Shown here piece by piece: positions 1 to 64,000 of a stretch of 64,000 nt of DNA. The position numbers and the translations under genes were made by a program. The first letter of the stretch is position 1; every line of letters starts with the position of its first letter. The notes under the pieces are model-generated. The model was not told where the DNA came from. It saw only the letters and a program-made list of their open reading frames with translations, and did no database searches. The stretch is taken from positions 310,001 through 374,000 of the IMG/VR virus record IMGVR_UViG_3300030673_000004; one strand, given 5' to 3'.

Positions 1-1
1 C

Positions 2-862
2 ATAGGTGAGTACTCATCCTTCACAGAATATACAGCATTTTTACGTAAGCTGTACACTAAACTAAATGCTACAGCCAATTCAGCTAATAACAAAGCAGAT
101 AAAAATAGTGCTGTTAATCAGATTGTAGATGTCTTAAGTGATATGCTTGATCTAGCAGGTCAATCAGGTGACACAGCCGTAGCCTCCGCATCATCAGCAG
201 CATTTATAGAAAAGATCTTTGCGCCACTAATCAAAGTACCACTCACTACTCGTGAGAAAACAATTCTACCAAAGACCTACCCGGACTATGTTGAAATTGC
301 TCGCTATGTTCATAGCAGAGCAGAACAGGCAGAATTTAATACCTGGCTATTAAATAAGTTAAATGGTATTGTGAAATGTGGACTAGAGCGGTTAGCCGAC
401 CAAAAGAATATCATGGAAGAAACCCGTGATACATTAGGACCCAAAGACTACCTAGTTGAGCTTCAGAAGTATCTAATGGACAACGAATGGATTGGATACA
501 GCAAAAATGAAGTAAAAGAAGCTATAGCAGCCACAAAAGAAATCACACGTGCTGGTTATACCACAAATGTTGATATAGCCAAAGGAAAACAAGTAATACA
601 GCTAGACATTGATGCACTCAAGAGCCATGCATACTTGTATCTAGGTGCCACGCTTGACTCCGAGCTACGTAAAGCCATTTATCGGCTTGCTGACAGTGTC
701 AACAAGAACTACAATATTGAGGGCGGTGCCGCTGGTATGGATGTGCTTATGGCAGCTTCCGCTGTCTATATTCAGGATTTCGCTCGCCAGTGGCTCACAA
801 AGCTGATCAAGGTGTTCAACGACATTGATTTTGATGCTGAAAAGACAAGCAAGAAGCCTTGA
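2..862 (+). CDS. Hypothetical helical protein, 5'-truncated at the window edge
   Basis: The frame of ORF 143..862 stays open back to position 2 (IGEYSSFTEY...DVLSDM), so the gene starts upstream of the window. No recognisable motif. Confidence 0.75.
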   Translation: MGEYSSFTEYTAFLRKLYTKLNATANSANNKADKNSAVNQIVDVLSDMLDLAGQSGDTAVASASSAAFIEKIFAPLIKVPLTTREKTILPKTYPDYVEIARYVHSRAEQAEFNTWLLNKLNGIVKCGLERLADQKNIMEETRDTLGPKDYLVELQKYLMDNEWIGYSKNEVKEAIAATKEITRAGYTTNVDIAKGKQVIQLDIDALKSHAYLYLGATLDSELRKAIYRLADSVNKNYNIEGGAAGMDVLMAASAVYIQDFARQWLTKLIKVFNDIDFDAEKTSKKP

Positions 863-887
863 CATAAGCACAAAAATAAACTATATT
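859..887 (+). promoter_or_regulatory. Sigma70-type promoter TTGACA-N17-TATATT
   Basis: TTGACA 859-864, 17-nt spacer taagcacaaaaataaac, TATATT 882-887. Same hexamers and the same ACAAAAwTAA spacer core as the promoters at 61658-61686 and 62621-62649. Confidence 0.8.
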
Positions 888-923
888 GTATCAACCTGCC
901 TATTTTAGGACGGTTGACCATCC

Positions 924-950
924 AAGGGCACCGAAAGGTGCCTTTTTGTT
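924..950 (+). terminator. Intrinsic terminator in the leader of the GGCT-domain gene
   Basis: Stem aagggcacc / ggtgccttt with a GAAA tetraloop, followed by ttgtt. It lies between the 859 promoter and the RBS/ATG at 961. Confidence 0.75.
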
Positions 951-960
951 GAAAGGATTT

Positions 961-3930
961 ATGGACAGCAACGACCAAAATAGTAAGGATCTGGATAAGG
1001 TTGGCTCTTCTGTGCGCACAGTAGACGGTATTGTATCTGTTACTAACCAAAGTGCAGCAGCAGCAGCCGATCCAACCCTGGCATCGCTCCGGAATAAGAT
1101 CAAGCAGGTATTAGACGCAAACGTACCCGGCGAAAAAGACATGACAGACGAGCAAAAACAAGCCTTTGATGCCCTGTTGGAAAAACCGCAGTATCGTATG
1201 CTCAGCCTCAAAGGTGACGGCCTGTATGTAACCATTGCTACTTTAATCTACGGGAAGTATGCCAAGCTTTCAGGTACGCAGGAATCCGGACTATTCGTAC
1301 ACCTGCTGTGTCTCCCATACGTCTCCGGCTCTACGGCTAACAGCACTATCAAGAGTATCACCAGTATGGCAGATATGCTTGAAGCCGACCTCAAGCCTGC
1401 ACTCCCAAAGTCCCGTTTTAAGATTATCGACACGATCTGCACGTTACTTCGTGATGGCGCAACAGACCTGTCAAGCCTTCTCACAGATCAAGAAATTGCT
1501 ACCGAGATCCAGAAGGAACTGAATCGGAAGACCTCGTCCCTCGCCAATCCACTAAAAAACACATGGGCATTTAGTGCATACACCGTTTTGACAGAACTAC
1601 TGGAAACTAAAATGGGTGTTGACGAGAAGTTTCAGAAAGCCGTCACTGCATTTGTACGGGGTATCGTTACTTTCTACACACAACTGCAGCGAGCCATTTC
1701 GGCTATTGACTTCCCGGATGCCAGTGACAATGACTTTACCTATGAAACAACGGAGTTGTTCAGCGCTGTTAATGAACTAAACGCACAGATCACTACAAAC
1801 CCGGACGAATCAAAGGTCACAGCAACTCTCGCATCTGCTATTCTAGAGCACCGCAAAACAATTAAGGGACTCTGGGCAGATCAAGAATGGCTGCAAATTC
1901 CTTTTCTGGTACCTACACAAGTTGCTGCGTTCAAGACGCAGTACACTAAAGATCTTCTTGCCATGCAGCAAGAGTGTCTGCGTATTTCTGCCTCAGACAC
2001 TGATGAAGTCGCAAAGCGCACCAACTACACAAAGAATCTAGCAGCTTTACATGATCGCATTTCCGTACTTGTGAATCGGTATGGCGGCTGTCTTTCTGTA
2101 TATAAAGCTGCTGGATCAGAGCTTCGGTATTACACGAGTCTAGCTGAGAAGTTCCTGGCATCCAGTGCGCGTATTCTAGCAAACCCAGAAGACACGGTTG
2201 ATGCTAAAGAGAAGCACAATATTGGAGCGCAGCTTCAAGATCTCCGTTCGGAGATTAAAGCAATCATTGAAATGGTTGCTGATAGCAACGTAGAACCAAC
2301 CCGACTCTATGGTGAAGGTGATGATGCGGCTGTTGCCATTGTATCGTACTACGTAGACATGCACAGGTGTCTCTGGTCATTCCTGCACAATGAACCAGTA
2401 CCGGAACTAAGTAAGAAGTTTTCAAATGCCATGGGCTATATCTCCTGGTTAAAGAGTCTGTATGAGCTAAACCACAAGTTCACACAGAACGTACCTAGTT
2501 CCCTATTCACTGAACATACGACGGAGGAAGAAGAACTAGGAGAAGATGATCAGGAAATCCTTGATTTATCGGACCCCGGTAGCGATCCGGAGTATGGTCC
2601 CAAACCAGACTTGGGTGGATTGCCCCCAAGGGGCAAAGTGTACACAAGTCCTCTTACCATGTACCAGGAAGATGCTGCGTTTCACAAGTTCTATGATGAA
2701 TGGGCAGATGCCTATGACAACATTGCGGATGCTTTTGAATTCTATATGGAAGACAAGGATGTTCAACAGGACTACGAGGATTTGGTAGCAGAAGAAACAG
2801 CACCTAGTACTTCAACGACAACAGAAGTAAGTACAGATGAGCAGCAATCAAGTACTACAACGCCGAGCATATCAACAAATGCGCCACCGGATCGTATGAG
2901 TGGACAATCATCTGCCAGCCTTAGCGTCAAGCAGGTTTTAGATAACTTCAAGGGCAATGTTGCTGTTGTTGTAAAGCACCATGCAAATGCACCTAAGTAC
3001 TGGGCAGCAAACTGGGCAGCCTATTGGAATGAATACGAAAGGAACCTAAAGAAGAACTACGGAAAGAAGCCAGCTCGCGCTGCTCGTAGGCAGGAAGAGG
3101 ATATTGTTGGCATCATGCAGTACAAGAGAGCATACAATGATCTCCCTGCTACGATGTTTTTTCGCTCCTATAGCAAACCTAGTACGCACACCACAACAGT
3201 AACCGCTATTCAACCGAAGGATGAAGATTACAAGCACTACTATTTTGCCTATGGCAGCAATTTAGACACAGAGCAGATTGCCAAGCGCACACCATATGCA
3301 AAATTCGTTGGTAGAGTAGCCCTAAAGAACTACAAACTGACCTTTGTGACATACAATTACACATGGAAAGGTGGCGTTGCGAACATTGAACCGTCTGAGG
3401 GCGACGTAGTTTATGGTATCTTATGGCACTTCACTGATGATATGCTCACAAAAATGGATCGCTATGAAGGCCATCCGCACAAGTATGTGCGACACGATGT
3501 CCAAGTACAGAATCTATCCAGTAATACCAACGGACTTCCGCAAGAACTGACAGCGGCTGCTTATGAAATCCAGAACAAATGGGATGTTCATAAGTTTTAC
3601 CCCTCGGGTGAAAATTACTATGAACAGATTAAAGCGGGATACGAGAAGTATCAGTTCCCGCTAGTTCTCCTGGAAGAAGCCCAAAAGTACAGCACAGAGC
3701 ATAAGGTAGACAGGACTAGCGCCTACTACACAGGTGGGTATAACTACGGCGGTAGCCGCTATGCTAACTCGTACTATGGACAAGATGACGACTACTGGGA
3801 CAAGCAATACCCACGTACTGCAACAGGATCGTCTGTGGGCGTAACAAGGTCTCGGGACAGTTCTATCTTCAGTCCTGCTCGCTGGTATCTGGACATGACA
3901 AAGAACTGGTGGGAAGCCTCTGAAGTCTGA
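961..3930 (+). CDS. Large protein with a C-terminal gamma-glutamylcyclotransferase (GGCT/AIG2-like) domain
   Basis: YFAYGSNLD...GGVANI...VYGILW...MDRYEG is the GGCT family signature (from ~3235). Start moved from the TTG at 886 to ATG 961 because of SD AAAGGA and because 886 lies inside the promoter. The N-terminal region is helical and unassigned, followed by acidic and Ser/Thr linkers and a Tyr/Gly-rich tail. Confidence 0.8.
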   Translation: MDSNDQNSKDLDKVGSSVRTVDGIVSVTNQSAAAAADPTLASLRNKIKQVLDANVPGEKDMTDEQKQAFDALLEKPQYRMLSLKGDGLYVTIATLIYGKYAKLSGTQESGLFVHLLCLPYVSGSTANSTIKSITSMADMLEADLKPALPKSRFKIIDTICTLLRDGATDLSSLLTDQEIATEIQKELNRKTSSLANPLKNTWAFSAYTVLTELLETKMGVDEKFQKAVTAFVRGIVTFYTQLQRAISAIDFPDASDNDFTYETTELFSAVNELNAQITTNPDESKVTATLASAILEHRKTIKGLWADQEWLQIPFLVPTQVAAFKTQYTKDLLAMQQECLRISASDTDEVAKRTNYTKNLAALHDRISVLVNRYGGCLSVYKAAGSELRYYTSLAEKFLASSARILANPEDTVDAKEKHNIGAQLQDLRSEIKAIIEMVADSNVEPTRLYGEGDDAAVAIVSYYVDMHRCLWSFLHNEPVPELSKKFSNAMGYISWLKSLYELNHKFTQNVPSSLFTEHTTEEEELGEDDQEILDLSDPGSDPEYGPKPDLGGLPPRGKVYTSPLTMYQEDAAFHKFYDEWADAYDNIADAFEFYMEDKDVQQDYEDLVAEETAPSTSTTTEVSTDEQQSSTTTPSISTNAPPDRMSGQSSASLSVKQVLDNFKGNVAVVVKHHANAPKYWAANWAAYWNEYERNLKKNYGKKPARAARRQEEDIVGIMQYKRAYNDLPATMFFRSYSKPSTHTTTVTAIQPKDEDYKHYYFAYGSNLDTEQIAKRTPYAKFVGRVALKNYKLTFVTYNYTWKGGVANIEPSEGDVVYGILWHFTDDMLTKMDRYEGHPHKYVRHDVQVQNLSSNTNGLPQELTAAAYEIQNKWDVHKFYPSGENYYEQIKAGYEKYQFPLVLLEEAQKYSTEHKVDRTSAYYTGGYNYGGSRYANSYYGQDDDYWDKQYPRTATGSSVGVTRSRDSSIFSPARWYLDMTKNWWEASEV

Positions 3931-3962
3931 TAGTTCTGGCCGCTGCGTAACTTCTTTTCAGA

Positions 3963-5579
3963 ATGTCAATCGCAGTGGCCAGAACTTTTTCTGATAGTGA
4001 CGCTTTTTCCAGCGCAAACGACTCACGTATAAAATGCGGGTTTGAGTTGGAGTGTGCCTCTGAATACAGTATAGAGGATTTCCAACAAAAACTATTACAT
4101 GGTGGGTTTGGGTTCACCAACTGGAATGATAGACCAGAAGGTAATCTACGAGCTTCAGACCACTATGGCCATGGGTACTCTAGCCTATGGAATATTGAAA
4201 AAGACGGCTCTATTCCAACAATGGGGCGGTACTCGCATCAAGTAGAGTTCAAATCTCCACCGCTACCCCTAAAAGAAACACTTGACTGGATAGAGAAGCT
4301 CTTTCCATTCATAAGCGAGTTTGCAATAGCGGCAAATAAAACCGCAGGATTTCATACCTCATACAGTATTGAAGGTGTAGATCTATATAGACAAACCAAC
4401 TTCATTAAGCTACTAATGATGCTTGGTGAGCCTCATATAGCAGAAGAGTTAGATCGTGGTGGGAACTACTATGCGGCACAACTTCTAGATGTTATAAAGA
4501 ATAAAATACAAGAGAACTATAAATCTCGTATGTCCGAAGCTGCAAAGGCTCAGTACTTTAGAGATTTATTAGATAACAACATACGATGGGATTCATATTT
4601 CTCAACAACTGAGAGATATTTTTCTATTAATCTACTACACGCACGTGATAACTATGTGGAATTTCGTCTTCTTGGTGGAAAAGACTACTTAAAAAAAGTA
4701 CCGCAAATCAAGCGCATGATAGCTCGGTTTGCCTATGCACTTAAAGTAGCTACCGATCCCAGAGCGTACAGAGATGAGTATTCAGCACTACTGTACACTA
4801 TGCTGCACGGTGAAGATGAAGACACGTCTATACAGTATTCAGAGCTACGCTGGCGTATAGAAACAGCGCAAAGTAGAATAGTTATATACCATAAAGAATC
4901 AAACAAAGCATATATAGCTCTATTCTATCGCAATAACATACAGGATAAAATCATCTATGACTATACTTGGTTAGATCAAACATTAGCAGAAGCAGATAAA
5001 GAACTAATTCGTAGGCGGGTAACATCTTTAATTAGCCGCCCAACAGTATGCTCAGGTATAGAATTACCACTCATATATACCAAAGATTTACTAGGCGAGT
5101 TCACGTACCAAAAAATAGATCAAATAGCCGCGAATAACCCCGGCACATATGAATGGGCGCTTAAGGCATTTGATTCTTTGGAGGTACTGCCATCACGAGT
5201 GGTAGCGTCTAATATATTACAAAGTGAAAATTACAAAGCAATACGAGAGTTTGTCCGACTAGCACTTCGATCCTCTGAAGATACACTAATACGAGCTCTT
5301 ACACATAAGATACTAAATGATCCTGAATTATACAGTCATTTTGTCAATACTCATGGCGAACTCATAGATAGAGAAAGTTACTGGGAACACTTAGGTGTAA
5401 CACAGTATCAAAAATTCGCACCGTTTGAGCATGAACTTCTTAACAGATTCAAAGACTCTGACGATCTAGGTCTAGAAGACTTGGGCACCCAAGAGATTGA
5501 GGATGTTCATTTTGAGCCCACCACCGCCCCAGTAAGAAGGAGGCGCAGGAGGCATACTCCCGATGAGGCGGAAGACTAA
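3963..5579 (+). CDS. Putative amidoligase (COOH-NH2 ligase, glutamine-synthetase-like fold)
   Basis: Motifs GFELE, W.I..DGSI, VEFKSP, TAGFHTS, RYFSINL and VEFRLLGG match the phage amidoligase pattern. The C-terminal ~250 aa are unassigned. Confidence 0.8.
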   Translation: MSIAVARTFSDSDAFSSANDSRIKCGFELECASEYSIEDFQQKLLHGGFGFTNWNDRPEGNLRASDHYGHGYSSLWNIEKDGSIPTMGRYSHQVEFKSPPLPLKETLDWIEKLFPFISEFAIAANKTAGFHTSYSIEGVDLYRQTNFIKLLMMLGEPHIAEELDRGGNYYAAQLLDVIKNKIQENYKSRMSEAAKAQYFRDLLDNNIRWDSYFSTTERYFSINLLHARDNYVEFRLLGGKDYLKKVPQIKRMIARFAYALKVATDPRAYRDEYSALLYTMLHGEDEDTSIQYSELRWRIETAQSRIVIYHKESNKAYIALFYRNNIQDKIIYDYTWLDQTLAEADKELIRRRVTSLISRPTVCSGIELPLIYTKDLLGEFTYQKIDQIAANNPGTYEWALKAFDSLEVLPSRVVASNILQSENYKAIREFVRLALRSSEDTLIRALTHKILNDPELYSHFVNTHGELIDRESYWEHLGVTQYQKFAPFEHELLNRFKDSDDLGLEDLGTQEIEDVHFEPTTAPVRRRRRRHTPDEAED

Positions 5580-6970
5580 TGAGTTCAAGCGAAATTCAAA
5601 ATAGGTTAGTAAAGTACATAGCAAATTTGGATCCTGACGCGGACACTGTACAAGGTCCTATCTATGATCTAATGCTACAACCCATACCATCAGAAATTGA
5701 CCTAGCAGCTACTAACGCGGCACAGCTTCTTTCTCTATATGGAAGAATTAATAATGCGTCTCAACTAACTACAGACGAACTAGAAGCTGTTGGGTTGAAC
5801 TTACGGGTATCCCGTGTTGCTGGATCTAAAGCTACCGTTGACCTTAAATTTGTGCTCTCAAGCAAGCCAACGACAACAGTATCTATCCCAACAGGTACAG
5901 CAGTAGCGACATCTGATTATAAATATGTATTTGTAACCAATTATGGTGTAACAATCACACCAGCAGCCGCATATGCCTTCTACAATAATACAACAGGTAA
6001 ATACGAAGCCTATGTTTCAGCTACTGCGCAAAACGTAGGATCCGGATATAACTTACCACTAAACAAAATAACAACATTAGTAAGTTCCCTGACCAGTGTG
6101 CAAACAGTCACCAATACAGTAGCAGCTTCTGGTGGAACAGATGCCAGTGATAATCTCTCATATTACACTAGAGTTCAAACAGCACTCAACGGTATGGACC
6201 CATCAAGCCTATCCGCATACTTTAATGCAATTTCACGAGATACTACATATCGAGATTACACATTATTTGTATCAGCAGCAGACAGAACAAAGTTCAAACG
6301 TCGCATGGTAGGGAATGCCTTTGATGTGTATTTAGGAACACCTAGCTATGCTACATATGTAGACGAATTTACATATACAAGCGGTGCTCAAGTATTTACG
6401 CTCGGAACTGGCCCTGTATATGCTGTTCAATATGTTACAGTCAATAGCGAAGTCCTGAGTACAGATTATTGGAAACTTTCCCTGGATACAAGTGTAGAAT
6501 ATACCAAGTCAACCGCAGGAAACAACACAGTTACATTAACAAATACACTAGCATCTAATGATACAGTAAGCATATATTACACTGTTAATAAAAACTGCCT
6601 AGATGTGCAAACAGCACTAAATACATTAAATCCGCAAAATGTAACATTTCTAGTTCGAGAAATGACAAAAGTACCTGTACAAATAGCTATCTCATTAGTT
6701 GCCACACAAGTAACATCATCTACGATAGACTCAGTTACAACACTTGTATCTAGTTTGTGCAATGACCAACAAACAGACACACTTACAGTATACGATGTCC
6801 AAAACGTAATAACAGCAGCACTACCCTCCATAAGATTAGCCACAATTACCAAACTACGAAGAAGCGCTAATTCTGCAGGGGATGCTATTCAAAATATCAG
6901 TTTAGCCTTCAATGAGATGCTAAGTCTAGATGTAGATAATGGCGATCTTGTAATTACGGCATCAACCTAA
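5579..6970 (+). CDS. Baseplate J-like wedge protein
   Basis: R..GSKATV.L.F...IPTGT.VAT...F.T...V.ATA..VGSGYN...ITTL...VTN..AASGGTD..D..Y..R is the typical baseplate J pattern. Confidence 0.8.
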   Translation: MSSSEIQNRLVKYIANLDPDADTVQGPIYDLMLQPIPSEIDLAATNAAQLLSLYGRINNASQLTTDELEAVGLNLRVSRVAGSKATVDLKFVLSSKPTTTVSIPTGTAVATSDYKYVFVTNYGVTITPAAAYAFYNNTTGKYEAYVSATAQNVGSGYNLPLNKITTLVSSLTSVQTVTNTVAASGGTDASDNLSYYTRVQTALNGMDPSSLSAYFNAISRDTTYRDYTLFVSAADRTKFKRRMVGNAFDVYLGTPSYATYVDEFTYTSGAQVFTLGTGPVYAVQYVTVNSEVLSTDYWKLSLDTSVEYTKSTAGNNTVTLTNTLASNDTVSIYYTVNKNCLDVQTALNTLNPQNVTFLVREMTKVPVQIAISLVATQVTSSTIDSVTTLVSSLCNDQQTDTLTVYDVQNVITAALPSIRLATITKLRRSANSAGDAIQNISLAFNEMLSLDVDNGDLVITAST

Positions 6971-8616
6971 TGGGAACATCAACATACACAGTTGCATCGT
7001 CAGCAGCATCCTTAAGTGTAGACTTTGGCCCCGAACGCTATGTCTACGAACGATTACTTTTTGGGTCCAATGTGACCCCAGGAATGCCACAAGGAGATTT
7101 CTATGACATGCGTGGCTACCCGGTACCCCATACACCGTATGATGTTACTAGTATATCACTGCAGCTACCGAAGGGCTCCGCTCTAGTTGGAACTAATCTT
7201 AAGATTGAAATCATTAGAGATAGCCCGCAGAAGTACGCATCCTTTGAAATCGTCAATTTTGTACCGACTAGCGAAGAAACAAACTTTGGGGTTAGACTAG
7301 ACAAAGGACTAAACTGGCTAAAAGTCAGTGACAGCTCTAATAATGTAATCGGTTCTTTTGCACTATCTGCTTCTAGATTTGCTACTTTTCTGTATGCAAT
7401 AGCTGTAGATATCTATAAAAAATTATGGGAACCTATTGATGCAACAGCATCAGAAGTATTCAAAACATATTCAGGACTCTTTACTAATCTAATTAGCTTT
7501 AACGATCTTCTGCCGCAAGCAGGTAGCAGGCATATTCTCTCTATCTACTTAACAATGCGAGCACTTGTTCCGAAGGTAGGAACAGAAGAGGGACTCACAC
7601 TCCTATCTCAAGCTATTCTTGATCAGACGCCCATATTTAGATCTATCACGGAAAATGACCGGCTAGCACCTTGGCTTAGTCCAGACCCATCGACAGCATT
7701 ATCACAAGTCGGAAGAGAAGTGCATATTTGGTCCTATGATGATACAGCTACACAAATTATGCAATTTGGTAGAATATGTAAAAACATCGGTAACAATGTA
7801 ACGCAACATGATAAGTATGGTGCATTAGTTGATGGGTTACAGTATGATTGGAGACATTACTTAGACAGTACCGTTAAATCCGCTAGTCTGCGAACAATGC
7901 CCCGGTATGATGGTCATGTAACATCTATCAAAACTGTAGTAGACACAAAGTTCTCCTGGACAGAAGGCCGACGTTCTATAGTACAATTCCCCGGACTATG
8001 GGACGGAAATGTTCCCTACTTAGACCAAGGTGTTCTATACGACCAGGGTCTATTATTTGATAAAGCTGATACAACAGGTCCTATGGGATATCACGGCTGG
8101 GTCGGCGTGCCTATAATGCCAGCACCTAAATTCAGTGAAGCTGCTAGTGAAGGACGCCCAAACATGTCCATCCTAATAGCAGTAGAATCGACATCAGAAC
8201 TTCAAAATTCTCTTAATTATAAATCCTTGGATGTAGCAACATCATATGATTGGGGAACCGCTACATCGTTCACAGAAACGGTAGCAAATCTAAATACCTT
8301 ATCTAGCGCAGACTGGACAGATACAACTACAACAATTGCAGCAGATGCTACTGTCGATAACTTATCTGTGATATCAGTAACACTTACAGAAACATCCCAA
8401 GTTGCACATATCCACACAGTACGACTTATTACTGTAGGTGAATGGAAAGCTATCTTGGGAGGGACACCCTTAACAGTTCAATCTAATCTAAATACTAATG
8501 GCGATCACTACCACCAAATAACGATAGCCTACAGCAATAACAGGATACAAGTAAGCGTAGCAAACAATCATGGGCATCTAATAAAAATAGATATTCCTAC
8601 AGGATTAGGATTATGA
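6970..8616 (+). CDS. Probable baseplate wedge protein (gpI-like position)
   Basis: Directly follows baseplate J (TAATG overlap). Contains KVGTEEGL and WDG..YLDQG..YDQG..FD motifs reminiscent of wedge/gpI-type proteins. Confidence 0.45.
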   Translation: MGTSTYTVASSAASLSVDFGPERYVYERLLFGSNVTPGMPQGDFYDMRGYPVPHTPYDVTSISLQLPKGSALVGTNLKIEIIRDSPQKYASFEIVNFVPTSEETNFGVRLDKGLNWLKVSDSSNNVIGSFALSASRFATFLYAIAVDIYKKLWEPIDATASEVFKTYSGLFTNLISFNDLLPQAGSRHILSIYLTMRALVPKVGTEEGLTLLSQAILDQTPIFRSITENDRLAPWLSPDPSTALSQVGREVHIWSYDDTATQIMQFGRICKNIGNNVTQHDKYGALVDGLQYDWRHYLDSTVKSASLRTMPRYDGHVTSIKTVVDTKFSWTEGRRSIVQFPGLWDGNVPYLDQGVLYDQGLLFDKADTTGPMGYHGWVGVPIMPAPKFSEAASEGRPNMSILIAVESTSELQNSLNYKSLDVATSYDWGTATSFTETVANLNTLSSADWTDTTTTIAADATVDNLSVISVTLTETSQVAHIHTVRLITVGEWKAILGGTPLTVQSNLNTNGDHYHQITIAYSNNRIQVSVANNHGHLIKIDIPTGLGL

Positions 8617-9089
8617 AAGTAATTCATTTTACAGATTCAAAAATTGGTGGCGTAATCCAAATAAATGCAGATCTTAGTTTTAATAACAGTGATTCAATAC
8701 AGTTTGATGTCATACGCACACCCACGAGTACACTAACTAACACATTAGGATTATCTGTAAAAGTAACCCAAAATGGATCTGTATCTGTCTCGGCACTAGT
8801 AGACAACGTCTGGGTTCTTCTCAAACAAACACATGTTAATACACCAGCACATATAAATATAGTTAGATCCGATGTATTTATATGGTCTGTAGTTGTAGCA
8901 TCACAATTAGATCAAGCCTTGAATAAAACAATAGTTATAGACCACCAAGATGATTTCTTAGCCGAACTTCTAAGTAGTGCTACGCTAGTACAAGAGCGAG
9001 CAAGCCAGGTAACGGTAGATTTGTACACAACAAGTTTAACCTGTCTTACAAATTTAGTCATAGAAGCGGATAGGAATGTCTGGAACTAA
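8613..9089 (+). CDS. Hypothetical, probably virion beta-rich protein
   Basis: ATGA-coupled ORF within the baseplate operon. Confidence 0.6.
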   Translation: MKVIHFTDSKIGGVIQINADLSFNNSDSIQFDVIRTPTSTLTNTLGLSVKVTQNGSVSVSALVDNVWVLLKQTHVNTPAHINIVRSDVFIWSVVVASQLDQALNKTIVIDHQDDFLAELLSSATLVQERASQVTVDLYTTSLTCLTNLVIEADRNVWN

Positions 9090-9609
9090 CGAAACACTGA
9101 TAGCAGAGGGCGTAAGCATCCAAGAAGCTGCGCAGTTATGTGAGACTGTACTAGCTACCAATCAAGCTATCCCCTGTGTTACACCACTTGATGAAAACAG
9201 CTATACAGTCACGGCACGACCCTACAGTGGTGGCTTCCGTCCCTACACACGTTGGCCAATACGTATAGTGGATCATAACATTCGCTTCAAAGTAACAAAG
9301 CCTTACAGGCAACCGGAAGTTCTACCTTTTGTTTATCCAACAGATGTCAAGGACTATAGCGAACTTCTCCAAAATAAAGCAGAAGACTCCCTACTAGAGT
9401 TACAACGAGAAGCTGCTGAGAGAGAACAAGAACACGAAGATGCCTATGTGCGCACGCAGCAACACATAGCTGAAAAACTTGGACTTGTAGATGAAGTTCA
9501 GCTAATCAATAAAAATGCCGTTCCAGAAAAAGCGGTACGGGATACTATTGACAGCATACTTCGCAGAGGATTTTTCATAGACCCAGGTAAAGAAGAAGAG
9601 GATACTTAA
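9076..9609 (+). CDS. Hypothetical protein
   Basis: Overlapping co-directional ORF. No motif recognised. Confidence 0.65.
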   Translation: MSGTNETLIAEGVSIQEAAQLCETVLATNQAIPCVTPLDENSYTVTARPYSGGFRPYTRWPIRIVDHNIRFKVTKPYRQPEVLPFVYPTDVKDYSELLQNKAEDSLLELQREAAEREQEHEDAYVRTQQHIAEKLGLVDEVQLINKNAVPEKAVRDTIDSILRRGFFIDPGKEEEDT

Positions 9610-9611
9610 TT

Positions 9612-9944
9612 ATGGCTGGACATACATTCAAGCGTCGTGGCAAGATTACTGAAGAAGATCAAGAGAGCTCCTACAACCAGCTAGTAAGAAACCAAAGTCC
9701 AAAAGCTATACAAGATTTTATTGTAGAGAATTTCAAAGGACAGGGAAACACAGATATTCGACCAGACATAGCAGACATCAATAATATCAGATATCTACTA
9801 GCACTAAGTCTCGGTGGGTCTGCGACACCGGTAGGAGAATTCTTTGGTGCGTGCTTTGAATATTTCCAAAGACATAATGCGCATTATAAAGAAAAACTTA
9901 TGCAGCTTGAAGTAGCTGCCAAGAATAAACTCGTCACAGAGTAG
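9612..9944 (+). CDS. Hypothetical protein
   Basis: Closely spaced ORF. No motif recognised. Confidence 0.65.
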   Translation: MAGHTFKRRGKITEEDQESSYNQLVRNQSPKAIQDFIVENFKGQGNTDIRPDIADINNIRYLLALSLGGSATPVGEFFGACFEYFQRHNAHYKEKLMQLEVAAKNKLVTE

Positions 9945-9985
9945 CTAATAAGAAGCAACTTCTCTTAGACACGAGGATACTTTCT

Positions 9986-10408
9986 ATGGCACTACCACAG
10001 TTTCAAAAAACCAGTTATGGCATCCGTATGATGAATCAACGCTTGTATGATGGTACAAGCTTTCAGATTACGCACTACCAAATAGGTGCTGGTGGGCATG
10101 ATGCTACCACAAACCAGCCTATCCCCGTAGACACAGCACTACTTGAGTTACCATCAGCTACAACAGGAACTATCGCACTGACTGCTGGAAGTGTAATTCA
10201 AACGGCCTACGATACCCTGCAATTCACACTAACACTGGGAAAAGGTGTTGGCACAGGAGCGGTATCAAACGTTGGTTTATGGGCATCCTCCGGCGTTAAT
10301 TCAGATGGAACCCTAATATCACCATTTCTCTTTGCCATAGCTAATCTAGGATACAGAACAAAGCTAGCAAATGAGACACACGAATACGTTATTGAACTAG
10401 TAAGCTGA
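9986..10408 (+). CDS. Tail-collar/fibre-attachment-like protein (DUF3751-like)
   Basis: SD GAGGA. The pattern FQITHYQIGAGG...LQFTLTL...SNVGLWA...LFAIAN...K resembles tail-collar fibre N-terminal domains. It precedes a tail fibre gene. Confidence 0.5.
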   Translation: MALPQFQKTSYGIRMMNQRLYDGTSFQITHYQIGAGGHDATTNQPIPVDTALLELPSATTGTIALTAGSVIQTAYDTLQFTLTLGKGVGTGAVSNVGLWASSGVNSDGTLISPFLFAIANLGYRTKLANETHEYVIELVS

Positions 10409-10419
10409 GGATTAATACA

Positions 10420-13400
10420 ATGACAATGAAGGCTGTTTTCTCCTATTCGAATCCCGATGCTACCACAGATATGAATGCACACTTCCGCATTCTATTTAAG
10501 AAGGGTATTGTATCTGGTGGATTAATTACACCTGTTGGTGGAACATACCAAGTTACAGTCAGCGCCTTCACTGCAGTCTCTTACGATGGCATGGTTGTAG
10601 AACAGGATGCTGCAACTACATTAACCATACCGAGCAGCACTAAAGGGACAACGTATTATGTAGTCCTGGTTGCTCAATACAATGCACCAGCATCGCCAAC
10701 ACTACAATTACAGGTAATGTCCAGCACGACATATGCAGCAAGTCCTACAGACTACTTCATTATTCTCGGCAGTGTTACATTAGCCTCAACCAGTACGTCA
10801 GTACTAAATAACAATATCTCTTACGTAGCTAGAGATGTTACCACTAAAGTTGGGTATCTAAACATTCAGGGAAGCATTTCCATGAATGATACGCCACCTA
10901 ATACAGGGAATCGCTCTGGTGACCTCTATGTAATCTATGATAGCACACCACCATACTTCATTGTATGGAACGGAGCAGAGTGGACAAAGTTCACGGACTA
11001 TTCGAGCCTCGCTGAAGAGTATGAAGTTCACGTAACGGATAATGGTGACTTCACAGGCACAACAGCAATGACCGATGCTAGACATGTCACCAAATCAATT
11101 AAGGCAGCATTGGTTGGTACGACAGGTACACCAAGTGCAACTAATCTGTTTGTTACTCAGACAGATACCGCACTGCTCAGCCCGGATGAGCAAGCAGCAC
11201 TGAGCAACGCTGTTGGCGGAACACTAACAGCAAGTAACCCGGTCGTTGCCAAAAACTTAGCAACACTTGAAGAGCGTGTTGTTGCATACACAGCATCGGT
11301 TGGGGGCCAGACATCAGCACAGATTGCGGCTACAATCAGTGGCTCAATCGTATCTGTATTTGTTGGCACACGTGGGATTGAATCTGATCTCAGCGGTAAC
11401 AGCGTCTCTACAGCACGACAGTTCTTTCGAGTAGAGGACGCTTTTGGAAAAGGTCTTGTATTAAACAGTGTAGCTACCTACATCACAGATGTGACAATGA
11501 ATAGCTCCTCATTTGATACACAAGGAGCCGCTAACGTAGGAGAATCTGGCTTTTGGGATGGAACAGGAACACTGAGTGTTAAATTCAACACAACCATTCC
11601 GGCAGGTACCGTATTTTATGTCAGATACAATATTCAAGGAACAATAGCATCACTGTCTCCGGCCAATAGAGCCACAGGTGCTAGTGGCCGGTATGCCATA
11701 CCAGCAACGGGATATCGTAATGACATAAACTCCTATATTGAATCCTACTCAATACAGACAAACACAATAACAACGACAGCAATTAATATAAAAGGGCAAT
11801 CTTTCGCAGCCAAAGGAACACCGAGCGCCCCAAGTTATACTTTTACAGCAGACAATACGACAGGATTTTTCTACGTAGGAACAACAACAGAGAACCACCT
11901 AACAGATTATCAAGGGTTAGGTTTTGCTATTGGTGGTCAAACACTACTAGTAATGGGAAAAGCGACAGCTACTTTGGATATGAGTGGTGCCTACCATATG
12001 CTAGAGGCAGATGTAGATACTAATGGCTATCCATACCACAAATGGGCGCTCGTAACTTCAACTGCTGGGGGTTCCGGAACAACAGGCTCCTTCATGTTTG
12101 GGACAGCCAACTACTTGTCTGATTTTACACCGGCATTTGGAATCCTATGGCAGCCCTCTAGGGCACAAACATTTAATAAGTCTCAACCTTATGTAAGCAT
12201 TCAACGAGATGTTGCTATTGAAGCTCTCGGATCAACAGACACATACCAACTAAGTGTTATGGGCGGTACTGCAAGTGCCCCAGGTATCACATTTAACCGA
12301 AGTCAGAGCGGATTTTACTACTTTGATGATATGGGTGATGCTAAACACTCCCTGTACAAGGGTATTGCCGTAGCCATTAACGGATCTCCTTTAGTTGTTA
12401 TGGGTAACAACAGTGCCTCCATATCAGGATCTGCCTATGCCACTCAGTACCTCATGATTGAAAAGAGTGACAACAGTGATGTTCGTTTAGGTATGTTTGG
12501 ATATCAAACAGCAGGAGCACTGAGATTAGGATACTCGTACTATCTAGATGATTGGGTTGATCAAATTGTTCTCGGTGACGACATTCGTGTATATGATGAT
12601 TTAGTTTCTACCCGAAACATAACATGTACGACAGTAACTAGTACCACAGCCACAAGAGCACCTATGCACATCGCAACAACCGATGGTACTACGAGTGCGC
12701 CTGCGTACAGCTTTGCCAGTAACCCTAGCTGGGGTATGTATTTAGCAGGAAGTATTCAAAATAGTGATCTATACTTAGGTACAAGACTTACGCTAGCTGT
12801 TAACGGATACGATCATTTAGCACTAGGACGAGATACTTGGCTAGGCTATTCAAGTGCGCCTATTGCCCCTCTAGAGATAAATTCCTACGCACAAGGGTCT
12901 AATGCTGAATTTGGTTACAACATAGCAATACCATTTACAGTCAGCAATGGGGGCACACATAAAATAAAATTCGGTACCTCTTACTACAACAGTGATTTTG
13001 ATGAAGAATTTACTCTGATTACTTACGGAAGTGGTGCATCATCCGAGTTGCATGCATACTGTCAATTCCACATCGAGTCAGGATCTTCCTTCTACATGCA
13101 CACAGGAGTAGGTACAGGACATGATGATCTTATCTCAAGGGTTGACTGCTTGTACTCCACACCCCTCAATGATAGGTATTTCACAGTTAATAGCTGCATG
13201 TCTGTTAGCAACGGGCTATACGTAACAGCCTTTGGCACAACAACAGCAGCTCAATTAGTTCTTGGGTCAGGAACTATGAATACTACATGGACAAGAGCTA
13301 ACAGTACTACAGTTAAGGATTGGTTTCAAACAAAGGTTAATAATCTTTCAAGTATACTAGATGTAAGTGGTGCTTGGAATGGAACATCAACGGGCACCCC

Positions 13401-13512
13401 GTCGCTGAGCAGTGTAGCGACAGCTTTGCAGAATTTAATTGCTATGCTTGGATATAATACTACAAATGCGGCAGAGAGTACATTACACACCTTGTTCACA
13501 TACACACACTGA
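10420..13512 (+). CDS. Tail fibre / baseplate-anchored fibre protein
   Basis: Thr/Ser/Gly-rich, with a baseplate-anchor-like N-terminus and three G-T-x-S-A-P-x-(Y/I)-(T/S)-F repeats typical of phage fibres. Confidence 0.65.
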   Translation: MTMKAVFSYSNPDATTDMNAHFRILFKKGIVSGGLITPVGGTYQVTVSAFTAVSYDGMVVEQDAATTLTIPSSTKGTTYYVVLVAQYNAPASPTLQLQVMSSTTYAASPTDYFIILGSVTLASTSTSVLNNNISYVARDVTTKVGYLNIQGSISMNDTPPNTGNRSGDLYVIYDSTPPYFIVWNGAEWTKFTDYSSLAEEYEVHVTDNGDFTGTTAMTDARHVTKSIKAALVGTTGTPSATNLFVTQTDTALLSPDEQAALSNAVGGTLTASNPVVAKNLATLEERVVAYTASVGGQTSAQIAATISGSIVSVFVGTRGIESDLSGNSVSTARQFFRVEDAFGKGLVLNSVATYITDVTMNSSSFDTQGAANVGESGFWDGTGTLSVKFNTTIPAGTVFYVRYNIQGTIASLSPANRATGASGRYAIPATGYRNDINSYIESYSIQTNTITTTAINIKGQSFAAKGTPSAPSYTFTADNTTGFFYVGTTTENHLTDYQGLGFAIGGQTLLVMGKATATLDMSGAYHMLEADVDTNGYPYHKWALVTSTAGGSGTTGSFMFGTANYLSDFTPAFGILWQPSRAQTFNKSQPYVSIQRDVAIEALGSTDTYQLSVMGGTASAPGITFNRSQSGFYYFDDMGDAKHSLYKGIAVAINGSPLVVMGNNSASISGSAYATQYLMIEKSDNSDVRLGMFGYQTAGALRLGYSYYLDDWVDQIVLGDDIRVYDDLVSTRNITCTTVTSTTATRAPMHIATTDGTTSAPAYSFASNPSWGMYLAGSIQNSDLYLGTRLTLAVNGYDHLALGRDTWLGYSSAPIAPLEINSYAQGSNAEFGYNIAIPFTVSNGGTHKIKFGTSYYNSDFDEEFTLITYGSGASSELHAYCQFHIESGSSFYMHTGVGTGHDDLISRVDCLYSTPLNDRYFTVNSCMSVSNGLYVTAFGTTTAAQLVLGSGTMNTTWTRANSTTVKDWFQTKVNNLSSILDVSGAWNGTSTGTPSLSSVATALQNLIAMLGYNTTNAAESTLHTLFTYTH

Positions 13513-13528
13513 TAACCAAACTACACAT

Positions 13529-13569
13529 ATAAACAAAAAAAGAGCTGTTACGCTCTTTTTTTTGTTTAT
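13529..13569. terminator. Bidirectional intrinsic terminator
   Basis: ataaac-A7-gagc, loop tgttac, gctc-T8-gtttat. Near-perfect inverted repeat with A and T tracts. Confidence 0.8.
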
Positions 13570-13602
13570 TATAAGTTAAGAACATATATGTAAATAAAAA
13601 AG

Positions 13603-15780
13603 ATGATAGCATTAATTATATTGGTACATAATCAAAGCCAGTACCTATTAGACTTAGAGCAGGCGCTGCTACAACAGACGCGACAGCCAGATAAGATAGT
13701 TTTTGTGGTTGATCGGTGCTTGGCCGATTTCCAAGCAGCAACAAGCATAGCAGAAAAACACACAAACTGGTTAGCGCTTCATGTTAACCTGGACCAACTA
13801 GAGACCAGTTCCTGCTTAATAGGTAAATCCAGAGATGCAGCACTTAAACTTGTACCAGACTACAATGTAATATTTACAGACGCCGATTGTACACCAAGCC
13901 CACGCTTGATTGAGCATCACGCAAAATACTTAGAGAACGATTCTGAAATTATTGCTACTGCAGGTGTACGCATATCAATTAATCAGGATGGATCTCAAAG
14001 CGGTGACATCAGATTAACAGAGATGCCGTTTAGAAGAACATCCTTTAATCCAGATGTCGATAGAATAGCTTTAAGTGAGCAAGCTGACAACCCTATGGTT
14101 TTATTTGGATGTAATTTTGGATTAAACCTAAGAGCAATAGAGTGTATAAAACAAATACATAAAAATATCTTTAATGAAGATAGAGTATTTTCATCCGTGT
14201 TTGACTCAGCTTGGGGATATGAAGAATCATCTCTAGGACCGTTACTATATAATCAGGGGGGGAAACTAATACTGCTAGCGACAGAACAAAGTAACGTCAC
14301 GCACCACTGGCACAACAGTCGCAAAACAGATACACAAGCAAGAACAGCAAGTCAGTATATAAACAAAACCTGCTTATGTCCTGTAACAATAACTAAAAAT
14401 AGCTATAATTGCTATAACGCAGTCAGTAACTTACCGCAATGGCTAACGAGTATACTTAAAGAATACACACAAAGAGAACAAGCTGAAATTGCAGACTGCT
14501 TATATCAGCGTGCTACAAAAGTAGCAGGTACGGAAAAAACAGACCCAAATAACATAAATAAGGTTACCCAGTTCTTAAACAAGCATCGTTTCTATGTTGA
14601 AGTGCCTAATGATGGTACACAAATAGAAAAGACCGAATCTTGCCGTGTCCTACCGAAAACAGCATATACAAGCTGTGACGCAACTGTTGTGCTACCTATG
14701 CACAACCAGGAAAACAATGTTGACCGTATCCTCACAGCGCTAAGCCAACAATCAAAACTACCAAAAGAACTAATCATAGTTGCCGATAGATGCACCGATG
14801 GAACAACAGCTAAAATTAGAAATATCCAAAGTACACTACCATTTGAAACAACACTACGAATACGGTGTCCTACGGAAGAGGGCTTCAGAGCAGGCCAGGT
14901 TAGAAATGACGGAATAGATCAAGCAAAAGCTACCAACATTCTTATGCTAGATGGTGACTGCGTGCCTGCACCACGGTGGGTTGAAGCGCACATGGACATT
15001 CTAGAAAAAGCAACTGTACCCTGTGCTACATTTGGAATACGACACGACCAGATAGAGGAAGCATCACCCAATACTCGTTCGGACACACGCACATACCGAA
15101 CAACAATACCTATTTTTGCAAGAACAGAAGCAAGAGTAACCACGTTCAAAGGTGTGATCTATGGGGGCATGGGTACATGGTCGTGTAACCTAGGATTAAA
15201 TAAAGCAGCGGTAATGTTACTGAAGCAATTGAATAATGGCTCAGTATTCTCAAACCAATTAACACAAGGTGTCTGGGGTGGTGAAGATACATACCTAGGA
15301 ATGCAGCTCTGGGATAATTGGGCAATGTGTGTAGCAACAAACCCAGAAAAAGGCAGCGTATATCATATCTGGCATAGCCGATACTCAGGTAAAGTCGGTA
15401 CAGATCATATGCTTAGACTAAAGCATAGCCAGATCCCAACAATGTTTTATAGAAATAAAACACGACTAACAAACATTGCAGACACTGAAATACAACTACT
15501 TGCAACACACACTATAAAAGATCTACCTGGTGTATATAAACTATACATAGACAATGCACTTAAATATAGCCCAGATGAAGTAACGACACAAAAAGCATTA
15601 GCGTACTACTTAGCGAGAACAGTCGTGTTTGAAGAATGTCCAAAGGGTACTCAAGAACAGCTACAGACAGATGCCATGTATAAAGAACTCTGTCGCATTC
15701 GCGATCTAGTTGCAATGACTAAAATTGATATGCTAGACTACCAAGAAGCCCTCAAGGATAAAATAACACTACAATTTTAG
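13603..15780 (+). CDS. Tandem two-domain GT2 (GT-A fold) glycosyltransferase
   Basis: Two copies of (I/V)(I/V)L.HNQ...L.AL.QQ...P...I.V.DRC...R+...D(A/G)DC.P...H...CN.GLN...WG.E(E/D)..LG...V.H.WH, with DxD motifs DADC (~13880) and DGDC (~14950). Confidence 0.85.
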   Translation: MIALIILVHNQSQYLLDLEQALLQQTRQPDKIVFVVDRCLADFQAATSIAEKHTNWLALHVNLDQLETSSCLIGKSRDAALKLVPDYNVIFTDADCTPSPRLIEHHAKYLENDSEIIATAGVRISINQDGSQSGDIRLTEMPFRRTSFNPDVDRIALSEQADNPMVLFGCNFGLNLRAIECIKQIHKNIFNEDRVFSSVFDSAWGYEESSLGPLLYNQGGKLILLATEQSNVTHHWHNSRKTDTQARTASQYINKTCLCPVTITKNSYNCYNAVSNLPQWLTSILKEYTQREQAEIADCLYQRATKVAGTEKTDPNNINKVTQFLNKHRFYVEVPNDGTQIEKTESCRVLPKTAYTSCDATVVLPMHNQENNVDRILTALSQQSKLPKELIIVADRCTDGTTAKIRNIQSTLPFETTLRIRCPTEEGFRAGQVRNDGIDQAKATNILMLDGDCVPAPRWVEAHMDILEKATVPCATFGIRHDQIEEASPNTRSDTRTYRTTIPIFARTEARVTTFKGVIYGGMGTWSCNLGLNKAAVMLLKQLNNGSVFSNQLTQGVWGGEDTYLGMQLWDNWAMCVATNPEKGSVYHIWHSRYSGKVGTDHMLRLKHSQIPTMFYRNKTRLTNIADTEIQLLATHTIKDLPGVYKLYIDNALKYSPDEVTTQKALAYYLARTVVFEECPKGTQEQLQTDAMYKELCRIRDLVAMTKIDMLDYQEALKDKITLQF

Positions 15781-15804
15781 TAAAAGTAGCAACTTCTTTG
15801 TACC

Positions 15805-16287
15805 ATGGAACAAGAAAAAGAAGCTATACTGCAAACGAGCATTGAAGTATCTACTACATGTGATTTGTGGCTAGACAGTCTTGCTCTAATCTATCACACA
15901 TACTACTGTGCTCATGTTGGTCATTGGAACATCAAGGGAGAATCATTCTCAGCTTGGCATAAGTTCCTGAATGACGCTTATGAATTCTGGCATGATCTAG
16001 CCGATACTGTAGCAGAACATATCCGGGCCACGTTCAAAGAAGACATCCCCAATAATTTCCAAGTACTCCTTCGTAGGATACAAGGTGACCCAACAGCAGA
16101 CATAGAGCCCGATGGGCTAGGCTACTTCCAGGCTCTTTTAGTCTACCAGGAAGCGGCTGCTACTGTATTTGATATGCTCGCGAAGAAAGCAGATGCTGAA
16201 AGTGACCAAGCATCCTTAGATCTTGCAGCATCGACACTCCGCGAGATCAAAAAGTATATCTGGCAAACACGAAGCCACTTGGACTAA
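15805..16287 (+). CDS. dps: Dps / ferritin-like DNA protection protein
   Basis: HWNIKGESFSAWHKFLNDAY...ADTVAEHI matches the Dps ferroxidase signature HWN..G..F...H...E.Y...D..AER. Confidence 0.8.
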   Translation: MEQEKEAILQTSIEVSTTCDLWLDSLALIYHTYYCAHVGHWNIKGESFSAWHKFLNDAYEFWHDLADTVAEHIRATFKEDIPNNFQVLLRRIQGDPTADIEPDGLGYFQALLVYQEAAATVFDMLAKKADAESDQASLDLAASTLREIKKYIWQTRSHLD

Positions 16288-16295
16288 TCTAAGAT

Positions 16296-16703
16296 ATGTC
16301 GTCAGATATGCTAAAGAATACACTACGCATAGGACACAAGGCAGTAGCCTCGCGTGTATCCATTATGGAATTAACACAGTCGTTAACAGACCGAGGTATT
16401 CGCCATATTATTGCTCCCGATGGATCTGTCTTAGTCCCAAAAGGAACTAAAACAAATGAAGATCTATCGTCTAAGGTACAAGAAATAATAAAAATACTCC
16501 AACGAGACCCAAGTAATTCAATGAAAGTAGCCATTGAATTAAACACCAATGTGCCAGATAACAAAAGAACAGTAACAATTAAGAATAACTCTATGATAGA
16601 GGGATCCTGGATTCTTACCACCAAGGAACTCGCGGAGTTGTTCGATCACAAGGACTACTTCCCTGTAGAACTTCAACTCACAACCGAGGAAACATCAGAA
16701 TGA
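16296..16703 (+). CDS. Hypothetical protein; N-terminal motif shared with the next gene
   Basis: LTQSLTDRGIRHIIAPDGSVLV resembles MTQALAARGHESIITASGEILI of 16700..17362. Confidence 0.7.
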   Translation: MSSDMLKNTLRIGHKAVASRVSIMELTQSLTDRGIRHIIAPDGSVLVPKGTKTNEDLSSKVQEIIKILQRDPSNSMKVAIELNTNVPDNKRTVTIKNNSMIEGSWILTTKELAELFDHKDYFPVELQLTTEETSE

Positions 16704-17362
16704 ACACAGAAAACGTAACTAAGATGACACAGGCTCTTGCTGCACGTGGCCACGAGAGCATCATTACAGCCTCAGGTGAGATCCTGATTGCAACGTCTAA
16801 GGCGAAGTTGCACGCGGCTGAAAAGGTACGTACTATTCTTCCATCAACAGCAAAGTTTGATGGTGAAAAGTGGGCTACCACATACGAAGGCCAGTACATC
16901 ACAGATCCGGCAGAATTGGCTCGGTTGCGTGAAGAAGCTAAGTCCAATGAAGAGACAGCTTTGCGCTTGGGCAAGATCTCCGGTAAGGGTGATAAGCAAG
17001 AAGCCTTTCTAAAGTCCGGCCCTGTTGTTGAACTGGATAAAAAAGCTATTTCTGAGTACATGAAGGGTCTGGACAAGACAACTAAGGCTCGCAAGGATCA
17101 GGCTACACAACCAGAAAAGCCTAAGGCACCGGCAGTAAAGCAGAATGAAGGCGAAGCTGGCAAGAAGACTGAAAAGACTGTTGCTAAGCGTAAGACTGCT
17201 TCTGTAAAAACAGAAGAGAGTGAAGCTGGCAAGAAGACCGAGTCTATTGTAGCCAAGCGCAAAAATGCTAAAGCTGATGAAGGCAAGAACTTCCAACAAG
17301 AAGCTCCTAAGCCAGCAGCAGTACCGAAGACAGGTAATGGATCTAAGCCTGCTAAAAAGTAA
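16700..17362 (+). CDS. Hypothetical protein with a Lys/Ala/Glu-rich repeated C-terminus
   Basis: Duplicated EAGKKTE..VAKRK.A unit. Followed by a strong terminator. Confidence 0.75.
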   Translation: MNTENVTKMTQALAARGHESIITASGEILIATSKAKLHAAEKVRTILPSTAKFDGEKWATTYEGQYITDPAELARLREEAKSNEETALRLGKISGKGDKQEAFLKSGPVVELDKKAISEYMKGLDKTTKARKDQATQPEKPKAPAVKQNEGEAGKKTEKTVAKRKTASVKTEESEAGKKTESIVAKRKNAKADEGKNFQQEAPKPAAVPKTGNGSKPAKK

Positions 17363-17385
17363 GCATAGATAACTTGGTGGTAAAT

Positions 17386-17426
17386 AGATTAGGCCAGGGT
17401 AATACTATCCTGGCCTAATCTCTTTT
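17386..17426 (+). terminator. Intrinsic terminator
   Basis: Perfect 13-bp stem agattaggccagg / cctggcctaatct followed by cttttt. Confidence 0.85.
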
Positions 17427-17437
17427 TAAGGAAACAT

Positions 17438-17755
17438 ATGGCCAAGCAACGCATAGAACCACCGACACAGCCAGCAGAACCATCCACCGAGATGCAACGG
17501 TTATCAGCTATTGTAGGGGAAGATGCACTAGGGCAGAAATCTGATGACGGGATTCCACACCCACCCTATGATCAAGTTCCCTATCTCAATAATGAGATAA
17601 CATTCAAGGACCGTGAAGCTGAGCTAGCGCTTATGATTCAGCTACTGGATTTCCGCAAGAAGAAAGCAGTAGAAGAACTGTACTATGTACAGAACTGCAG
17701 AGATCATAGGTACTATCCAGATATTGTTCACCAGGACCCAGATAAGGCCCAATAA
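17438..17755 (+). CDS. Hypothetical protein
   Basis: SD AAGGA upstream. No motif recognised. Confidence 0.7.
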   Translation: MAKQRIEPPTQPAEPSTEMQRLSAIVGEDALGQKSDDGIPHPPYDQVPYLNNEITFKDREAELALMIQLLDFRKKKAVEELYYVQNCRDHRYYPDIVHQDPDKAQ

Positions 17756-17764
17756 GGATTTAGC

Positions 17765-20700
17765 ATGGCGAACTTACAAACATATTATGTAGATCTCTCT
17801 TTAAGCAATTCTGTTGTTGGGGAAGGCACAGCAACAAATAAATACTCATGGGGAGATGTACTACGTTGGTTCGCTACTCTAAATGCGTCACCGTTTGATA
17901 CACCGAACGCTCTTGATGAGGGCATTCCCTTTGATATGACAGGTGTGAGTGTTGAATTTAGAATGACAGGCAAAAAGACAATGCTAGTAACTGATGTACT
18001 AGCATTGTCTAATCTTGAATTCTTCTTAGATGCATTCATTCGTTTCACAAGCGATGATCCTGCTACCAACGGTGTACCTGTCTGGCAGTTCGCGTCAAAC
18101 ACAACACTAGATACGTTCATATCTCTAACTCTAGGCTCCGCAGCCAACATTAAGATACAGGGTGTCTTTCTTGACATAGAAGGCTCCGTAGGAACCTTAA
18201 TATCCAATACTAGTGACAACGGAAAAACAACACTAGAGAACAACATAATCGTAGCTCGAAATAAGACCACAGTAATAAACTCAACAGCTACTTATGGTGC
18301 AATAACATTCGCAGGGAATACCGTTCTCGTTGGATCTATCGCAAGTGGTCAGCATGTTCTTGTTTCTAGTACAGGAGCTAATACATCAATTGCCGTATCC
18401 CACAACATTGTAGGACAACACGTAGACTCAGGCTCAGCCATGGTTGCCTTCTCAGCAGACAGCACAAACACAATCACAGCATCTGGAAATGTCTGGGCAA
18501 TCAGAGCGAATGGTAGTGCCTACACAGGCGTGTACCCAAGTGCAGGCAATGGTGCCCCAGATGTATTTGGACAAGTTCTAACCGATGTAGTCTACGGGGA
18601 TACAACCCTAGGTGGAACTACGGTAGACTTCACAACAATCTTAAATACTGACACGGATATGGCACGAGGTTGTTCTGAATTTACTATGGGATTCGCTAGA
18701 GCAAATCCCGCAGGACCGGCAACACAAATAATGTCAAGCCAAGCGGTTACAGTAACAGCTACAGATGCTGTAGGCTATCTAGACATTAATGGCAAATACC
18801 GTTCCAGTACTATTGATGCCGGAGCTATCCAAAAGAGTGGCCTGACAACAGCGAGCACAACTCATGTGGATTTAGGTTTGAGTGCTACTCGCTCAAATCG
18901 CATAGGAACAGTTGATGATCCAATCACGCGAACAGACTGGCTATTAGATTTAGTCCAGAGAGCCCCTGTAGATAACGAAATACAGTATGCTATTCGTGGC
19001 AGCATGGCTTCTGGATCAGCAACCCTTGATATCATACTTGGTACAGGATCCAACTATACAGGATCTGGGACTATTAACATAATAGGTTGGAAGACCTTTA
19101 ATAGAACATTACCTAAACTACGAATCAATTCTGTCTACTGGAATCAGACTATCAATACAACATTCCAAAAGATACAAGTGGAGTGGACAGGCACACAAGA
19201 TCTATTAACATGTCCTGCATCAGGATTAAATGCGAATGCTACAACATGCTCGCTACTTAATCTAACAGTACGAAGCAACGTAGCAAACACGGGTAGATTC
19301 CTTGCGCTACCTACAACCAGCCCTATTGTACAATTGGGTGGTGTTAGCGCGGCATTTAAGCACACAAGTGCAACAACGCAAGCTAAAGGTTATATAGCTA
19401 TTGATTCAGACCTGGCTCATAGTGTTACGCTATCAGCATTTGAACTAGCAAACCAAACAGCGCTAATGACTGTTCCGGCGCAAACAAGTGTGATCGGTAT
19501 CTATGCGCACACACCGGCAGGAACTGCGGTCGTAACAGGACCAACCGCAACATTTGCCACATTGAATGGTATAGAACCTTTTAATGATACAACGTCAGAT
19601 ACTGCGGACTTCACGCTGGTATCAACAACAAGCGCTGTTGGTATCTTAGCAGATTCCACATATCTACCAACTTCAGTGAAAACATATCTCGTGCGGGACT
19701 GTCGAGATCTAGAACGCTCAGCATACCCCTATGGCACAACAGCGCTAGATGCTGGAGCATATGAGTATGGATATAAGATATACCCGGAAATCCATCTCTA
19801 TGCAGATCTAAGCAAGACCTCTACAGGACACATCGGAACCATCATTGATAAATTCTCGTATGCTGATTTAGTAGCTTGGATTGCTACGGCAAAGACAGCA
19901 ACACTAACAAAAAAATATATTGTTCATTTGCTTCGTAGCCTAGAAGCAGACACAACAATCTTAGATTTATCAAACATTGAAGGTAACCCGTACACGGGTA
20001 GCATCACGTTTGTCACTGATAATGGTAAAAGTGCAGCAACACTCATTAGTGCGCAAGCACCTGCAGTTACAGCATATAACACACAGGGATTGAATCTTGA
20101 GTTAAACAAGATAATTCTTGGCAGTTCCTCTGGATATGGGCCTATTGCACTATCAGGAGAGAGCACCACAAAAAATACACTAACAGTTGATAACTCTATC
20201 TTAAGTTGGATTCATAGCCAAGTTGGATTCATCGTATCTCGAACAGGTACGCTATCAGGCACAGATAGTATAACAGTCAACACAGTAGTATTTGCACAAA
20301 CACAAACAACATCAGATAGTGGTAAAGATTTTGACGCGCTACTAGCTTCTATACAAAACGACAGCACCATCGGTGATCTGGTGATTGTAACAGAAGTTAC
20401 ACAAGGAACAACATACCGCATATCACCAGCCACATCTGTTGACATCACAGTAAATACGTCAACGAACATAACAAATGCACGCTGTGTTAGCCTAATTGAT
20501 GGAGATACCAATTGGACCGCACGCATTGGTGCCTGTAGCATAGCAGATAGCTTCACTAAAGACTTATCAATCCAAACAAATGTGGTAGGCTCAACACCTG
20601 TAGATTTTGCTGCAACTGCAATACAAAGTGTTGCTAGCGGAACGTCACATCTGGGAACTATCGCTACAACTGTAAACAATGTCTATGGGCTCGTCTACTC

Positions 20701-21826
20701 AGCAGCGGCTACTCTAGGTACAGTTTCTGGCACAACGATAAATGCCAAAACTACATCTAATGCGATCTTTGCTAATGCAGCAGATGCAGATTTCAGTGAA
20801 GATTCATTTAAGTTAACAGGCAATGTAGACTCTCTGAGTATCCTAAACGGTTCCCAATTACCTGCATGGGCAAGTACACTAAACGTTGACATGGTTGGCG
20901 CTCTACGCTTCTCTACGACTTCTGAAGCAATGGATGCGGGTGCTATTGAATACAATGGAATAGCATCTACAGGTACTTATGACTCAGACACGTCATCACC
21001 TGTTGTAACCAGAACAAATCTGGGCCAGGTCGCCTTCATGCGTGCTGAGACAGAAGGGCCTCTCTCTGTATTAAACCCATATACATCGGGTACCCGTTCG
21101 GTTAATCCTTTTGCGTACAAGATTGTTGGCTACCAACTACTAAATGCTGGTTATGTCTATTGGCAACCGACGCAACCAACAGATATTCAAGACTTCTCAG
21201 GAACACAAGCATCGGCTACTATTACAATTGCTAATGGTAACTCTTTTGATGCAACAACCCGTATTTCTGTTACCTATTTAGGACACACCTGCGCACTAAC
21301 ATATACAGCGGCCACTGGCAGCACAGGGATATTCGCTGCGGGCGCTACAGCTAGTGATACAGCACAAAATATAGCAAGTCTCCTGAGAAGCACAAGCGTT
21401 GCAGGGATACCCTTAGAATCTGTACTATGGGTATCTGTAGCAGCTAATGTAATTACGCTAACAGCCAAGTTACTGGGATCCTACGGAAATCTAATAACGG
21501 TTACAACAACAGGAATAGGTGTAAACAATACGGTGATGGCTAATGGTACTGATGCTACGACACCAAGTAGTTTGGTTTATCCTGCCAACGGGTGGATAGC
21601 TTTTGATAAAACAGAGATACCGGATCCCTACTCAGTGAGTTTCTTGCTGAAATTAGGAGTAAGTGATGCTAATGTTGCCTTTGGCGCCATCGTCGTCATG
21701 GCTGAAATTATCTCATCCCCACTACCATCTGAAGTAGGAACAGTAATTCCTTTTGCTATAGCACGCATGCCGCTAGAATCAAAACACGAAAGAAAAACCA
21801 TCTCTTGTAGGGTGCTGTTCACTTAA
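17765..21826 (+). CDS. Large virion protein with three putative beta-helix modules and a C-terminal tail-collar-like domain
   Basis: Three modules start with (Y/H)(V/A)DL and end with DAGA(I/Y)(Q/E). The C-terminus resembles 9986..10408. Confidence 0.6.
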   Translation: MANLQTYYVDLSLSNSVVGEGTATNKYSWGDVLRWFATLNASPFDTPNALDEGIPFDMTGVSVEFRMTGKKTMLVTDVLALSNLEFFLDAFIRFTSDDPATNGVPVWQFASNTTLDTFISLTLGSAANIKIQGVFLDIEGSVGTLISNTSDNGKTTLENNIIVARNKTTVINSTATYGAITFAGNTVLVGSIASGQHVLVSSTGANTSIAVSHNIVGQHVDSGSAMVAFSADSTNTITASGNVWAIRANGSAYTGVYPSAGNGAPDVFGQVLTDVVYGDTTLGGTTVDFTTILNTDTDMARGCSEFTMGFARANPAGPATQIMSSQAVTVTATDAVGYLDINGKYRSSTIDAGAIQKSGLTTASTTHVDLGLSATRSNRIGTVDDPITRTDWLLDLVQRAPVDNEIQYAIRGSMASGSATLDIILGTGSNYTGSGTINIIGWKTFNRTLPKLRINSVYWNQTINTTFQKIQVEWTGTQDLLTCPASGLNANATTCSLLNLTVRSNVANTGRFLALPTTSPIVQLGGVSAAFKHTSATTQAKGYIAIDSDLAHSVTLSAFELANQTALMTVPAQTSVIGIYAHTPAGTAVVTGPTATFATLNGIEPFNDTTSDTADFTLVSTTSAVGILADSTYLPTSVKTYLVRDCRDLERSAYPYGTTALDAGAYEYGYKIYPEIHLYADLSKTSTGHIGTIIDKFSYADLVAWIATAKTATLTKKYIVHLLRSLEADTTILDLSNIEGNPYTGSITFVTDNGKSAATLISAQAPAVTAYNTQGLNLELNKIILGSSSGYGPIALSGESTTKNTLTVDNSILSWIHSQVGFIVSRTGTLSGTDSITVNTVVFAQTQTTSDSGKDFDALLASIQNDSTIGDLVIVTEVTQGTTYRISPATSVDITVNTSTNITNARCVSLIDGDTNWTARIGACSIADSFTKDLSIQTNVVGSTPVDFAATAIQSVASGTSHLGTIATTVNNVYGLVYSAAATLGTVSGTTINAKTTSNAIFANAADADFSEDSFKLTGNVDSLSILNGSQLPAWASTLNVDMVGALRFSTTSEAMDAGAIEYNGIASTGTYDSDTSSPVVTRTNLGQVAFMRAETEGPLSVLNPYTSGTRSVNPFAYKIVGYQLLNAGYVYWQPTQPTDIQDFSGTQASATITIANGNSFDATTRISVTYLGHTCALTYTAATGSTGIFAAGATASDTAQNIASLLRSTSVAGIPLESVLWVSVAANVITLTAKLLGSYGNLITVTTTGIGVNNTVMANGTDATTPSSLVYPANGWIAFDKTEIPDPYSVSFLLKLGVSDANVAFGAIVVMAEIISSPLPSEVGTVIPFAIARMPLESKHERKTISCRVLFT

Positions 21827-21839
21827 CAAGGATTTACCG

Positions 21840-22433
21840 ATGGCTTATCAAATGATTTTAGAAGGAGGGGTACTTAAAACAGTACCTCTCCAGGAAAAAC
21901 CTATTGTATTCCAAGGTGAAGTGCATTACAACGCAAAAGCTATGGGCTCGTTTTACCCGCATCGTGGTGGTGCCTCTGTTGAAGTAGTCTCCCAAAACTA
22001 CAGAGCCCCAACAACAAATACTCCGATTATTGAACAACCAGCAGAAGAACAAAAGATAATTCTACCCAAAGCTCATATTGAACCTCCAGTAGTTATATCG
22101 GCATTTGCGGAAGCTACTATTGCATTTGATGAACCTGATGAGGCCCCGTCAAGTACAGAACAAGCATCCGATATTGTATCGGTTGAAGATGTAGCACAAA
22201 GCCTAGCGTATGAAGATGTTCGTGGCGTGGGTATGACTCTAAAGGAGTTCAATGCTTATCAACTCAAGGGTGCCCAAGTACGTAAAGTATACCAGAAAGT
22301 CATAAATGCAGATGCCTCTGAGATGGGCATTAGCAAAATGACACAAGCTATTCTGAATGAGACCGGAAAGTGTGTTGAGCGTCAAGGCGAGATTCTGAGT
22401 ATCATCTTAGATATTAAGCGAGGGGCTCTGTGA
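21840..22433 (+). CDS. Hypothetical protein
   Basis: SD AAGGA. Acidic/Pro-rich middle region. Confidence 0.7.
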   Translation: MAYQMILEGGVLKTVPLQEKPIVFQGEVHYNAKAMGSFYPHRGGASVEVVSQNYRAPTTNTPIIEQPAEEQKIILPKAHIEPPVVISAFAEATIAFDEPDEAPSSTEQASDIVSVEDVAQSLAYEDVRGVGMTLKEFNAYQLKGAQVRKVYQKVINADASEMGISKMTQAILNETGKCVERQGEILSIILDIKRGAL

Positions 22434-23779
22434 GCATAGCCACAGCAGTCAGGACCCTACGCGAATATGTCAGCACACAACTGCCGTTAGAGCCCTATAT
22501 GCACGGCTCGTTTCGGTCTGTAGATCCTATGCTCAGTGGAACAACACGCTTTGGTAAAAAGATAGGGACCAATGAGGTCATTCTGTTAGAAGATACAGAT
22601 ATGGTACTAGCGAGTAACGCTGCTACAGGTAGTGCTACGGTGCAAACAGTAGCAAAAATCAATGATGTAATAACAGGATCCATTTTCAAATTACCTGATA
22701 CCTCGTTAATCCGTCTATACAATCCACAGCAGCATGTATCAAACACAGATACGTACTGGTCCTGGACTGTTGACTCAGAGACGCCCCTGCTCACAACGTA
22801 TACAGCAGGCAGTTCACTCTCAATCTATGGGCATCCTGTGACTGTATTGCCCGGTCTAACCAACGAGATACAAGTACGAAGTACGGTTCCTGTTATGCCC
22901 GGTGACCGATTGATTCCCATAGCAAGCACACCAATAGGACTTGTTGAAGGTCAGACTGTTGAAATCCTATCTATTGATACACATACTATAATACCTGGAG
23001 ACATACCGGTAAACTCGTACAAATGCACAGTATCAGCACAATTAAAACACCTAATTGTGAATACGGCATCGAGCATATATCTAAGAGCAGATACAGGTTA
23101 CGTATCTAATCTCATACCAGCTACAGATATCAATGGCGTCTTCCTATTAGACTGTGTTTCAGGTATAACACTTGGAGATAACTCGGAAGACGTTACTATC
23201 ACATTAAATACACATCAAGCAGACTATACAATAAGCACATCGTACCAAGATGTCCAAAAAAATACGCCGGTTATTCTAGGTGTTGTATCGGCTGCTGACT
23301 TTGTAACAGGGGCTGTTGATAGAGGCCGACTGGTACCAAATATAGATAAGTCGCTCTATTCAGTTAATGACGCTTACGGGTTATGCGGTTTTGGCTATGA
23401 CTTCTGTAAGACACTCAATCCAGGAATTAAACTAAAAGTATCCGGCCAAGAAGGCACAGAGATACGAGTGACTGTCGCCACAGGTACAACATTATATACC
23501 ATTGGTACAACAGATACAACAATTGATCTATCTACAAATCAAACCAATTATGTGTTATTCCGTATCACAGGTTCAACTAACGGAACACTGCTCTGGACAA
23601 GTTTACCACTCACAGAAGATAACTCGTTCATCTCCTACTCTATCGTAGCGCGAACAAACCAACAGGAAGAGTGGTCCGGTAGTGGATTAATACTCAAGCC
23701 AGTCATCACATCGGTTGAAGACAGCTATGCATTCTCCGATGGAGAAAACTTTGTGATCGGTGGAGGTACCTTCCTATGA
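22430..23779 (+). CDS. Hypothetical beta-rich virion protein
   Basis: GTGA-coupled start, Thr/Ser/Val-rich, located in the structural cluster. Confidence 0.6.
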   Translation: MSIATAVRTLREYVSTQLPLEPYMHGSFRSVDPMLSGTTRFGKKIGTNEVILLEDTDMVLASNAATGSATVQTVAKINDVITGSIFKLPDTSLIRLYNPQQHVSNTDTYWSWTVDSETPLLTTYTAGSSLSIYGHPVTVLPGLTNEIQVRSTVPVMPGDRLIPIASTPIGLVEGQTVEILSIDTHTIIPGDIPVNSYKCTVSAQLKHLIVNTASSIYLRADTGYVSNLIPATDINGVFLLDCVSGITLGDNSEDVTITLNTHQADYTISTSYQDVQKNTPVILGVVSAADFVTGAVDRGRLVPNIDKSLYSVNDAYGLCGFGYDFCKTLNPGIKLKVSGQEGTEIRVTVATGTTLYTIGTTDTTIDLSTNQTNYVLFRITGSTNGTLLWTSLPLTEDNSFISYSIVARTNQQEEWSGSGLILKPVITSVEDSYAFSDGENFVIGGGTFL

Positions 23780-26367
23780 ACGTCCGAAGCATGTCTCGTG
23801 ATGTTGTAGCTGACGGTACAACACGCATGTATGGTAACATTGATAAACTGGCAGAGCTCGCAGCGCTATCCAGTTATGGTATCATAGGTGATCTTAGTAC
23901 AAAACTAAAAGTTACAGTATCTCAGGCTGCCACGTGTATGCAAATAACTGCAGGCAGCTTTCTAACCCCATCAGGTGTCATCGGAGCATTCACAGATATT
24001 ACAACAGGTGTATTTCCACACTCCTTTGAACCGGGAACATCAGGTGTAATACTTGCCACATTTGATGTAGCTGAAAAAACAAGTATAAATGAGTACGGAC
24101 AATCTGTTATAGAGAACACCAGCATAACATCAACTTATGCGTGCTTATCTATTGATCAGTATGGCGAAAACTACGTTGAGTGGTATCCTAAATCAGTAGT
24201 TCTTGCTGTCTATAACATTATTGATGGTGCTATTGAATTAGACGAAAGTAATACTGTTGTCGCTAACACACGACGAGCATCAGGTTCTTTTGATAATAAG
24301 CACATAAACTTAGGATACCCGCAGTATGCAACAGAGAGAAATGTGCATGGATTACAATTTGATGATCTCTATACAGGCAGCACATCTTTCTTGAAGCAAG
24401 CATTCAAGGAGGGTTTTCTTATTGGTGGTGCATCTAGTAGCCAAGGTACACCTGGAGACACAACGGAAGTAGAAATAAACGAGGATGCATGGCAAATTGA
24501 TTATCTAGGTAGATTAACAGGTACACCGGGCATCTATTACGTATATCTACCCTCAACACCAACATCAGTAGCTAACATTGTAGATGCTGTCTACACGAGT
24601 TCTCCTGTAGCTGTAAACTGGTTAGACAAACAGAACGTTCTAACATCCAGCATACCTGTGCATGTGTACGTGAGTTATACAGCGCTTAGCGACTTTGATT
24701 TAGCAACACCCAACCCAACAAGTGCGCTAAAGCTACGAAATAACCCAAATAAGATTATCGTATCGGATGGAAAGATAATCCATACCAAAGCAAGTAACAC
24801 AGTACGCTTAGGTTTTGATTCTTACGCAGATTTGGTCCTTGATAAGATATCAACATATGTATCTACCAGTGGATCACTCGTAGCAGCCCCAACAGTAGTA
24901 GAGACAGCAACAGTAAATACAACGCTGACCGGCACATCACTGACAAGCAAGGTAACCTTCCCAACACCCAGCCAAGTATCCTTCGCCGTGCGGGGACAAG
25001 GTCTACAATCAGTGCAGGAACCGCCCCAAGGTGTCTTAAAAGTAACTAACTCACGCTTCATTGGAACAAACAATCTAACATTTACTGTTTCTAATGATGA
25101 AGAGACTGTAGCGCTATCAGCTACCGTAGGAACTACAGTGGTTCTGACAGCCACAGAACCCCTACATCCGTGTGGCTATCTAACAAAAGACGGAGTACTT
25201 GTAACAAGCTCCAGTTGGTATCGTATTGATGATTATACAGTAGCGTTGAACCCTAATGCACACACCACCGACTCTAAATACCTATGGATCTTAGCTGCAG
25301 GAGAATCACCTCGCTACTTAGGAAGAAGCATTCAAGCAGTTGGTACAGGATCTGCCCCAGATACAGTAAAAGCTACTGGTTATATTCAAATAACAACTAT
25401 TCCTCTAAGTGGTGATGCGATCACCATAACTACAACGGATTACACAGCAACGTTCACCTATGGTGCTAACTGGGCTATAGATACAACGCTACAGAGAGTA
25501 GCATCTTCATTAGTCACGGCAATTAACCGCTCTGACGTATATGCGGATGTAACATCAACAATACTAAACGATCCTGCTGGTGTGTACTTAAAAGTTACAA
25601 GCAGATCAAGTTCTGCTGATTGCAACAATTGGACCATTGAGAGTAATGCCACAGCACCGTTTACCGTTAAGTCTTTTTATGCTGGTGGCACTTATGCACC
25701 ATACAGTAGCGACCTTCTAAACATGACGGTCTCTGTACTGTACCAGCAAACACCTTATGTAAAAAAACCTAAGATCAATATCTATGCAACTAAATCCATT
25801 GCAGCAGATACGACATCAGATGAGAGTAAAATTTATCATTTAATGTATACGTTTGATGCCAGCGATAAGAAAACAGAATGGCGTAGTCATACACTCATTC
25901 GCAGTGATTTGATCATGGCTGACTATAATGATAGAACTAGCTATGATACAACAACTATGTTCTCTTTAGGATTAACCGTGACTGGGTATGATGCAGCCGG
26001 TGCCTCTCTAAATGAAACTCTCTCCTTTGATGAAGTGGATGCCTGGAGTCCTACGACGGGGTATTCAGATCTAGCGTTCAAGTCAACAGCTAACATCTAC
26101 TCGTCTCTGTCATCTTGGATTGTGTCAACCACGCCACCGTCATCGGTAAGTGCAACACTGAGTGTACTATCCAATCTCTATGACGAACCTTTTGACATGT
26201 TCCCTGTCAGAACGTTCAAGTTAGAAGGTGGTAAAGCTTGGAACTTCAAAGATACACGTAGAATTCTTATGGGCAATGCTATTGCAGGAGAAGCATCGCA
26301 GCAAGAACAACTGCATCAAGCATTATCCATGCAAAATGATGTCCTCACGGTAAGTGGTCTATTATGA
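23776..26367 (+). CDS. Virion structural protein, paralog of 45347..47584
   Basis: Several collinear blocks are shared with 45347..47584: NVHGLQFDDL/NPHGQSLADL, GTPG/GIPG, TGYDAAGASLNETLSF/YGTDTNGAAIKETLEF, DTRRIL/DSRRIL. Confidence 0.65.
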   Translation: MNVRSMSRDVVADGTTRMYGNIDKLAELAALSSYGIIGDLSTKLKVTVSQAATCMQITAGSFLTPSGVIGAFTDITTGVFPHSFEPGTSGVILATFDVAEKTSINEYGQSVIENTSITSTYACLSIDQYGENYVEWYPKSVVLAVYNIIDGAIELDESNTVVANTRRASGSFDNKHINLGYPQYATERNVHGLQFDDLYTGSTSFLKQAFKEGFLIGGASSSQGTPGDTTEVEINEDAWQIDYLGRLTGTPGIYYVYLPSTPTSVANIVDAVYTSSPVAVNWLDKQNVLTSSIPVHVYVSYTALSDFDLATPNPTSALKLRNNPNKIIVSDGKIIHTKASNTVRLGFDSYADLVLDKISTYVSTSGSLVAAPTVVETATVNTTLTGTSLTSKVTFPTPSQVSFAVRGQGLQSVQEPPQGVLKVTNSRFIGTNNLTFTVSNDEETVALSATVGTTVVLTATEPLHPCGYLTKDGVLVTSSSWYRIDDYTVALNPNAHTTDSKYLWILAAGESPRYLGRSIQAVGTGSAPDTVKATGYIQITTIPLSGDAITITTTDYTATFTYGANWAIDTTLQRVASSLVTAINRSDVYADVTSTILNDPAGVYLKVTSRSSSADCNNWTIESNATAPFTVKSFYAGGTYAPYSSDLLNMTVSVLYQQTPYVKKPKINIYATKSIAADTTSDESKIYHLMYTFDASDKKTEWRSHTLIRSDLIMADYNDRTSYDTTTMFSLGLTVTGYDAAGASLNETLSFDEVDAWSPTTGYSDLAFKSTANIYSSLSSWIVSTTPPSSVSATLSVLSNLYDEPFDMFPVRTFKLEGGKAWNFKDTRRILMGNAIAGEASQQEQLHQALSMQNDVLTVSGLL

Positions 26368-27218
26368 AACGTATATTCAGCGAATCTTTAATTAGCCCGC
26401 GATGGGTGGATTCATCCACAGTAAACTATCGTTTCCCTGTAGTATCATCTGGAAATGAAACTCTACCAACAAGAGCACGGAAAGATGGGTACAGATCAAA
26501 ACCGATTAGAATCACAAATAGCAGCAGCATTGAGATCATAGGAACATATCGAGATGCATCCAATAAATCAGGATGCTTAGCTATATATACATGGCTGAAC
26601 CCAACAGTAATAGCAGCTAAAACACACAACGAATCAACTGTGCAGCTAGAAACTGTTGGTAATATGTATTTTGGTGAGTTCCTTGCAGGGGCCGCTGTAA
26701 TAAATGGAACATCATTCAAATCTAGCTACACTTTTGATGAGACTGTAGAGTTTATTCAAATTTATACGACTATGGATCTAACAGCAATCACCATCAGTGA
26801 GAGTGACATATCAGGTGCTGCTGTATCCCTCGTAGCACCGACAGCAACTACAGATGATGTCACAATTGAAGATGACTTTGAACTGGCTGAAGTAACTATA
26901 CCTGTGTTGATTGAAGACCCCTTCAGTCTAGGACCCGATGCTGATCCCTTCCTTACTATAGCGCCACTTCCAGGAACATATGCAGAGCCGGTACTTGTAC
27001 AACTATCTGTTACAACACCGTCTACGGTGTATTACACAACAGATGGTACAACACCAACAACAAGTTCTTTGGTATATACAGCACCGTTCTACGTGTTCTC
27101 CAATATCACAATTACAGCCTTAGGTGTTCCTGCAGACAGAACAGCTTCAGAAATTGCTACTGCTGTATATACTGTAATTTATACACCCGCTATCAGTCCA
27201 GCTAGTGGTGTACGCTGA
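26364..27218 (+). CDS. Virion protein with one CHB_HEX_C_1 repeat; probably the N-terminal part of a frameshifted gene
   Basis: Contains PLPGTY...VYYTTDGTTPTTSS..Y. Ends mid-repeat (TPAISPASGV-R-stop), and the repeat continues in the +1 frame. Confidence 0.65.
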   Translation: MKRIFSESLISPRWVDSSTVNYRFPVVSSGNETLPTRARKDGYRSKPIRITNSSSIEIIGTYRDASNKSGCLAIYTWLNPTVIAAKTHNESTVQLETVGNMYFGEFLAGAAVINGTSFKSSYTFDETVEFIQIYTTMDLTAITISESDISGAAVSLVAPTATTDDVTIEDDFELAEVTIPVLIEDPFSLGPDADPFLTIAPLPGTYAEPVLVQLSVTTPSTVYYTTDGTTPTTSSLVYTAPFYVFSNITITALGVPADRTASEIATAVYTVIYTPAISPASGVR

Positions 27219-29448
27219 TTCTGTTGCTGTAACAATTGCATCTAATACAAACCTAAGAGCACAACGAGTACATACAGAAAGTTTACTCGGAGCAAGCAAC
27301 AAAACTATCCACTACACTACGGATACACGACCACCAACAACTGAGTCCTCTATATATACTGGATCATTAACTGTAACAGCTAATACAGTAGTACAAGCAA
27401 TTACATCTATTGATGGAATTACATCAGCGGCGGCTTCCGCTAATTACATTGTCGTAAGCACACCAACCATTAATCCGACAAGTGGTTCTTATGCGAACCC
27501 TCTATCTGTAACGCTGGCTTGTGAAAACGTACTTGCGGACATTCATTATACCCTCGATGGCACTACGCCAACTATAACATCGTCTATATACACTACACCC
27601 ATTGTTTTAACAGCATCTGCTCAAGTAAAATGCTTTGCAGCTATTGATGGTGTAACGTCATCTGCTGTTTCTGCAGATTATAGTCTACCACCTGTAATAT
27701 CACCTAATGCCGGTATTTATGAGTTCACACAGGCAATAACAATCACGGCGTCAACAGGTGCTACTATCTATTATACCATTGATGGCACTACGCCAACTAC
27801 AGGATCTGCAGTTTACTCATCAAGTATAACATTAGACCATTCAGCTCATGTTAAAGCTATATCGGTTAAAAATGGAACACCATCTACTGTAGCCCAGCAG
27901 CAATATGAAATTGTGTACCCAACACCGACAGAAACGTTAAGCTCCTTGTACTACGACGCTACAGCGCATCAATATGTATGGAAGAATAAATCTGTCGCGA
28001 AACCAACATTCTCCCTCGCGGAAGGGGCGTATAACACTACCCAAACTGTGAGTATTAGTGCAGCATCTGCCGCTACTGTATACTACACGCGGGATGGAAG
28101 CACACCAACAGAAGCATCAACAAAATACACAACACCACTTACGCTGTCGGCACCTACAAAATTAAGCGCTATAGCTATTAATGGTACTGCAACCTCGGCA
28201 ATAAACACAGCAACCTATGTAATCAATCTAAGCCCCTTAATTTCGGCAATGCACCCAAACGAAATACACGAAGGTGCAGCATACAGTAATGTTATTATAT
28301 CTGGATCAAATCTCTCACAGTTATCAAGCGTTACGCTTAATGGAGTTAGCTGTCCTGTAATAGCAGCAGCTAACGACTTTTCAAATATAACGATAAACAT
28401 ACCGGGAAATTCCGTATTGGCGTCGAACAATAATACATTACCAATATCAATCCGTGTGGTTAATGGCACAAATTCTAGTGAAACCGTTGTAGGTCAGGTT
28501 ATACCTAAATGGCTCCAGGGTAGAGCTAGAATGATCGGTGTCGATTACAGTTTGATTGGAGACCCCTCTTTTGGCATACACGCTAATGGCACGGGAAAGT
28601 CATCTAAAATTAGCATATCACCAACAGGCGGAATTTATACCAAAACACCCTATAAATGGTGGTACGTACCAGCCGTGTCTTTAGGTGGATGGGATTCAAA
28701 TATGGCAAACATCTGGTATTGTGGTACGGATGATTTGGATAGTGAATTTATAAACCCCGCCGCACGCTTAACAGATAACGCAACTAACTCAAATACAAAT
28801 GTTAAAAGTATGTGCTTTGATAGTAATTCTAATTTCTACTGGAGCCTTCCTGATGGTCTATACAAAGGAACACCGTCAAGCGCATCAACATTTACTTGGA
28901 TCAAGTTACTAGATAACATAGTGTTTGACTCACTGTGTTCTGCATCAACAGATAACCTATACGGCATCCAACTAAGTTCCGACTACAGCTATAGCATCGT
29001 CTACAGTATAAACCCAAATCTAAGAACGGCTAATAAATTAGTCACCCTGCCAACAACTAACTGTATTGGCTATAAACTCGGATGTAATCCAGTAACAAAT
29101 TATCTCTACGCAATACCAAACAATTGCAATGAACCACTTTCCATACTGATCAGCAAAGACAATGGCACTACTTGGATAAATTCTGGATCAGGCAGTGTTG
29201 GCCTGTTCACTCTCTTAAAAGAAGGACCTGCTTTTGGAGATAATTCATTATTCTTTGTATCGGGTACCTGCACATACAGAGCCAATCTAAATTTAGATGG
29301 ATCTATATCTGGCATACTAAAGATATCTTCAAATATGCTGGGCAATGAAACTGGAATTGCATATAAGTTCAATAAAAAACCAACCCTGTATATTACAACA
29401 GAAGATGAAGCATCCAGTAATATTCATACCCTAATTAGACAGTTCTAA
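27205..29448 (+). CDS. Fibre/adhesin-like protein: four CHB_HEX_C_1 repeats, an IPT/TIG-like domain and a C-terminal beta-propeller-like region
   Basis: (H/Y)YT.DG..PT motifs x4 and the IPT-like PLISAMHPNE...VIISGSNL. The GTG start lacks an obvious SD. Confidence 0.65.
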   Translation: MVYADSVAVTIASNTNLRAQRVHTESLLGASNKTIHYTTDTRPPTTESSIYTGSLTVTANTVVQAITSIDGITSAAASANYIVVSTPTINPTSGSYANPLSVTLACENVLADIHYTLDGTTPTITSSIYTTPIVLTASAQVKCFAAIDGVTSSAVSADYSLPPVISPNAGIYEFTQAITITASTGATIYYTIDGTTPTTGSAVYSSSITLDHSAHVKAISVKNGTPSTVAQQQYEIVYPTPTETLSSLYYDATAHQYVWKNKSVAKPTFSLAEGAYNTTQTVSISAASAATVYYTRDGSTPTEASTKYTTPLTLSAPTKLSAIAINGTATSAINTATYVINLSPLISAMHPNEIHEGAAYSNVIISGSNLSQLSSVTLNGVSCPVIAAANDFSNITINIPGNSVLASNNNTLPISIRVVNGTNSSETVVGQVIPKWLQGRARMIGVDYSLIGDPSFGIHANGTGKSSKISISPTGGIYTKTPYKWWYVPAVSLGGWDSNMANIWYCGTDDLDSEFINPAARLTDNATNSNTNVKSMCFDSNSNFYWSLPDGLYKGTPSSASTFTWIKLLDNIVFDSLCSASTDNLYGIQLSSDYSYSIVYSINPNLRTANKLVTLPTTNCIGYKLGCNPVTNYLYAIPNNCNEPLSILISKDNGTTWINSGSGSVGLFTLLKEGPAFGDNSLFFVSGTCTYRANLNLDGSISGILKISSNMLGNETGIAYKFNKKPTLYITTEDEASSNIHTLIRQF

Positions 29449-29458
29449 AGGTGACACA

Positions 29459-32068
29459 ATGGCATTAACTAATGAAGTCCAATATCCTGAACCATCTGCC
29501 TCTGGTTTTCTTTTCGCAAATAAAGCATCAGATGGAACCATAACCTATACATGGCAGACAGGCGGAGCATCCGATAAACCGGAAACGCCAACATTCTCTG
29601 TTGCAGCAGGAACATATGCACAAGGTCAAAATGTAACAATAACATCCGCCACAACCGATGCTGTTATCTATTACACGATAGATGGCTCAATACCATCAAC
29701 AACAGCTACCCAGTACACAGACCCGGTAAGCATTAAAAACTCCTGCACACTATCAGCAGTCGCAGTAGTGAGTGGTTATACGTATAGCACAGTAGCAACA
29801 GTAGCGTACTCTATTGTTCGTCGCATTGTCACAACAGCCCAAGACAGTTCAACATACATAGCGGTTGCATTAACGAGTGATGACTCTGGTAGTACGTGGT
29901 CCGGCTTAGCCCTTCATAACTCAAATACAGCCTCACGTATTGCATCATTATATGGAACAACAGTACTATCTAGCAATTACTTATTTGCTATCAGTACAGA
30001 CAGATGCACTACGTTTAACACAATACCAGCTTCAACAAACAACACATACTGGCCACCAACGTCTATTAAAGATGTCCATGCGGTAAATGGCATATTCCTA
30101 GGATATGTTGGATATATAAACAGCAATGGGTCATATTATGCATGTGTTGCAGTATCACACTCAGGTAATTACTTTAAGTTCCTAAGCATTCCTGTACCAA
30201 GCCAACCTAGCTATAGCTACGGAAGCAGCGCACATATAGCAAATGCAGCTTTTTACAATGGAATATATCTTATCTGGCTAGGTAACTATATGCTGAAAAG
30301 TACAGATAACTGTGCAAGTTTTACAGTTTTATCTAATATGCCATTTGCACAAGGAACAGATCTAAAGAGTACAGCATATGGATTTATTTTAGGTGCCTCC
30401 TCTGCTGTATATACGTCAACAGATGGAGAAACTTGGAGTCAAGCAACTATAACTACGTATAGTAATTACAATTACATTGTATGCACTCTCTCTACTAACG
30501 TAATTCTAATATATAGCAGTTCTAACACACAAGTTAGTTACGATGGTGGTCATACATTTAACAAATGTTTTAATGTTTCTGGAAATGAAATTTTAGACTA
30601 TGCGCAATCCGACGTAAGAACTGCAGAGGTTGGCTACCTTCAAAACAATGTCACAGTACAACAAAGACAACTTATGCAGCCATCAACAGCTACACCTGTT
30701 ACTCAATCACAAAATACAGGAAATAGGGTAACATGGAACGGAGATAAGTTTATAATAAAAGCAGGAGCCGAACTAGAACGAATAGGAAATGATCCAAGCA
30801 CCTCCGAAACACTAACTACTCTCAGTACTTATGGCTCAACTCATGGACTCTCAATAAGCTCAGACTCCTCTATCGCGCTAGGAACGGTTAGTGATACTGA
30901 AACAAACCTGATTCAAGACACACAACAAACAGTGCCAACACCCACAGTAACAAAACTAGCCTATACCCAAACATACTTAACGGATTCCGGAAATGACGCT
31001 TTTACTACTAGCTTTGACACATTAAACTGCGGTTGTTATAATCCAGCAACAGGGCTTCTCTATGTAGCCCCAAGTTCAGGAAACATCAAAACAATAAACA
31101 CCGCAACGGGTGTTTATTCTAATCTAACAACAGGTGGTTATAAAACCTACACAGGTCTTCTCTACTGTAGCACAGATGGCTTTTTATATGGTGGTATAAA
31201 CGGTGGTTATATCTACAAAATAGATTCCACAACAGGCGTAGAAACAGCGCTAACATCCGTATCTAGGTATTGGGCATATCTAACATACAACCAAACTAAT
31301 AGCTTACTCTATGGAGTTTGCAGAACTTCATCAAGTAGCTATGGCAATACATCACTATATAGCATATCCCTAACAGGCACAGAAACATTAATAACAGCAG
31401 CATCTTCTTACCAATCAATACAAGGAATAAGCTACGATAGTAATAATGTGCTTATAATGAACTATGATGGTTCAGTATTGCGCGTATCAACAAGTGATAT
31501 AATAACTACAGTTAATACATGCATAGATCATGGTACGCATTATGCAGCAACAAAACCTATAGTATTTAATTCTCAGTATATTGGAATAGCATCAAATACG
31601 CTTATAGGTATGGCTGCCGATGGTACTGTCATATATCTGCCAAACCCGACTAACACAACGCGATCCTATAAACTTCTCATTGTAGCAGGATCCAGCCTAT
31701 ATGCAATTGTTAATGAGTACATATCTGGAACAACCTACCCAAACAGACTACGCTTACTGGCAGTAAGCACAACAAGTACCAATTATGTTGATGCAACAGT
31801 AACGGGAGATAACAACCTATTCCCTATACTGTTCGGAACCACTGACGGTTCAGATCCAACACCATCAAGTCAGGTGCTAGCAGCAAACGGAAGCTTAACT
31901 ATCCAAAATGCTACAGGAACATTGCAAAATTTTACATACAGTTATGGTACCTATGGTGGGGATCTAAGCAATATAACAGTAGCAAAGTTGCTAGCAGGAA
32001 ATACACTAAAAGTATTTGCATACATACCTAATTATACTATTAGCACAATTGTAACTACACAACTATAG
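29459..32068 (+). CDS. Fibre/adhesin-like protein with CHB_HEX_C_1 repeats and BNR/beta-propeller domains
   Basis: YYTIDGSIPS, Asp-box-like S.D.G.TW motifs, and repeated LYG blades. Confidence 0.65.
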   Translation: MALTNEVQYPEPSASGFLFANKASDGTITYTWQTGGASDKPETPTFSVAAGTYAQGQNVTITSATTDAVIYYTIDGSIPSTTATQYTDPVSIKNSCTLSAVAVVSGYTYSTVATVAYSIVRRIVTTAQDSSTYIAVALTSDDSGSTWSGLALHNSNTASRIASLYGTTVLSSNYLFAISTDRCTTFNTIPASTNNTYWPPTSIKDVHAVNGIFLGYVGYINSNGSYYACVAVSHSGNYFKFLSIPVPSQPSYSYGSSAHIANAAFYNGIYLIWLGNYMLKSTDNCASFTVLSNMPFAQGTDLKSTAYGFILGASSAVYTSTDGETWSQATITTYSNYNYIVCTLSTNVILIYSSSNTQVSYDGGHTFNKCFNVSGNEILDYAQSDVRTAEVGYLQNNVTVQQRQLMQPSTATPVTQSQNTGNRVTWNGDKFIIKAGAELERIGNDPSTSETLTTLSTYGSTHGLSISSDSSIALGTVSDTETNLIQDTQQTVPTPTVTKLAYTQTYLTDSGNDAFTTSFDTLNCGCYNPATGLLYVAPSSGNIKTINTATGVYSNLTTGGYKTYTGLLYCSTDGFLYGGINGGYIYKIDSTTGVETALTSVSRYWAYLTYNQTNSLLYGVCRTSSSSYGNTSLYSISLTGTETLITAASSYQSIQGISYDSNNVLIMNYDGSVLRVSTSDIITTVNTCIDHGTHYAATKPIVFNSQYIGIASNTLIGMAADGTVIYLPNPTNTTRSYKLLIVAGSSLYAIVNEYISGTTYPNRLRLLAVSTTSTNYVDATVTGDNNLFPILFGTTDGSDPTPSSQVLAANGSLTIQNATGTLQNFTYSYGTYGGDLSNITVAKLLAGNTLKVFAYIPNYTISTIVTTQL

Positions 32069-32076
32069 GAGACATC

Positions 32077-32361
32077 ATGAACACATCAATCTTCGCAGAC
32101 TTAGAGATAGGTACTAAGATATGGAACTCGGCATGGCCTGCAACAACATACTTAGTAATCACGGAACTGAACAACAAAGCAGAAGCTAGAGCATTACAAC
32201 AAGATGGTAATCACCCACCGTACTTAAAGGAACCAACAGTACGTAAAATCATATTACACCAAGAGTTTGGTGAAACCACCCAAGAAGAGAATTGGATAAC
32301 AAATCAGACCGCGCTGTTAGATCAAAACTGGACACTCACGGAACCAAAAGCAGACGCATAA
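32077..32361 (+). CDS. DUF2829 / Tad2-like small protein
   Basis: C-terminal WITNQTALLDQNW fits the family motif W.xSQTD.LA.DW. N-terminal L..G.KI...W fits LK.GKKV.R.GW. Confidence 0.5.
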   Translation: MNTSIFADLEIGTKIWNSAWPATTYLVITELNNKAEARALQQDGNHPPYLKEPTVRKIILHQEFGETTQEENWITNQTALLDQNWTLTEPKADA

Positions 32362-32379
32362 AAGTCTTTGACATACAGA

Positions 32380-32418
32380 AGAAACAGCAGACCAACTAAC
32401 AGTCTGCTGTTTCTATTT
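32380..32418 (+). terminator. Intrinsic terminator
   Basis: Perfect 13-bp stem agaaacagcagac / gtctgctgtttct with a 9-nt loop, then attt. Confidence 0.75.
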
Positions 32419-32457
32419 AGTACCATCCTATGCAAGAACCTTTTATTAGAGGTCGGT

Positions 32458-33138
32458 ATGATAAAGCGTGCGGACAGTGAAAATATAGTCACAGACGGTC
32501 TGAGTAATGCTCAAACCTTCTGGACAGGTATTTCTACTGTACCTACCGTTCGTAATTCATACAATGAAGATATGTACACAGGTACGTTTGATGTCATTGA
32601 CACAGTAAACGACCCTATGTTTGATGGTTACTGTTTCCTACAAATGATGCAGGCAGAGAGCTTACAAGGATCGTCTAACTATCACTACCTGTCCTTGAGA
32701 GAGACCGGCTACCAGTTACCTATATTTAGAGCAGAAGATTCTAAAGTCTACATGCCTATATCGGTAGTCTTTGGCTGGAATGGTGATACTGACTCCTACA
32801 TTACGCTAGACACCTTTGACTCTAGTACGCCAAACAGCTTATACATAAAAACGATCTTTACTGATATGAAAGCATCTGTCTTCATAAATGGTGTGGAAAA
32901 GATTAGTCCTGATGTATCAGCGTGCTTTTCAAGTGTGGATAACACAAGAAAACTCTTGTATAGGATACTAACACAAAATGTAACAGGCTATTCTAGTGGA
33001 AGTTCCTTAATACAAGGAACTATTCAAGTATCACTAACAGACACAACAACTCAAAAAATCTATGTGCTACATCAAGGGTCTTATACAGTAGATCCTTCTC
33101 GTACCTATCAAGTTGAAACACGAATATCACACAGTTAA
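32458..33138 (+). CDS. Virion protein, paralog of 38973..39659
   Basis: Start moved to ATG 32458 (SD AGAGGT), because the TTG at 32368 precedes a terminator. FWTGIST and YL.LRETGY.LP.F are shared with 38973..39659. Confidence 0.7.
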   Translation: MIKRADSENIVTDGLSNAQTFWTGISTVPTVRNSYNEDMYTGTFDVIDTVNDPMFDGYCFLQMMQAESLQGSSNYHYLSLRETGYQLPIFRAEDSKVYMPISVVFGWNGDTDSYITLDTFDSSTPNSLYIKTIFTDMKASVFINGVEKISPDVSACFSSVDNTRKLLYRILTQNVTGYSSGSSLIQGTIQVSLTDTTTQKIYVLHQGSYTVDPSRTYQVETRISHS

Positions 33139-33149
33139 AAGGAATCCGC

Positions 33150-34670
33150 ATGTCAGCAATCATAGCAACATACACAACAGGCCAAGCCCTTTTAGAGGGA
33201 TTACATTCTTTCTTAATGCTAGGCCACACCCTACCTCCAATCTATACATCAGCTAACTCGCTGACTACATTTACCCCTGGAACTGGATGGACTGGAAGTA
33301 ACACCACAGGCTATGTTCATGCAACTGGAAATACTGCTGCATTCACTGAGTCAACGGCTTTAATAGTTGGAAGAACATACACACTTACCATCAATGTGAC
33401 TGCTTATACATCCGGGTCTATTGGCTATTCTGTTGGTGGCTTCTCTTCGAGCACAATAACGTCAACATACACTCGAACATTCATAGCTACAGCTACGACA
33501 GCCTTGACTATTACACCTACATCTGATTTCGTAGGTACGATCACAACCAGCTTGATCGTAACGCCTGTAAGTGACTGCTACATTGATGATGCCATAGGGA
33601 CTGCTTCTAGTGTCTATGAGCTATTCACAATTATCTTTACGAGTGCAACCGCATTTACAGTAGTTGGATCTGTTAATGGATCACTGGGAACTGGTGTGGT
33701 TGGAACCACGTTCACCTCAACCTACGTGAACTTTACGATTGTAGCTGGAAGCACCGCAAATGTCGTAGGTGATGTTATTCAACTACAAATGACTGCACCT
33801 TGGACTGCTTTGGTACATTCACAAGCTGCTCAATATACATGGCAAACTCCTGGTAATGACAATAATGGCGGTGCCACGGTTGGGCTCTTATGTTCTTCAA
33901 ATGCCACAACAAACTACTTTGATGCTCAAGTTGTTATGTATCCTGTATGGCAACCTGCACTTGCCGAAGCATCACAATGGAAGCGATATGCTGGAGCTTA
34001 CTGGACACTAGGACCAGCGGCAGGTCAAGCATGTACGCTGTATGCTGTAGCTGATGGTAGATTCTGTTATGCTTGTTGTTTAGTGGGTTCTACGTACTCT
34101 TCAGCTTGTTTTGGCTGGATGGATGCAACAAATACAATTGACCAGCACCCACAACCTCTGTTGATCGGAGGGAACGCAACTACTGCTGTACAATGGTCTA
34201 ATTCGGCTTGCAGATCCCCCGTATATGCAAGTGCCACTAGTGTGTGGAGTCCCGCAGGAAACGGCGGTGGGATAATTACAACTGTATTTTTGCATGCATA
34301 TTTGCCTTCAGGTAGAATCTGTGGACTACATGGGATAGATAGTGCAATAGATGAATCCTCTGGCGACTGTACGTCTGTTCAAGTGAACAGAGAGGGTAGT
34401 AGACTACAACTTAATTTGGATGATACCGTTCCATTGTATCAAATTAAAATACAATCTTTGAGTGGATATGCAGTTGCATATCCAGGATCAGTCTTAGGAA
34501 TTTGGGGCATATTACCGTTTGTAAGGATAATTCCATGCTATAAAGCTGATGGCTCTTTAATTGGCGGTGGTGTTATCTTTAGAAACATTGTCAATAGGCG
34601 TAAATATATAACACTTCAGACTGGGTATATAACAGACGCCTCGAACACCTATGCATTGGAGATGGCATAA
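33150..34670 (+). CDS. Virion structural protein (beta-rich)
   Basis: SD AAGGA. The segment ELFTIIFTSATAFTVVGSVNGSLGTGVVG..F....VNFTI.AG....VGD resembles tail structural proteins I recall from YuA/M6-like phages (not verified). Confidence 0.5.
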   Translation: MSAIIATYTTGQALLEGLHSFLMLGHTLPPIYTSANSLTTFTPGTGWTGSNTTGYVHATGNTAAFTESTALIVGRTYTLTINVTAYTSGSIGYSVGGFSSSTITSTYTRTFIATATTALTITPTSDFVGTITTSLIVTPVSDCYIDDAIGTASSVYELFTIIFTSATAFTVVGSVNGSLGTGVVGTTFTSTYVNFTIVAGSTANVVGDVIQLQMTAPWTALVHSQAAQYTWQTPGNDNNGGATVGLLCSSNATTNYFDAQVVMYPVWQPALAEASQWKRYAGAYWTLGPAAGQACTLYAVADGRFCYACCLVGSTYSSACFGWMDATNTIDQHPQPLLIGGNATTAVQWSNSACRSPVYASATSVWSPAGNGGGIITTVFLHAYLPSGRICGLHGIDSAIDESSGDCTSVQVNREGSRLQLNLDDTVPLYQIKIQSLSGYAVAYPGSVLGIWGILPFVRIIPCYKADGSLIGGGVIFRNIVNRRKYITLQTGYITDASNTYALEMA

Positions 34671-35716
34671 TGCCCGCACCTAAATATCTAGTTACAACAT
34701 ACACATCTGCATATAATGCCTTAACTACTATAGACACTTGGCTAGTAAATACAATGGGCTATACCAGAAACTTAGCTCCAACTGCTGATACTGTTACATA
34801 TACTGGATACAAAGCTCATTATCAGTTCACATTTGTTACAGGTGAAACGATTTACCTTAACTTTCATACTGATACAACAAATTCTAAACTATATTTAACC
34901 ACATCGCGAGCATATGTATCAGGAACTGCTTGGAATGCTCAAACAGGAACTGCTAATGTGCTGTCAAATGCAATAATCTATGGTTGGGTTAATGTGCCAA
35001 CAAGCAGTTCAAACAATGCATTATATCTATTTGGGGATTCTGCTGGAAACTGTCAAGTATTTATTCAACGTGGAATAGATATTGCTGCTAGTGATATGTT
35101 ACAGTGGGGACTTCTTAATAAGGGTGGATTTGGTAGCTGGAGTGGTGGGTTGTTTTTTGATTCCTGGCAAATACGTAGTACCACATTAGATAGTACTGCT
35201 AGTGCTCCTTCTATAATTAACGCAAGCAACTATGAAACTCCAGTAGGAGCCATTGACATAACATGCGATTCTATCACATGTTGGGCTGGTATTAAAACAT
35301 TCTCAGGGCGCAACTCATCACAAACTTATGAACCTGATTCCACAATAGGGACTACATCATCTTATTGGAGTAGCATTATTGTAGGATCAACTATAGGTCG
35401 TATGCTAAATTCATTTCTGTCACAAAACAGTGATAATAGTGGCGCATTTCCATCTAGTAAAGCGAATGTAAGTGAAGATATGCCTACAGGTTACGTAAAC
35501 ATGATAACAGGAAAGGTATCATTAGGCCCAAATCCAACTATATATGTACGTCATGAATCCACACAAAGATTATCGCCTATAGGTAGAATACCTTTTGGTT
35601 ATCAATGCCCTATCGCTGGGTTCTATAGACATGTAGCCCCGGGAACCCAGTTAGTGCAAGACGGGCGCACATTTATCATGATGGGAAACATTGCTGCGGA
35701 GATGGTAAGTGTCTAA
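34670..35716 (+). CDS. Virion structural protein
   Basis: TAATG-coupled to the previous gene. Ser/Thr/Gly-rich. Confidence 0.55.
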   Translation: MPAPKYLVTTYTSAYNALTTIDTWLVNTMGYTRNLAPTADTVTYTGYKAHYQFTFVTGETIYLNFHTDTTNSKLYLTTSRAYVSGTAWNAQTGTANVLSNAIIYGWVNVPTSSSNNALYLFGDSAGNCQVFIQRGIDIAASDMLQWGLLNKGGFGSWSGGLFFDSWQIRSTTLDSTASAPSIINASNYETPVGAIDITCDSITCWAGIKTFSGRNSSQTYEPDSTIGTTSSYWSSIIVGSTIGRMLNSFLSQNSDNSGAFPSSKANVSEDMPTGYVNMITGKVSLGPNPTIYVRHESTQRLSPIGRIPFGYQCPIAGFYRHVAPGTQLVQDGRTFIMMGNIAAEMVSV

Positions 35717-38700
35717 TCCATTAGTGGCAATTGCTCCTAAATTTGGCCCACTTAGTTTACAGCTATCTAAGCATTACTTAGCAGCTTCAGTAACTAATGC
35801 CAGCTTTGTTGGATATCTGCCGGATGGCCCAAAAGTAAGTGTATCAGGTGGTGGCGGTGTAATGCCTCTTGGTCCGTCTTTTGGACCTGCGGTATCTGAT
35901 AACTCAATTTTGCAGCTTCAGCCACAAGTTAATTTAACGAACACCCATAATAGATCAGGTACGCTTACATTCAAGATACCCGGACCTGCCACAGGCGTAC
36001 CCACAGTAACAGTACAAAATAAAGCACAAGCAGTAACAATAAAACAAGCTACTGCTAATACAGCACCTTTATCTTTAAGAAAATCAACAAAATACAGCTA
36101 CACGTGGAATACAGCAAATACCACGCATGATGTAGACACAACAGTAACAGCTAGTACAAATACACAAGGGTCACTTCCCGTATCGTATCGTATTTATGGT
36201 GGAACTAATTCAGCTTCTACGGTTACATGGGTAACAGCATCTCAAAATGTCTACATCAATGATACACAACCTATTATATTCACACTAGCCGATGTAGACA
36301 AGGATCCAATAACATACTATTTATACGATAACTTAGGCTTAATAAAAACAGATACAGTATCGAGTAATCAAACAATATCGGTACCTTATACAAATGCAAC
36401 GATAGGAACACATAGCTTCAGTTTGAAGCTGATTGATGACGCTCAAGCAGAGACAGATAGTACAGGACCTACACTAAATGTCTTCCCCCAGGCAGATGCC
36501 CCGACAGCATCAGAGCCTTCTGGAACGTACCTAGGATCAGCGACCGTTACACTGGCATCGGACCAATCTGGTAGTATCTACTACACACTTGATGGAACTA
36601 CGCCAACAAGTGCATCAGCATTATACTCCACTGCCATAGTAATAACAACATCATGCACACTTAATGCTGTCAGTATCGTACCTAATTATAAAGTATCTCC
36701 GGTTTTAACAGTTACGTACAACATTAAAACAAGTACGCCAGTAATACAAACAGCTTCCGGAACATATACATCGGCTCAGTCTGTTTCTATTACATGTGAT
36801 ACAAATAATTCAACCATCATCTATACCGAGGATGGTACAGATCCTGCCATAAATACAAATCCGCAAATAGCTGCAACTACAACAAGTCAGCTATGGCGAA
36901 CAGGGTGTGTCAGTTCTAATGATATTCTGTATGCGGCTGTCTACGGCGGGTACATATATAAATCCCTTAATCGCGGTCTAAATTGGATTCAGCTATCAGC
37001 ACCTCAGCTCAATTGGAGCACATCCTGTATTGGTGCTGACGGATCTTTATATTTCGGTGCTTATGGAAACTACATATATAAAAGTACAGATAACGGTACT
37101 ACTTGGGCACCGGTAGTCAGCGAAGGCACTCGTAGCTGGAACACAAGTTGCGCAGGCACTGACGGATCTTTATACTTCGGAATCGACAACGGATATCTTC
37201 ACGTATCTAACGATAACGGTAATACATGGACATCGAAAACAAGCCTAGGGATGAAGACATGGGCTACCTGCTGCGTAGCAAGTAATGGAACAATATACTT
37301 TGCAGCATCTAATGAATCCGTCTATGCCTCATTAGATAAAGGTACTACATGGACACCAAATGCTATCCTGGGAACGCAACAATGGACAACATCATGTGTA
37401 GGACTTGATCATGCCCTATACCTCGGTGCCTCTAACGGATCTATCTATAAGTCTACGGATCAAGGAACATCATGGGCAGCGCTGTCAGCAGCAGGTACAG
37501 CCAATTGGGTTGCTTCTACTGTGGGAACAGATGGATCCTTATATTTTGCAGCATCAGGCACAGCTAATATAAAGAAGTCAACAGATGCTGGAGCCACCTG
37601 GACAGATATAGTTATTGCTAGCCAAGGTACATGGGACTTCTTACTAACAGGAACAGACGGGTCTATCTATGCTTCAGATGCAAGCACAGAAGCTGGTGGT
37701 TACATCTACAAAATCCCGGCAGGAACCTGGGAAGTAGCTAACGGATACATCTACTCAGCACCTGTTACTGTAACACGGACAGAAACACTTAAAGCTATCA
37801 GTACGGTTAGTGGGCAAGTTGCTAGTGACGTAGCATCTACTAGCTACCAATTGAAAGCAAGTATTCCCACATTTGATCCTATTGCTGGAAATTATACAAG
37901 ATACATTACAGTTACTCTAGCTTCAAGTCTCTCGGGATCTACCACATACTATACATTAGATGGGACAGATCCGACTACAGAATCACCTGTATATAACACA
38001 GGCATCCGGCTAACTCAGCCTACAACAATAAAAGCGCTTACAGCATATGCAACGTGGGAAAATAGTGACATTGCAACCGCTGTTTATAACGTCACTACAC
38101 CGCAAGTTCCTACTTTCTCTGTACCTGCAGGTACCTATAATACAGCGCAGACAGTCGCCTTAGCCTGCTCAACAACTGGCGCTTCTATCTACTATACCCT
38201 GGATGGAACAGACCCTTCTCCAGATGCTACAGAGTCGCCTACATCTATTCTATACACAACATCAATTGCTGTTGATGTATCAAAAACAATTAAAGCCCTT
38301 GCTACGACCGAGGGTGATGCCCGCAGTGATATCGTAACGGCTACCTACGAATTAAAAGCCGTATCTCCAGTCTTCTCTGCGGCAACCGGGACATTTACAG
38401 ATAATTTTGTTACAAGCATAGCCACAACAACATCCAATGCTAAGATCTATTACACAATAGATGGTACCACACCAACGATAGATAGCTATTTATACAGTTC
38501 TCCGTTGGACATATTCTCAACGATAACTCTTAAAGCTATTGCCATCTTCGCGGGATGGACATCTAGTGATGTTACAACTGTTACATATACATTTATTCCT
38601 AAGACATCTGTTGCACCGACATTCTCTTTACCAACAGGCACGTATACAGAAGCAATAGCTGTATCTTTGGCATCTCCGACACCGAATAAAATAATAAGAT

Positions 38701-38960
38701 ACACACTAGATGGTACCGACCCCAGTGTGACATCATCTATATATCTAGGTGTTCTTACTATAAGTCAAACGACTACAATAAAAGCTTATGTCACATCCCC
38801 AGGCTATAATGATAGTACGATAGCCATAGTCACCTATACAATAAACATACCAGTACCAGTACCAGAAGGACATGTTGTCCCTGTATACAGCAACCTATAT
38901 GTATACGACTTCAAAATGGGATTACGTGAAGTATGTGCTTTCTTGACAGCGTCAACCTGA
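35709..38960 (+). CDS. Fibre/adhesin-like protein: six CHB_HEX_C_1 repeats and a 7-blade BNR propeller
   Basis: YT.DGT.P x6, seven ~41-aa blades W..S..G.DGSLYF....G.IYKS.D.G.TW, and a C-terminal YDFKMGLR motif. Confidence 0.7.
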   Translation: MSNPLVAIAPKFGPLSLQLSKHYLAASVTNASFVGYLPDGPKVSVSGGGGVMPLGPSFGPAVSDNSILQLQPQVNLTNTHNRSGTLTFKIPGPATGVPTVTVQNKAQAVTIKQATANTAPLSLRKSTKYSYTWNTANTTHDVDTTVTASTNTQGSLPVSYRIYGGTNSASTVTWVTASQNVYINDTQPIIFTLADVDKDPITYYLYDNLGLIKTDTVSSNQTISVPYTNATIGTHSFSLKLIDDAQAETDSTGPTLNVFPQADAPTASEPSGTYLGSATVTLASDQSGSIYYTLDGTTPTSASALYSTAIVITTSCTLNAVSIVPNYKVSPVLTVTYNIKTSTPVIQTASGTYTSAQSVSITCDTNNSTIIYTEDGTDPAINTNPQIAATTTSQLWRTGCVSSNDILYAAVYGGYIYKSLNRGLNWIQLSAPQLNWSTSCIGADGSLYFGAYGNYIYKSTDNGTTWAPVVSEGTRSWNTSCAGTDGSLYFGIDNGYLHVSNDNGNTWTSKTSLGMKTWATCCVASNGTIYFAASNESVYASLDKGTTWTPNAILGTQQWTTSCVGLDHALYLGASNGSIYKSTDQGTSWAALSAAGTANWVASTVGTDGSLYFAASGTANIKKSTDAGATWTDIVIASQGTWDFLLTGTDGSIYASDASTEAGGYIYKIPAGTWEVANGYIYSAPVTVTRTETLKAISTVSGQVASDVASTSYQLKASIPTFDPIAGNYTRYITVTLASSLSGSTTYYTLDGTDPTTESPVYNTGIRLTQPTTIKALTAYATWENSDIATAVYNVTTPQVPTFSVPAGTYNTAQTVALACSTTGASIYYTLDGTDPSPDATESPTSILYTTSIAVDVSKTIKALATTEGDARSDIVTATYELKAVSPVFSAATGTFTDNFVTSIATTTSNAKIYYTIDGTTPTIDSYLYSSPLDIFSTITLKAIAIFAGWTSSDVTTVTYTFIPKTSVAPTFSLPTGTYTEAIAVSLASPTPNKIIRYTLDGTDPSVTSSIYLGVLTISQTTTIKAYVTSPGYNDSTIAIVTYTINIPVPVPEGHVVPVYSNLYVYDFKMGLREVCAFLTAST

Positions 38961-38972
38961 TAAAAATCAAAT

Positions 38973-39659
38973 ATGAGCAATACACTAACAGCAAATGAAG
39001 TAGTTGTAACGGCAGGTTTAGAAACTGCTAAACCCTTCTGGACAGGCATATCTACAATACCAGATACAACTACTACCAGTGGAGATCATCTGTATATTGG
39101 TACATTTGCTGTAGTTGATAATACATCATCTGTATCCTATGATGGCTTTTGTCAACTCACTATGACACAACGTACTGAATTAGCGGGTATCTCATGCCCG
39201 CAGTACTTAGCACTACGCGAAACCGGATATGCCTTACCGCTATTCAAAGCATCAAATGCTGATGTATATGAACCGATATCTATTGTTTTTGATTGGACAG
39301 GGGACATTGATTCACAAGCTGAATTCTTAATATACAGTAAAAAGAATCCAGCAACTAGATATATAAAATTAGTATTCACAGGAACAAGCGCTGACATAAT
39401 AATAAACGGTGTAACACAAACAACACCAAGTATAGCATCATTCTTTACAGATGATAGAATTATCCGCAAAGTAACCTTAGCTATTTTGACACAAAATACA
39501 GCTAAGAATACAGTAACAACAGCATCAAACGTAGCTGGGCGTATACAAATTTTACTAACAGACTATCAAACAGGCATCAATCGCATTCTATGGGATAATA
39601 TAACAACAGTAGACCCATCAGAACTATACCAGTTTGAAGCACGTCTAATACATAGCTAA
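38973..39659 (+). CDS. Virion protein, paralog of 32458..33138
   Basis: Collinear similarity with 32458..33138 over its whole length. Confidence 0.7.
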   Translation: MSNTLTANEVVVTAGLETAKPFWTGISTIPDTTTTSGDHLYIGTFAVVDNTSSVSYDGFCQLTMTQRTELAGISCPQYLALRETGYALPLFKASNADVYEPISIVFDWTGDIDSQAEFLIYSKKNPATRYIKLVFTGTSADIIINGVTQTTPSIASFFTDDRIIRKVTLAILTQNTAKNTVTTASNVAGRIQILLTDYQTGINRILWDNITTVDPSELYQFEARLIHS

Positions 39660-39670
39660 AAGAGATACAA

Positions 39671-42600
39671 ATGACTTTGATCAACAACTGGACAAACTCA
39701 ACAGGAACGTTATCACCAACAACGGCTGCCTACGTTTCGGCTATTGGACAAGACAATTATATTCTGACGACAGGCACACAAGGAGACTCCCCCTATTACT
39801 CCAATGATGGCGGAAGTACATGGACAGCAGCAACTGTTAATGATACTTGGGCGGGCAAGACTACTATGTGTCTAGCTACGGTTTCAAGCGATAGTCGCAT
39901 ATACCTAATAAACCAAGCGATTCCCAAACTTTATGTGTCTGTTGACCATGGTGCTACTTATTCTGTAGCCTCATCGGGAAACCAGTATACATGTCTAACA
40001 TGTGTGGGATCAACACTGTTTGCTACTTTAGAAACAGGTACTACACTATATAAAAGTACTGATCATGGTGTAACTTTTACTGCTATAGCAACACCTGATA
40101 CTACGGCCACAGCCATCTTCGTAGCAGCTAACTCTACTTGTTTGTTTTTATGCAGTACCGACACAAATACACATTTAATCAATATGTACAGAAGTCAAGA
40201 TTCGGGAACCTCTTGGACTCAGATTCTGACAAATTATACCATAGGTTTTATAGGCGAACTGTTTCACACAACAAATAGCACATACCTAAGCATTTATGAT
40301 GTCCCATCAAATTCTATTTTATTGCTAAAATCTGACGATAATTTCAGCACCAGCACACCTATAACGGCACTATCGGCAATAATGCCCGCTCCCATAGTTT
40401 TGGGAGGTGCTGACAGCTCTAATGACATCTATGTCGTTAGTTTCTATACGTCTGGTGTGCTTGCTACTAGCAATGATAGCGGGACTTCGTTTGTGAATGA
40501 AGCCCCTGATAGTAACGGGCAAGTAACGCTTGCAATAGGCGATACAAGTATTGTTGCCATTACAAACTCACCTTCGTCGGGTATTACTGCGGTATACAGT
40601 GGAATGCTTCCTGGGGGCATAGTTAAACCCAATAAGCCTACGATTAGTCCAGCAACAATAACAAATGCAAGTCCACTCACAGTAACACTAGAAACAGCTA
40701 CAACAGGCGCAGCACTATACTACACCCTAGACGGAACAGATCCAACAGAATCTTCTACACTGTATACGTCTCCGTTTACACTAACCTACGCTGTACCCAC
40801 AATATGCACAGTGAAAGCTATCGCAGTAGCTAACTCCATATCAAGTACAGTAGCCACACAGGTATACCATATCGGCAACCAGGTAAGCGCACCTGTCATC
40901 ACAGGTACCCTAAATACCTATGGTGCCAACATGACAATCACCATCACAGATACTACGGATGGTGCTCTTATCTACTATACGGATGATGGAACTACCCCAA
41001 CAACAACATCTGCAGCATATACAGAGCCATTTTTAACGTTTGAATCCTCTATTGATATTAAAGCAATCGCAGTCAAATCGGGATACTTTGATAGTAGTAT
41101 TGCAGAGTCACTAATTAATACAGGAATCGCAGTCTCCACGTATCCCACACTGGGACCCTATCTTAATACGTACAATTGCAACCCTGTTGCTTCTGCTACT
41201 AGAAAATTTACAATAGGTACTACAGCACACATTGAAATGCTAAGTACTACAGATGGTGTACATGACCAAGCACCCATCTATTACACACTTGACGGATCCA
41301 CACCAACAATAGCAAGTACACAATATGCAGCTCCGCTAAGTATTACAGAATCCTGTGTAGTCAAAGCGGTTTCTATTAAAGGTGTGAAGACACCCACAAT
41401 TGGACCTGTTGCAACTATCACGTACACGTTTACGGCTGGAGTACTTGCAAAACCAACAGCCTACACATTAGGTGCTGAATATGTAGATCTTACAACAGGT
41501 ACGCATACAACAACTACAAGTGATCCTGGTTATGTGTTAACGGCTGTATTTATCCCCGACTACAATAACGGGATAGGAGCTTTAGCTACAGCAGAAGGAA
41601 CTCTAGGAAATGTTACCCCAAGCTACATTTACTTGTGTGATCCAATTACGTATGAACCCTTCAAGAGACTCACACAACTCGATAACGGCGATAATATCCG
41701 AGCCTTGGCTTACTCAACAGACACAGGCACATTATATGCAGCTACAGAAAACAAAAACCTCTACAGTATTGATCTTAACACAGAAACGATAACAACACTT
41801 AGTGTACTATTACCAAACCCAATATACTATTATTTAATATATAACAACGTAGATCAGTGCTTGTATGGATACTGCTCGGGGTCCATCAATTCACTTGTAA
41901 AATACAATACAGTAACAAGCACGCTTTCGACAATAACTTCTAATGCACTTTACCATGTTGATTTTTGTGATCCTATAACAGGAACTCTTTATGGGCACTC
42001 AGGCACAGGTAACAATCCTGGTCTTTTTACCATAGACCCAAACACAGGAGTAGCTACAGAAGTAATCACAACTACAACATCCTATGATAAGGTACTTCAT
42101 GATAACATAAGTGGTAATACATATGCGCTTACATACCCGGGCAACGCTGCAGTTACTGCATACACATTAGACTTAGCAGCACGAACTGAAACATTAAAAT
42201 TTACAGCAGCACTTACGCAGGGAGTCCAGGACACGACTATTGCCAGTACAGCTACAGTACCAGCACCCCTATTCTCTGTTGCGGGCGGATCATACAACAT
42301 AGCACAAACCGTAGCAATAACAAATAGACTTACAGGGATAAATATCTATTATACGCTTGATGGAACAGCACCAACAGCTAACTCTACATTATACACAGAA
42401 CCTCTACTCGTAGAGTATCCTCTAACGCTAAAAGCAATTGCAACTAAATCCGGATTTGCACAAAGTTATGCCACAGTAGCAACATACAATATAAGCTATA
42501 CAAAAGTACCTAAACCTATATTATCTGTAGCATCTGGAAGCTTTACAAACGACCAAACTGTAACATTATCAGATACAAAAGAAGGTGTAACATTCTACTA

Positions 42601-43723
42601 CACAATAGATGGAACAACACCAACAACAACATCTTTGCTCTACACAGGTCCAATCACTATTTCAGGAAATACAACACTTCAAGCTATTGGTATATTTGAA
42701 GGTTTAACAAACAGTGACATAGTATCTGCTACATACACATTCTCATGCATAACACCTACAGCATCCATCCCGGCAGGAACATGGGGTGCTACAAAAATAA
42801 TTACGCTTTCTTCTGAAACAAATAATACAAAAATCTACTACACCACAGATGGTACAGCACCAACCCAAAATTCTGCTATTTATAGTACGCCAATACATTT
42901 AGTAACGACAGCAACATTAGCGTTCGTAGCAACAAAACATGGATATGCTTCCACGTCAGTAGTCACAAACGTGTATACAATCATTCGAGGGGACCTATAC
43001 TATGGAAGCTATAATGTAAAAGTTGTCAATACAACAAATAATGTTTCTGCTAAGCTAAACTCGTTCTATGACGGCAACATGTGTGCCGTAGCTGCTGACG
43101 GTCAGTCTCTTTATGCCTTAGGCACAGCGGGCCTAACAACAATAAACCCTCACACAGGAGAGTACACAACAGTTGCACTTTCAATAACAGATACTATTGA
43201 GGGTGATTCATTCGTATCAGCAACATATTACGATAATGCAATATATGCATGCGTATCCAGTGGTGGTTCAGATAGTGGCGTTTATAAAATAGACCCAAAA
43301 ACATACAGTGTGACATTAGTACGTAAACACAATTATGTACAAGGCATAACTGTATATAATGAAAAGATCTATTTTTGCACTCCCTATGAAGCTATAAAGT
43401 ATATGAATCTTGATGGGTCCAATGAGACAGTACTGAACTCATCCACATCATATATGTGGGGAAGCCTAATCGTCTTTAATGACTATTTATATGCAGGAAG
43501 TTATGAATATACTAATACGTCATTAACAAAAGTACCTGGCGGGATTTACAAAATAGATCTAACAACAGGAAGCATCGTTAGTATAATAAATCAAGAGCTA
43601 GATCGCTACTGGGTAGGTCTTGCTGCCGGTACGGATCAGCTCTATGCTAGAGATAGCTTAACAGGCATATATAGAGTTAATGTACACAACAATACAGTAA
43701 CTCAGATTGTGAGTGAATTCTAA
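39671..43723 (+). CDS. Fibre/adhesin-like protein: N-terminal BNR propeller, six CHB_HEX_C_1 repeats and two further propeller-like regions
   Basis: Asp-boxes (S.D.G.TW/TY/TF) and YYT.DG..PT x6. Confidence 0.7.
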   Translation: MTLINNWTNSTGTLSPTTAAYVSAIGQDNYILTTGTQGDSPYYSNDGGSTWTAATVNDTWAGKTTMCLATVSSDSRIYLINQAIPKLYVSVDHGATYSVASSGNQYTCLTCVGSTLFATLETGTTLYKSTDHGVTFTAIATPDTTATAIFVAANSTCLFLCSTDTNTHLINMYRSQDSGTSWTQILTNYTIGFIGELFHTTNSTYLSIYDVPSNSILLLKSDDNFSTSTPITALSAIMPAPIVLGGADSSNDIYVVSFYTSGVLATSNDSGTSFVNEAPDSNGQVTLAIGDTSIVAITNSPSSGITAVYSGMLPGGIVKPNKPTISPATITNASPLTVTLETATTGAALYYTLDGTDPTESSTLYTSPFTLTYAVPTICTVKAIAVANSISSTVATQVYHIGNQVSAPVITGTLNTYGANMTITITDTTDGALIYYTDDGTTPTTTSAAYTEPFLTFESSIDIKAIAVKSGYFDSSIAESLINTGIAVSTYPTLGPYLNTYNCNPVASATRKFTIGTTAHIEMLSTTDGVHDQAPIYYTLDGSTPTIASTQYAAPLSITESCVVKAVSIKGVKTPTIGPVATITYTFTAGVLAKPTAYTLGAEYVDLTTGTHTTTTSDPGYVLTAVFIPDYNNGIGALATAEGTLGNVTPSYIYLCDPITYEPFKRLTQLDNGDNIRALAYSTDTGTLYAATENKNLYSIDLNTETITTLSVLLPNPIYYYLIYNNVDQCLYGYCSGSINSLVKYNTVTSTLSTITSNALYHVDFCDPITGTLYGHSGTGNNPGLFTIDPNTGVATEVITTTTSYDKVLHDNISGNTYALTYPGNAAVTAYTLDLAARTETLKFTAALTQGVQDTTIASTATVPAPLFSVAGGSYNIAQTVAITNRLTGINIYYTLDGTAPTANSTLYTEPLLVEYPLTLKAIATKSGFAQSYATVATYNISYTKVPKPILSVASGSFTNDQTVTLSDTKEGVTFYYTIDGTTPTTTSLLYTGPITISGNTTLQAIGIFEGLTNSDIVSATYTFSCITPTASIPAGTWGATKIITLSSETNNTKIYYTTDGTAPTQNSAIYSTPIHLVTTATLAFVATKHGYASTSVVTNVYTIIRGDLYYGSYNVKVVNTTNNVSAKLNSFYDGNMCAVAADGQSLYALGTAGLTTINPHTGEYTTVALSITDTIEGDSFVSATYYDNAIYACVSSGGSDSGVYKIDPKTYSVTLVRKHNYVQGITVYNEKIYFCTPYEAIKYMNLDGSNETVLNSSTSYMWGSLIVFNDYLYAGSYEYTNTSLTKVPGGIYKIDLTTGSIVSIINQELDRYWVGLAAGTDQLYARDSLTGIYRVNVHNNTVTQIVSEF

Positions 43724-44586
43724 TGAGTGCTGCTAATCTAACGTATTACGTATTCCTAGTAAGTTCTCCCGTAATAACACCAGCATCCGGTTACTATAGT
43801 GCAAACCAAAACATGCAAGTAACAATAACCAACCAAACAGATGGCGCTGTAGTTTTTTACACAACAGATGGAAGTGATCCTACAACAGCATCACAGGCAT
43901 ACTCAGGACAATTTAATATAACAGCACCAGCTACAATAAAGGCTATTGCGGTTGGAACCACTACAAGCAGTATTGTTGAAGAAAACTTTAGTGTTCATGA
44001 GCGAGCACAACCCCCTACAATACTACCAGCACCAGGAACATACCAAGGCTCCATTACAGCTACAATTACAACGACCACAGTTGGTGCTTCTATATATTAC
44101 TCAACTAATGGAACTAACCCAACAGCCACGTCTGGGATACTTTACTCCGGCCCCATTACAGTAAGTAAAACAGAAAAGATTAAAGCTATTGCCGTCTCAT
44201 CAAATTATGACAATAGTAATATCACAGCCGCATCATACACAATAACTGAGTTACCAATAGCACCAGCACCATCTATAACACCAAAAACAGGACAATATAC
44301 AACATCAACAGTTGTTACTCTCCAAACAGCACTAGCTTCTGGGGTTATCTATTACACAGTAGATGGAACTATCCCGACAGTTCATTCTACACATTATACA
44401 AATCCAATTACAGTGACTGAAGATACTACAATAAACGCTATTGTTATTGCAGATAACTATAAAAACAGTGCTATAACATCATCAGTGTATAGCCTTGTAG
44501 CCCCGCAACAAAGCTATCTAAACATATATGACTTCAAAATGGGATTACGAAAAGTAGACTCTTTTGCAACGGACAAAGACATATGA
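43723..44586 (+). CDS. Three CHB_HEX_C_1 repeats plus a C-terminal YDFKMGLR motif
   Basis: FYTTDGSDP, YYSTNGTNP and YYTVDGTIP. The C-terminal motif is shared with 35709..38960. Confidence 0.7.
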   Translation: MSAANLTYYVFLVSSPVITPASGYYSANQNMQVTITNQTDGAVVFYTTDGSDPTTASQAYSGQFNITAPATIKAIAVGTTTSSIVEENFSVHERAQPPTILPAPGTYQGSITATITTTTVGASIYYSTNGTNPTATSGILYSGPITVSKTEKIKAIAVSSNYDNSNITAASYTITELPIAPAPSITPKTGQYTTSTVVTLQTALASGVIYYTVDGTIPTVHSTHYTNPITVTEDTTINAIVIADNYKNSAITSSVYSLVAPQQSYLNIYDFKMGLRKVDSFATDKDI

Positions 44587-45104
44587 CAACGAGACAACCG
44601 CAAAACTACCCATGGTACATTGAATTAAGAAAACACCTAATAGATCCTTTCTTCAAATCACAGAAAACGGGATCCATAGGACGCATGTTCTCTACAGTAA
44701 CATTTGGCATCTGCTGTTATTACTGGTTAAGCAGAACAGGCTCATCTAATCATGAAGCACCGGCATCCCTGCTTCAAGTGTTCTTCTGGACTACGGGTTA
44801 TGTGTTCGCCAATAAGGTAGTACATACTACATCAAAACACATAGCATCTTACCAGAACGCCGCCGTGCCAGCGATACCTTCAATTAATAGCTTCGGTCAC
44901 GGCACCACACAGGTACAGCCAACTACACCCCCAGTACCTACGGTAAAGCAAGCTGCAGCAAAAGGAACCAAGACATCAAAAAAGACAGCACCTGTAATCC
45001 CTACAGAAGATTCACAGGAACCTGAGGATTCATCTGATCAAACCACAGATGACAATGCAACGCAAGCGTCGGGTGATACTGTCATAGATAGTGATGCAGG
45101 ATAA
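44583..45104 (+). CDS. Membrane protein with two hydrophobic segments (holin-like) and a Pro/Thr/acidic tail
   Basis: Hydrophobic segments IGRMFSTVTFGICCYYWLS and SLLQVFFWTTGYVFANK. Confidence 0.5.
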   Translation: MTTRQPQNYPWYIELRKHLIDPFFKSQKTGSIGRMFSTVTFGICCYYWLSRTGSSNHEAPASLLQVFFWTTGYVFANKVVHTTSKHIASYQNAAVPAIPSINSFGHGTTQVQPTTPPVPTVKQAAAKGTKTSKKTAPVIPTEDSQEPEDSSDQTTDDNATQASGDTVIDSDAG

Positions 45105-45144
45105 ATAAAAAGAGGACCCAGGGCATGCACACCCGAGGTCCTCT
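45103..45144 (-). terminator. Intrinsic terminator on the minus strand (ends the small RNA)
   Basis: Minus strand reads AGAGGACC-ucGGG-loop-CCCu-gGGUCCUCU-UUUUAUUU. The U-tract exists only on the minus strand. Confidence 0.75.
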
Positions 45145-45261
45145 CCCGGTAGTCAAAAGCTCTTCAGGAGCTTAGTGTCACCTCAACTAACTGTTGAGCT
45201 GATGACTACAGGCTACGTTTCGAGCCGAAGCCCGTAAGGATGTCTCTGAAGAACCGTCCTC
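45105..45261 (-). ncRNA. Novel structured small RNA (~157 nt)
   Basis: Bounded by a near-consensus promoter and a terminator, with no ORF. Three-way junction: closing stem 45149-55/45203-09, hairpins 45157-73 and 45182-98. Additional hairpin 45211-26 and a 7-bp long-range pairing 45161-67/45246-52. Confidence 0.75.
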
Positions 45262-45267
45262 AATCAA

Positions 45268-45296
45268 AATATAACATACTACCTAGTGATTGTCAA
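45268..45296 (-). promoter_or_regulatory. Sigma70 promoter TTGACA-N17-TATATT with extended -10 TG
   Basis: Minus strand reads TTGACA atcactaggtagtatgt TATATT. Predicted start is the G at ~45261. Confidence 0.8.
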
Positions 45297-45346
45297 GGTC
45301 TAATAACTTCTTCGTAGAAGATATTGGCAAAAGGTACCTATTACTC

Positions 45347-47584
45347 ATGGCTAACACATCTAGAACTCGTCCAGACTTTAGCAATGCCTTGATGGCACCG
45401 GACATGCTAGCAACAGCCTTTGATACGGCTGATAATGATCTAAAGAATGTTCTCCAAGCTGTCACAGCTAATACGGGAACAGGTATCGTTTCAACCATCG
45501 ACCCAACAGCAGAGAACTCTCCCCTATGGGTTTTGGCAGTAACAGATAAAACGATGTACTGGGATGTGTACCCAGGAACAGCCGTTACAGCCTCGGGGAA
45601 ATTTCTAACAACTACAAGCACAACACGAGTTCCCCTAGTGGATATAAGTGACGGTGCCGAGAATTTGATCATAATAAAAGCTGTTACAACACCATTAGAA
45701 CACTATGTACTTAATAGTGTAGGTGATGTTGTAGATGCCGGTGACATGGAGTCATGTGAGATTGGCTGCATGACGTACAGCGAATATCTAAATCTGCAAG
45801 CAACGGCTACGACAGATACATATGATACGCTAAACATAGACGACATTGTTGTTCTTGGGGTTGTAGCATGGGATGCATCTGCCGGGCCAACGTTATACAC
45901 AGCAGCAACAACACGCTACTCTTGGCTGCGCCCATGGTTCACAGCCGTGGATGTAGAACATCGCTCCAAAATTGGTACGGGGACAGTATCAGATACTAAC
46001 CCGCATGGACAAAGCTTAGCAGATCTACAGATAGGTGGTACAACCATCTATGAACATCTGACCAGCTCAGGTATGATCTACAGCAAAGACTACAGCACTA
46101 TTGGCATACCCGGTGTTTATTGCTATCAGAGATTTCTTTCAGATGCCATACAATTAGATACTACAGGCGAAGTAACAAGCGACTCCCCCTATGGTGGGTT
46201 GAATGCACAATATGTAGTACTGTCTAATTTCCCAAACACAATCACGTCCGTTCGCAAGGTAAGCAGTAAGCGTGAGATGTGCGGTGGCATGGTCCCACGA
46301 AGCAACATTTTTGTTTTCTCCCGGCAGGAAACCATAGATGATACCATAGATATTTGGTACTTCAAAACAGATAGCTTAACCGTATCTTCTGTTGCATCCA
46401 CGTCACTCACACTGACAACAATGCAAAACAGTGATTTGGCTATTACAGGTGGACAAGCGTTATCCTCTGTAGGGAACACGACATTACAATTCCGTAGATA
46501 TGGAAGTATTCCACGGTCACTAACAGCTTTAATCTCAACAACAGGAAAGCTGTTCCCAGACCCTTACGTTCTTGTGCAGAGTACTCTCGTAACGGATGTA
46601 TCAGGGGACAGTCAAACAAATGAGATTGAACTATATGCACCGGCCCTACTAGGTGTCGGCGTAAGTTCTTTTGCAGCCACACAGAGTGCCTATCTAGCTG
46701 TTCGACTCTACGGTACGGATACAAATGGGGCTGCTATCAAAGAAACTCTAGAGTTCAAAGGCTCTGCCGTTACTGAAGCACCTGTTGGATCAACAGTTGA
46801 AAGCGCCACACAAGTTCTGTTCACACAACAGACATTCTACTCCCTCGTATCTTGGGAAGTCATTACAACAGCATCAATGGCACCAGCAAACCTAAATTTT
46901 GGTTGCGCTATCACGATTTATGCGAAAACAGATCTTGCCAGTTCTAAGCTAGCATCGGCAGTATCCGCTCACTGGACAGGCAGTTCTATCATAAATGCAC
47001 GAGACTCCCGCCGAATCTTACCTATAGTAACGGACGGCGAATACGGGTTAACACCGATAACGCAGGCGGCTGAGAGCATAGGTTTAGCTAGCCAGATAAA
47101 CTCCGTTACATTAGGTAGAGTGCCCGCACAACTTATATGCGCCGAAGACTTCAGACAGCCTAAATACATCAACATAACTAAATGTGCTTGGCGTGGAAAT
47201 AAGCTCCAATCTCCTAGCATAACAAGCATTCACGCCACATCTACAAATGTTGTAGAGTGCTATAAATCTCGGTTCATACCGACACTCATGAGTGAAACAT
47301 ACACATTTCAAGTATGTGTTGTTTTATTCGGCAATGATGTTCTAGCTGATACAGGAAGCGTTCGCTGCATTATTCGTGATTGGTCTGATGTAGAATATGA
47401 GACGATACTAAAACCCTATAGCGGTGATGCTAACAAGCGTACATATCTCTGCTACTCCACTATACCAGCACGGGCAGTAGCTTTCACTATTTCAGGCACA
47501 GCTAATGGATTTGCTGCATATCTAATGCAAAACTCTAATCCAGATGCTGCCTACTACACCACATTGACACTAACAGGTATCTAA
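45347..47584 (+). CDS. Virion structural protein; fused equivalent of 23776..26367 plus the N-terminus of 26364..27218
   Basis: Start moved to ATG 45347 (SD AAGGT), because the TTG at 45290 overlaps the antisense -35 box. Paralogy blocks as listed for 23776..26367. Confidence 0.7.
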   Translation: MANTSRTRPDFSNALMAPDMLATAFDTADNDLKNVLQAVTANTGTGIVSTIDPTAENSPLWVLAVTDKTMYWDVYPGTAVTASGKFLTTTSTTRVPLVDISDGAENLIIIKAVTTPLEHYVLNSVGDVVDAGDMESCEIGCMTYSEYLNLQATATTDTYDTLNIDDIVVLGVVAWDASAGPTLYTAATTRYSWLRPWFTAVDVEHRSKIGTGTVSDTNPHGQSLADLQIGGTTIYEHLTSSGMIYSKDYSTIGIPGVYCYQRFLSDAIQLDTTGEVTSDSPYGGLNAQYVVLSNFPNTITSVRKVSSKREMCGGMVPRSNIFVFSRQETIDDTIDIWYFKTDSLTVSSVASTSLTLTTMQNSDLAITGGQALSSVGNTTLQFRRYGSIPRSLTALISTTGKLFPDPYVLVQSTLVTDVSGDSQTNEIELYAPALLGVGVSSFAATQSAYLAVRLYGTDTNGAAIKETLEFKGSAVTEAPVGSTVESATQVLFTQQTFYSLVSWEVITTASMAPANLNFGCAITIYAKTDLASSKLASAVSAHWTGSSIINARDSRRILPIVTDGEYGLTPITQAAESIGLASQINSVTLGRVPAQLICAEDFRQPKYINITKCAWRGNKLQSPSITSIHATSTNVVECYKSRFIPTLMSETYTFQVCVVLFGNDVLADTGSVRCIIRDWSDVEYETILKPYSGDANKRTYLCYSTIPARAVAFTISGTANGFAAYLMQNSNPDAAYYTTLTLTGI

Positions 47585-47586
47585 CA

Positions 47587-48465
47587 ATGGTTAATGCATT
47601 CTTCTTGGCAGGACTAAGTAAGCTACACTACACAGTAATGAATAAAGTAATTGCTGCTGGAAAAACACCAGGATTGTTATCAGATAATGTCTCTTTAACC
47701 ATATCAAATGATATACTAACTGTCGGTGCTCATGAAGTTTTATTCCCCTGTGGATTATATGCCAACATAGATGCATCTTACGACATAGCTCTGTCGGAAT
47801 ACAGTTTAGCTAAGTCAGCGACGAAATCATCTTGGACTATTTATTGGTTAGCGGATTCAAATCTAGTATCATCACCGCAAATAGCCCTAAAGCGTGGTAT
47901 CATTACACAGGACGCAGCTACTGATTATCAGTGTGTCATTGGTTGGTTGATCTACCCAGGAAATAACATAGACCTAAGCAACTCTGTTACTGTTGCAACA
48001 ATAAAAGAAGAAAAGACATTACTCAAAACGTGTCGTCCTTATATAGATCTAGTTCATACATCTATACCACCAAGCATAACAGCATCTGAAGTTGTTAATG
48101 ATTATACAACAGCTATTAAGTTAGTAAATAGCTCAGCGTCCTCTATCACCGTGGAGCTAACAGCCTACGGTCTAACAGATGATCAGGTACCAGGTGAGCT
48201 TATCTTCAGATCAGCCACATCCGATTCTGGATTCACACTCTCTGCTGAGATAGCAACATCAGCAGGTACCGGCATTTCTGCAGGCAATACAGCAACACTT
48301 GCGTCCGGAAGCAGCATAGTAAAGTTTCCTTTAGCATATCAGCAAGAATACTTTACTACTTGGTCACCATTTGCAATAAACCTCTATGTAAAGATCCCAG
48401 CACTGGGAACTATTAGTATCAATAGCTTAATTGTAACAAATAGCCCACGTTTATCCGTAGGCTAA
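47587..48465 (+). CDS. Hypothetical, probably virion protein
   Basis: Beta-rich and closely spaced after the previous gene. Confidence 0.6.
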   Translation: MVNAFFLAGLSKLHYTVMNKVIAAGKTPGLLSDNVSLTISNDILTVGAHEVLFPCGLYANIDASYDIALSEYSLAKSATKSSWTIYWLADSNLVSSPQIALKRGIITQDAATDYQCVIGWLIYPGNNIDLSNSVTVATIKEEKTLLKTCRPYIDLVHTSIPPSITASEVVNDYTTAIKLVNSSASSITVELTAYGLTDDQVPGELIFRSATSDSGFTLSAEIATSAGTGISAGNTATLASGSSIVKFPLAYQQEYFTTWSPFAINLYVKIPALGTISINSLIVTNSPRLSVG

Positions 48466-48491
48466 TCACCATTTACAGATAGAGGCACATC

Positions 48492-49040
48492 ATGGTTGAC
48501 AACGACTTTATTACTGGACGCTACTCAATTGTTAAATTCAGGTTAAATCCTGATCGTCGTAGTCATAACCGGCTAATTACCTCTACCCTCGGTAAGTATG
48601 GCGTTGTGAATAGTGACTGGGCCAATGAGCAAGCCGACAATGAGACCAGAGCACCTAGCCCCAATGAATTTTGGCTGGTTCGATGCGATGGTGAAATCAA
48701 AGCTAGGTGCCGTGAGGGTCTGTTGATCTTGTCACCGATTCAGTATATACCACGTAAATACGTGCTAACACTACTTGATGGCATGTTCACTGAGTTCACC
48801 GAGTCAGGCGTCCGATACATCGAACCCAAGTGGAAGGATCGCTACTGGATTCTACCGCTAGAATACCGCAGACAAATACCCAAGGAGGAAGCTCATGCTG
48901 TTATCGTGCTCAACTATCCGCATGCCATCGGCCCTGTAGGAGAAGACTACCCAGAAGATGCACAAGAGCTAGTTCAGAAGCCAGATGCTATCTGGAGTCA
49001 GGCTCAGATCATAACAACACCTGAAAATACTGAGGCATAA
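48492..49040 (+). CDS. Hypothetical protein
   Basis: SD AGAGG upstream. No motif recognised. Confidence 0.7.
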   Translation: MVDNDFITGRYSIVKFRLNPDRRSHNRLITSTLGKYGVVNSDWANEQADNETRAPSPNEFWLVRCDGEIKARCREGLLILSPIQYIPRKYVLTLLDGMFTEFTESGVRYIEPKWKDRYWILPLEYRRQIPKEEAHAVIVLNYPHAIGPVGEDYPEDAQELVQKPDAIWSQAQIITTPENTEA

Positions 49041-49044
49041 GTCC

Positions 49045-49449
49045 ATGCCTGCTGTAGATCTCTTTCCAGACATCAAGTCAGTTAAAGCACTCCAGCAGGC
49101 ATTGTTCTCATACCCACCGAATGAGATTGAAAAGTACGACTTAGCATCTAGACAGCTCATCTTAAGCACTTTGATTGCAAAAGCAGAAGCTGTCTCACAT
49201 AAACTACCAGACTACTATTATAGCACGCATACGCATCCTGAATTGATTGATGCGTACCAAGCCAAAATAGGTTATGTGCCCATGTCACTGCTCGATCAAG
49301 TAAATGAAGCCTGGGCTGGTAACTTTGAAACACTTGAACAATACTACGAATTCATCTCTGTGTACAAAAAAGCAAATATCCAAAGTTCGTACATAGCGCC
49401 ACAGCAAGATGCACAAGAGGCTGCTGTCGTAGATCCGGTACAGTACTAA
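49045..49449 (+). CDS. Hypothetical protein
   Basis: TAATG-coupled to the helicase gene. Confidence 0.7.
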   Translation: MPAVDLFPDIKSVKALQQALFSYPPNEIEKYDLASRQLILSTLIAKAEAVSHKLPDYYYSTHTHPELIDAYQAKIGYVPMSLLDQVNEAWAGNFETLEQYYEFISVYKKANIQSSYIAPQQDAQEAAVVDPVQY

Positions 49450-52400
49450 TGCCACGTACATCTAAATTTGATAAATACACGCAGGGCCGTCTACGCATCC
49501 TACAAAATGCAGATTTGGATGAACGAGAAGCCCTGCAAAGAACAGTTGATCTAGTAAACGCTAGGTACAATAAAGCTATTCTGCTTGCTCGTGGCATGGC
49601 AGAGAGACAAGAGAGTGCCTTCAGAGGACAAGCGGAATTGCATGGTGGGATTGTTGCACAACTAGCAGCACATACCAGTATGATGCCACCGAGCAACTTG
49701 GAAGGAACTAGTTGGGTATCACGAGGTAAAGGACAAGGTGCTGCGCCTAGTCATCCCTCAAGAGCTAATGAAGCAGCACAAGAAGCTGCAGAGACACCGC
49801 CGAGTACTCCAGCAGAAGCTACATCAGCACTTACACCGATAGTAGCTACAGAGATCGCCACAGATCCAATATCACTATCAGATGATACTGATGACAGTTA
49901 CACGTCACCACAACCGGAACGCCGTCGTAAAGGCTTTACAGCTACTGAGATGCATGCTGTTCATGACGCTACAACAGAGCCTGGCACGGCAGGCATGTCT
50001 TCTGAACTACTCGCATCAACACCCTTGAATAATATCCTAGGTGATCCTGGTGAAAAGTTCGTTGCTCTTGGCTTTCAAGCCGGTAGAGCACCGTACTTCG
50101 GTGGCTATGGACCGGGCACAGGTGATCAGCTAGGATTCTACATAGGAAACCAGTTCACAGATGGAAACTCTACTGTAACAGGTATCACAGAAGAAGATAG
50201 ACAAGCACTAAAATTCGTAATACGAAAAATAGTTGGCGCAGGCTGCATCCGTATTGACGGTCTAACACAGCATCTGTTACCAAACAACATAGTTCAGCAA
50301 GCCCGCGATCTTGAGGCAGATAGAACCGTTACATGGGTACTTCCACTAAGTATCTATGGTACTGTACATGACGGGGCAGGATACGCTGCTGGTATTTATG
50401 TTGGATGCTACACTAAACTAATTGGAACACAACAAACACATACCTTTGAAACACAGTGGATTATTGGTTTCTGGGGTGCTGTTGGGATGTCTGCCCAAGA
50501 AATTGATGTAGCAAGCATGAAGCAGTTCGATCTATCATCTGATAGTATCCTCACTGCAATTGGCTATTCTTGTTTGAGGAACCTAATTAATCACCAAAAT
50601 CCTACAATAGAATTACGCGAGTTATCCTTACGAACAGGTATTCATGACGCATCTCATCCAAATGAGATGATCAAGACACCTACCGGAAACTTCATTGTAG
50701 TCAAAAGCACTGATCGTAGAAATGAATTTCCTGGGTATGCAACTACAGGTGTTCTCCCTGATGACTTAAAGGATGTACCACAGCCTACACGAACAAACAT
50801 GCGAGGACGCATTGTCTTTGTAGACTGGTCACGCAAGATGATCCACTACTATACAGAGAGTGGAAAACTACATGTAAAGCTATTTGGTACTGGAACAGAA
50901 GTCAGCAACTACGACTACGAACAACTGTACCAACACCCAGTAAGATTATTCAAGAGTGATATTGAAGCAGCTATTCAGCTTGTTTCCGATCTACGCAGAT
51001 TAGGTAAGCCAGTACCACCAGAAGCACGAACGGCCTTCCTAAACCACCCATGGGATGAACACCTTGATGGATTCACTTCTGCAATCCATGGTGGAGGTCT
51101 TACACCTAGAACACAGTACGATGAATTAGCTGCAGAGCTCGCACCGCTAGCGGAAGACCCCGTACTCTGTCTTACGTTAGAAAACCTTGTAGCCAGTTAC
51201 AAAGGTGATCAAACTCTCTACAATTTAGCTCAGAGCTACTATGATGTAGTCTCCTTTGATATGGCGCATGCCCTTGTAAATGGTTACTCGTTCACAGGTA
51301 CTAATAGCGATACAGCATCATTTGATGATGTAGCAGATCCACGCTCAAATGAACAACGCATGCGCACGCCTTTACTAGGTGTACTTTTACATCTAGTAAA
51401 CAAGCCGAGCTTGCCTACAATGGAACAAGTTCAACAGCGCTTCAAAGAAGAGCACGAGCGTATGCAGAACCCTGACATGAATTTCATTATTCATGGTATA
51501 GGTAAGTATTTGAACCAAGCGGGCATTGCCGAGATATATAAACTCAAGCCTCACCAGGTCCGTGTCTTAGGCATGCTTCTACCACTTGATAAAGGTATCA
51601 TTGACGTAGATATGGGTGGTGGAAAGTCTATCATCGCGATCCTTAAGATCATCAGCATGATAGAAAAACTGAAGGCTGAAGGAAAGAGACCACGACCTGT
51701 CGTAGTTGTACCAAATGCCCTGGTACCAACATTCTATCGTGAAATCAAAAAATTCACACGCACAGATCCATCAGACGCATCGTCGGCTACAACACTGAAT
51801 GTAGTCACACTGCAGAATAGCTCAACGTTGAAGCGCATGAACCGCGATGCTATGATCGCAGCAGCACAGCATGCCCCAGATAATACCATATTCATTGCTT
51901 CCTACTCCTGGCTAGCTGGTGACCGCACATCTATCCACACAGGTGAATACATCACAGGAGCTCGTGGAAAGAAAGAACCTAGAGTAGAATATAGATTCAA
52001 TAGAGTAGAAGACTTGCTTGATCGTATCGGCATCAACATAGTATTCTTAGACGAGTGTCATAAGATCAAAGCCAATGGTCGTATGAATGGTGACTTTATT
52101 CATAAAGCTGCCATGGCACTCTCTAGAGCCCCGCATAGATTTGAAATGACAGGCACATTCATATCCAGAACACCTTTTGATATCTTCAACCAAGTCAAAT
52201 TTATTGATCCAACTATTCTAGGATCCCTTCAGCAGTTCAAGGATGAGTTCACAGAGAATGATGGTCGCACCTGGGATAGCGATAGTCTAAAAAGACTCAG
52301 AAGCCATCTGATCAACCGAGGTATCATCACAGTCAGACGTGAAGAGTGGTTGTACCTCATGCCTGAAAAGCGTGAGCACTTCCATTTTGTAGACTTCCAG

Positions 52401-55064
52401 CGGGAGGCTCCTATTGTGTACAAACTGTACACAAGCCTCTGGACATCAACCTTGTCTGAATTTCCGCAAGAGCTAAATCAGCTTCTTGAGGGGGGTACAC
52501 TCCTGGGTGGTACTGATAGTGACAGCGATCTTGAAGTAAATAGCGACATAATAAATCTCAATGATGCGGAAACAGAAGAACAAGAAAGCAACGCTCTTAC
52601 AGCATTAGAGCAGGCCCAACATGTTGCTGCGGATCAAATCAGGACAGTGCGCAATAGTAAAGTAGCCGGTAGAATGATGGCACTTCGGGCGCTCATATCA
52701 GCACCTGAGAAGTTTCCCATGTTTACAGCTATTGCTGATAAGATGCGTAACGTTGTTGACTTTAATATCGCTGACCTAAAAAAGGGTCCTAAAGATAGCA
52801 CTGTTCTCAAAATCATTGAAGAGCACTTCAGAGCTACAGGCGGTACTTATGTAAAACCATCGGAACAAGTAGGCCCGGAAGAAGACAAAGTTGGCAAAAT
52901 AATCATTTTCTCAGACAGAGCACTGATCGCACGACACTTTGAAAATCTGCTCAGAGAACATTATGGCAACGGTGTCTGCTATTATGATAGCGCTCATAGA
53001 CAGTACCTAGATGACTTCTCAGATCCAGACAAAGAAGAACCCTTTATCCTTTGTGCTGTAGAGAACTCAATCAAAGAAGGCGTCAATCTCCAGTCTGCCA
53101 GCAGAATCATCCGCCTGACAGTGCCTTGGACTACCGGCGACTACGATCAATCGTGCGCCCGTGCTTTCCGAACAGGCCAGAAGAAGCGTGTTGATATTGA
53201 TAATGTTATCTGTGAAATGAGCTTTGAGCCTGCTATGCTAGCTCGCCTTATCACACGAGAGAATACAAATAAAAAAGTATCATCAAACTACAATAATTCG
53301 TTTGACATACCTGAAATAACAGTCAACCTCAAAACAGCAAGTCCCGAGGGTGAAGAATCTATCATGTCCAAGCGGGATCTGGAAAACTTCCATGGATCCG
53401 CAGCCAGTGACAGAATCAACCTACTGAACATACATGATAGCATATACACCTACGAGAAACAAGAATCGCGCTTGTGGAAAGTGGCTTATCTTACCAAGTT
53501 GACAGACAATGAAGAGCTTGCGCACAGCCAACCAGATAAGTACATAACAAGAGAAACGGATAGAACAAATCTTGTGTATAAAACCATAGGTGTTAGAGCA
53601 GTACCTGAGGGTACTACTGCTGATAGACTACCTGTGAATGTACCAGCTATCGCTAACATGCATATTCTAGGTGTACCCCTTAAAGTTATCACAAGAGGTA
53701 CACAGTTACGTGCTGTCCTATACACGCCAGACCCAAATAAACCAGGACAACTGGCACTAAGCACTACTCCAATGTACCAGCTAGATGAGTCTAATGATAG
53801 ACTAGCTGAAGGATCCGTTGCAGACAGCACAAAATCATATGAACCTTGGCCTACTACAGGCATACGTCCGGATGAGATGGCTAAAACATCGGACATTGAA
53901 ACAGAGGATGACGAGAGCACAGAGGATCTCTTAACACCAGAAGAGAAGATGGAGAAGCGTATCGGTACAGCTATTGATGAAGCAGCAGATCTAAATCTAG
54001 ATCCAAGATTCACCAAGAGCCTAAAAGATTCCCCCAATGCAAAAGCCATCAAAACAAACCTGGTAAAAGTTGTTAAGAAAGCAGCACTCAACGGAGAATC
54101 TAATCCCCTCTTCCATAAATCCAAAGCCATGGGACATCTATTCCAAGCAGCCACCGGCTTGAATTTAGATCAAAAGAGACCTGCCAACATTGTAGATGCT
54201 CAAATAAAACAAGCATCTCGGTTCGTTCGTCATAACATGGCCATGGAGCATGCTGAGTATAGCATTAAGCATCCAGAAGTAGCTGAAGGTAGACCACCGA
54301 AGTCACCAGCTATCACAGAAGTACCCAGTTCGCCGGATGCGGCGGATAGACAATCCCTGCGTGTTGCTCTAGGAATGAGTACACAGCAAAATACTGAAGT
54401 AGCTGTGCTTGCCGTTGACTTTGGCGTAAGTAATCCCCTAGCTAATGACTTCTATAAAGTAGCGCAAACAGGGCGCTTCGGACGTTGGTCCTTGATGAAC
54501 CGTACAATCTACAGACAAATAAAGTCTACCCAGGACTTAGCTAATCTGCAAGAGAGTATGGAGGATCGTGGGATGAAGTTCAACTTTGATGATGCCGCCC
54601 GCAATCGTAATACTTTACAACAACTACTGAACACATTACCATTTGAAGAAGCAGACGACGATGCGGTTGGACTACTAAATAGCCATGCATATGCGTCTGT
54701 TGATGATGACGATACAGACAATGAAGAAGAAAACATAGAAAGTATTAATGACTGGGCGTACATGGCTTTGGATCGCAAAGTCATACTGTATGTCATGGAT
54801 ACCCCTGCAACAGCACAGTTCATTAGACCCTTACTTGGGTTAGGCTTCAAGCGTGCTGCCCGGCTACTTCTGCATTTCACAAGTAAAACAGACCTACCAC
54901 GGGTCATACGTAAGATAGAAGAATCCGGATTTGATCTTCGTAGTAGAGATGCCTTGAATGCACGAGCCATGAGAATACTAAAAACAAGACTAGAAGATCC
55001 ATACCACAGCGAACTTCCTGAAGAGCAGATAGCAGAGACAGGAGACGAAGCAACCTCTGAGTAG
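49449..55064 (+). CDS. Large SNF2-family (SF2) helicase/ATPase with long N- and C-terminal extensions
   Basis: Q-motif LKPHQ; motif I DVDMGGGKS; Ia VVVPNAL; II LDECHKIK; III MTGT; V EGVNLQSA; VI QSCARAFRTGQ. Confidence 0.9.
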   Translation: MPRTSKFDKYTQGRLRILQNADLDEREALQRTVDLVNARYNKAILLARGMAERQESAFRGQAELHGGIVAQLAAHTSMMPPSNLEGTSWVSRGKGQGAAPSHPSRANEAAQEAAETPPSTPAEATSALTPIVATEIATDPISLSDDTDDSYTSPQPERRRKGFTATEMHAVHDATTEPGTAGMSSELLASTPLNNILGDPGEKFVALGFQAGRAPYFGGYGPGTGDQLGFYIGNQFTDGNSTVTGITEEDRQALKFVIRKIVGAGCIRIDGLTQHLLPNNIVQQARDLEADRTVTWVLPLSIYGTVHDGAGYAAGIYVGCYTKLIGTQQTHTFETQWIIGFWGAVGMSAQEIDVASMKQFDLSSDSILTAIGYSCLRNLINHQNPTIELRELSLRTGIHDASHPNEMIKTPTGNFIVVKSTDRRNEFPGYATTGVLPDDLKDVPQPTRTNMRGRIVFVDWSRKMIHYYTESGKLHVKLFGTGTEVSNYDYEQLYQHPVRLFKSDIEAAIQLVSDLRRLGKPVPPEARTAFLNHPWDEHLDGFTSAIHGGGLTPRTQYDELAAELAPLAEDPVLCLTLENLVASYKGDQTLYNLAQSYYDVVSFDMAHALVNGYSFTGTNSDTASFDDVADPRSNEQRMRTPLLGVLLHLVNKPSLPTMEQVQQRFKEEHERMQNPDMNFIIHGIGKYLNQAGIAEIYKLKPHQVRVLGMLLPLDKGIIDVDMGGGKSIIAILKIISMIEKLKAEGKRPRPVVVVPNALVPTFYREIKKFTRTDPSDASSATTLNVVTLQNSSTLKRMNRDAMIAAAQHAPDNTIFIASYSWLAGDRTSIHTGEYITGARGKKEPRVEYRFNRVEDLLDRIGINIVFLDECHKIKANGRMNGDFIHKAAMALSRAPHRFEMTGTFISRTPFDIFNQVKFIDPTILGSLQQFKDEFTENDGRTWDSDSLKRLRSHLINRGIITVRREEWLYLMPEKREHFHFVDFQREAPIVYKLYTSLWTSTLSEFPQELNQLLEGGTLLGGTDSDSDLEVNSDIINLNDAETEEQESNALTALEQAQHVAADQIRTVRNSKVAGRMMALRALISAPEKFPMFTAIADKMRNVVDFNIADLKKGPKDSTVLKIIEEHFRATGGTYVKPSEQVGPEEDKVGKIIIFSDRALIARHFENLLREHYGNGVCYYDSAHRQYLDDFSDPDKEEPFILCAVENSIKEGVNLQSASRIIRLTVPWTTGDYDQSCARAFRTGQKKRVDIDNVICEMSFEPAMLARLITRENTNKKVSSNYNNSFDIPEITVNLKTASPEGEESIMSKRDLENFHGSAASDRINLLNIHDSIYTYEKQESRLWKVAYLTKLTDNEELAHSQPDKYITRETDRTNLVYKTIGVRAVPEGTTADRLPVNVPAIANMHILGVPLKVITRGTQLRAVLYTPDPNKPGQLALSTTPMYQLDESNDRLAEGSVADSTKSYEPWPTTGIRPDEMAKTSDIETEDDESTEDLLTPEEKMEKRIGTAIDEAADLNLDPRFTKSLKDSPNAKAIKTNLVKVVKKAALNGESNPLFHKSKAMGHLFQAATGLNLDQKRPANIVDAQIKQASRFVRHNMAMEHAEYSIKHPEVAEGRPPKSPAITEVPSSPDAADRQSLRVALGMSTQQNTEVAVLAVDFGVSNPLANDFYKVAQTGRFGRWSLMNRTIYRQIKSTQDLANLQESMEDRGMKFNFDDAARNRNTLQQLLNTLPFEEADDDAVGLLNSHAYASVDDDDTDNEEENIESINDWAYMALDRKVILYVMDTPATAQFIRPLLGLGFKRAARLLLHFTSKTDLPRVIRKIEESGFDLRSRDALNARAMRILKTRLEDPYHSELPEEQIAETGDEATSE

Positions 55065-55079
55065 CATAGGAGGTTCTTC

Positions 55080-55514
55080 TTGAAGCCTGTCGGTATAACT
55101 GCCAAGATCATTCCAGATAAACGCACCAACCGATTCGCCCAAGAAATCTTTAATAAACAAATAGAACTAACTCCTATCCATGTTTCGTCTATTAGACAGA
55201 ACGATCTTTTGGAATTAGCAGTAGATCATTGGTTAGATTATAGAGCTACTTTACCAAAAGAACATCGAGAGCAGTGGAGTATTCAATCTGAATTTCAACA
55301 AAGAATACAGGTTAATTACTTACGCCACTGTAAGTCTAATTATGACAAGCTACGATATACTTTTGCAAATAAGCAATTACGTAAAGTAACTGTCAGAACA
55401 TTACATAGGATACTTAAAGAAACTGTATTAAAGAAAATTGAACAGCAGTACCCGGAACTACGTGAAGAAGTTCATAGACAGCTTGTAGAAAATAAGAAAA
55501 AGAATAAACGATAA
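55080..55514 (+). CDS. Hypothetical protein (NYLRH..S.YD motif, weak DUF2293-like resemblance)
   Basis: TTG start with a strong SD AGGAGG at 55068-55073. Confidence 0.65.
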   Translation: MKPVGITAKIIPDKRTNRFAQEIFNKQIELTPIHVSSIRQNDLLELAVDHWLDYRATLPKEHREQWSIQSEFQQRIQVNYLRHCKSNYDKLRYTFANKQLRKVTVRTLHRILKETVLKKIEQQYPELREEVHRQLVENKKKNKR

Positions 55515-55588
55515 GCACAACTTCTCTATGGCGAAAGCCTTTACTTAACCGTACTTAACGACTTCACAGCAAAATCAAGGACTTAACC

Positions 55589-56428
55589 ATGGCTACTCGT
55601 AAGAAAACCGCAGCTACTACTGTTGCCGTAGATACTGAAACATCAGTTATCGCAGCAGAACCTAAAGTAAGAAAAGCAGCACCGCGTGCTCGCGTATCTC
55701 GTGCCGAGAAGAAGCGTGCTGAATTCAGTGACAAGATCGAAGCTCGCAATCTCGCTATTGACTTCTTAGAACAGAATCCATCAAGCTTGTCTTTTGACTT
55801 CCTTGTCGAGAATCAACTTCCGATGTATGTCAAGAACAATCTGAAGGTACCGGGCAAGATTGTATTCACTATTAAGAACAGCGATGGCAAGTATGTCAAG
55901 CTTGAAATTGCAAACTGTTCTATTCCACAGCGTTTGGATGACTTACTCACCTGGGGTGCTTTGGCTAACGCCCACTCGCTGAAGGACTCCCTACGTCAAG
56001 GTATCATCCTACTGTGTTCGCCTAAGGATGCAGAGCGTGAACTTCAGTCCGACTACGCAAAGCGCAAGACGGCAGAACTTAATCGTTCTAAGTTTGCCAA
56101 CTTAGGTGGTAGCTTTAACAGCATGATGGAGACAAACATATCAGGTGCTCAAGGCATTGATGATGCTCTGTCCACATATGCCATCAAGAAGATGGATGTT
56201 ACTGCCGTTAATGCAAGCACAGCTACAAATAAGATGGAAGCTATTGTCAATCGCTTCTTGGATGGATCCCATACTGAAGAAGATACCATCACGGAAGTCT
56301 TGGATAATTCGCGTATCTTTGCCCCCTCGGACTGGCATCTCCTAATCAGCAAGGTTCAGGGCAAGTCTCAGAGCTTGGTGAACTTGGCGAAACAGCAACT
56401 CACTGTTGCCAGCAGCATCAACAGCTAA
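55589..56428 (+). CDS. Hypothetical protein with a basic N-terminus
   Basis: SD AAGGA. Followed by a terminator. Confidence 0.75.
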   Translation: MATRKKTAATTVAVDTETSVIAAEPKVRKAAPRARVSRAEKKRAEFSDKIEARNLAIDFLEQNPSSLSFDFLVENQLPMYVKNNLKVPGKIVFTIKNSDGKYVKLEIANCSIPQRLDDLLTWGALANAHSLKDSLRQGIILLCSPKDAERELQSDYAKRKTAELNRSKFANLGGSFNSMMETNISGAQGIDDALSTYAIKKMDVTAVNASTATNKMEAIVNRFLDGSHTEEDTITEVLDNSRIFAPSDWHLLISKVQGKSQSLVNLAKQQLTVASSINS

Positions 56429-56460
56429 GATAACCAGACTTAACTTAACTAAACACGACT

Positions 56461-56496
56461 AGTGGCAAGAGTACCCCGCTCTTGCCACTTCTTTTT
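56461..56496 (+). terminator. Intrinsic terminator
   Basis: 11-bp stem agtggcaagag / ctcttgccact followed by tcttttt. Confidence 0.8.
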
Positions 56497-56505
56497 AGGT
56501 AAACT

Positions 56506-57477
56506 ATGGGACTACTAAACTACAACACATACTTTGATGATACATCATTATCAAACAGCACAGCAGTCCTAGGCGAACGCTATGATGGCTGGGTCATCAC
56601 GTGTGAATTATGGGAATCCTTAGGCATTGGCATCGTATTACCGATTAACCCAGAACACTTGAATATCAATATACCTATCCGAGGCCACGCATATGAAGCA
56701 GCTTTTGGAAAAGCTATAGCTTACAGTTTGAATAAACGACGTAATACATATTATGATCCGTTTAACTTACAACTAACATTCAATACCGGATACATTATAC
56801 CTAAATGGTCTACTTCAGCAGTAGCTGTTCAAGAAACAGCGTCATCCTCGTCCACGCTAAATAAAGATGGCACGATAACACAAACTAAAAGTCAATCTGT
56901 TTGGGAAGCTACAGCAAACAAAAGAGTAGTACCCCAGAGTTCAGCACAAAACGTTACCAATAGTGCTTATGCTGCAAGTCGCCAAAACGATATAATGACA
57001 TATTTCACAGGCATAAACTCTAAGACACGGGTGACGCCTAAAGATCTAGGTGTGCCCTTAGATTTGTATGATACGTATGTTCCGATTGGAACTCAGAATC
57101 TCTATGCTTTAATGTCTCTGCTAGATGGAGCTAAAACGTGGCGACCTAATTTGGATTATACTGAAGAATTCGCTATGGCAGCACCAAACAGGATTAAAGT
57201 ATATGCTAATAGCTTAGTGTTTCCAGCCATGACTTTCTACTGCCAAGCACAGGAACAAGGTATAAGCTGGGCAGAATCCGCTGAGACGCCAACATGTTTT
57301 GATGTAACTCTAAATCTACTCTGCACCCTAACTGATCCTCAAATCGGACGAGGTCAATTAGACTCACTGATCAGTCAGTATAAAAAGAACTTTACAATTG
57401 GTACTCTTGCTAGGTTCTCAGCTAAGAACAAGACAAGTACCGGAAGTGGAACAATAGCTGATGGCACAGAGTTCTAG
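56506..57477 (+). CDS. Putative tail tube-initiator/baseplate hub protein, paralog of the next gene
   Basis: WVITC..W..LG..IVLPINP and NRI...AN...FP are shared with 57461..59008. The LPINP motif is typical of tube-like baseplate proteins. Confidence 0.45.
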   Translation: MGLLNYNTYFDDTSLSNSTAVLGERYDGWVITCELWESLGIGIVLPINPEHLNINIPIRGHAYEAAFGKAIAYSLNKRRNTYYDPFNLQLTFNTGYIIPKWSTSAVAVQETASSSSTLNKDGTITQTKSQSVWEATANKRVVPQSSAQNVTNSAYAASRQNDIMTYFTGINSKTRVTPKDLGVPLDLYDTYVPIGTQNLYALMSLLDGAKTWRPNLDYTEEFAMAAPNRIKVYANSLVFPAMTFYCQAQEQGISWAESAETPTCFDVTLNLLCTLTDPQIGRGQLDSLISQYKKNFTIGTLARFSAKNKTSTGSGTIADGTEF

Positions 57478-59008
57478 TACAAATTCAGATAAAATTGATG
57501 TAGCACAATCAATAACAAGCTCAAACAACTTTGAAACTAGATATAATCCTTGGGTTATAACATGCTCCCGCTGGCATGACCTAGGTTTCTATATTGTATT
57601 ACCCATCAACCCCGCAGATATATCATGGAATATACCGTTAAAGATCGCCACAGAACAAACAAAGCATACAACCGTATCGTATATATGGCGTAACAACTAT
57701 ATAAATGTATCAAGCGATGGTAGTATGCTCTCAGAAGAATCACTGCTACAAGACTTTAATATAACTCTAGCGTTTAACTCCGCAGATATCGCACCAAGAG
57801 TCACAGCAGACACGATTAAAGGATGGAAAAACGGAACAGACCCGAATGCAGCTAATAACTATGTAATTGACCCAGACAGCAAAGCAAGTGATCTTATTAC
57901 ATTTAATAAGTATGGTGCTATGGACAATCCTGTTGCAGCACTGCAAGCTAATCATTGGGATTCTCTTGGGTACGCATCAGACTATGATCTAACAGCGCCC
58001 TTGGGCATTCAGAATTTCTATAGGTTTCTATCACTATTAGATGAACCTAAAACATATGTAGCTAGGAATGACAACCCAAAAACATATCAAAATGCAATAC
58101 CTACAAGAACTAACAGAATAACACTTGTAGCTAATACACCAGCATTTCCAACACTATTACTCTATGGTAGTATTGAGCCCTCGGGTGTATCATGGGAAGA
58201 AAGTGTTGAGCATCCAAACTCCTTTGATGTAACCTTCACAATGGTTGTCACAGAAGTAGCACCTCGCATGGGTGTACGCAAATTCTCAGATATGCTAGCA
58301 TCCTACAAGACAGCAGCTAATACAACATGGGATACACGTAATCAGTTAGAACAAGCTTATTACAACGGCCTAATCAAAGTCAGCCTCACAGCAGTTACAG
58401 ATGACACAACAGGAAAGACAACAGATTTGTCTACACCGTCAGCTACAGCAGGTAATGGGGCTACAGGAACAGCCGTAGCACAAACAGAAGCTGACCAAGC
58501 CACAGCAGAGGCAGCCAGTGCTGACGGTACAGAAGACGCAGCCACAGAAACAACGGAGCCAGATCTCACAAAATTCGACACATCGGGCATGACAGCAGCA
58601 GAATTAGCAGATTTGAAGAACGCAGTAGCTACAGGAGCTACTCCAACAACAGAAGCAGCACAAACAGCAATGGCTGAAGAAAATATAGCAGTAGCTAAAA
58701 CAGCAACAGCAGATGCCCTAGGGACTGATCTACTAACTACAGATACCGCCTATACTAAAGCGCAGCAAGCTAAAAACAATAGCTACACTACGGCACAACT
58801 CATGCAAATTGCATCCTACGCAACTGTATCAGGAACTGCTCTTCAAAACCAAGTAGCTCTTGCACTCGCTGAAAACCCGAATTTAACCAATAGCCAAAAA
58901 ATATCAGCTATATCAAATATTAGAAACACCATAAAATCGAGTAATACAACACAAACAGCATCAGCTAAGATCCCCGGTGCTACTCGTAAAGGATCTAAAT
59001 CATCATAG
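57461..59008 (+). CDS. Putative tail tube-initiator/baseplate hub protein with an Ala/Thr-rich C-terminal extension
   Basis: Paralog of 56506..57477 over ~300 aa. Confidence 0.45.
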   Translation: MAQSSSTNSDKIDVAQSITSSNNFETRYNPWVITCSRWHDLGFYIVLPINPADISWNIPLKIATEQTKHTTVSYIWRNNYINVSSDGSMLSEESLLQDFNITLAFNSADIAPRVTADTIKGWKNGTDPNAANNYVIDPDSKASDLITFNKYGAMDNPVAALQANHWDSLGYASDYDLTAPLGIQNFYRFLSLLDEPKTYVARNDNPKTYQNAIPTRTNRITLVANTPAFPTLLLYGSIEPSGVSWEESVEHPNSFDVTFTMVVTEVAPRMGVRKFSDMLASYKTAANTTWDTRNQLEQAYYNGLIKVSLTAVTDDTTGKTTDLSTPSATAGNGATGTAVAQTEADQATAEAASADGTEDAATETTEPDLTKFDTSGMTAAELADLKNAVATGATPTTEAAQTAMAEENIAVAKTATADALGTDLLTTDTAYTKAQQAKNNSYTTAQLMQIASYATVSGTALQNQVALALAENPNLTNSQKISAISNIRNTIKSSNTTQTASAKIPGATRKGSKSS

Positions 59009-59084
59009 TGGGCCAGGTGGGGGTCGAACCCACATGTTACCATTACCATTTCAGCGACGTATAAGATCGAGTGGATACTGGCCT
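59009..59084 (-). tRNA. Atypical tRNA-like RNA (anticodon loop CU-UAU-AC, Ile-UAU-like) lacking a D-arm
   Basis: Acceptor AGGCCAG/CUGGCCC, T-arm GUGGG-UUCGACC-CCCAC, 4-bp anticodon stem. Only 7 nt lie between the acceptor and anticodon arms, the variable region is 20 nt, and the 3' end reads A-CUA rather than A-CCA. Confidence 0.5.
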
Positions 59085-59091
59085 ACTCAGG

Positions 59092-59120
59092 AATTTACAC
59101 GAATATCGACGCAGATTCAA
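59092..59120 (-). promoter_or_regulatory. Sigma70-like promoter TTGAAT-N17-TAAATT for the tRNA-like element
   Basis: Minus strand reads TTGAAT ctgcgtcgatattcgtg TAAATT, ending 8 nt upstream of the tRNA-like 5' end. Confidence 0.55.
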
Positions 59121-59134
59121 GGTAAATTTCTTCT

Positions 59135-60187
59135 ATGCCTGAAGATCCTCTAGACCAAGTCTTTGACCAGCTACGAGCACAGAGTCAAAAGACTAAATAC
59201 GTAAAGAGCTACTCGGAAAACGATGTACACGATATGCTCATGCTGCTACACCAGCATGGACTTACACACGAGTTCCGCACAGATGTTCAAGAAATCCGGT
59301 GCCCCTGCCCTTTCCACAAAAACCACGGCAGTCCTACTTTATGGATTAACTTTGGGACAGCGGAAGATCTACCATTCGGTGCGTTCAAATGCTTCAGTTG
59401 TGGTCAGTCCGGATTATGGAGTAAACTAGAACGTAAGATCACGGGCCAGAACTCCATAGGCACAACAAGTGTCTATGATGAAGCCGAGATGCTACCCAGC
59501 ATCCAACTACACAAAACTAAAGACATCTATAGACCACCACCAATCCTATTTGACCTAGAGGATGGTTTTGTATGGGAACACCCAGATGGAGATTTCTCGG
59601 GAGAGTTCTTATCAGGATTAGGATCAAAATTAGCTATGCGCACATGGGTTGAGCGATCCGTCCGACAACAGTTCTCAGAGCTCCGTCTATGGCTCCCTGT
59701 GTTTGATGGTGAGATGCTAGAGGGAGACATCATGGCAGCCTTAGAGAGGCCCGCAGAAGATGCAGAGGAGTTCATTAAAAAGGGATTCAAAAAGTATATA
59801 AATTCAGCGTCCCTAGAGGCCAAAGATACTTTGTGGCCTATGAGGGAAGTAGTTCGGCGCTTCGGAACTAGTTATGTTGTTCTCGTAGAGGGTCCAGCAG
59901 ACGCTTTACGTTTGATATTAAATGGAGTTCCTGCCCTAGCATGTTTAGGCACAGGCACGTGGTCTAAGTCAAAAGCGGAGCGCGTCTACTACGTCTTCGA
60001 TAAAATCATAACATGTTTTGATGGTGATGACGCAGGACGAACTCTAACAAAAACAGTGATTCAATCTCTATATAGTAGATTAGAAGAAAAGCTAATTCCA
60101 GTGTGGCTCCCTGATTCATTTGATCCAGGTAAATTCACATCGCAAGACTGCTCTTGGTTAGCTAAAAAAGCACAATTAACGACTTAA
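59135..60187 (+). CDS. DNA primase (CHC2 zinc finger + TOPRIM, DnaG-like)
   Basis: Zinc finger CPCPFH...FKCFSCG; TOPRIM VLVEGPADAL and CFDGDDAG. Confidence 0.9.
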   Translation: MPEDPLDQVFDQLRAQSQKTKYVKSYSENDVHDMLMLLHQHGLTHEFRTDVQEIRCPCPFHKNHGSPTLWINFGTAEDLPFGAFKCFSCGQSGLWSKLERKITGQNSIGTTSVYDEAEMLPSIQLHKTKDIYRPPPILFDLEDGFVWEHPDGDFSGEFLSGLGSKLAMRTWVERSVRQQFSELRLWLPVFDGEMLEGDIMAALERPAEDAEEFIKKGFKKYINSASLEAKDTLWPMREVVRRFGTSYVVLVEGPADALRLILNGVPALACLGTGTWSKSKAERVYYVFDKIITCFDGDDAGRTLTKTVIQSLYSRLEEKLIPVWLPDSFDPGKFTSQDCSWLAKKAQLTT

Positions 60188-60198
60188 AGGATAGAATC

Positions 60199-60360
60199 AT
60201 GGATCAGTTTAATGAAGTAGTAGGACAACCACTTGACTCTAAAGTTGTGATTGATCCTGAAGATATTGCCCGAAGACTACGCCAGGGTGCCCTTGAGAAC
60301 GAAGCAACGGCATCAACCATCATCTATGGTGATCCTGCTGAAGAAGAGAAAGCTATCTAG
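60199..60360 (+). CDS. Small acidic hypothetical protein (53 aa, not in the ORF track)
   Basis: SD AAGGA, ATG 60199, MDQFNEVVGQPLDSK...EEEKAI-stop. It fills the gap between the primase and the next gene. Confidence 0.6.
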   Translation: MDQFNEVVGQPLDSKVVIDPEDIARRLRQGALENEATASTIIYGDPAEEEKAI

Positions 60361-60375
60361 TCTAAGGAATTGAGC

Positions 60376-60597
60376 ATGAATGCTATAAAACAAATGCTCA
60401 CAGATCCGGACAACATAACCCATAATGTCCTCAAACATGGTGTGTTCTGGGGATTTATTGCTATTATTGGTATGCAAGTCTATTCTATCACACAAGGACA
60501 AGCATTTAACCCAATTTCTTTTGGGGTAGCTATTGGTGCCATTCTTGGTGGTGGTGGCTTAGGCATAGGTGCAGAGGCTAAAGGTATTCAAAAATAA
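60376..60597 (+). CDS. Small two-TM membrane protein (holin-like)
   Basis: Hydrophobic segments GVFWGFIAIIGMQVYSI and FGVAIGAILGGGGLGIG. SD AAGGA. Confidence 0.55.
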   Translation: MNAIKQMLTDPDNITHNVLKHGVFWGFIAIIGMQVYSITQGQAFNPISFGVAIGAILGGGGLGIGAEAKGIQK

Positions 60598-60671
60598 AAA
60601 GCTGCTCAAACAAAGCATCTGTGGTCGAAATAAACAAAAACCACGTCAGCGCAAGAGAGTTTGAGCAGCTT
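60597..60671 (-). terminator. Long-stem putative terminator at the convergence of the two transcription directions
   Basis: 13-bp inverted repeat aagctgctcaaac / gtttgagcagctt enclosing an internal hairpin. U-rich run on the minus strand. Confidence 0.45.
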
Positions 60672-60737
60672 GCATAGGCATAGATCCAGCAGGTAGCGTT
60701 CCCCAATGGTACCTGCATCTAATGGGATCCATGTATG

Positions 60738-61427
60738 CTAGTCTAGCAGATGCTGAAGATTACGACGCTGGATCTCAGGGATAATCTCCTGCTGAATTTC
60801 CTTCCGTGAGCAACTACGCCTATGAGCTGCGTAAACATTAACAAACTCGCGGTCCCGCCCAGTACGAGAAAAAGCAGAGTCATCAGATGGCAGAAAAGAA
60901 GAACCTGGATTGAAGGAAAGACGAAACCACAAGCCATTGCGCCTTTCCCATGCTTCGGGCAAAGATGCATGTGACCAGTCGGACTTAGGAACAGGAACCA
61001 GCGATATCCGGGACCGAACATCGGAATGATGATTTTCACAGGTGCGCATCTGCAATACACCGAAAGCATCAACATAGAAATCCCGCCGCCAAGGACTATG
61101 TTGGGTACGCTCAACATCGGATACAAACCAGTTCTTGTAAATCCGCTTCGCTTCATCCACCCAACGATCAGACAGCCCCGTGCAAAAGATATGCAGAAAC
61201 TCGGAGTAAACAGCATTCGCAGCATGACCAACATGGGCCACCAGAAACTGCTCCAGCTTGTTGTACAGCGTGACACATGCATCCTCATCCCAGCTATGGC
61301 GAGAAACCTTATGAAGGCTCTCACGCGACGGGAGTTCTTCTAACGTACCCTGATTGCGAAAAGTACGCTTCACCTTAACAGTGTCACGAAATTTCTTATG
61401 AGTTGTTTCAATCCAAGTATGGGACAT
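60738..61427 (-). CDS. Hypothetical protein
   Basis: SD AAAGGA. The pattern ELP.RE...FL...VG....VYSE...FYV...G.L...W...NG.W resembles a conserved hypothetical family (not verified). Confidence 0.7.
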   Translation of the reverse strand: MSHTWIETTHKKFRDTVKVKRTFRNQGTLEELPSRESLHKVSRHSWDEDACVTLYNKLEQFLVAHVGHAANAVYSEFLHIFCTGLSDRWVDEAKRIYKNWFVSDVERTQHSPWRRDFYVDAFGVLQMRTCENHHSDVRSRISLVPVPKSDWSHASLPEAWERRNGLWFRLSFNPGSSFLPSDDSAFSRTGRDREFVNVYAAHRRSCSRKEIQQEIIPEIQRRNLQHLLD

Positions 61428-61442
61428 GGAAATTCCTTTTAT

Positions 61443-61625
61443 TTAGATATCGAAATTAAATTCAGACCTAAGCAAATCAAATGAATTAACAATATCATCC
61501 ATCCCGCACTCCCCGGTATAAATCTCCAAAGAAGCCCCATGATCAGCCAAGAACTGCTTGAAATCCTTGAAATCCTTTCGGAAATCTTCCTGTTCTTGAA
61601 GAATCTGTTTCTGATTCGTAGCCAT
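61443..61625 (-). CDS. Small acidic early-type protein (60 aa)
   Basis: Start moved to ATG 61625 (SD AAGGAG at 61634-61639), immediately downstream of a promoter. Confidence 0.7.
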   Translation of the reverse strand: MATNQKQILQEQEDFRKDFKDFKQFLADHGASLEIYTGECGMDDIVNSFDLLRSEFNFDI

Positions 61626-61639
61626 TAGAGTAACTCCTT

Positions 61640-61686
61640 GTTGAGGTGACAAGAACAAATATACATTAATTTTGTACTCTTGTCAA
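61640..61686 (-). promoter_or_regulatory. Early-type sigma70 promoter TTGACA-N17-TATATT with a conserved leader box
   Basis: -35 at 61681-86 and -10 at 61658-63. 37 bp (61640-61676) are identical to 62603-62639. 8-bp inverted repeat TGACAAGA/TCTTGTCA. Confidence 0.85.
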
Positions 61687-61692
61687 GGACAA

Positions 61693-61980
61693 TTAATAAC
61701 CGAGTTCTTCATTGGCAATAGCCAACTGCGCAGCTAGATGAGCCGACTTATATCCGTCAGCCAGCTTCACCAACTTACAGTGTGTTCCATCACGGAATAC
61801 AGTATGTTCACGCACGCCACTAACGACAACGCCATCGACAGGATGAACAGGATCAACAAGAACAAAGCCTGGCGTTTCCTTACTGTATCCGGACACGTCT
61901 GTAAGGATCTTGGACACTACACCAAGACGGCCATAGCACTCGGACCAAACCAAGTCACCTTCATTAATTTGTGCTAACAT
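61693..61980 (-). CDS. Hypothetical protein
   Basis: SD AAAGGA upstream. Confidence 0.65.
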   Translation of the reverse strand: MLAQINEGDLVWSECYGRLGVVSKILTDVSGYSKETPGFVLVDPVHPVDGVVVSGVREHTVFRDGTHCKLVKLADGYKSAHLAAQLAIANEELGY

Positions 61981-62006
61981 GATGTTCCTTTCTATTTAGC
62001 TTAAGA

Positions 62007-62588
62007 TTAAGCAGCCTTAGACACCGAAGAGCAACGCTTGTCCAAATTGCGGATGTACACCTCAATCATAGCAAGAAACTCTCGGCTGTAAATAGAATCA
62101 AATTCCAAGTGAAATGCCTCAATAGCACGCTCAAACAACTCACGATACTTATTAGCGGACATTCCCGCATACTTAGCCAGGTTACCAACCTGACCAACAA
62201 AATAGTTGCTCATACCATACTCACCAACAAGAATATTCGTGCTGAAATCACCCAAGTCACAATCTAAAGGATTGCGCTTCTGAGAGGCGTGCTGTACAAA
62301 AATGTCACGATCAGAACCCTGGGCATACACAGAAGCCACAGAATGTAAGTCAATCTGACAGTCAACACTACGACCCTCAGCATCAACCAAAAGCAGCATT
62401 GAGCTGATACGAGGTTCGGCCTTAATCACAGAAACGCGAGTCAGATCAAAGTAGATGCCGCCGTGCATATGGTTAATGTGAGACATCTTTACAAAGATAT
62501 GCTTATCGCCTGTAAGGCTCTCCCCATCACGAGTGCTCAAGGCGAAAATGTTCTTGCGATCCGTAGCAAAAAGAGTTCCTGCCTTCAT
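62007..62588 (-). CDS. Hypothetical early-type protein
   Basis: SD GUAAGGA directly after the 62621-62649 promoter. Confidence 0.7.
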   Translation of the reverse strand: MKAGTLFATDRKNIFALSTRDGESLTGDKHIFVKMSHINHMHGGIYFDLTRVSVIKAEPRISSMLLLVDAEGRSVDCQIDLHSVASVYAQGSDRDIFVQHASQKRNPLDCDLGDFSTNILVGEYGMSNYFVGQVGNLAKYAGMSANKYRELFERAIEAFHLEFDSIYSREFLAMIEVYIRNLDKRCSSVSKAA

Positions 62589-62602
62589 TAATGATCCTTA
62601 CT

Positions 62603-62649
62603 GTTGAGGTGACAAGAACAAATATACATTAATTTTGTATGCTTGTCAA
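62603..62649 (-). promoter_or_regulatory. Early-type sigma70 promoter TTGACA-N17-TATATT with a conserved leader box
   Basis: -35 at 62644-49 and -10 at 62621-26. Near-identical to 61640-61686. Confidence 0.85.
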
Positions 62650-62664
62650 CAAGAAGATTCTAAA

Positions 62665-63144
62665 TTAAAACTTAGGTACCTTCTCAGCTAAATTGGAATT
62701 ATAGTAACGAGGATCTCCTGTCACCTCAGCACCTAGCCATGTGGGGATATTTACAAACGTATCTGCTGATGGTAGCTCCACTTCGGCAAGGACCAAACCA
62801 GCGAGATGCCCAAGAAACACATCAACTTCAAACAAATGTCCCTTATATTTAATACCATACCTATCTTTAATTATCAATCCGGAACAGTACCCGTTAAGCA
62901 TCTCCTGAGCGTCCCCCAAAGGGATCTCATACTCAAATTCGTGCCCAGACATACCGTCGAGCTTGGGTCCTTTAAGCGTGATATAAGCATGAGCTGTACT
63001 ATCAGCTAACTGGATAGTCCGAATACGTATAGTCATCTTATCAGAACTGCGATAAATGTATGCCTGTGTAATCCTCTCAGGTACGCAGTGAGACAGTACC
63101 TGGGTGTCTCCCATTAAGAACTTGCGCTCTGTTTCAATAGCCAT
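62665..63144 (-). CDS. CYTH-domain triphosphate tunnel metalloenzyme
   Basis: Motifs MAIETERKFL (ExExK), IRIR, TLKG, EFEYEIP, K.RY, FEVDVF, LAEVE and W.G.EVT.DPRY.N. Start at ATG 63144 (ATGA overlap). Confidence 0.9.
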   Translation of the reverse strand: MAIETERKFLMGDTQVLSHCVPERITQAYIYRSSDKMTIRIRTIQLADSTAHAYITLKGPKLDGMSGHEFEYEIPLGDAQEMLNGYCSGLIIKDRYGIKYKGHLFEVDVFLGHLAGLVLAEVELPSADTFVNIPTWLGAEVTGDPRYYNSNLAEKVPKF

Positions 63145-63569
63145 CAATGCTGCCTCTGTGTTGGTTCTCGTGGTATATCGGCACGTAACGTATTCCAAAA
63201 GATGTCGCAGTTAATTACGTCATCCGCACCAATACCTGCAGGATGTTTCTTGCACGTATGAACTACGAAACCATTATCTCTTAGAATAGCACACAAAGTA
63301 TCACAAAAGACACCAGATTTAAGTTCTATGGTACTACGAGTTAAACCTATGCGAGCATTCTCCCTGATAGCTTCCCGAAGCGTACAGCTCCAGTACTGCT
63401 GAGCACGGCACTTTTCCTGACTTTGCCAAACAGCAACATCAGCAGCACACCGATCAGCAAAAGAACAGGTATCTTGTAAGCGAGCACGCTTACGAAGTAC
63501 GTGCGCTAAGTAAATGATAAAAAATACTGCAGCTATAGCACCAAGAACAGCAGATTGATTAGAAAGCAT
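63144..63569 (-). CDS. Hypothetical protein with an N-terminal transmembrane anchor
   Basis: Hydrophobic segment SAVLGAIAAVFFIIYLAHVL. Confidence 0.65.
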   Translation of the reverse strand: MLSNQSAVLGAIAAVFFIIYLAHVLRKRARLQDTCSFADRCAADVAVWQSQEKCRAQQYWSCTLREAIRENARIGLTRSTIELKSGVFCDTLCAILRDNGFVVHTCKKHPAGIGADDVINCDIFWNTLRADIPREPTQRQH

Positions 63570-63579
63570 TTTAGTATCC

Positions 63580-63786
63580 TTAGCTTATGCGAGGCAGCAT
63601 TTCCCAAAAGGCCAGCCCATCAGATGTTTTGGAGAATGAAAAGTTCATAGGAGCTTCAAAGGATCGAGCATCTGATACATCCAAGCACCGTATGGTAAGC
63701 TCGTCAAAGTATGAAGGATCCGAAAACTTCTCCCAACGACGACCACGACCATCAATAGTGGTCTCTGGTGCATATTCTCTAGACAT
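63580..63786 (-). CDS. Small hypothetical protein (68 aa)
   Basis: Likely start ATG 63786 (SD AAGGA): MSREYAPETTIDGRGRRW... Confidence 0.6.
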   Translation of the reverse strand: MSREYAPETTIDGRGRRWEKFSDPSYFDELTIRCLDVSDARSFEAPMNFSFSKTSDGLAFWEMLPRIS

Positions 63787-64000
63787 TAGGCGTAGCATCC
63801 TTCGCAAGAGTAGCTTCAATAACAGCCAACAAGTCTCCCAAGGTTTTGACCTTGATGGTAGTAGTATCAAAAGTTACATCTAGACTAGATTTACCCATAT
63901 CATTTTCCCAATGAAACCAATCAAGCCATTTACTATTGTCACCAACAAGCGTAGAAATACTTTCAGTATAGGCTACGAGTAAATCAGTTATTTTCTCATA
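63779..64000 (-). CDS. Hypothetical protein, 5'-truncated by the window edge
   Basis: Open frame YEKITDLL...WLDWFHWENDMGK...ATPNV-stop; not in the ORF track. Confidence 0.6.
   Translation of the reverse strand, partial: YEKITDLLVAYTESISTLVGDNSKWLDWFHWENDMGKSSLDVTFDTTTIKVKTLGDLLAVIEATLAKDATPNV

What the first reader, a model, noticed from the sequence alone, without database searches (positions are those of the whole stretch)
45176..62614. The small RNA is complementary to the 5' leaders and SD of the early-type transcripts: candidate trans-acting antisense switch
Seen: the sRNA contains GUUGAGGUGACA (45187-45176), the exact complement of the 12-nt box UGUCACCUCAAC. That box sits at about +1 of both transcripts from the repeated promoters (61651-61640 and 62614-62603), directly abutting their SD. 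A second sRNA segment, AUCCUUAC (45241-45234), is complementary to GUAAGGAU, the SD of the 62588 gene (UCCUU also matches AAGGA of the 61625 gene). The two segments are in the collinear order needed for a bipartite duplex. A rough chance of a given 12-mer falling in a 160-nt region is ~2e-5 (uniform model, post hoc). Established analogy: P1 C4 and P4 CI RNAs are structured RNAs using two short elements to silence phage leaders. Inference: RNA-based shut-off of early genes. Alternatives: a shared protein-binding DNA box; ribosome sponging, since GAGGUGA is itself a 16S-complementary sequence; or pairing with the open-complex non-template strand. The GUUGAG part is sequestered in a hairpin and would need to open.
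Basis: partly seen in the sequence, partly recalled or inferred. Interest (0 to 1): 0.9.

Follow-up and report, generated by a model that had tools for sequence, protein, structure and literature searches.

The report
Phage small RNA matching early-gene leaders
A 375-kb tailed phage encodes a real, structured small RNA of about 155 bases whose conserved top loop is complementary to the first 11-12 bases shared by many of the phage's early messages, so it may control them as a group; only sequence evidence supports this so far.

Summary
The core observation holds. GUUGAGGUGACA (45187-45176, minus strand) is the exact complement of the box TGTCACCTCAAC at 61651-61640 and 62614-62603.

The RNA gene itself is well supported. 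It has a TTGACA-17-TATATT promoter, an intrinsic terminator and helices that covary in three phage lineages.

The box is not special to two promoters. It is the 5'-terminal leader of a promoter-leader-SD cassette found at least 9 times exactly, plus variants, in the 134 kb I could read of this 375-kb phage. Relatives carry it too.

Three things favour RNA-RNA pairing:
- The complementarity ends at the inferred transcription start.
- The box lies in the longest conserved block of an otherwise 53%-identical RNA.
- It sits at the apex of a covariation-supported hairpin (loop GUGACR).

Lineages without the RNA have no cassette where I could look.

The second "anti-SD" segment is one arm of an internal helix and is not conserved. 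The sequestering hairpin is not conserved. A 12-mer match is common genome-wide.

No sRNA-leader covariation could be tested, because the box never varies. Verdict: a plausible trans-antisense regulator of an early regulon (confidence about 0.45), a new variant of phage antisense control.

The parts
45268..45296 (-). sRNA promoter: -35 TTGACA (45296-45291), 17-nt spacer, TG-extended -10 TATATT (45273-45268)
   Evidence: 11/12 match. Both hexamers are kept in L008 and L043 although the L043 spacer is different.
45106..45261 (-). Small RNA transcript, about 155 nt. The inferred start is G45261, 7 nt after the -10, and it ends in the U-run after the terminator. It is non-coding.
   Evidence: Fold z = -4.2. 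No ORF of note. No Rfam family. Homologues in L008/L009/L010 and L013/L043/L044.
45233..45260 (-). Helix 1 of the sRNA.
   Evidence: A compensatory change occurs within the helix in L008. There is no covariation with the SD.
45221..45234 (-). Small hairpin CGGGC-UUCG-GCUCG, followed by the conserved single-stranded GAAAC/GGAAC..GCCUG
   Evidence: The stem is replaced by CGGUACA/UGUAUCG in L008. It contains a G.U pair that fits only the minus strand.
45149..45209 (-). Long irregular hairpin that carries the box at its apex
   Evidence: 17 of 17 pairs are kept in 3 lineages, 7 of them through changes on both sides. The slid controls give 22-41% paired.
45176..45187 (-). Anti-leader box GUUGAGGUGACA. 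GUGACA (45181-45176) is the hexaloop. GUU and AG lie in the two weak top helices.
   Evidence: 11 of 12 nt are identical in L043 (A to G at the last position), inside the longest conserved block of the RNA.
45106..45147 (-). Intrinsic terminator: a G+C-rich hairpin plus a U-run. It has no U-run on the + strand.
   Evidence: A terminator of different sequence sits at the same place in L043.
62588..62649 (-). Early cassette 1: -35 at 62649-62644, -10 at 62626-62621, leader box at 62614-62603, SD GUAAGGA, ATG at 62588 (193-aa ORF)
61623..61686 (-). Early cassette 2: -35 at 61686-61681, -10 at 61663-61658, leader box at 61651-61640, SD AAGGAG at 61639-61634, ATG at 61625 (60-aa ORF)

Best explanation
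The window is part of a 375.5-kb tailed phage. Between two baseplate/tail-fibre-module genes, and antisense to them, lies a host-RNA-polymerase-driven gene for a structured RNA. It is about 155 nt here and 175-215 nt in relatives.

The best-conserved part of the RNA is the top of a long hairpin. Its hexaloop GUGACR and the two weak helices below it spell GUUGAGGUGAC. That sequence is the complement of nucleotides +1 to +11 of a leader, 5'-GUCACCUCAAC-A-AGGAG-N5-8-AUG. The phage places this leader behind a repeated early promoter in front of many small early genes.

Proposed mechanism (inferred, not shown):
- The loop nucleates on the unstructured 5' end of these mRNAs, and the duplex zips to 11-12 bp.
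- This makes a blunt 5'-terminal helix that ends one base before the SD.
- My preferred reading is that the helix removes the C/A-rich standby region and hinders 30S binding, so the stable sRNA progressively silences the whole early set once it has accumulated. The duplex is too short for RNase III.
- The opposite sign cannot be excluded: a flush 5' helix could protect the mRNAs from 5'-end-dependent RNases.
For: The RNA gene is real:
- The promoter hexamers are conserved while the spacer diverges.
- A terminator is conserved in place.
- Fold z-scores are -4.2 to -5.1.
- G.U pairs fit only the minus strand.
- The hairpin has 17 of 17 pairs kept and 7 compensatory pairs.

The link to the leaders:
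- The complement is an exact 12-mer, with P about 3e-4 for this pair of features.
- The same promoter core drives leaderless ORFs whose ATG lies 7-8 nt after the -10. That puts the start of box transcripts at the T/G of (T)GTCACC, so the complementarity stops at the transcript's 5' end.
- The only sRNA box change in relatives, A to G, faces that first U and keeps a G.U pair.
- The sRNA is 53% identical between the window and L043, but GUUGAGGUGAC-R-CUAAGCUC is its longest conserved block.
- At least 9 exact and 2 near-exact box leaders occur in the 134 kb held of this phage. Both relatives that have the sRNA also have them (L040; L018 from the same sample as L043).
- Lineages L011, L012/L038 and L194 have only a 40-55-nt spacer where the sRNA gene sits. 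L038 also has a syntenic early region with no cassette.

Energetics:
- The 11-bp duplex is -17.8 kcal/mol and opening the box costs 7.3 kcal/mol.
- Cofolding gives ddG of -10 to -14 kcal/mol with the box paired.
- Box leaders rank 1, 2, 3, 5 and 7 among 203 translation-initiation regions.
Against: - There is no expression or interaction data at all.
- No compensatory covariation between sRNA and leaders could be observed, because the box is invariant in the three lineages.
- The whole cassette from -35 to SD is >=90% conserved. Conservation of the leader box is therefore explained equally well by cassette duplication or homogenisation, and is not independent evidence for an RNA-level role.
- Individual leaders drift, for example GUCACAUCAAC, AUCACUUCAAC and GUCAUCUCAAC.
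- The accessibility-corrected energies (-7 to -11 kcal/mol) barely exceed the best background hits (-8.7, -8.1).
- Chance 12-mers against other parts of the sRNA exist in the genome.
- Only three sRNA lineages are available, and two of them are close to each other.
- The sRNA and the early genes use the same kind of host promoter, so a simple temporal switch needs extra assumptions, such as RNA stability or a protein repressor at the promoter palindrome.
Confidence: 0.45

Rival explanations
1. Cis-antisense or processing element. The RNA acts on the + strand structural-operon transcript that it overlaps, through full-length duplex formation, RNase III cleavage or transcriptional interference. 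It would either keep read-through of the baseplate/tail-fibre module low while host polymerase is active, or uncouple the 173-aa and 745-aa cistrons. On this reading the match to the leaders is incidental.
For: - The gene lies entirely within the 44583-45104 / 45347-47584 intergenic gap, on the opposite strand.
- Its terminator has no U-run on the + strand, so + strand transcripts should read through it.
- Lineages without the RNA have a short hairpin at the same junction, which suggests the junction itself is a processing or termination point.
Against: - The RNA overlaps neither a coding region nor the RBS of the 745-aa gene. Its 5' end is 86 nt upstream of the ATG.
- A pure cis-antisense role does not need covarying helices, or a 20-nt block conserved in an RNA that is otherwise 53% identical.
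Confidence: 0.2
2. A structured RNA with another partner, for example one that binds or decoys a host or phage protein, or engages the ribosome through its SD-like loop GAGGUGA. The leader match would then be chance, helped by both sequences resembling the SD/anti-SD pair.
For: - The leader box contains UCACCUC, the same 7 nt as the usual 16S 3' tail (established knowledge), and the loop contains the perfect SD-like GAGGUGA.
- Other blocks of the RNA are conserved too and have no leader complementarity: the 5' GGACGGUUC, and the GAAAC/GGAAC..GCCUG block.
- Chance 12-mers exist elsewhere in the genome.
Against: - P about 3e-4 that the match falls on the leader.
- The match ends at the inferred transcript start.
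- The RNA and the cassettes co-occur in the same lineages.
- Titrating ribosomes stoichiometrically with an sRNA is implausible.
- No start codon follows the SD-like loop.
Confidence: 0.25
3. A shared DNA site. A phage or host DNA-binding protein recognises the double-stranded box at +1 of the early promoters and also inside the sRNA gene.
For: - The box is part of a promoter cassette that is conserved along its whole length.
- In the window and L008 the sRNA copy has an imperfect inverted partner (TCAGCTCAAC / GTTGAGGTGA).
Against: - The inverted partner is lost in L043 while the box is kept.
- The obvious operator-like palindrome of the cassettes (ATACA..TGTAT in the spacer) is absent from the sRNA gene.
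- A site at +76 inside a 155-nt RNA gene has no evident regulatory logic.
- The match stops at the transcript start although the cassette's conservation continues upstream.
Confidence: 0.07

Closest known systems
P1/P7 C4 antisense RNA acting on the ant leader, and the related P4 CI RNA acting on seqA/seqC (own knowledge; C4 is summarised in PMC12197685)
   Same: A structured phage RNA whose loop sequences pair with the leader or RBS region of phage messages to control early or immunity functions. Recognition depends on presentation in loops.
   Different: - C4 and CI use two loop elements. Here only one element is conserved, and the second was tested and failed.
- C4 and CI are processed from the very transcript they regulate, in temperate phages, and have a single target. 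This RNA has its own promoter and terminator, lies 16-17 kb from the nearest targets in a large apparently lytic phage, and would address 10 or more transcripts.
- No match to any Rfam family in the cmscans.
Lambda OOP and P22 sar cis-antisense RNAs (own knowledge)
   Same: A short RNA from a constitutive promoter with an intrinsic terminator, lying antisense within a phage operon.
   Different: OOP and sar overlap the coding end or RBS of their target. This RNA overlaps only non-coding spacer, and its conserved block matches distant leaders instead.
PeSL regulatory cassettes of T4-type phages (PMC2839356, PMC4122927)
   Same: Many near-identical copies of a strong sigma-70-like early promoter in front of small ORFan genes, and a likely substrate for modular shuffling.
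   Different: - PeSLs pair the promoter with a terminator stem-loop. The two window cassettes show no adjacent stem-loop.
- These cassettes instead carry a fixed 11-nt leader plus SD.
- No PeSL-directed sRNA is described in those papers' abstracts.
Trans-acting phage-encoded sRNAs that target host mRNAs, for example the sRNA reported in bioRxiv 10.1101/2024.10.31.621285
   Same: A phage-encoded, independently transcribed, base-pairing sRNA that is active in the lytic cycle.
   Different: That RNA is reported to act on the host replication machinery. Here the predicted targets are the phage's own early messages, through a shared 5' tag.

Membership tests
Trans-encoded base-pairing sRNA (generic class) | Own promoter and intrinsic terminator delimiting a short non-coding transcript | tested here: met
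   Both elements are conserved in L008 and L043. Transcription itself has not been observed.
Trans-encoded base-pairing sRNA (generic class) | A conserved seed presented in an accessible loop | tested here: met
   The hexaloop GUGACR tops a hairpin with 7 compensatory pairs. Opening the loop costs 3.8 kcal/mol and the whole box 7.3 kcal/mol.
Trans-encoded base-pairing sRNA (generic class) | Complementarity to the target's translation-initiation region beyond chance | tested here: met
   12 nt exact, at -26 to -15 relative to the ATG. P about 3e-4. Energetic separation from background is only modest.
Trans-encoded base-pairing sRNA (generic class) | Compensatory covariation between sRNA seed and targets across relatives | tested here: inconclusive
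   The box is identical in all three lineages. The single A-to-G change keeps a G.U pair with the first U.
Trans-encoded base-pairing sRNA (generic class) | Measured effect on target expression, or a physical sRNA-mRNA duplex | not testable with these tools
   Needs reporter assays, RIL-seq, CLASH or EMSA.
C4/CI-type phage antisense RNA | Sequence and structure match to the curated RNA family | tested here: not met
   No Rfam family reaches its gathering score in the window. At E<=10 in 44900-45500 there are only two spurious snoRNA hits.
C4/CI-type phage antisense RNA | Two loop elements pairing with two sites in the target leader | tested here: not met
   The second element AUCCUUAC lies within helix 1, covaries with its own partner, does not track the SD and is absent in L043. 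Its length is at chance level.
C4/CI-type phage antisense RNA | Encoded upstream in, and processed from, the same transcript as its target | tested here: not met
   It is a separate transcription unit, 16-17 kb from the nearest box leaders and on the other side of the replication genes.
Cis-antisense RNA (OOP/sar type) | Overlaps the coding region or RBS of the gene on the opposite strand | tested here: not met
   The RNA spans 45106-45261. The neighbouring genes end at 45104 and start at 45347.
PeSL-type early regulatory cassette | Strong sigma-70-like early promoter repeated before small ORFs | tested here: met
   30 distinct cassettes in the held sequence, all with the TTGACA/TATATT core.
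PeSL-type early regulatory cassette | Terminator stem-loop joined to the promoter | tested here: not met
   No terminator-like hairpin next to 61686 or 62649.

The most novel reading that the evidence does not exclude
A large lytic phage tags a whole set of early mRNAs (at least 11 found in a third of the genome) with an identical 11-nt 5'-terminal leader. It also encodes one dedicated small RNA whose conserved hairpin loop reads that tag. The result is a single-RNA, regulon-wide post-transcriptional switch for the early programme, acting either as shut-off or as 5'-end protection. This would work alongside a protein operator in the same promoters.
Probability: 0.4. Interest if true: 0.8.

Novelty: new variant of a known kind. 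Interest (0 to 1): 0.6.

Why it matters
Temporal control in large lytic phages is usually ascribed to polymerases, sigma-like factors and repressors. RNA-based control of a phage's own genes is known mainly from single-target immunity circuits of temperate phages such as P1, P7, P4, P22 and lambda.

A stand-alone sRNA addressing a shared 5' tag on many early messages would be a compact, portable way to regulate a whole expression class after transcription. It would also be a natural design for synthetic multi-gene control.

The claim can be tested directly in a heterologous two-plasmid reporter assay, because promoter, leader and sRNA all look like ordinary sigma-70/SD parts. If the match turns out to be coincidental, the finding is still a conserved novel phage non-coding RNA of unknown role, embedded antisense in a structural operon.

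Tried and rejected
Searches that found nothing:
- INPHARED phages, blastn on both regions: no match.
- Rfam, at gathering score and at permissive thresholds: nothing real.
- tRNA/tmRNA scan: none.
- IMG/VR holds only this phage from the family.
- GTDB genomes hold no relative of the 745-aa neighbour.

Searches that gave only chance hits:
- The JGI metagenome scan for the box plus its 3' flank returned the same phage plus 13 chance hits in coding DNA.
- A 17-nt leader pattern gave one chance coding hit in another giant contig.
- I wasted one viral scan on a promoter pattern with the wrong spacer length.

Ideas rejected:
- The bipartite C4-like duplex (see the membership test).
- The CUCAAC/GUUGAG sequestering hairpin.
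- A small ORF in the RNA.
- An RNA anti-CRISPR (repeat mimic). The small hairpin's stem sequence changes between lineages, so it does not copy one fixed repeat (inference only, no host data).
- A remnant of an inverted cassette. There is no similarity to the cassette beyond the 12 nt.

Uninformative:
- Pfam and PHROG gave no function for the flanking genes or the early ORFs, apart from CYTH, Baseplate_J, CHB_HEX_C_1 repeats, an SNF2 helicase and a primase.

Full report
**Where the window comes from.** The 745-aa ORF next to the feature, and the promoter-box 24-mer, both map to IMGVR_UViG_3300030673_000004, a 375,537-bp contig. Window position plus 310,000 gives the contig position. Assemblies of nearly the same length (375.5-375.8 kb) recur in other samples. 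A Baseplate_J protein (5579-6970) and several giant CHB_HEX_C_1/Fn3_assoc-repeat proteins mark the + strand up to about 48 kb as a baseplate/tail-fibre module. An SNF2 helicase and a primase follow. From 60.7 kb onward, small minus-strand ORFs form an early-type region. Nothing similar is in the INPHARED phages, and no Rfam family or tRNA is found.

**Check of the observation.**
- The three best sigma-70-type promoters of the last 20 kb are the two early promoters and the sRNA promoter. All are TTGACA-17-TATATT on the minus strand.
- The second segment and the SD it matches are also there.
- A simulated 155-mer reaches 12 nt of complementarity to the 29-nt leader with P = 3e-4, and 8 nt with P = 0.07.
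- Against the 134 kb of the phage that I could read, four other 12-nt complementarities to other parts of the sRNA occur at arbitrary coding sites. Only the position of this match makes it notable.

**The RNA gene is real.**
- Relatives were reached through the 745-aa neighbour. There is a 92%-identity lineage (L008/L009/L010) and an 85% lineage (L013/L043/L044).
- Both keep, in the same gap and on the same strand, the -35 and -10 hexamers, a structured RNA and a terminator of different sequence. In L043 the promoter spacer is different.
- Fold z-scores are -4.2, -5.1 and -4.95.
- The RNA is only 53% identical between the window and L043, against 66-74% for the flanking genes. Its longest conserved block is GUUGAGGUGAC-R-CUAAGCUC.
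- No ORF is plausible.

**The fold around the box.** That helix is broken in L043. The fold shared by all three lineages is a long irregular hairpin (45209-45149). All 17 of its pairs are kept, 7 of them through changes on both sides, and the slid controls fall to 22-41% paired. At its top, RGUU/AGCU and AG/CU enclose the hexaloop GUGACR. Several G.U pairs would be A-C mismatches on the + strand, which fixes the strand as minus.

**What the box is on the target side.**
- The box is the start of a cassette: TTGACA, a spacer with the palindrome ATACA..TGTAT, TATATT, (T)GTTCTT, GTCACCTCAAC, A, AGGAG, 5-8 nt, then ATG.
- In the parts of this genome that I could fetch there are at least 9 exact and 2 one-mismatch box leaders. 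Across the three lineages there are 30 distinct cassettes with this promoter core. Twenty of these carry a box-like leader and 3 more carry degenerate ones.
- Four cassettes have the same promoter but no leader at all. Their ATG sits 7-8 nt after the -10, and three of them checked open ORFs of 80-385 aa.
- That places the start of box transcripts at the T/G of (T)GTCACC. The complementarity to the sRNA therefore begins at the 5' end of the mRNA and ends one base before the SD.
- The one sRNA box difference in L043, the last A changed to G, faces that first U and keeps a wobble pair.

**Phyletic pattern.**
- The 92% lineage has the sRNA and box leaders (L040).
- The 85% lineage has the sRNA (L043) and box leaders in a contig from the same sample (L018) and in L019 and L045.
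- Three more distant lineages have only 40-55 nt, with a small hairpin, where the sRNA gene sits. These are L011, L012/L038 and L194, with 66-68% (745-aa protein) or 44% (173-aa protein) identity.
- For L038 I could also read the syntenic early region. Its 203-aa protein is 27% identical to the window's 229-aa early protein. The region holds no such cassette.
- The sRNA and the tagged leaders therefore occur together and are absent together, although the number of lineages is small.

**Energetics.**
- The 11-bp duplex is worth -17.8 kcal/mol. Opening the box costs 7.3 kcal/mol and opening the loop alone 3.8 kcal/mol.
- Cofolding sRNA and leader gives -10 to -14 kcal/mol with the box paired, wherever the leader box is intact.
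- In a crude accessibility-corrected ranking of 203 initiation regions, box leaders take ranks 1, 2, 3, 5 and 7. However, the best unrelated hits (-8.7, -8.1) are close to them (-7 to -11).

- The second, anti-SD segment is the 3' arm of helix 1.
- In L008 that arm changes together with its own 5' arm, while the SD of the orthologous gene reads GCAAGGAUU.
- In L043 it is gone.
- The C4/CI-style two-element model is therefore not supported.
- An 11-12-bp duplex is also too short for RNase III (established knowledge), so any effect must be steric or 5'-end related.

**Limits.**
- The whole cassette, not just the box, is at least 90% conserved. This fits duplication or shuffling of a regulatory cassette, as described for the PeSLs of T4-type phages (PMC2839356, PMC4122927). 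Leader conservation alone therefore says nothing about RNA pairing.
- The box never varies where the sRNA exists, so true covariation could not be tested.
- Individual leaders do drift.
- The host is unknown and there are no expression data.

**Verdict.**
- A genuine, novel phage small RNA: about 0.9.
- It pairs with the 5' tag of the early leaders: about 0.45.
- The direction of the effect is open. I prefer shut-off. The palindrome in the early promoters, absent from the sRNA promoter, suggests that a protein turns transcription off while the stable RNA deals with the remaining messages. This is inference.
- Rivals: a cis-antisense or processing role at the structural-operon junction (0.2), another partner with a coincidental match (0.25), and a shared DNA site (0.07).

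Noticed in passing
window 62643-62627 and 61680-61664 (minus strand); all cassettes in L002-L007, L040, L018, L045: The spacer of the early promoters holds a conserved palindrome, ATACA-aaattaa-TGTAT, overlapping the -10. It looks like an operator for a dimeric repressor. The sRNA promoter lacks it.
   Followed up: partly
L004 2402-2445, L007 7649-7605 (minus), L085 12146-12190, L162 (ATGTTTATG copy): The same promoter core drives leaderless genes whose ATG lies 7-8 nt after the -10. The three I checked open ORFs of 105, 385 and 80 aa. The phage therefore uses both leaderless and tagged-leader early messages.
   Followed up: partly
L139 about 10967-10900 and 11907-11800 (minus strand): One early-type promoter is followed at once by a hairpin plus U-run (an attenuator or a tiny RNA) before a 97-aa ORF. 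Another is followed by a leader of about 95 nt with repeated GTGATC motifs. These may be further regulatory RNAs.
   Followed up: no
L014 896-2739 (same phage, upstream part of the early region): A TnpB-like gene (Cas12f1-like_TNB domain) lies next to a serine resolvase gene. This is an IS607-type element inside the phage genome.
   Followed up: no
L040 15150-15090 (minus strand): In the 92% relative, the cassette before the 60-aa gene homologue has a two-mismatch box (TGTCATCTTAAC) and ATA in place of the ATG. This looks like a decaying cassette and gene.
   Followed up: no
window 62719-62730: The minus-strand mRNA of the CYTH-domain gene carries GCUGAGGUGACA about 105 nt upstream of the first leader box. 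Read-through RNA could form a 10-bp long-range stem over that promoter and leader. By length this is at chance level.
   Followed up: partly
window 61650-61644, 62613-62607 and 45183-45177: The leader box contains UCACCUC, identical to 7 nt of the usual 16S rRNA 3' tail. The sRNA loop region contains the matching perfect SD-like GAGGUGA. Whether this resemblance is meaningful is unexplained.
   Followed up: partly
window 56461-56489: A 12-bp G+C-rich hairpin with T-runs on both sides. It looks like a bidirectional terminator between the 279-aa and 323-aa genes.
   Followed up: no
window 3963-5579; L018 3052-5343; L045 7617-9905: Amidoligase_2-domain proteins and a gamma-glutamyl cyclotransferase-like domain (886-3930) are encoded in this phage group. 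In L018/L045 an extra 763-aa amidoligase gene is inserted, in opposite orientation, between two early cassettes.
   Followed up: no
L072 5773-7550 (IMGVR_UViG_3300033142_002332): An unrelated viral contig has four identical copies of a TTGACA-16-TATATT promoter with a conserved A-rich leader, in both orientations within 2 kb. It is another example of a repeated promoter-leader cassette, found by accident with a mis-spaced pattern.
   Followed up: no
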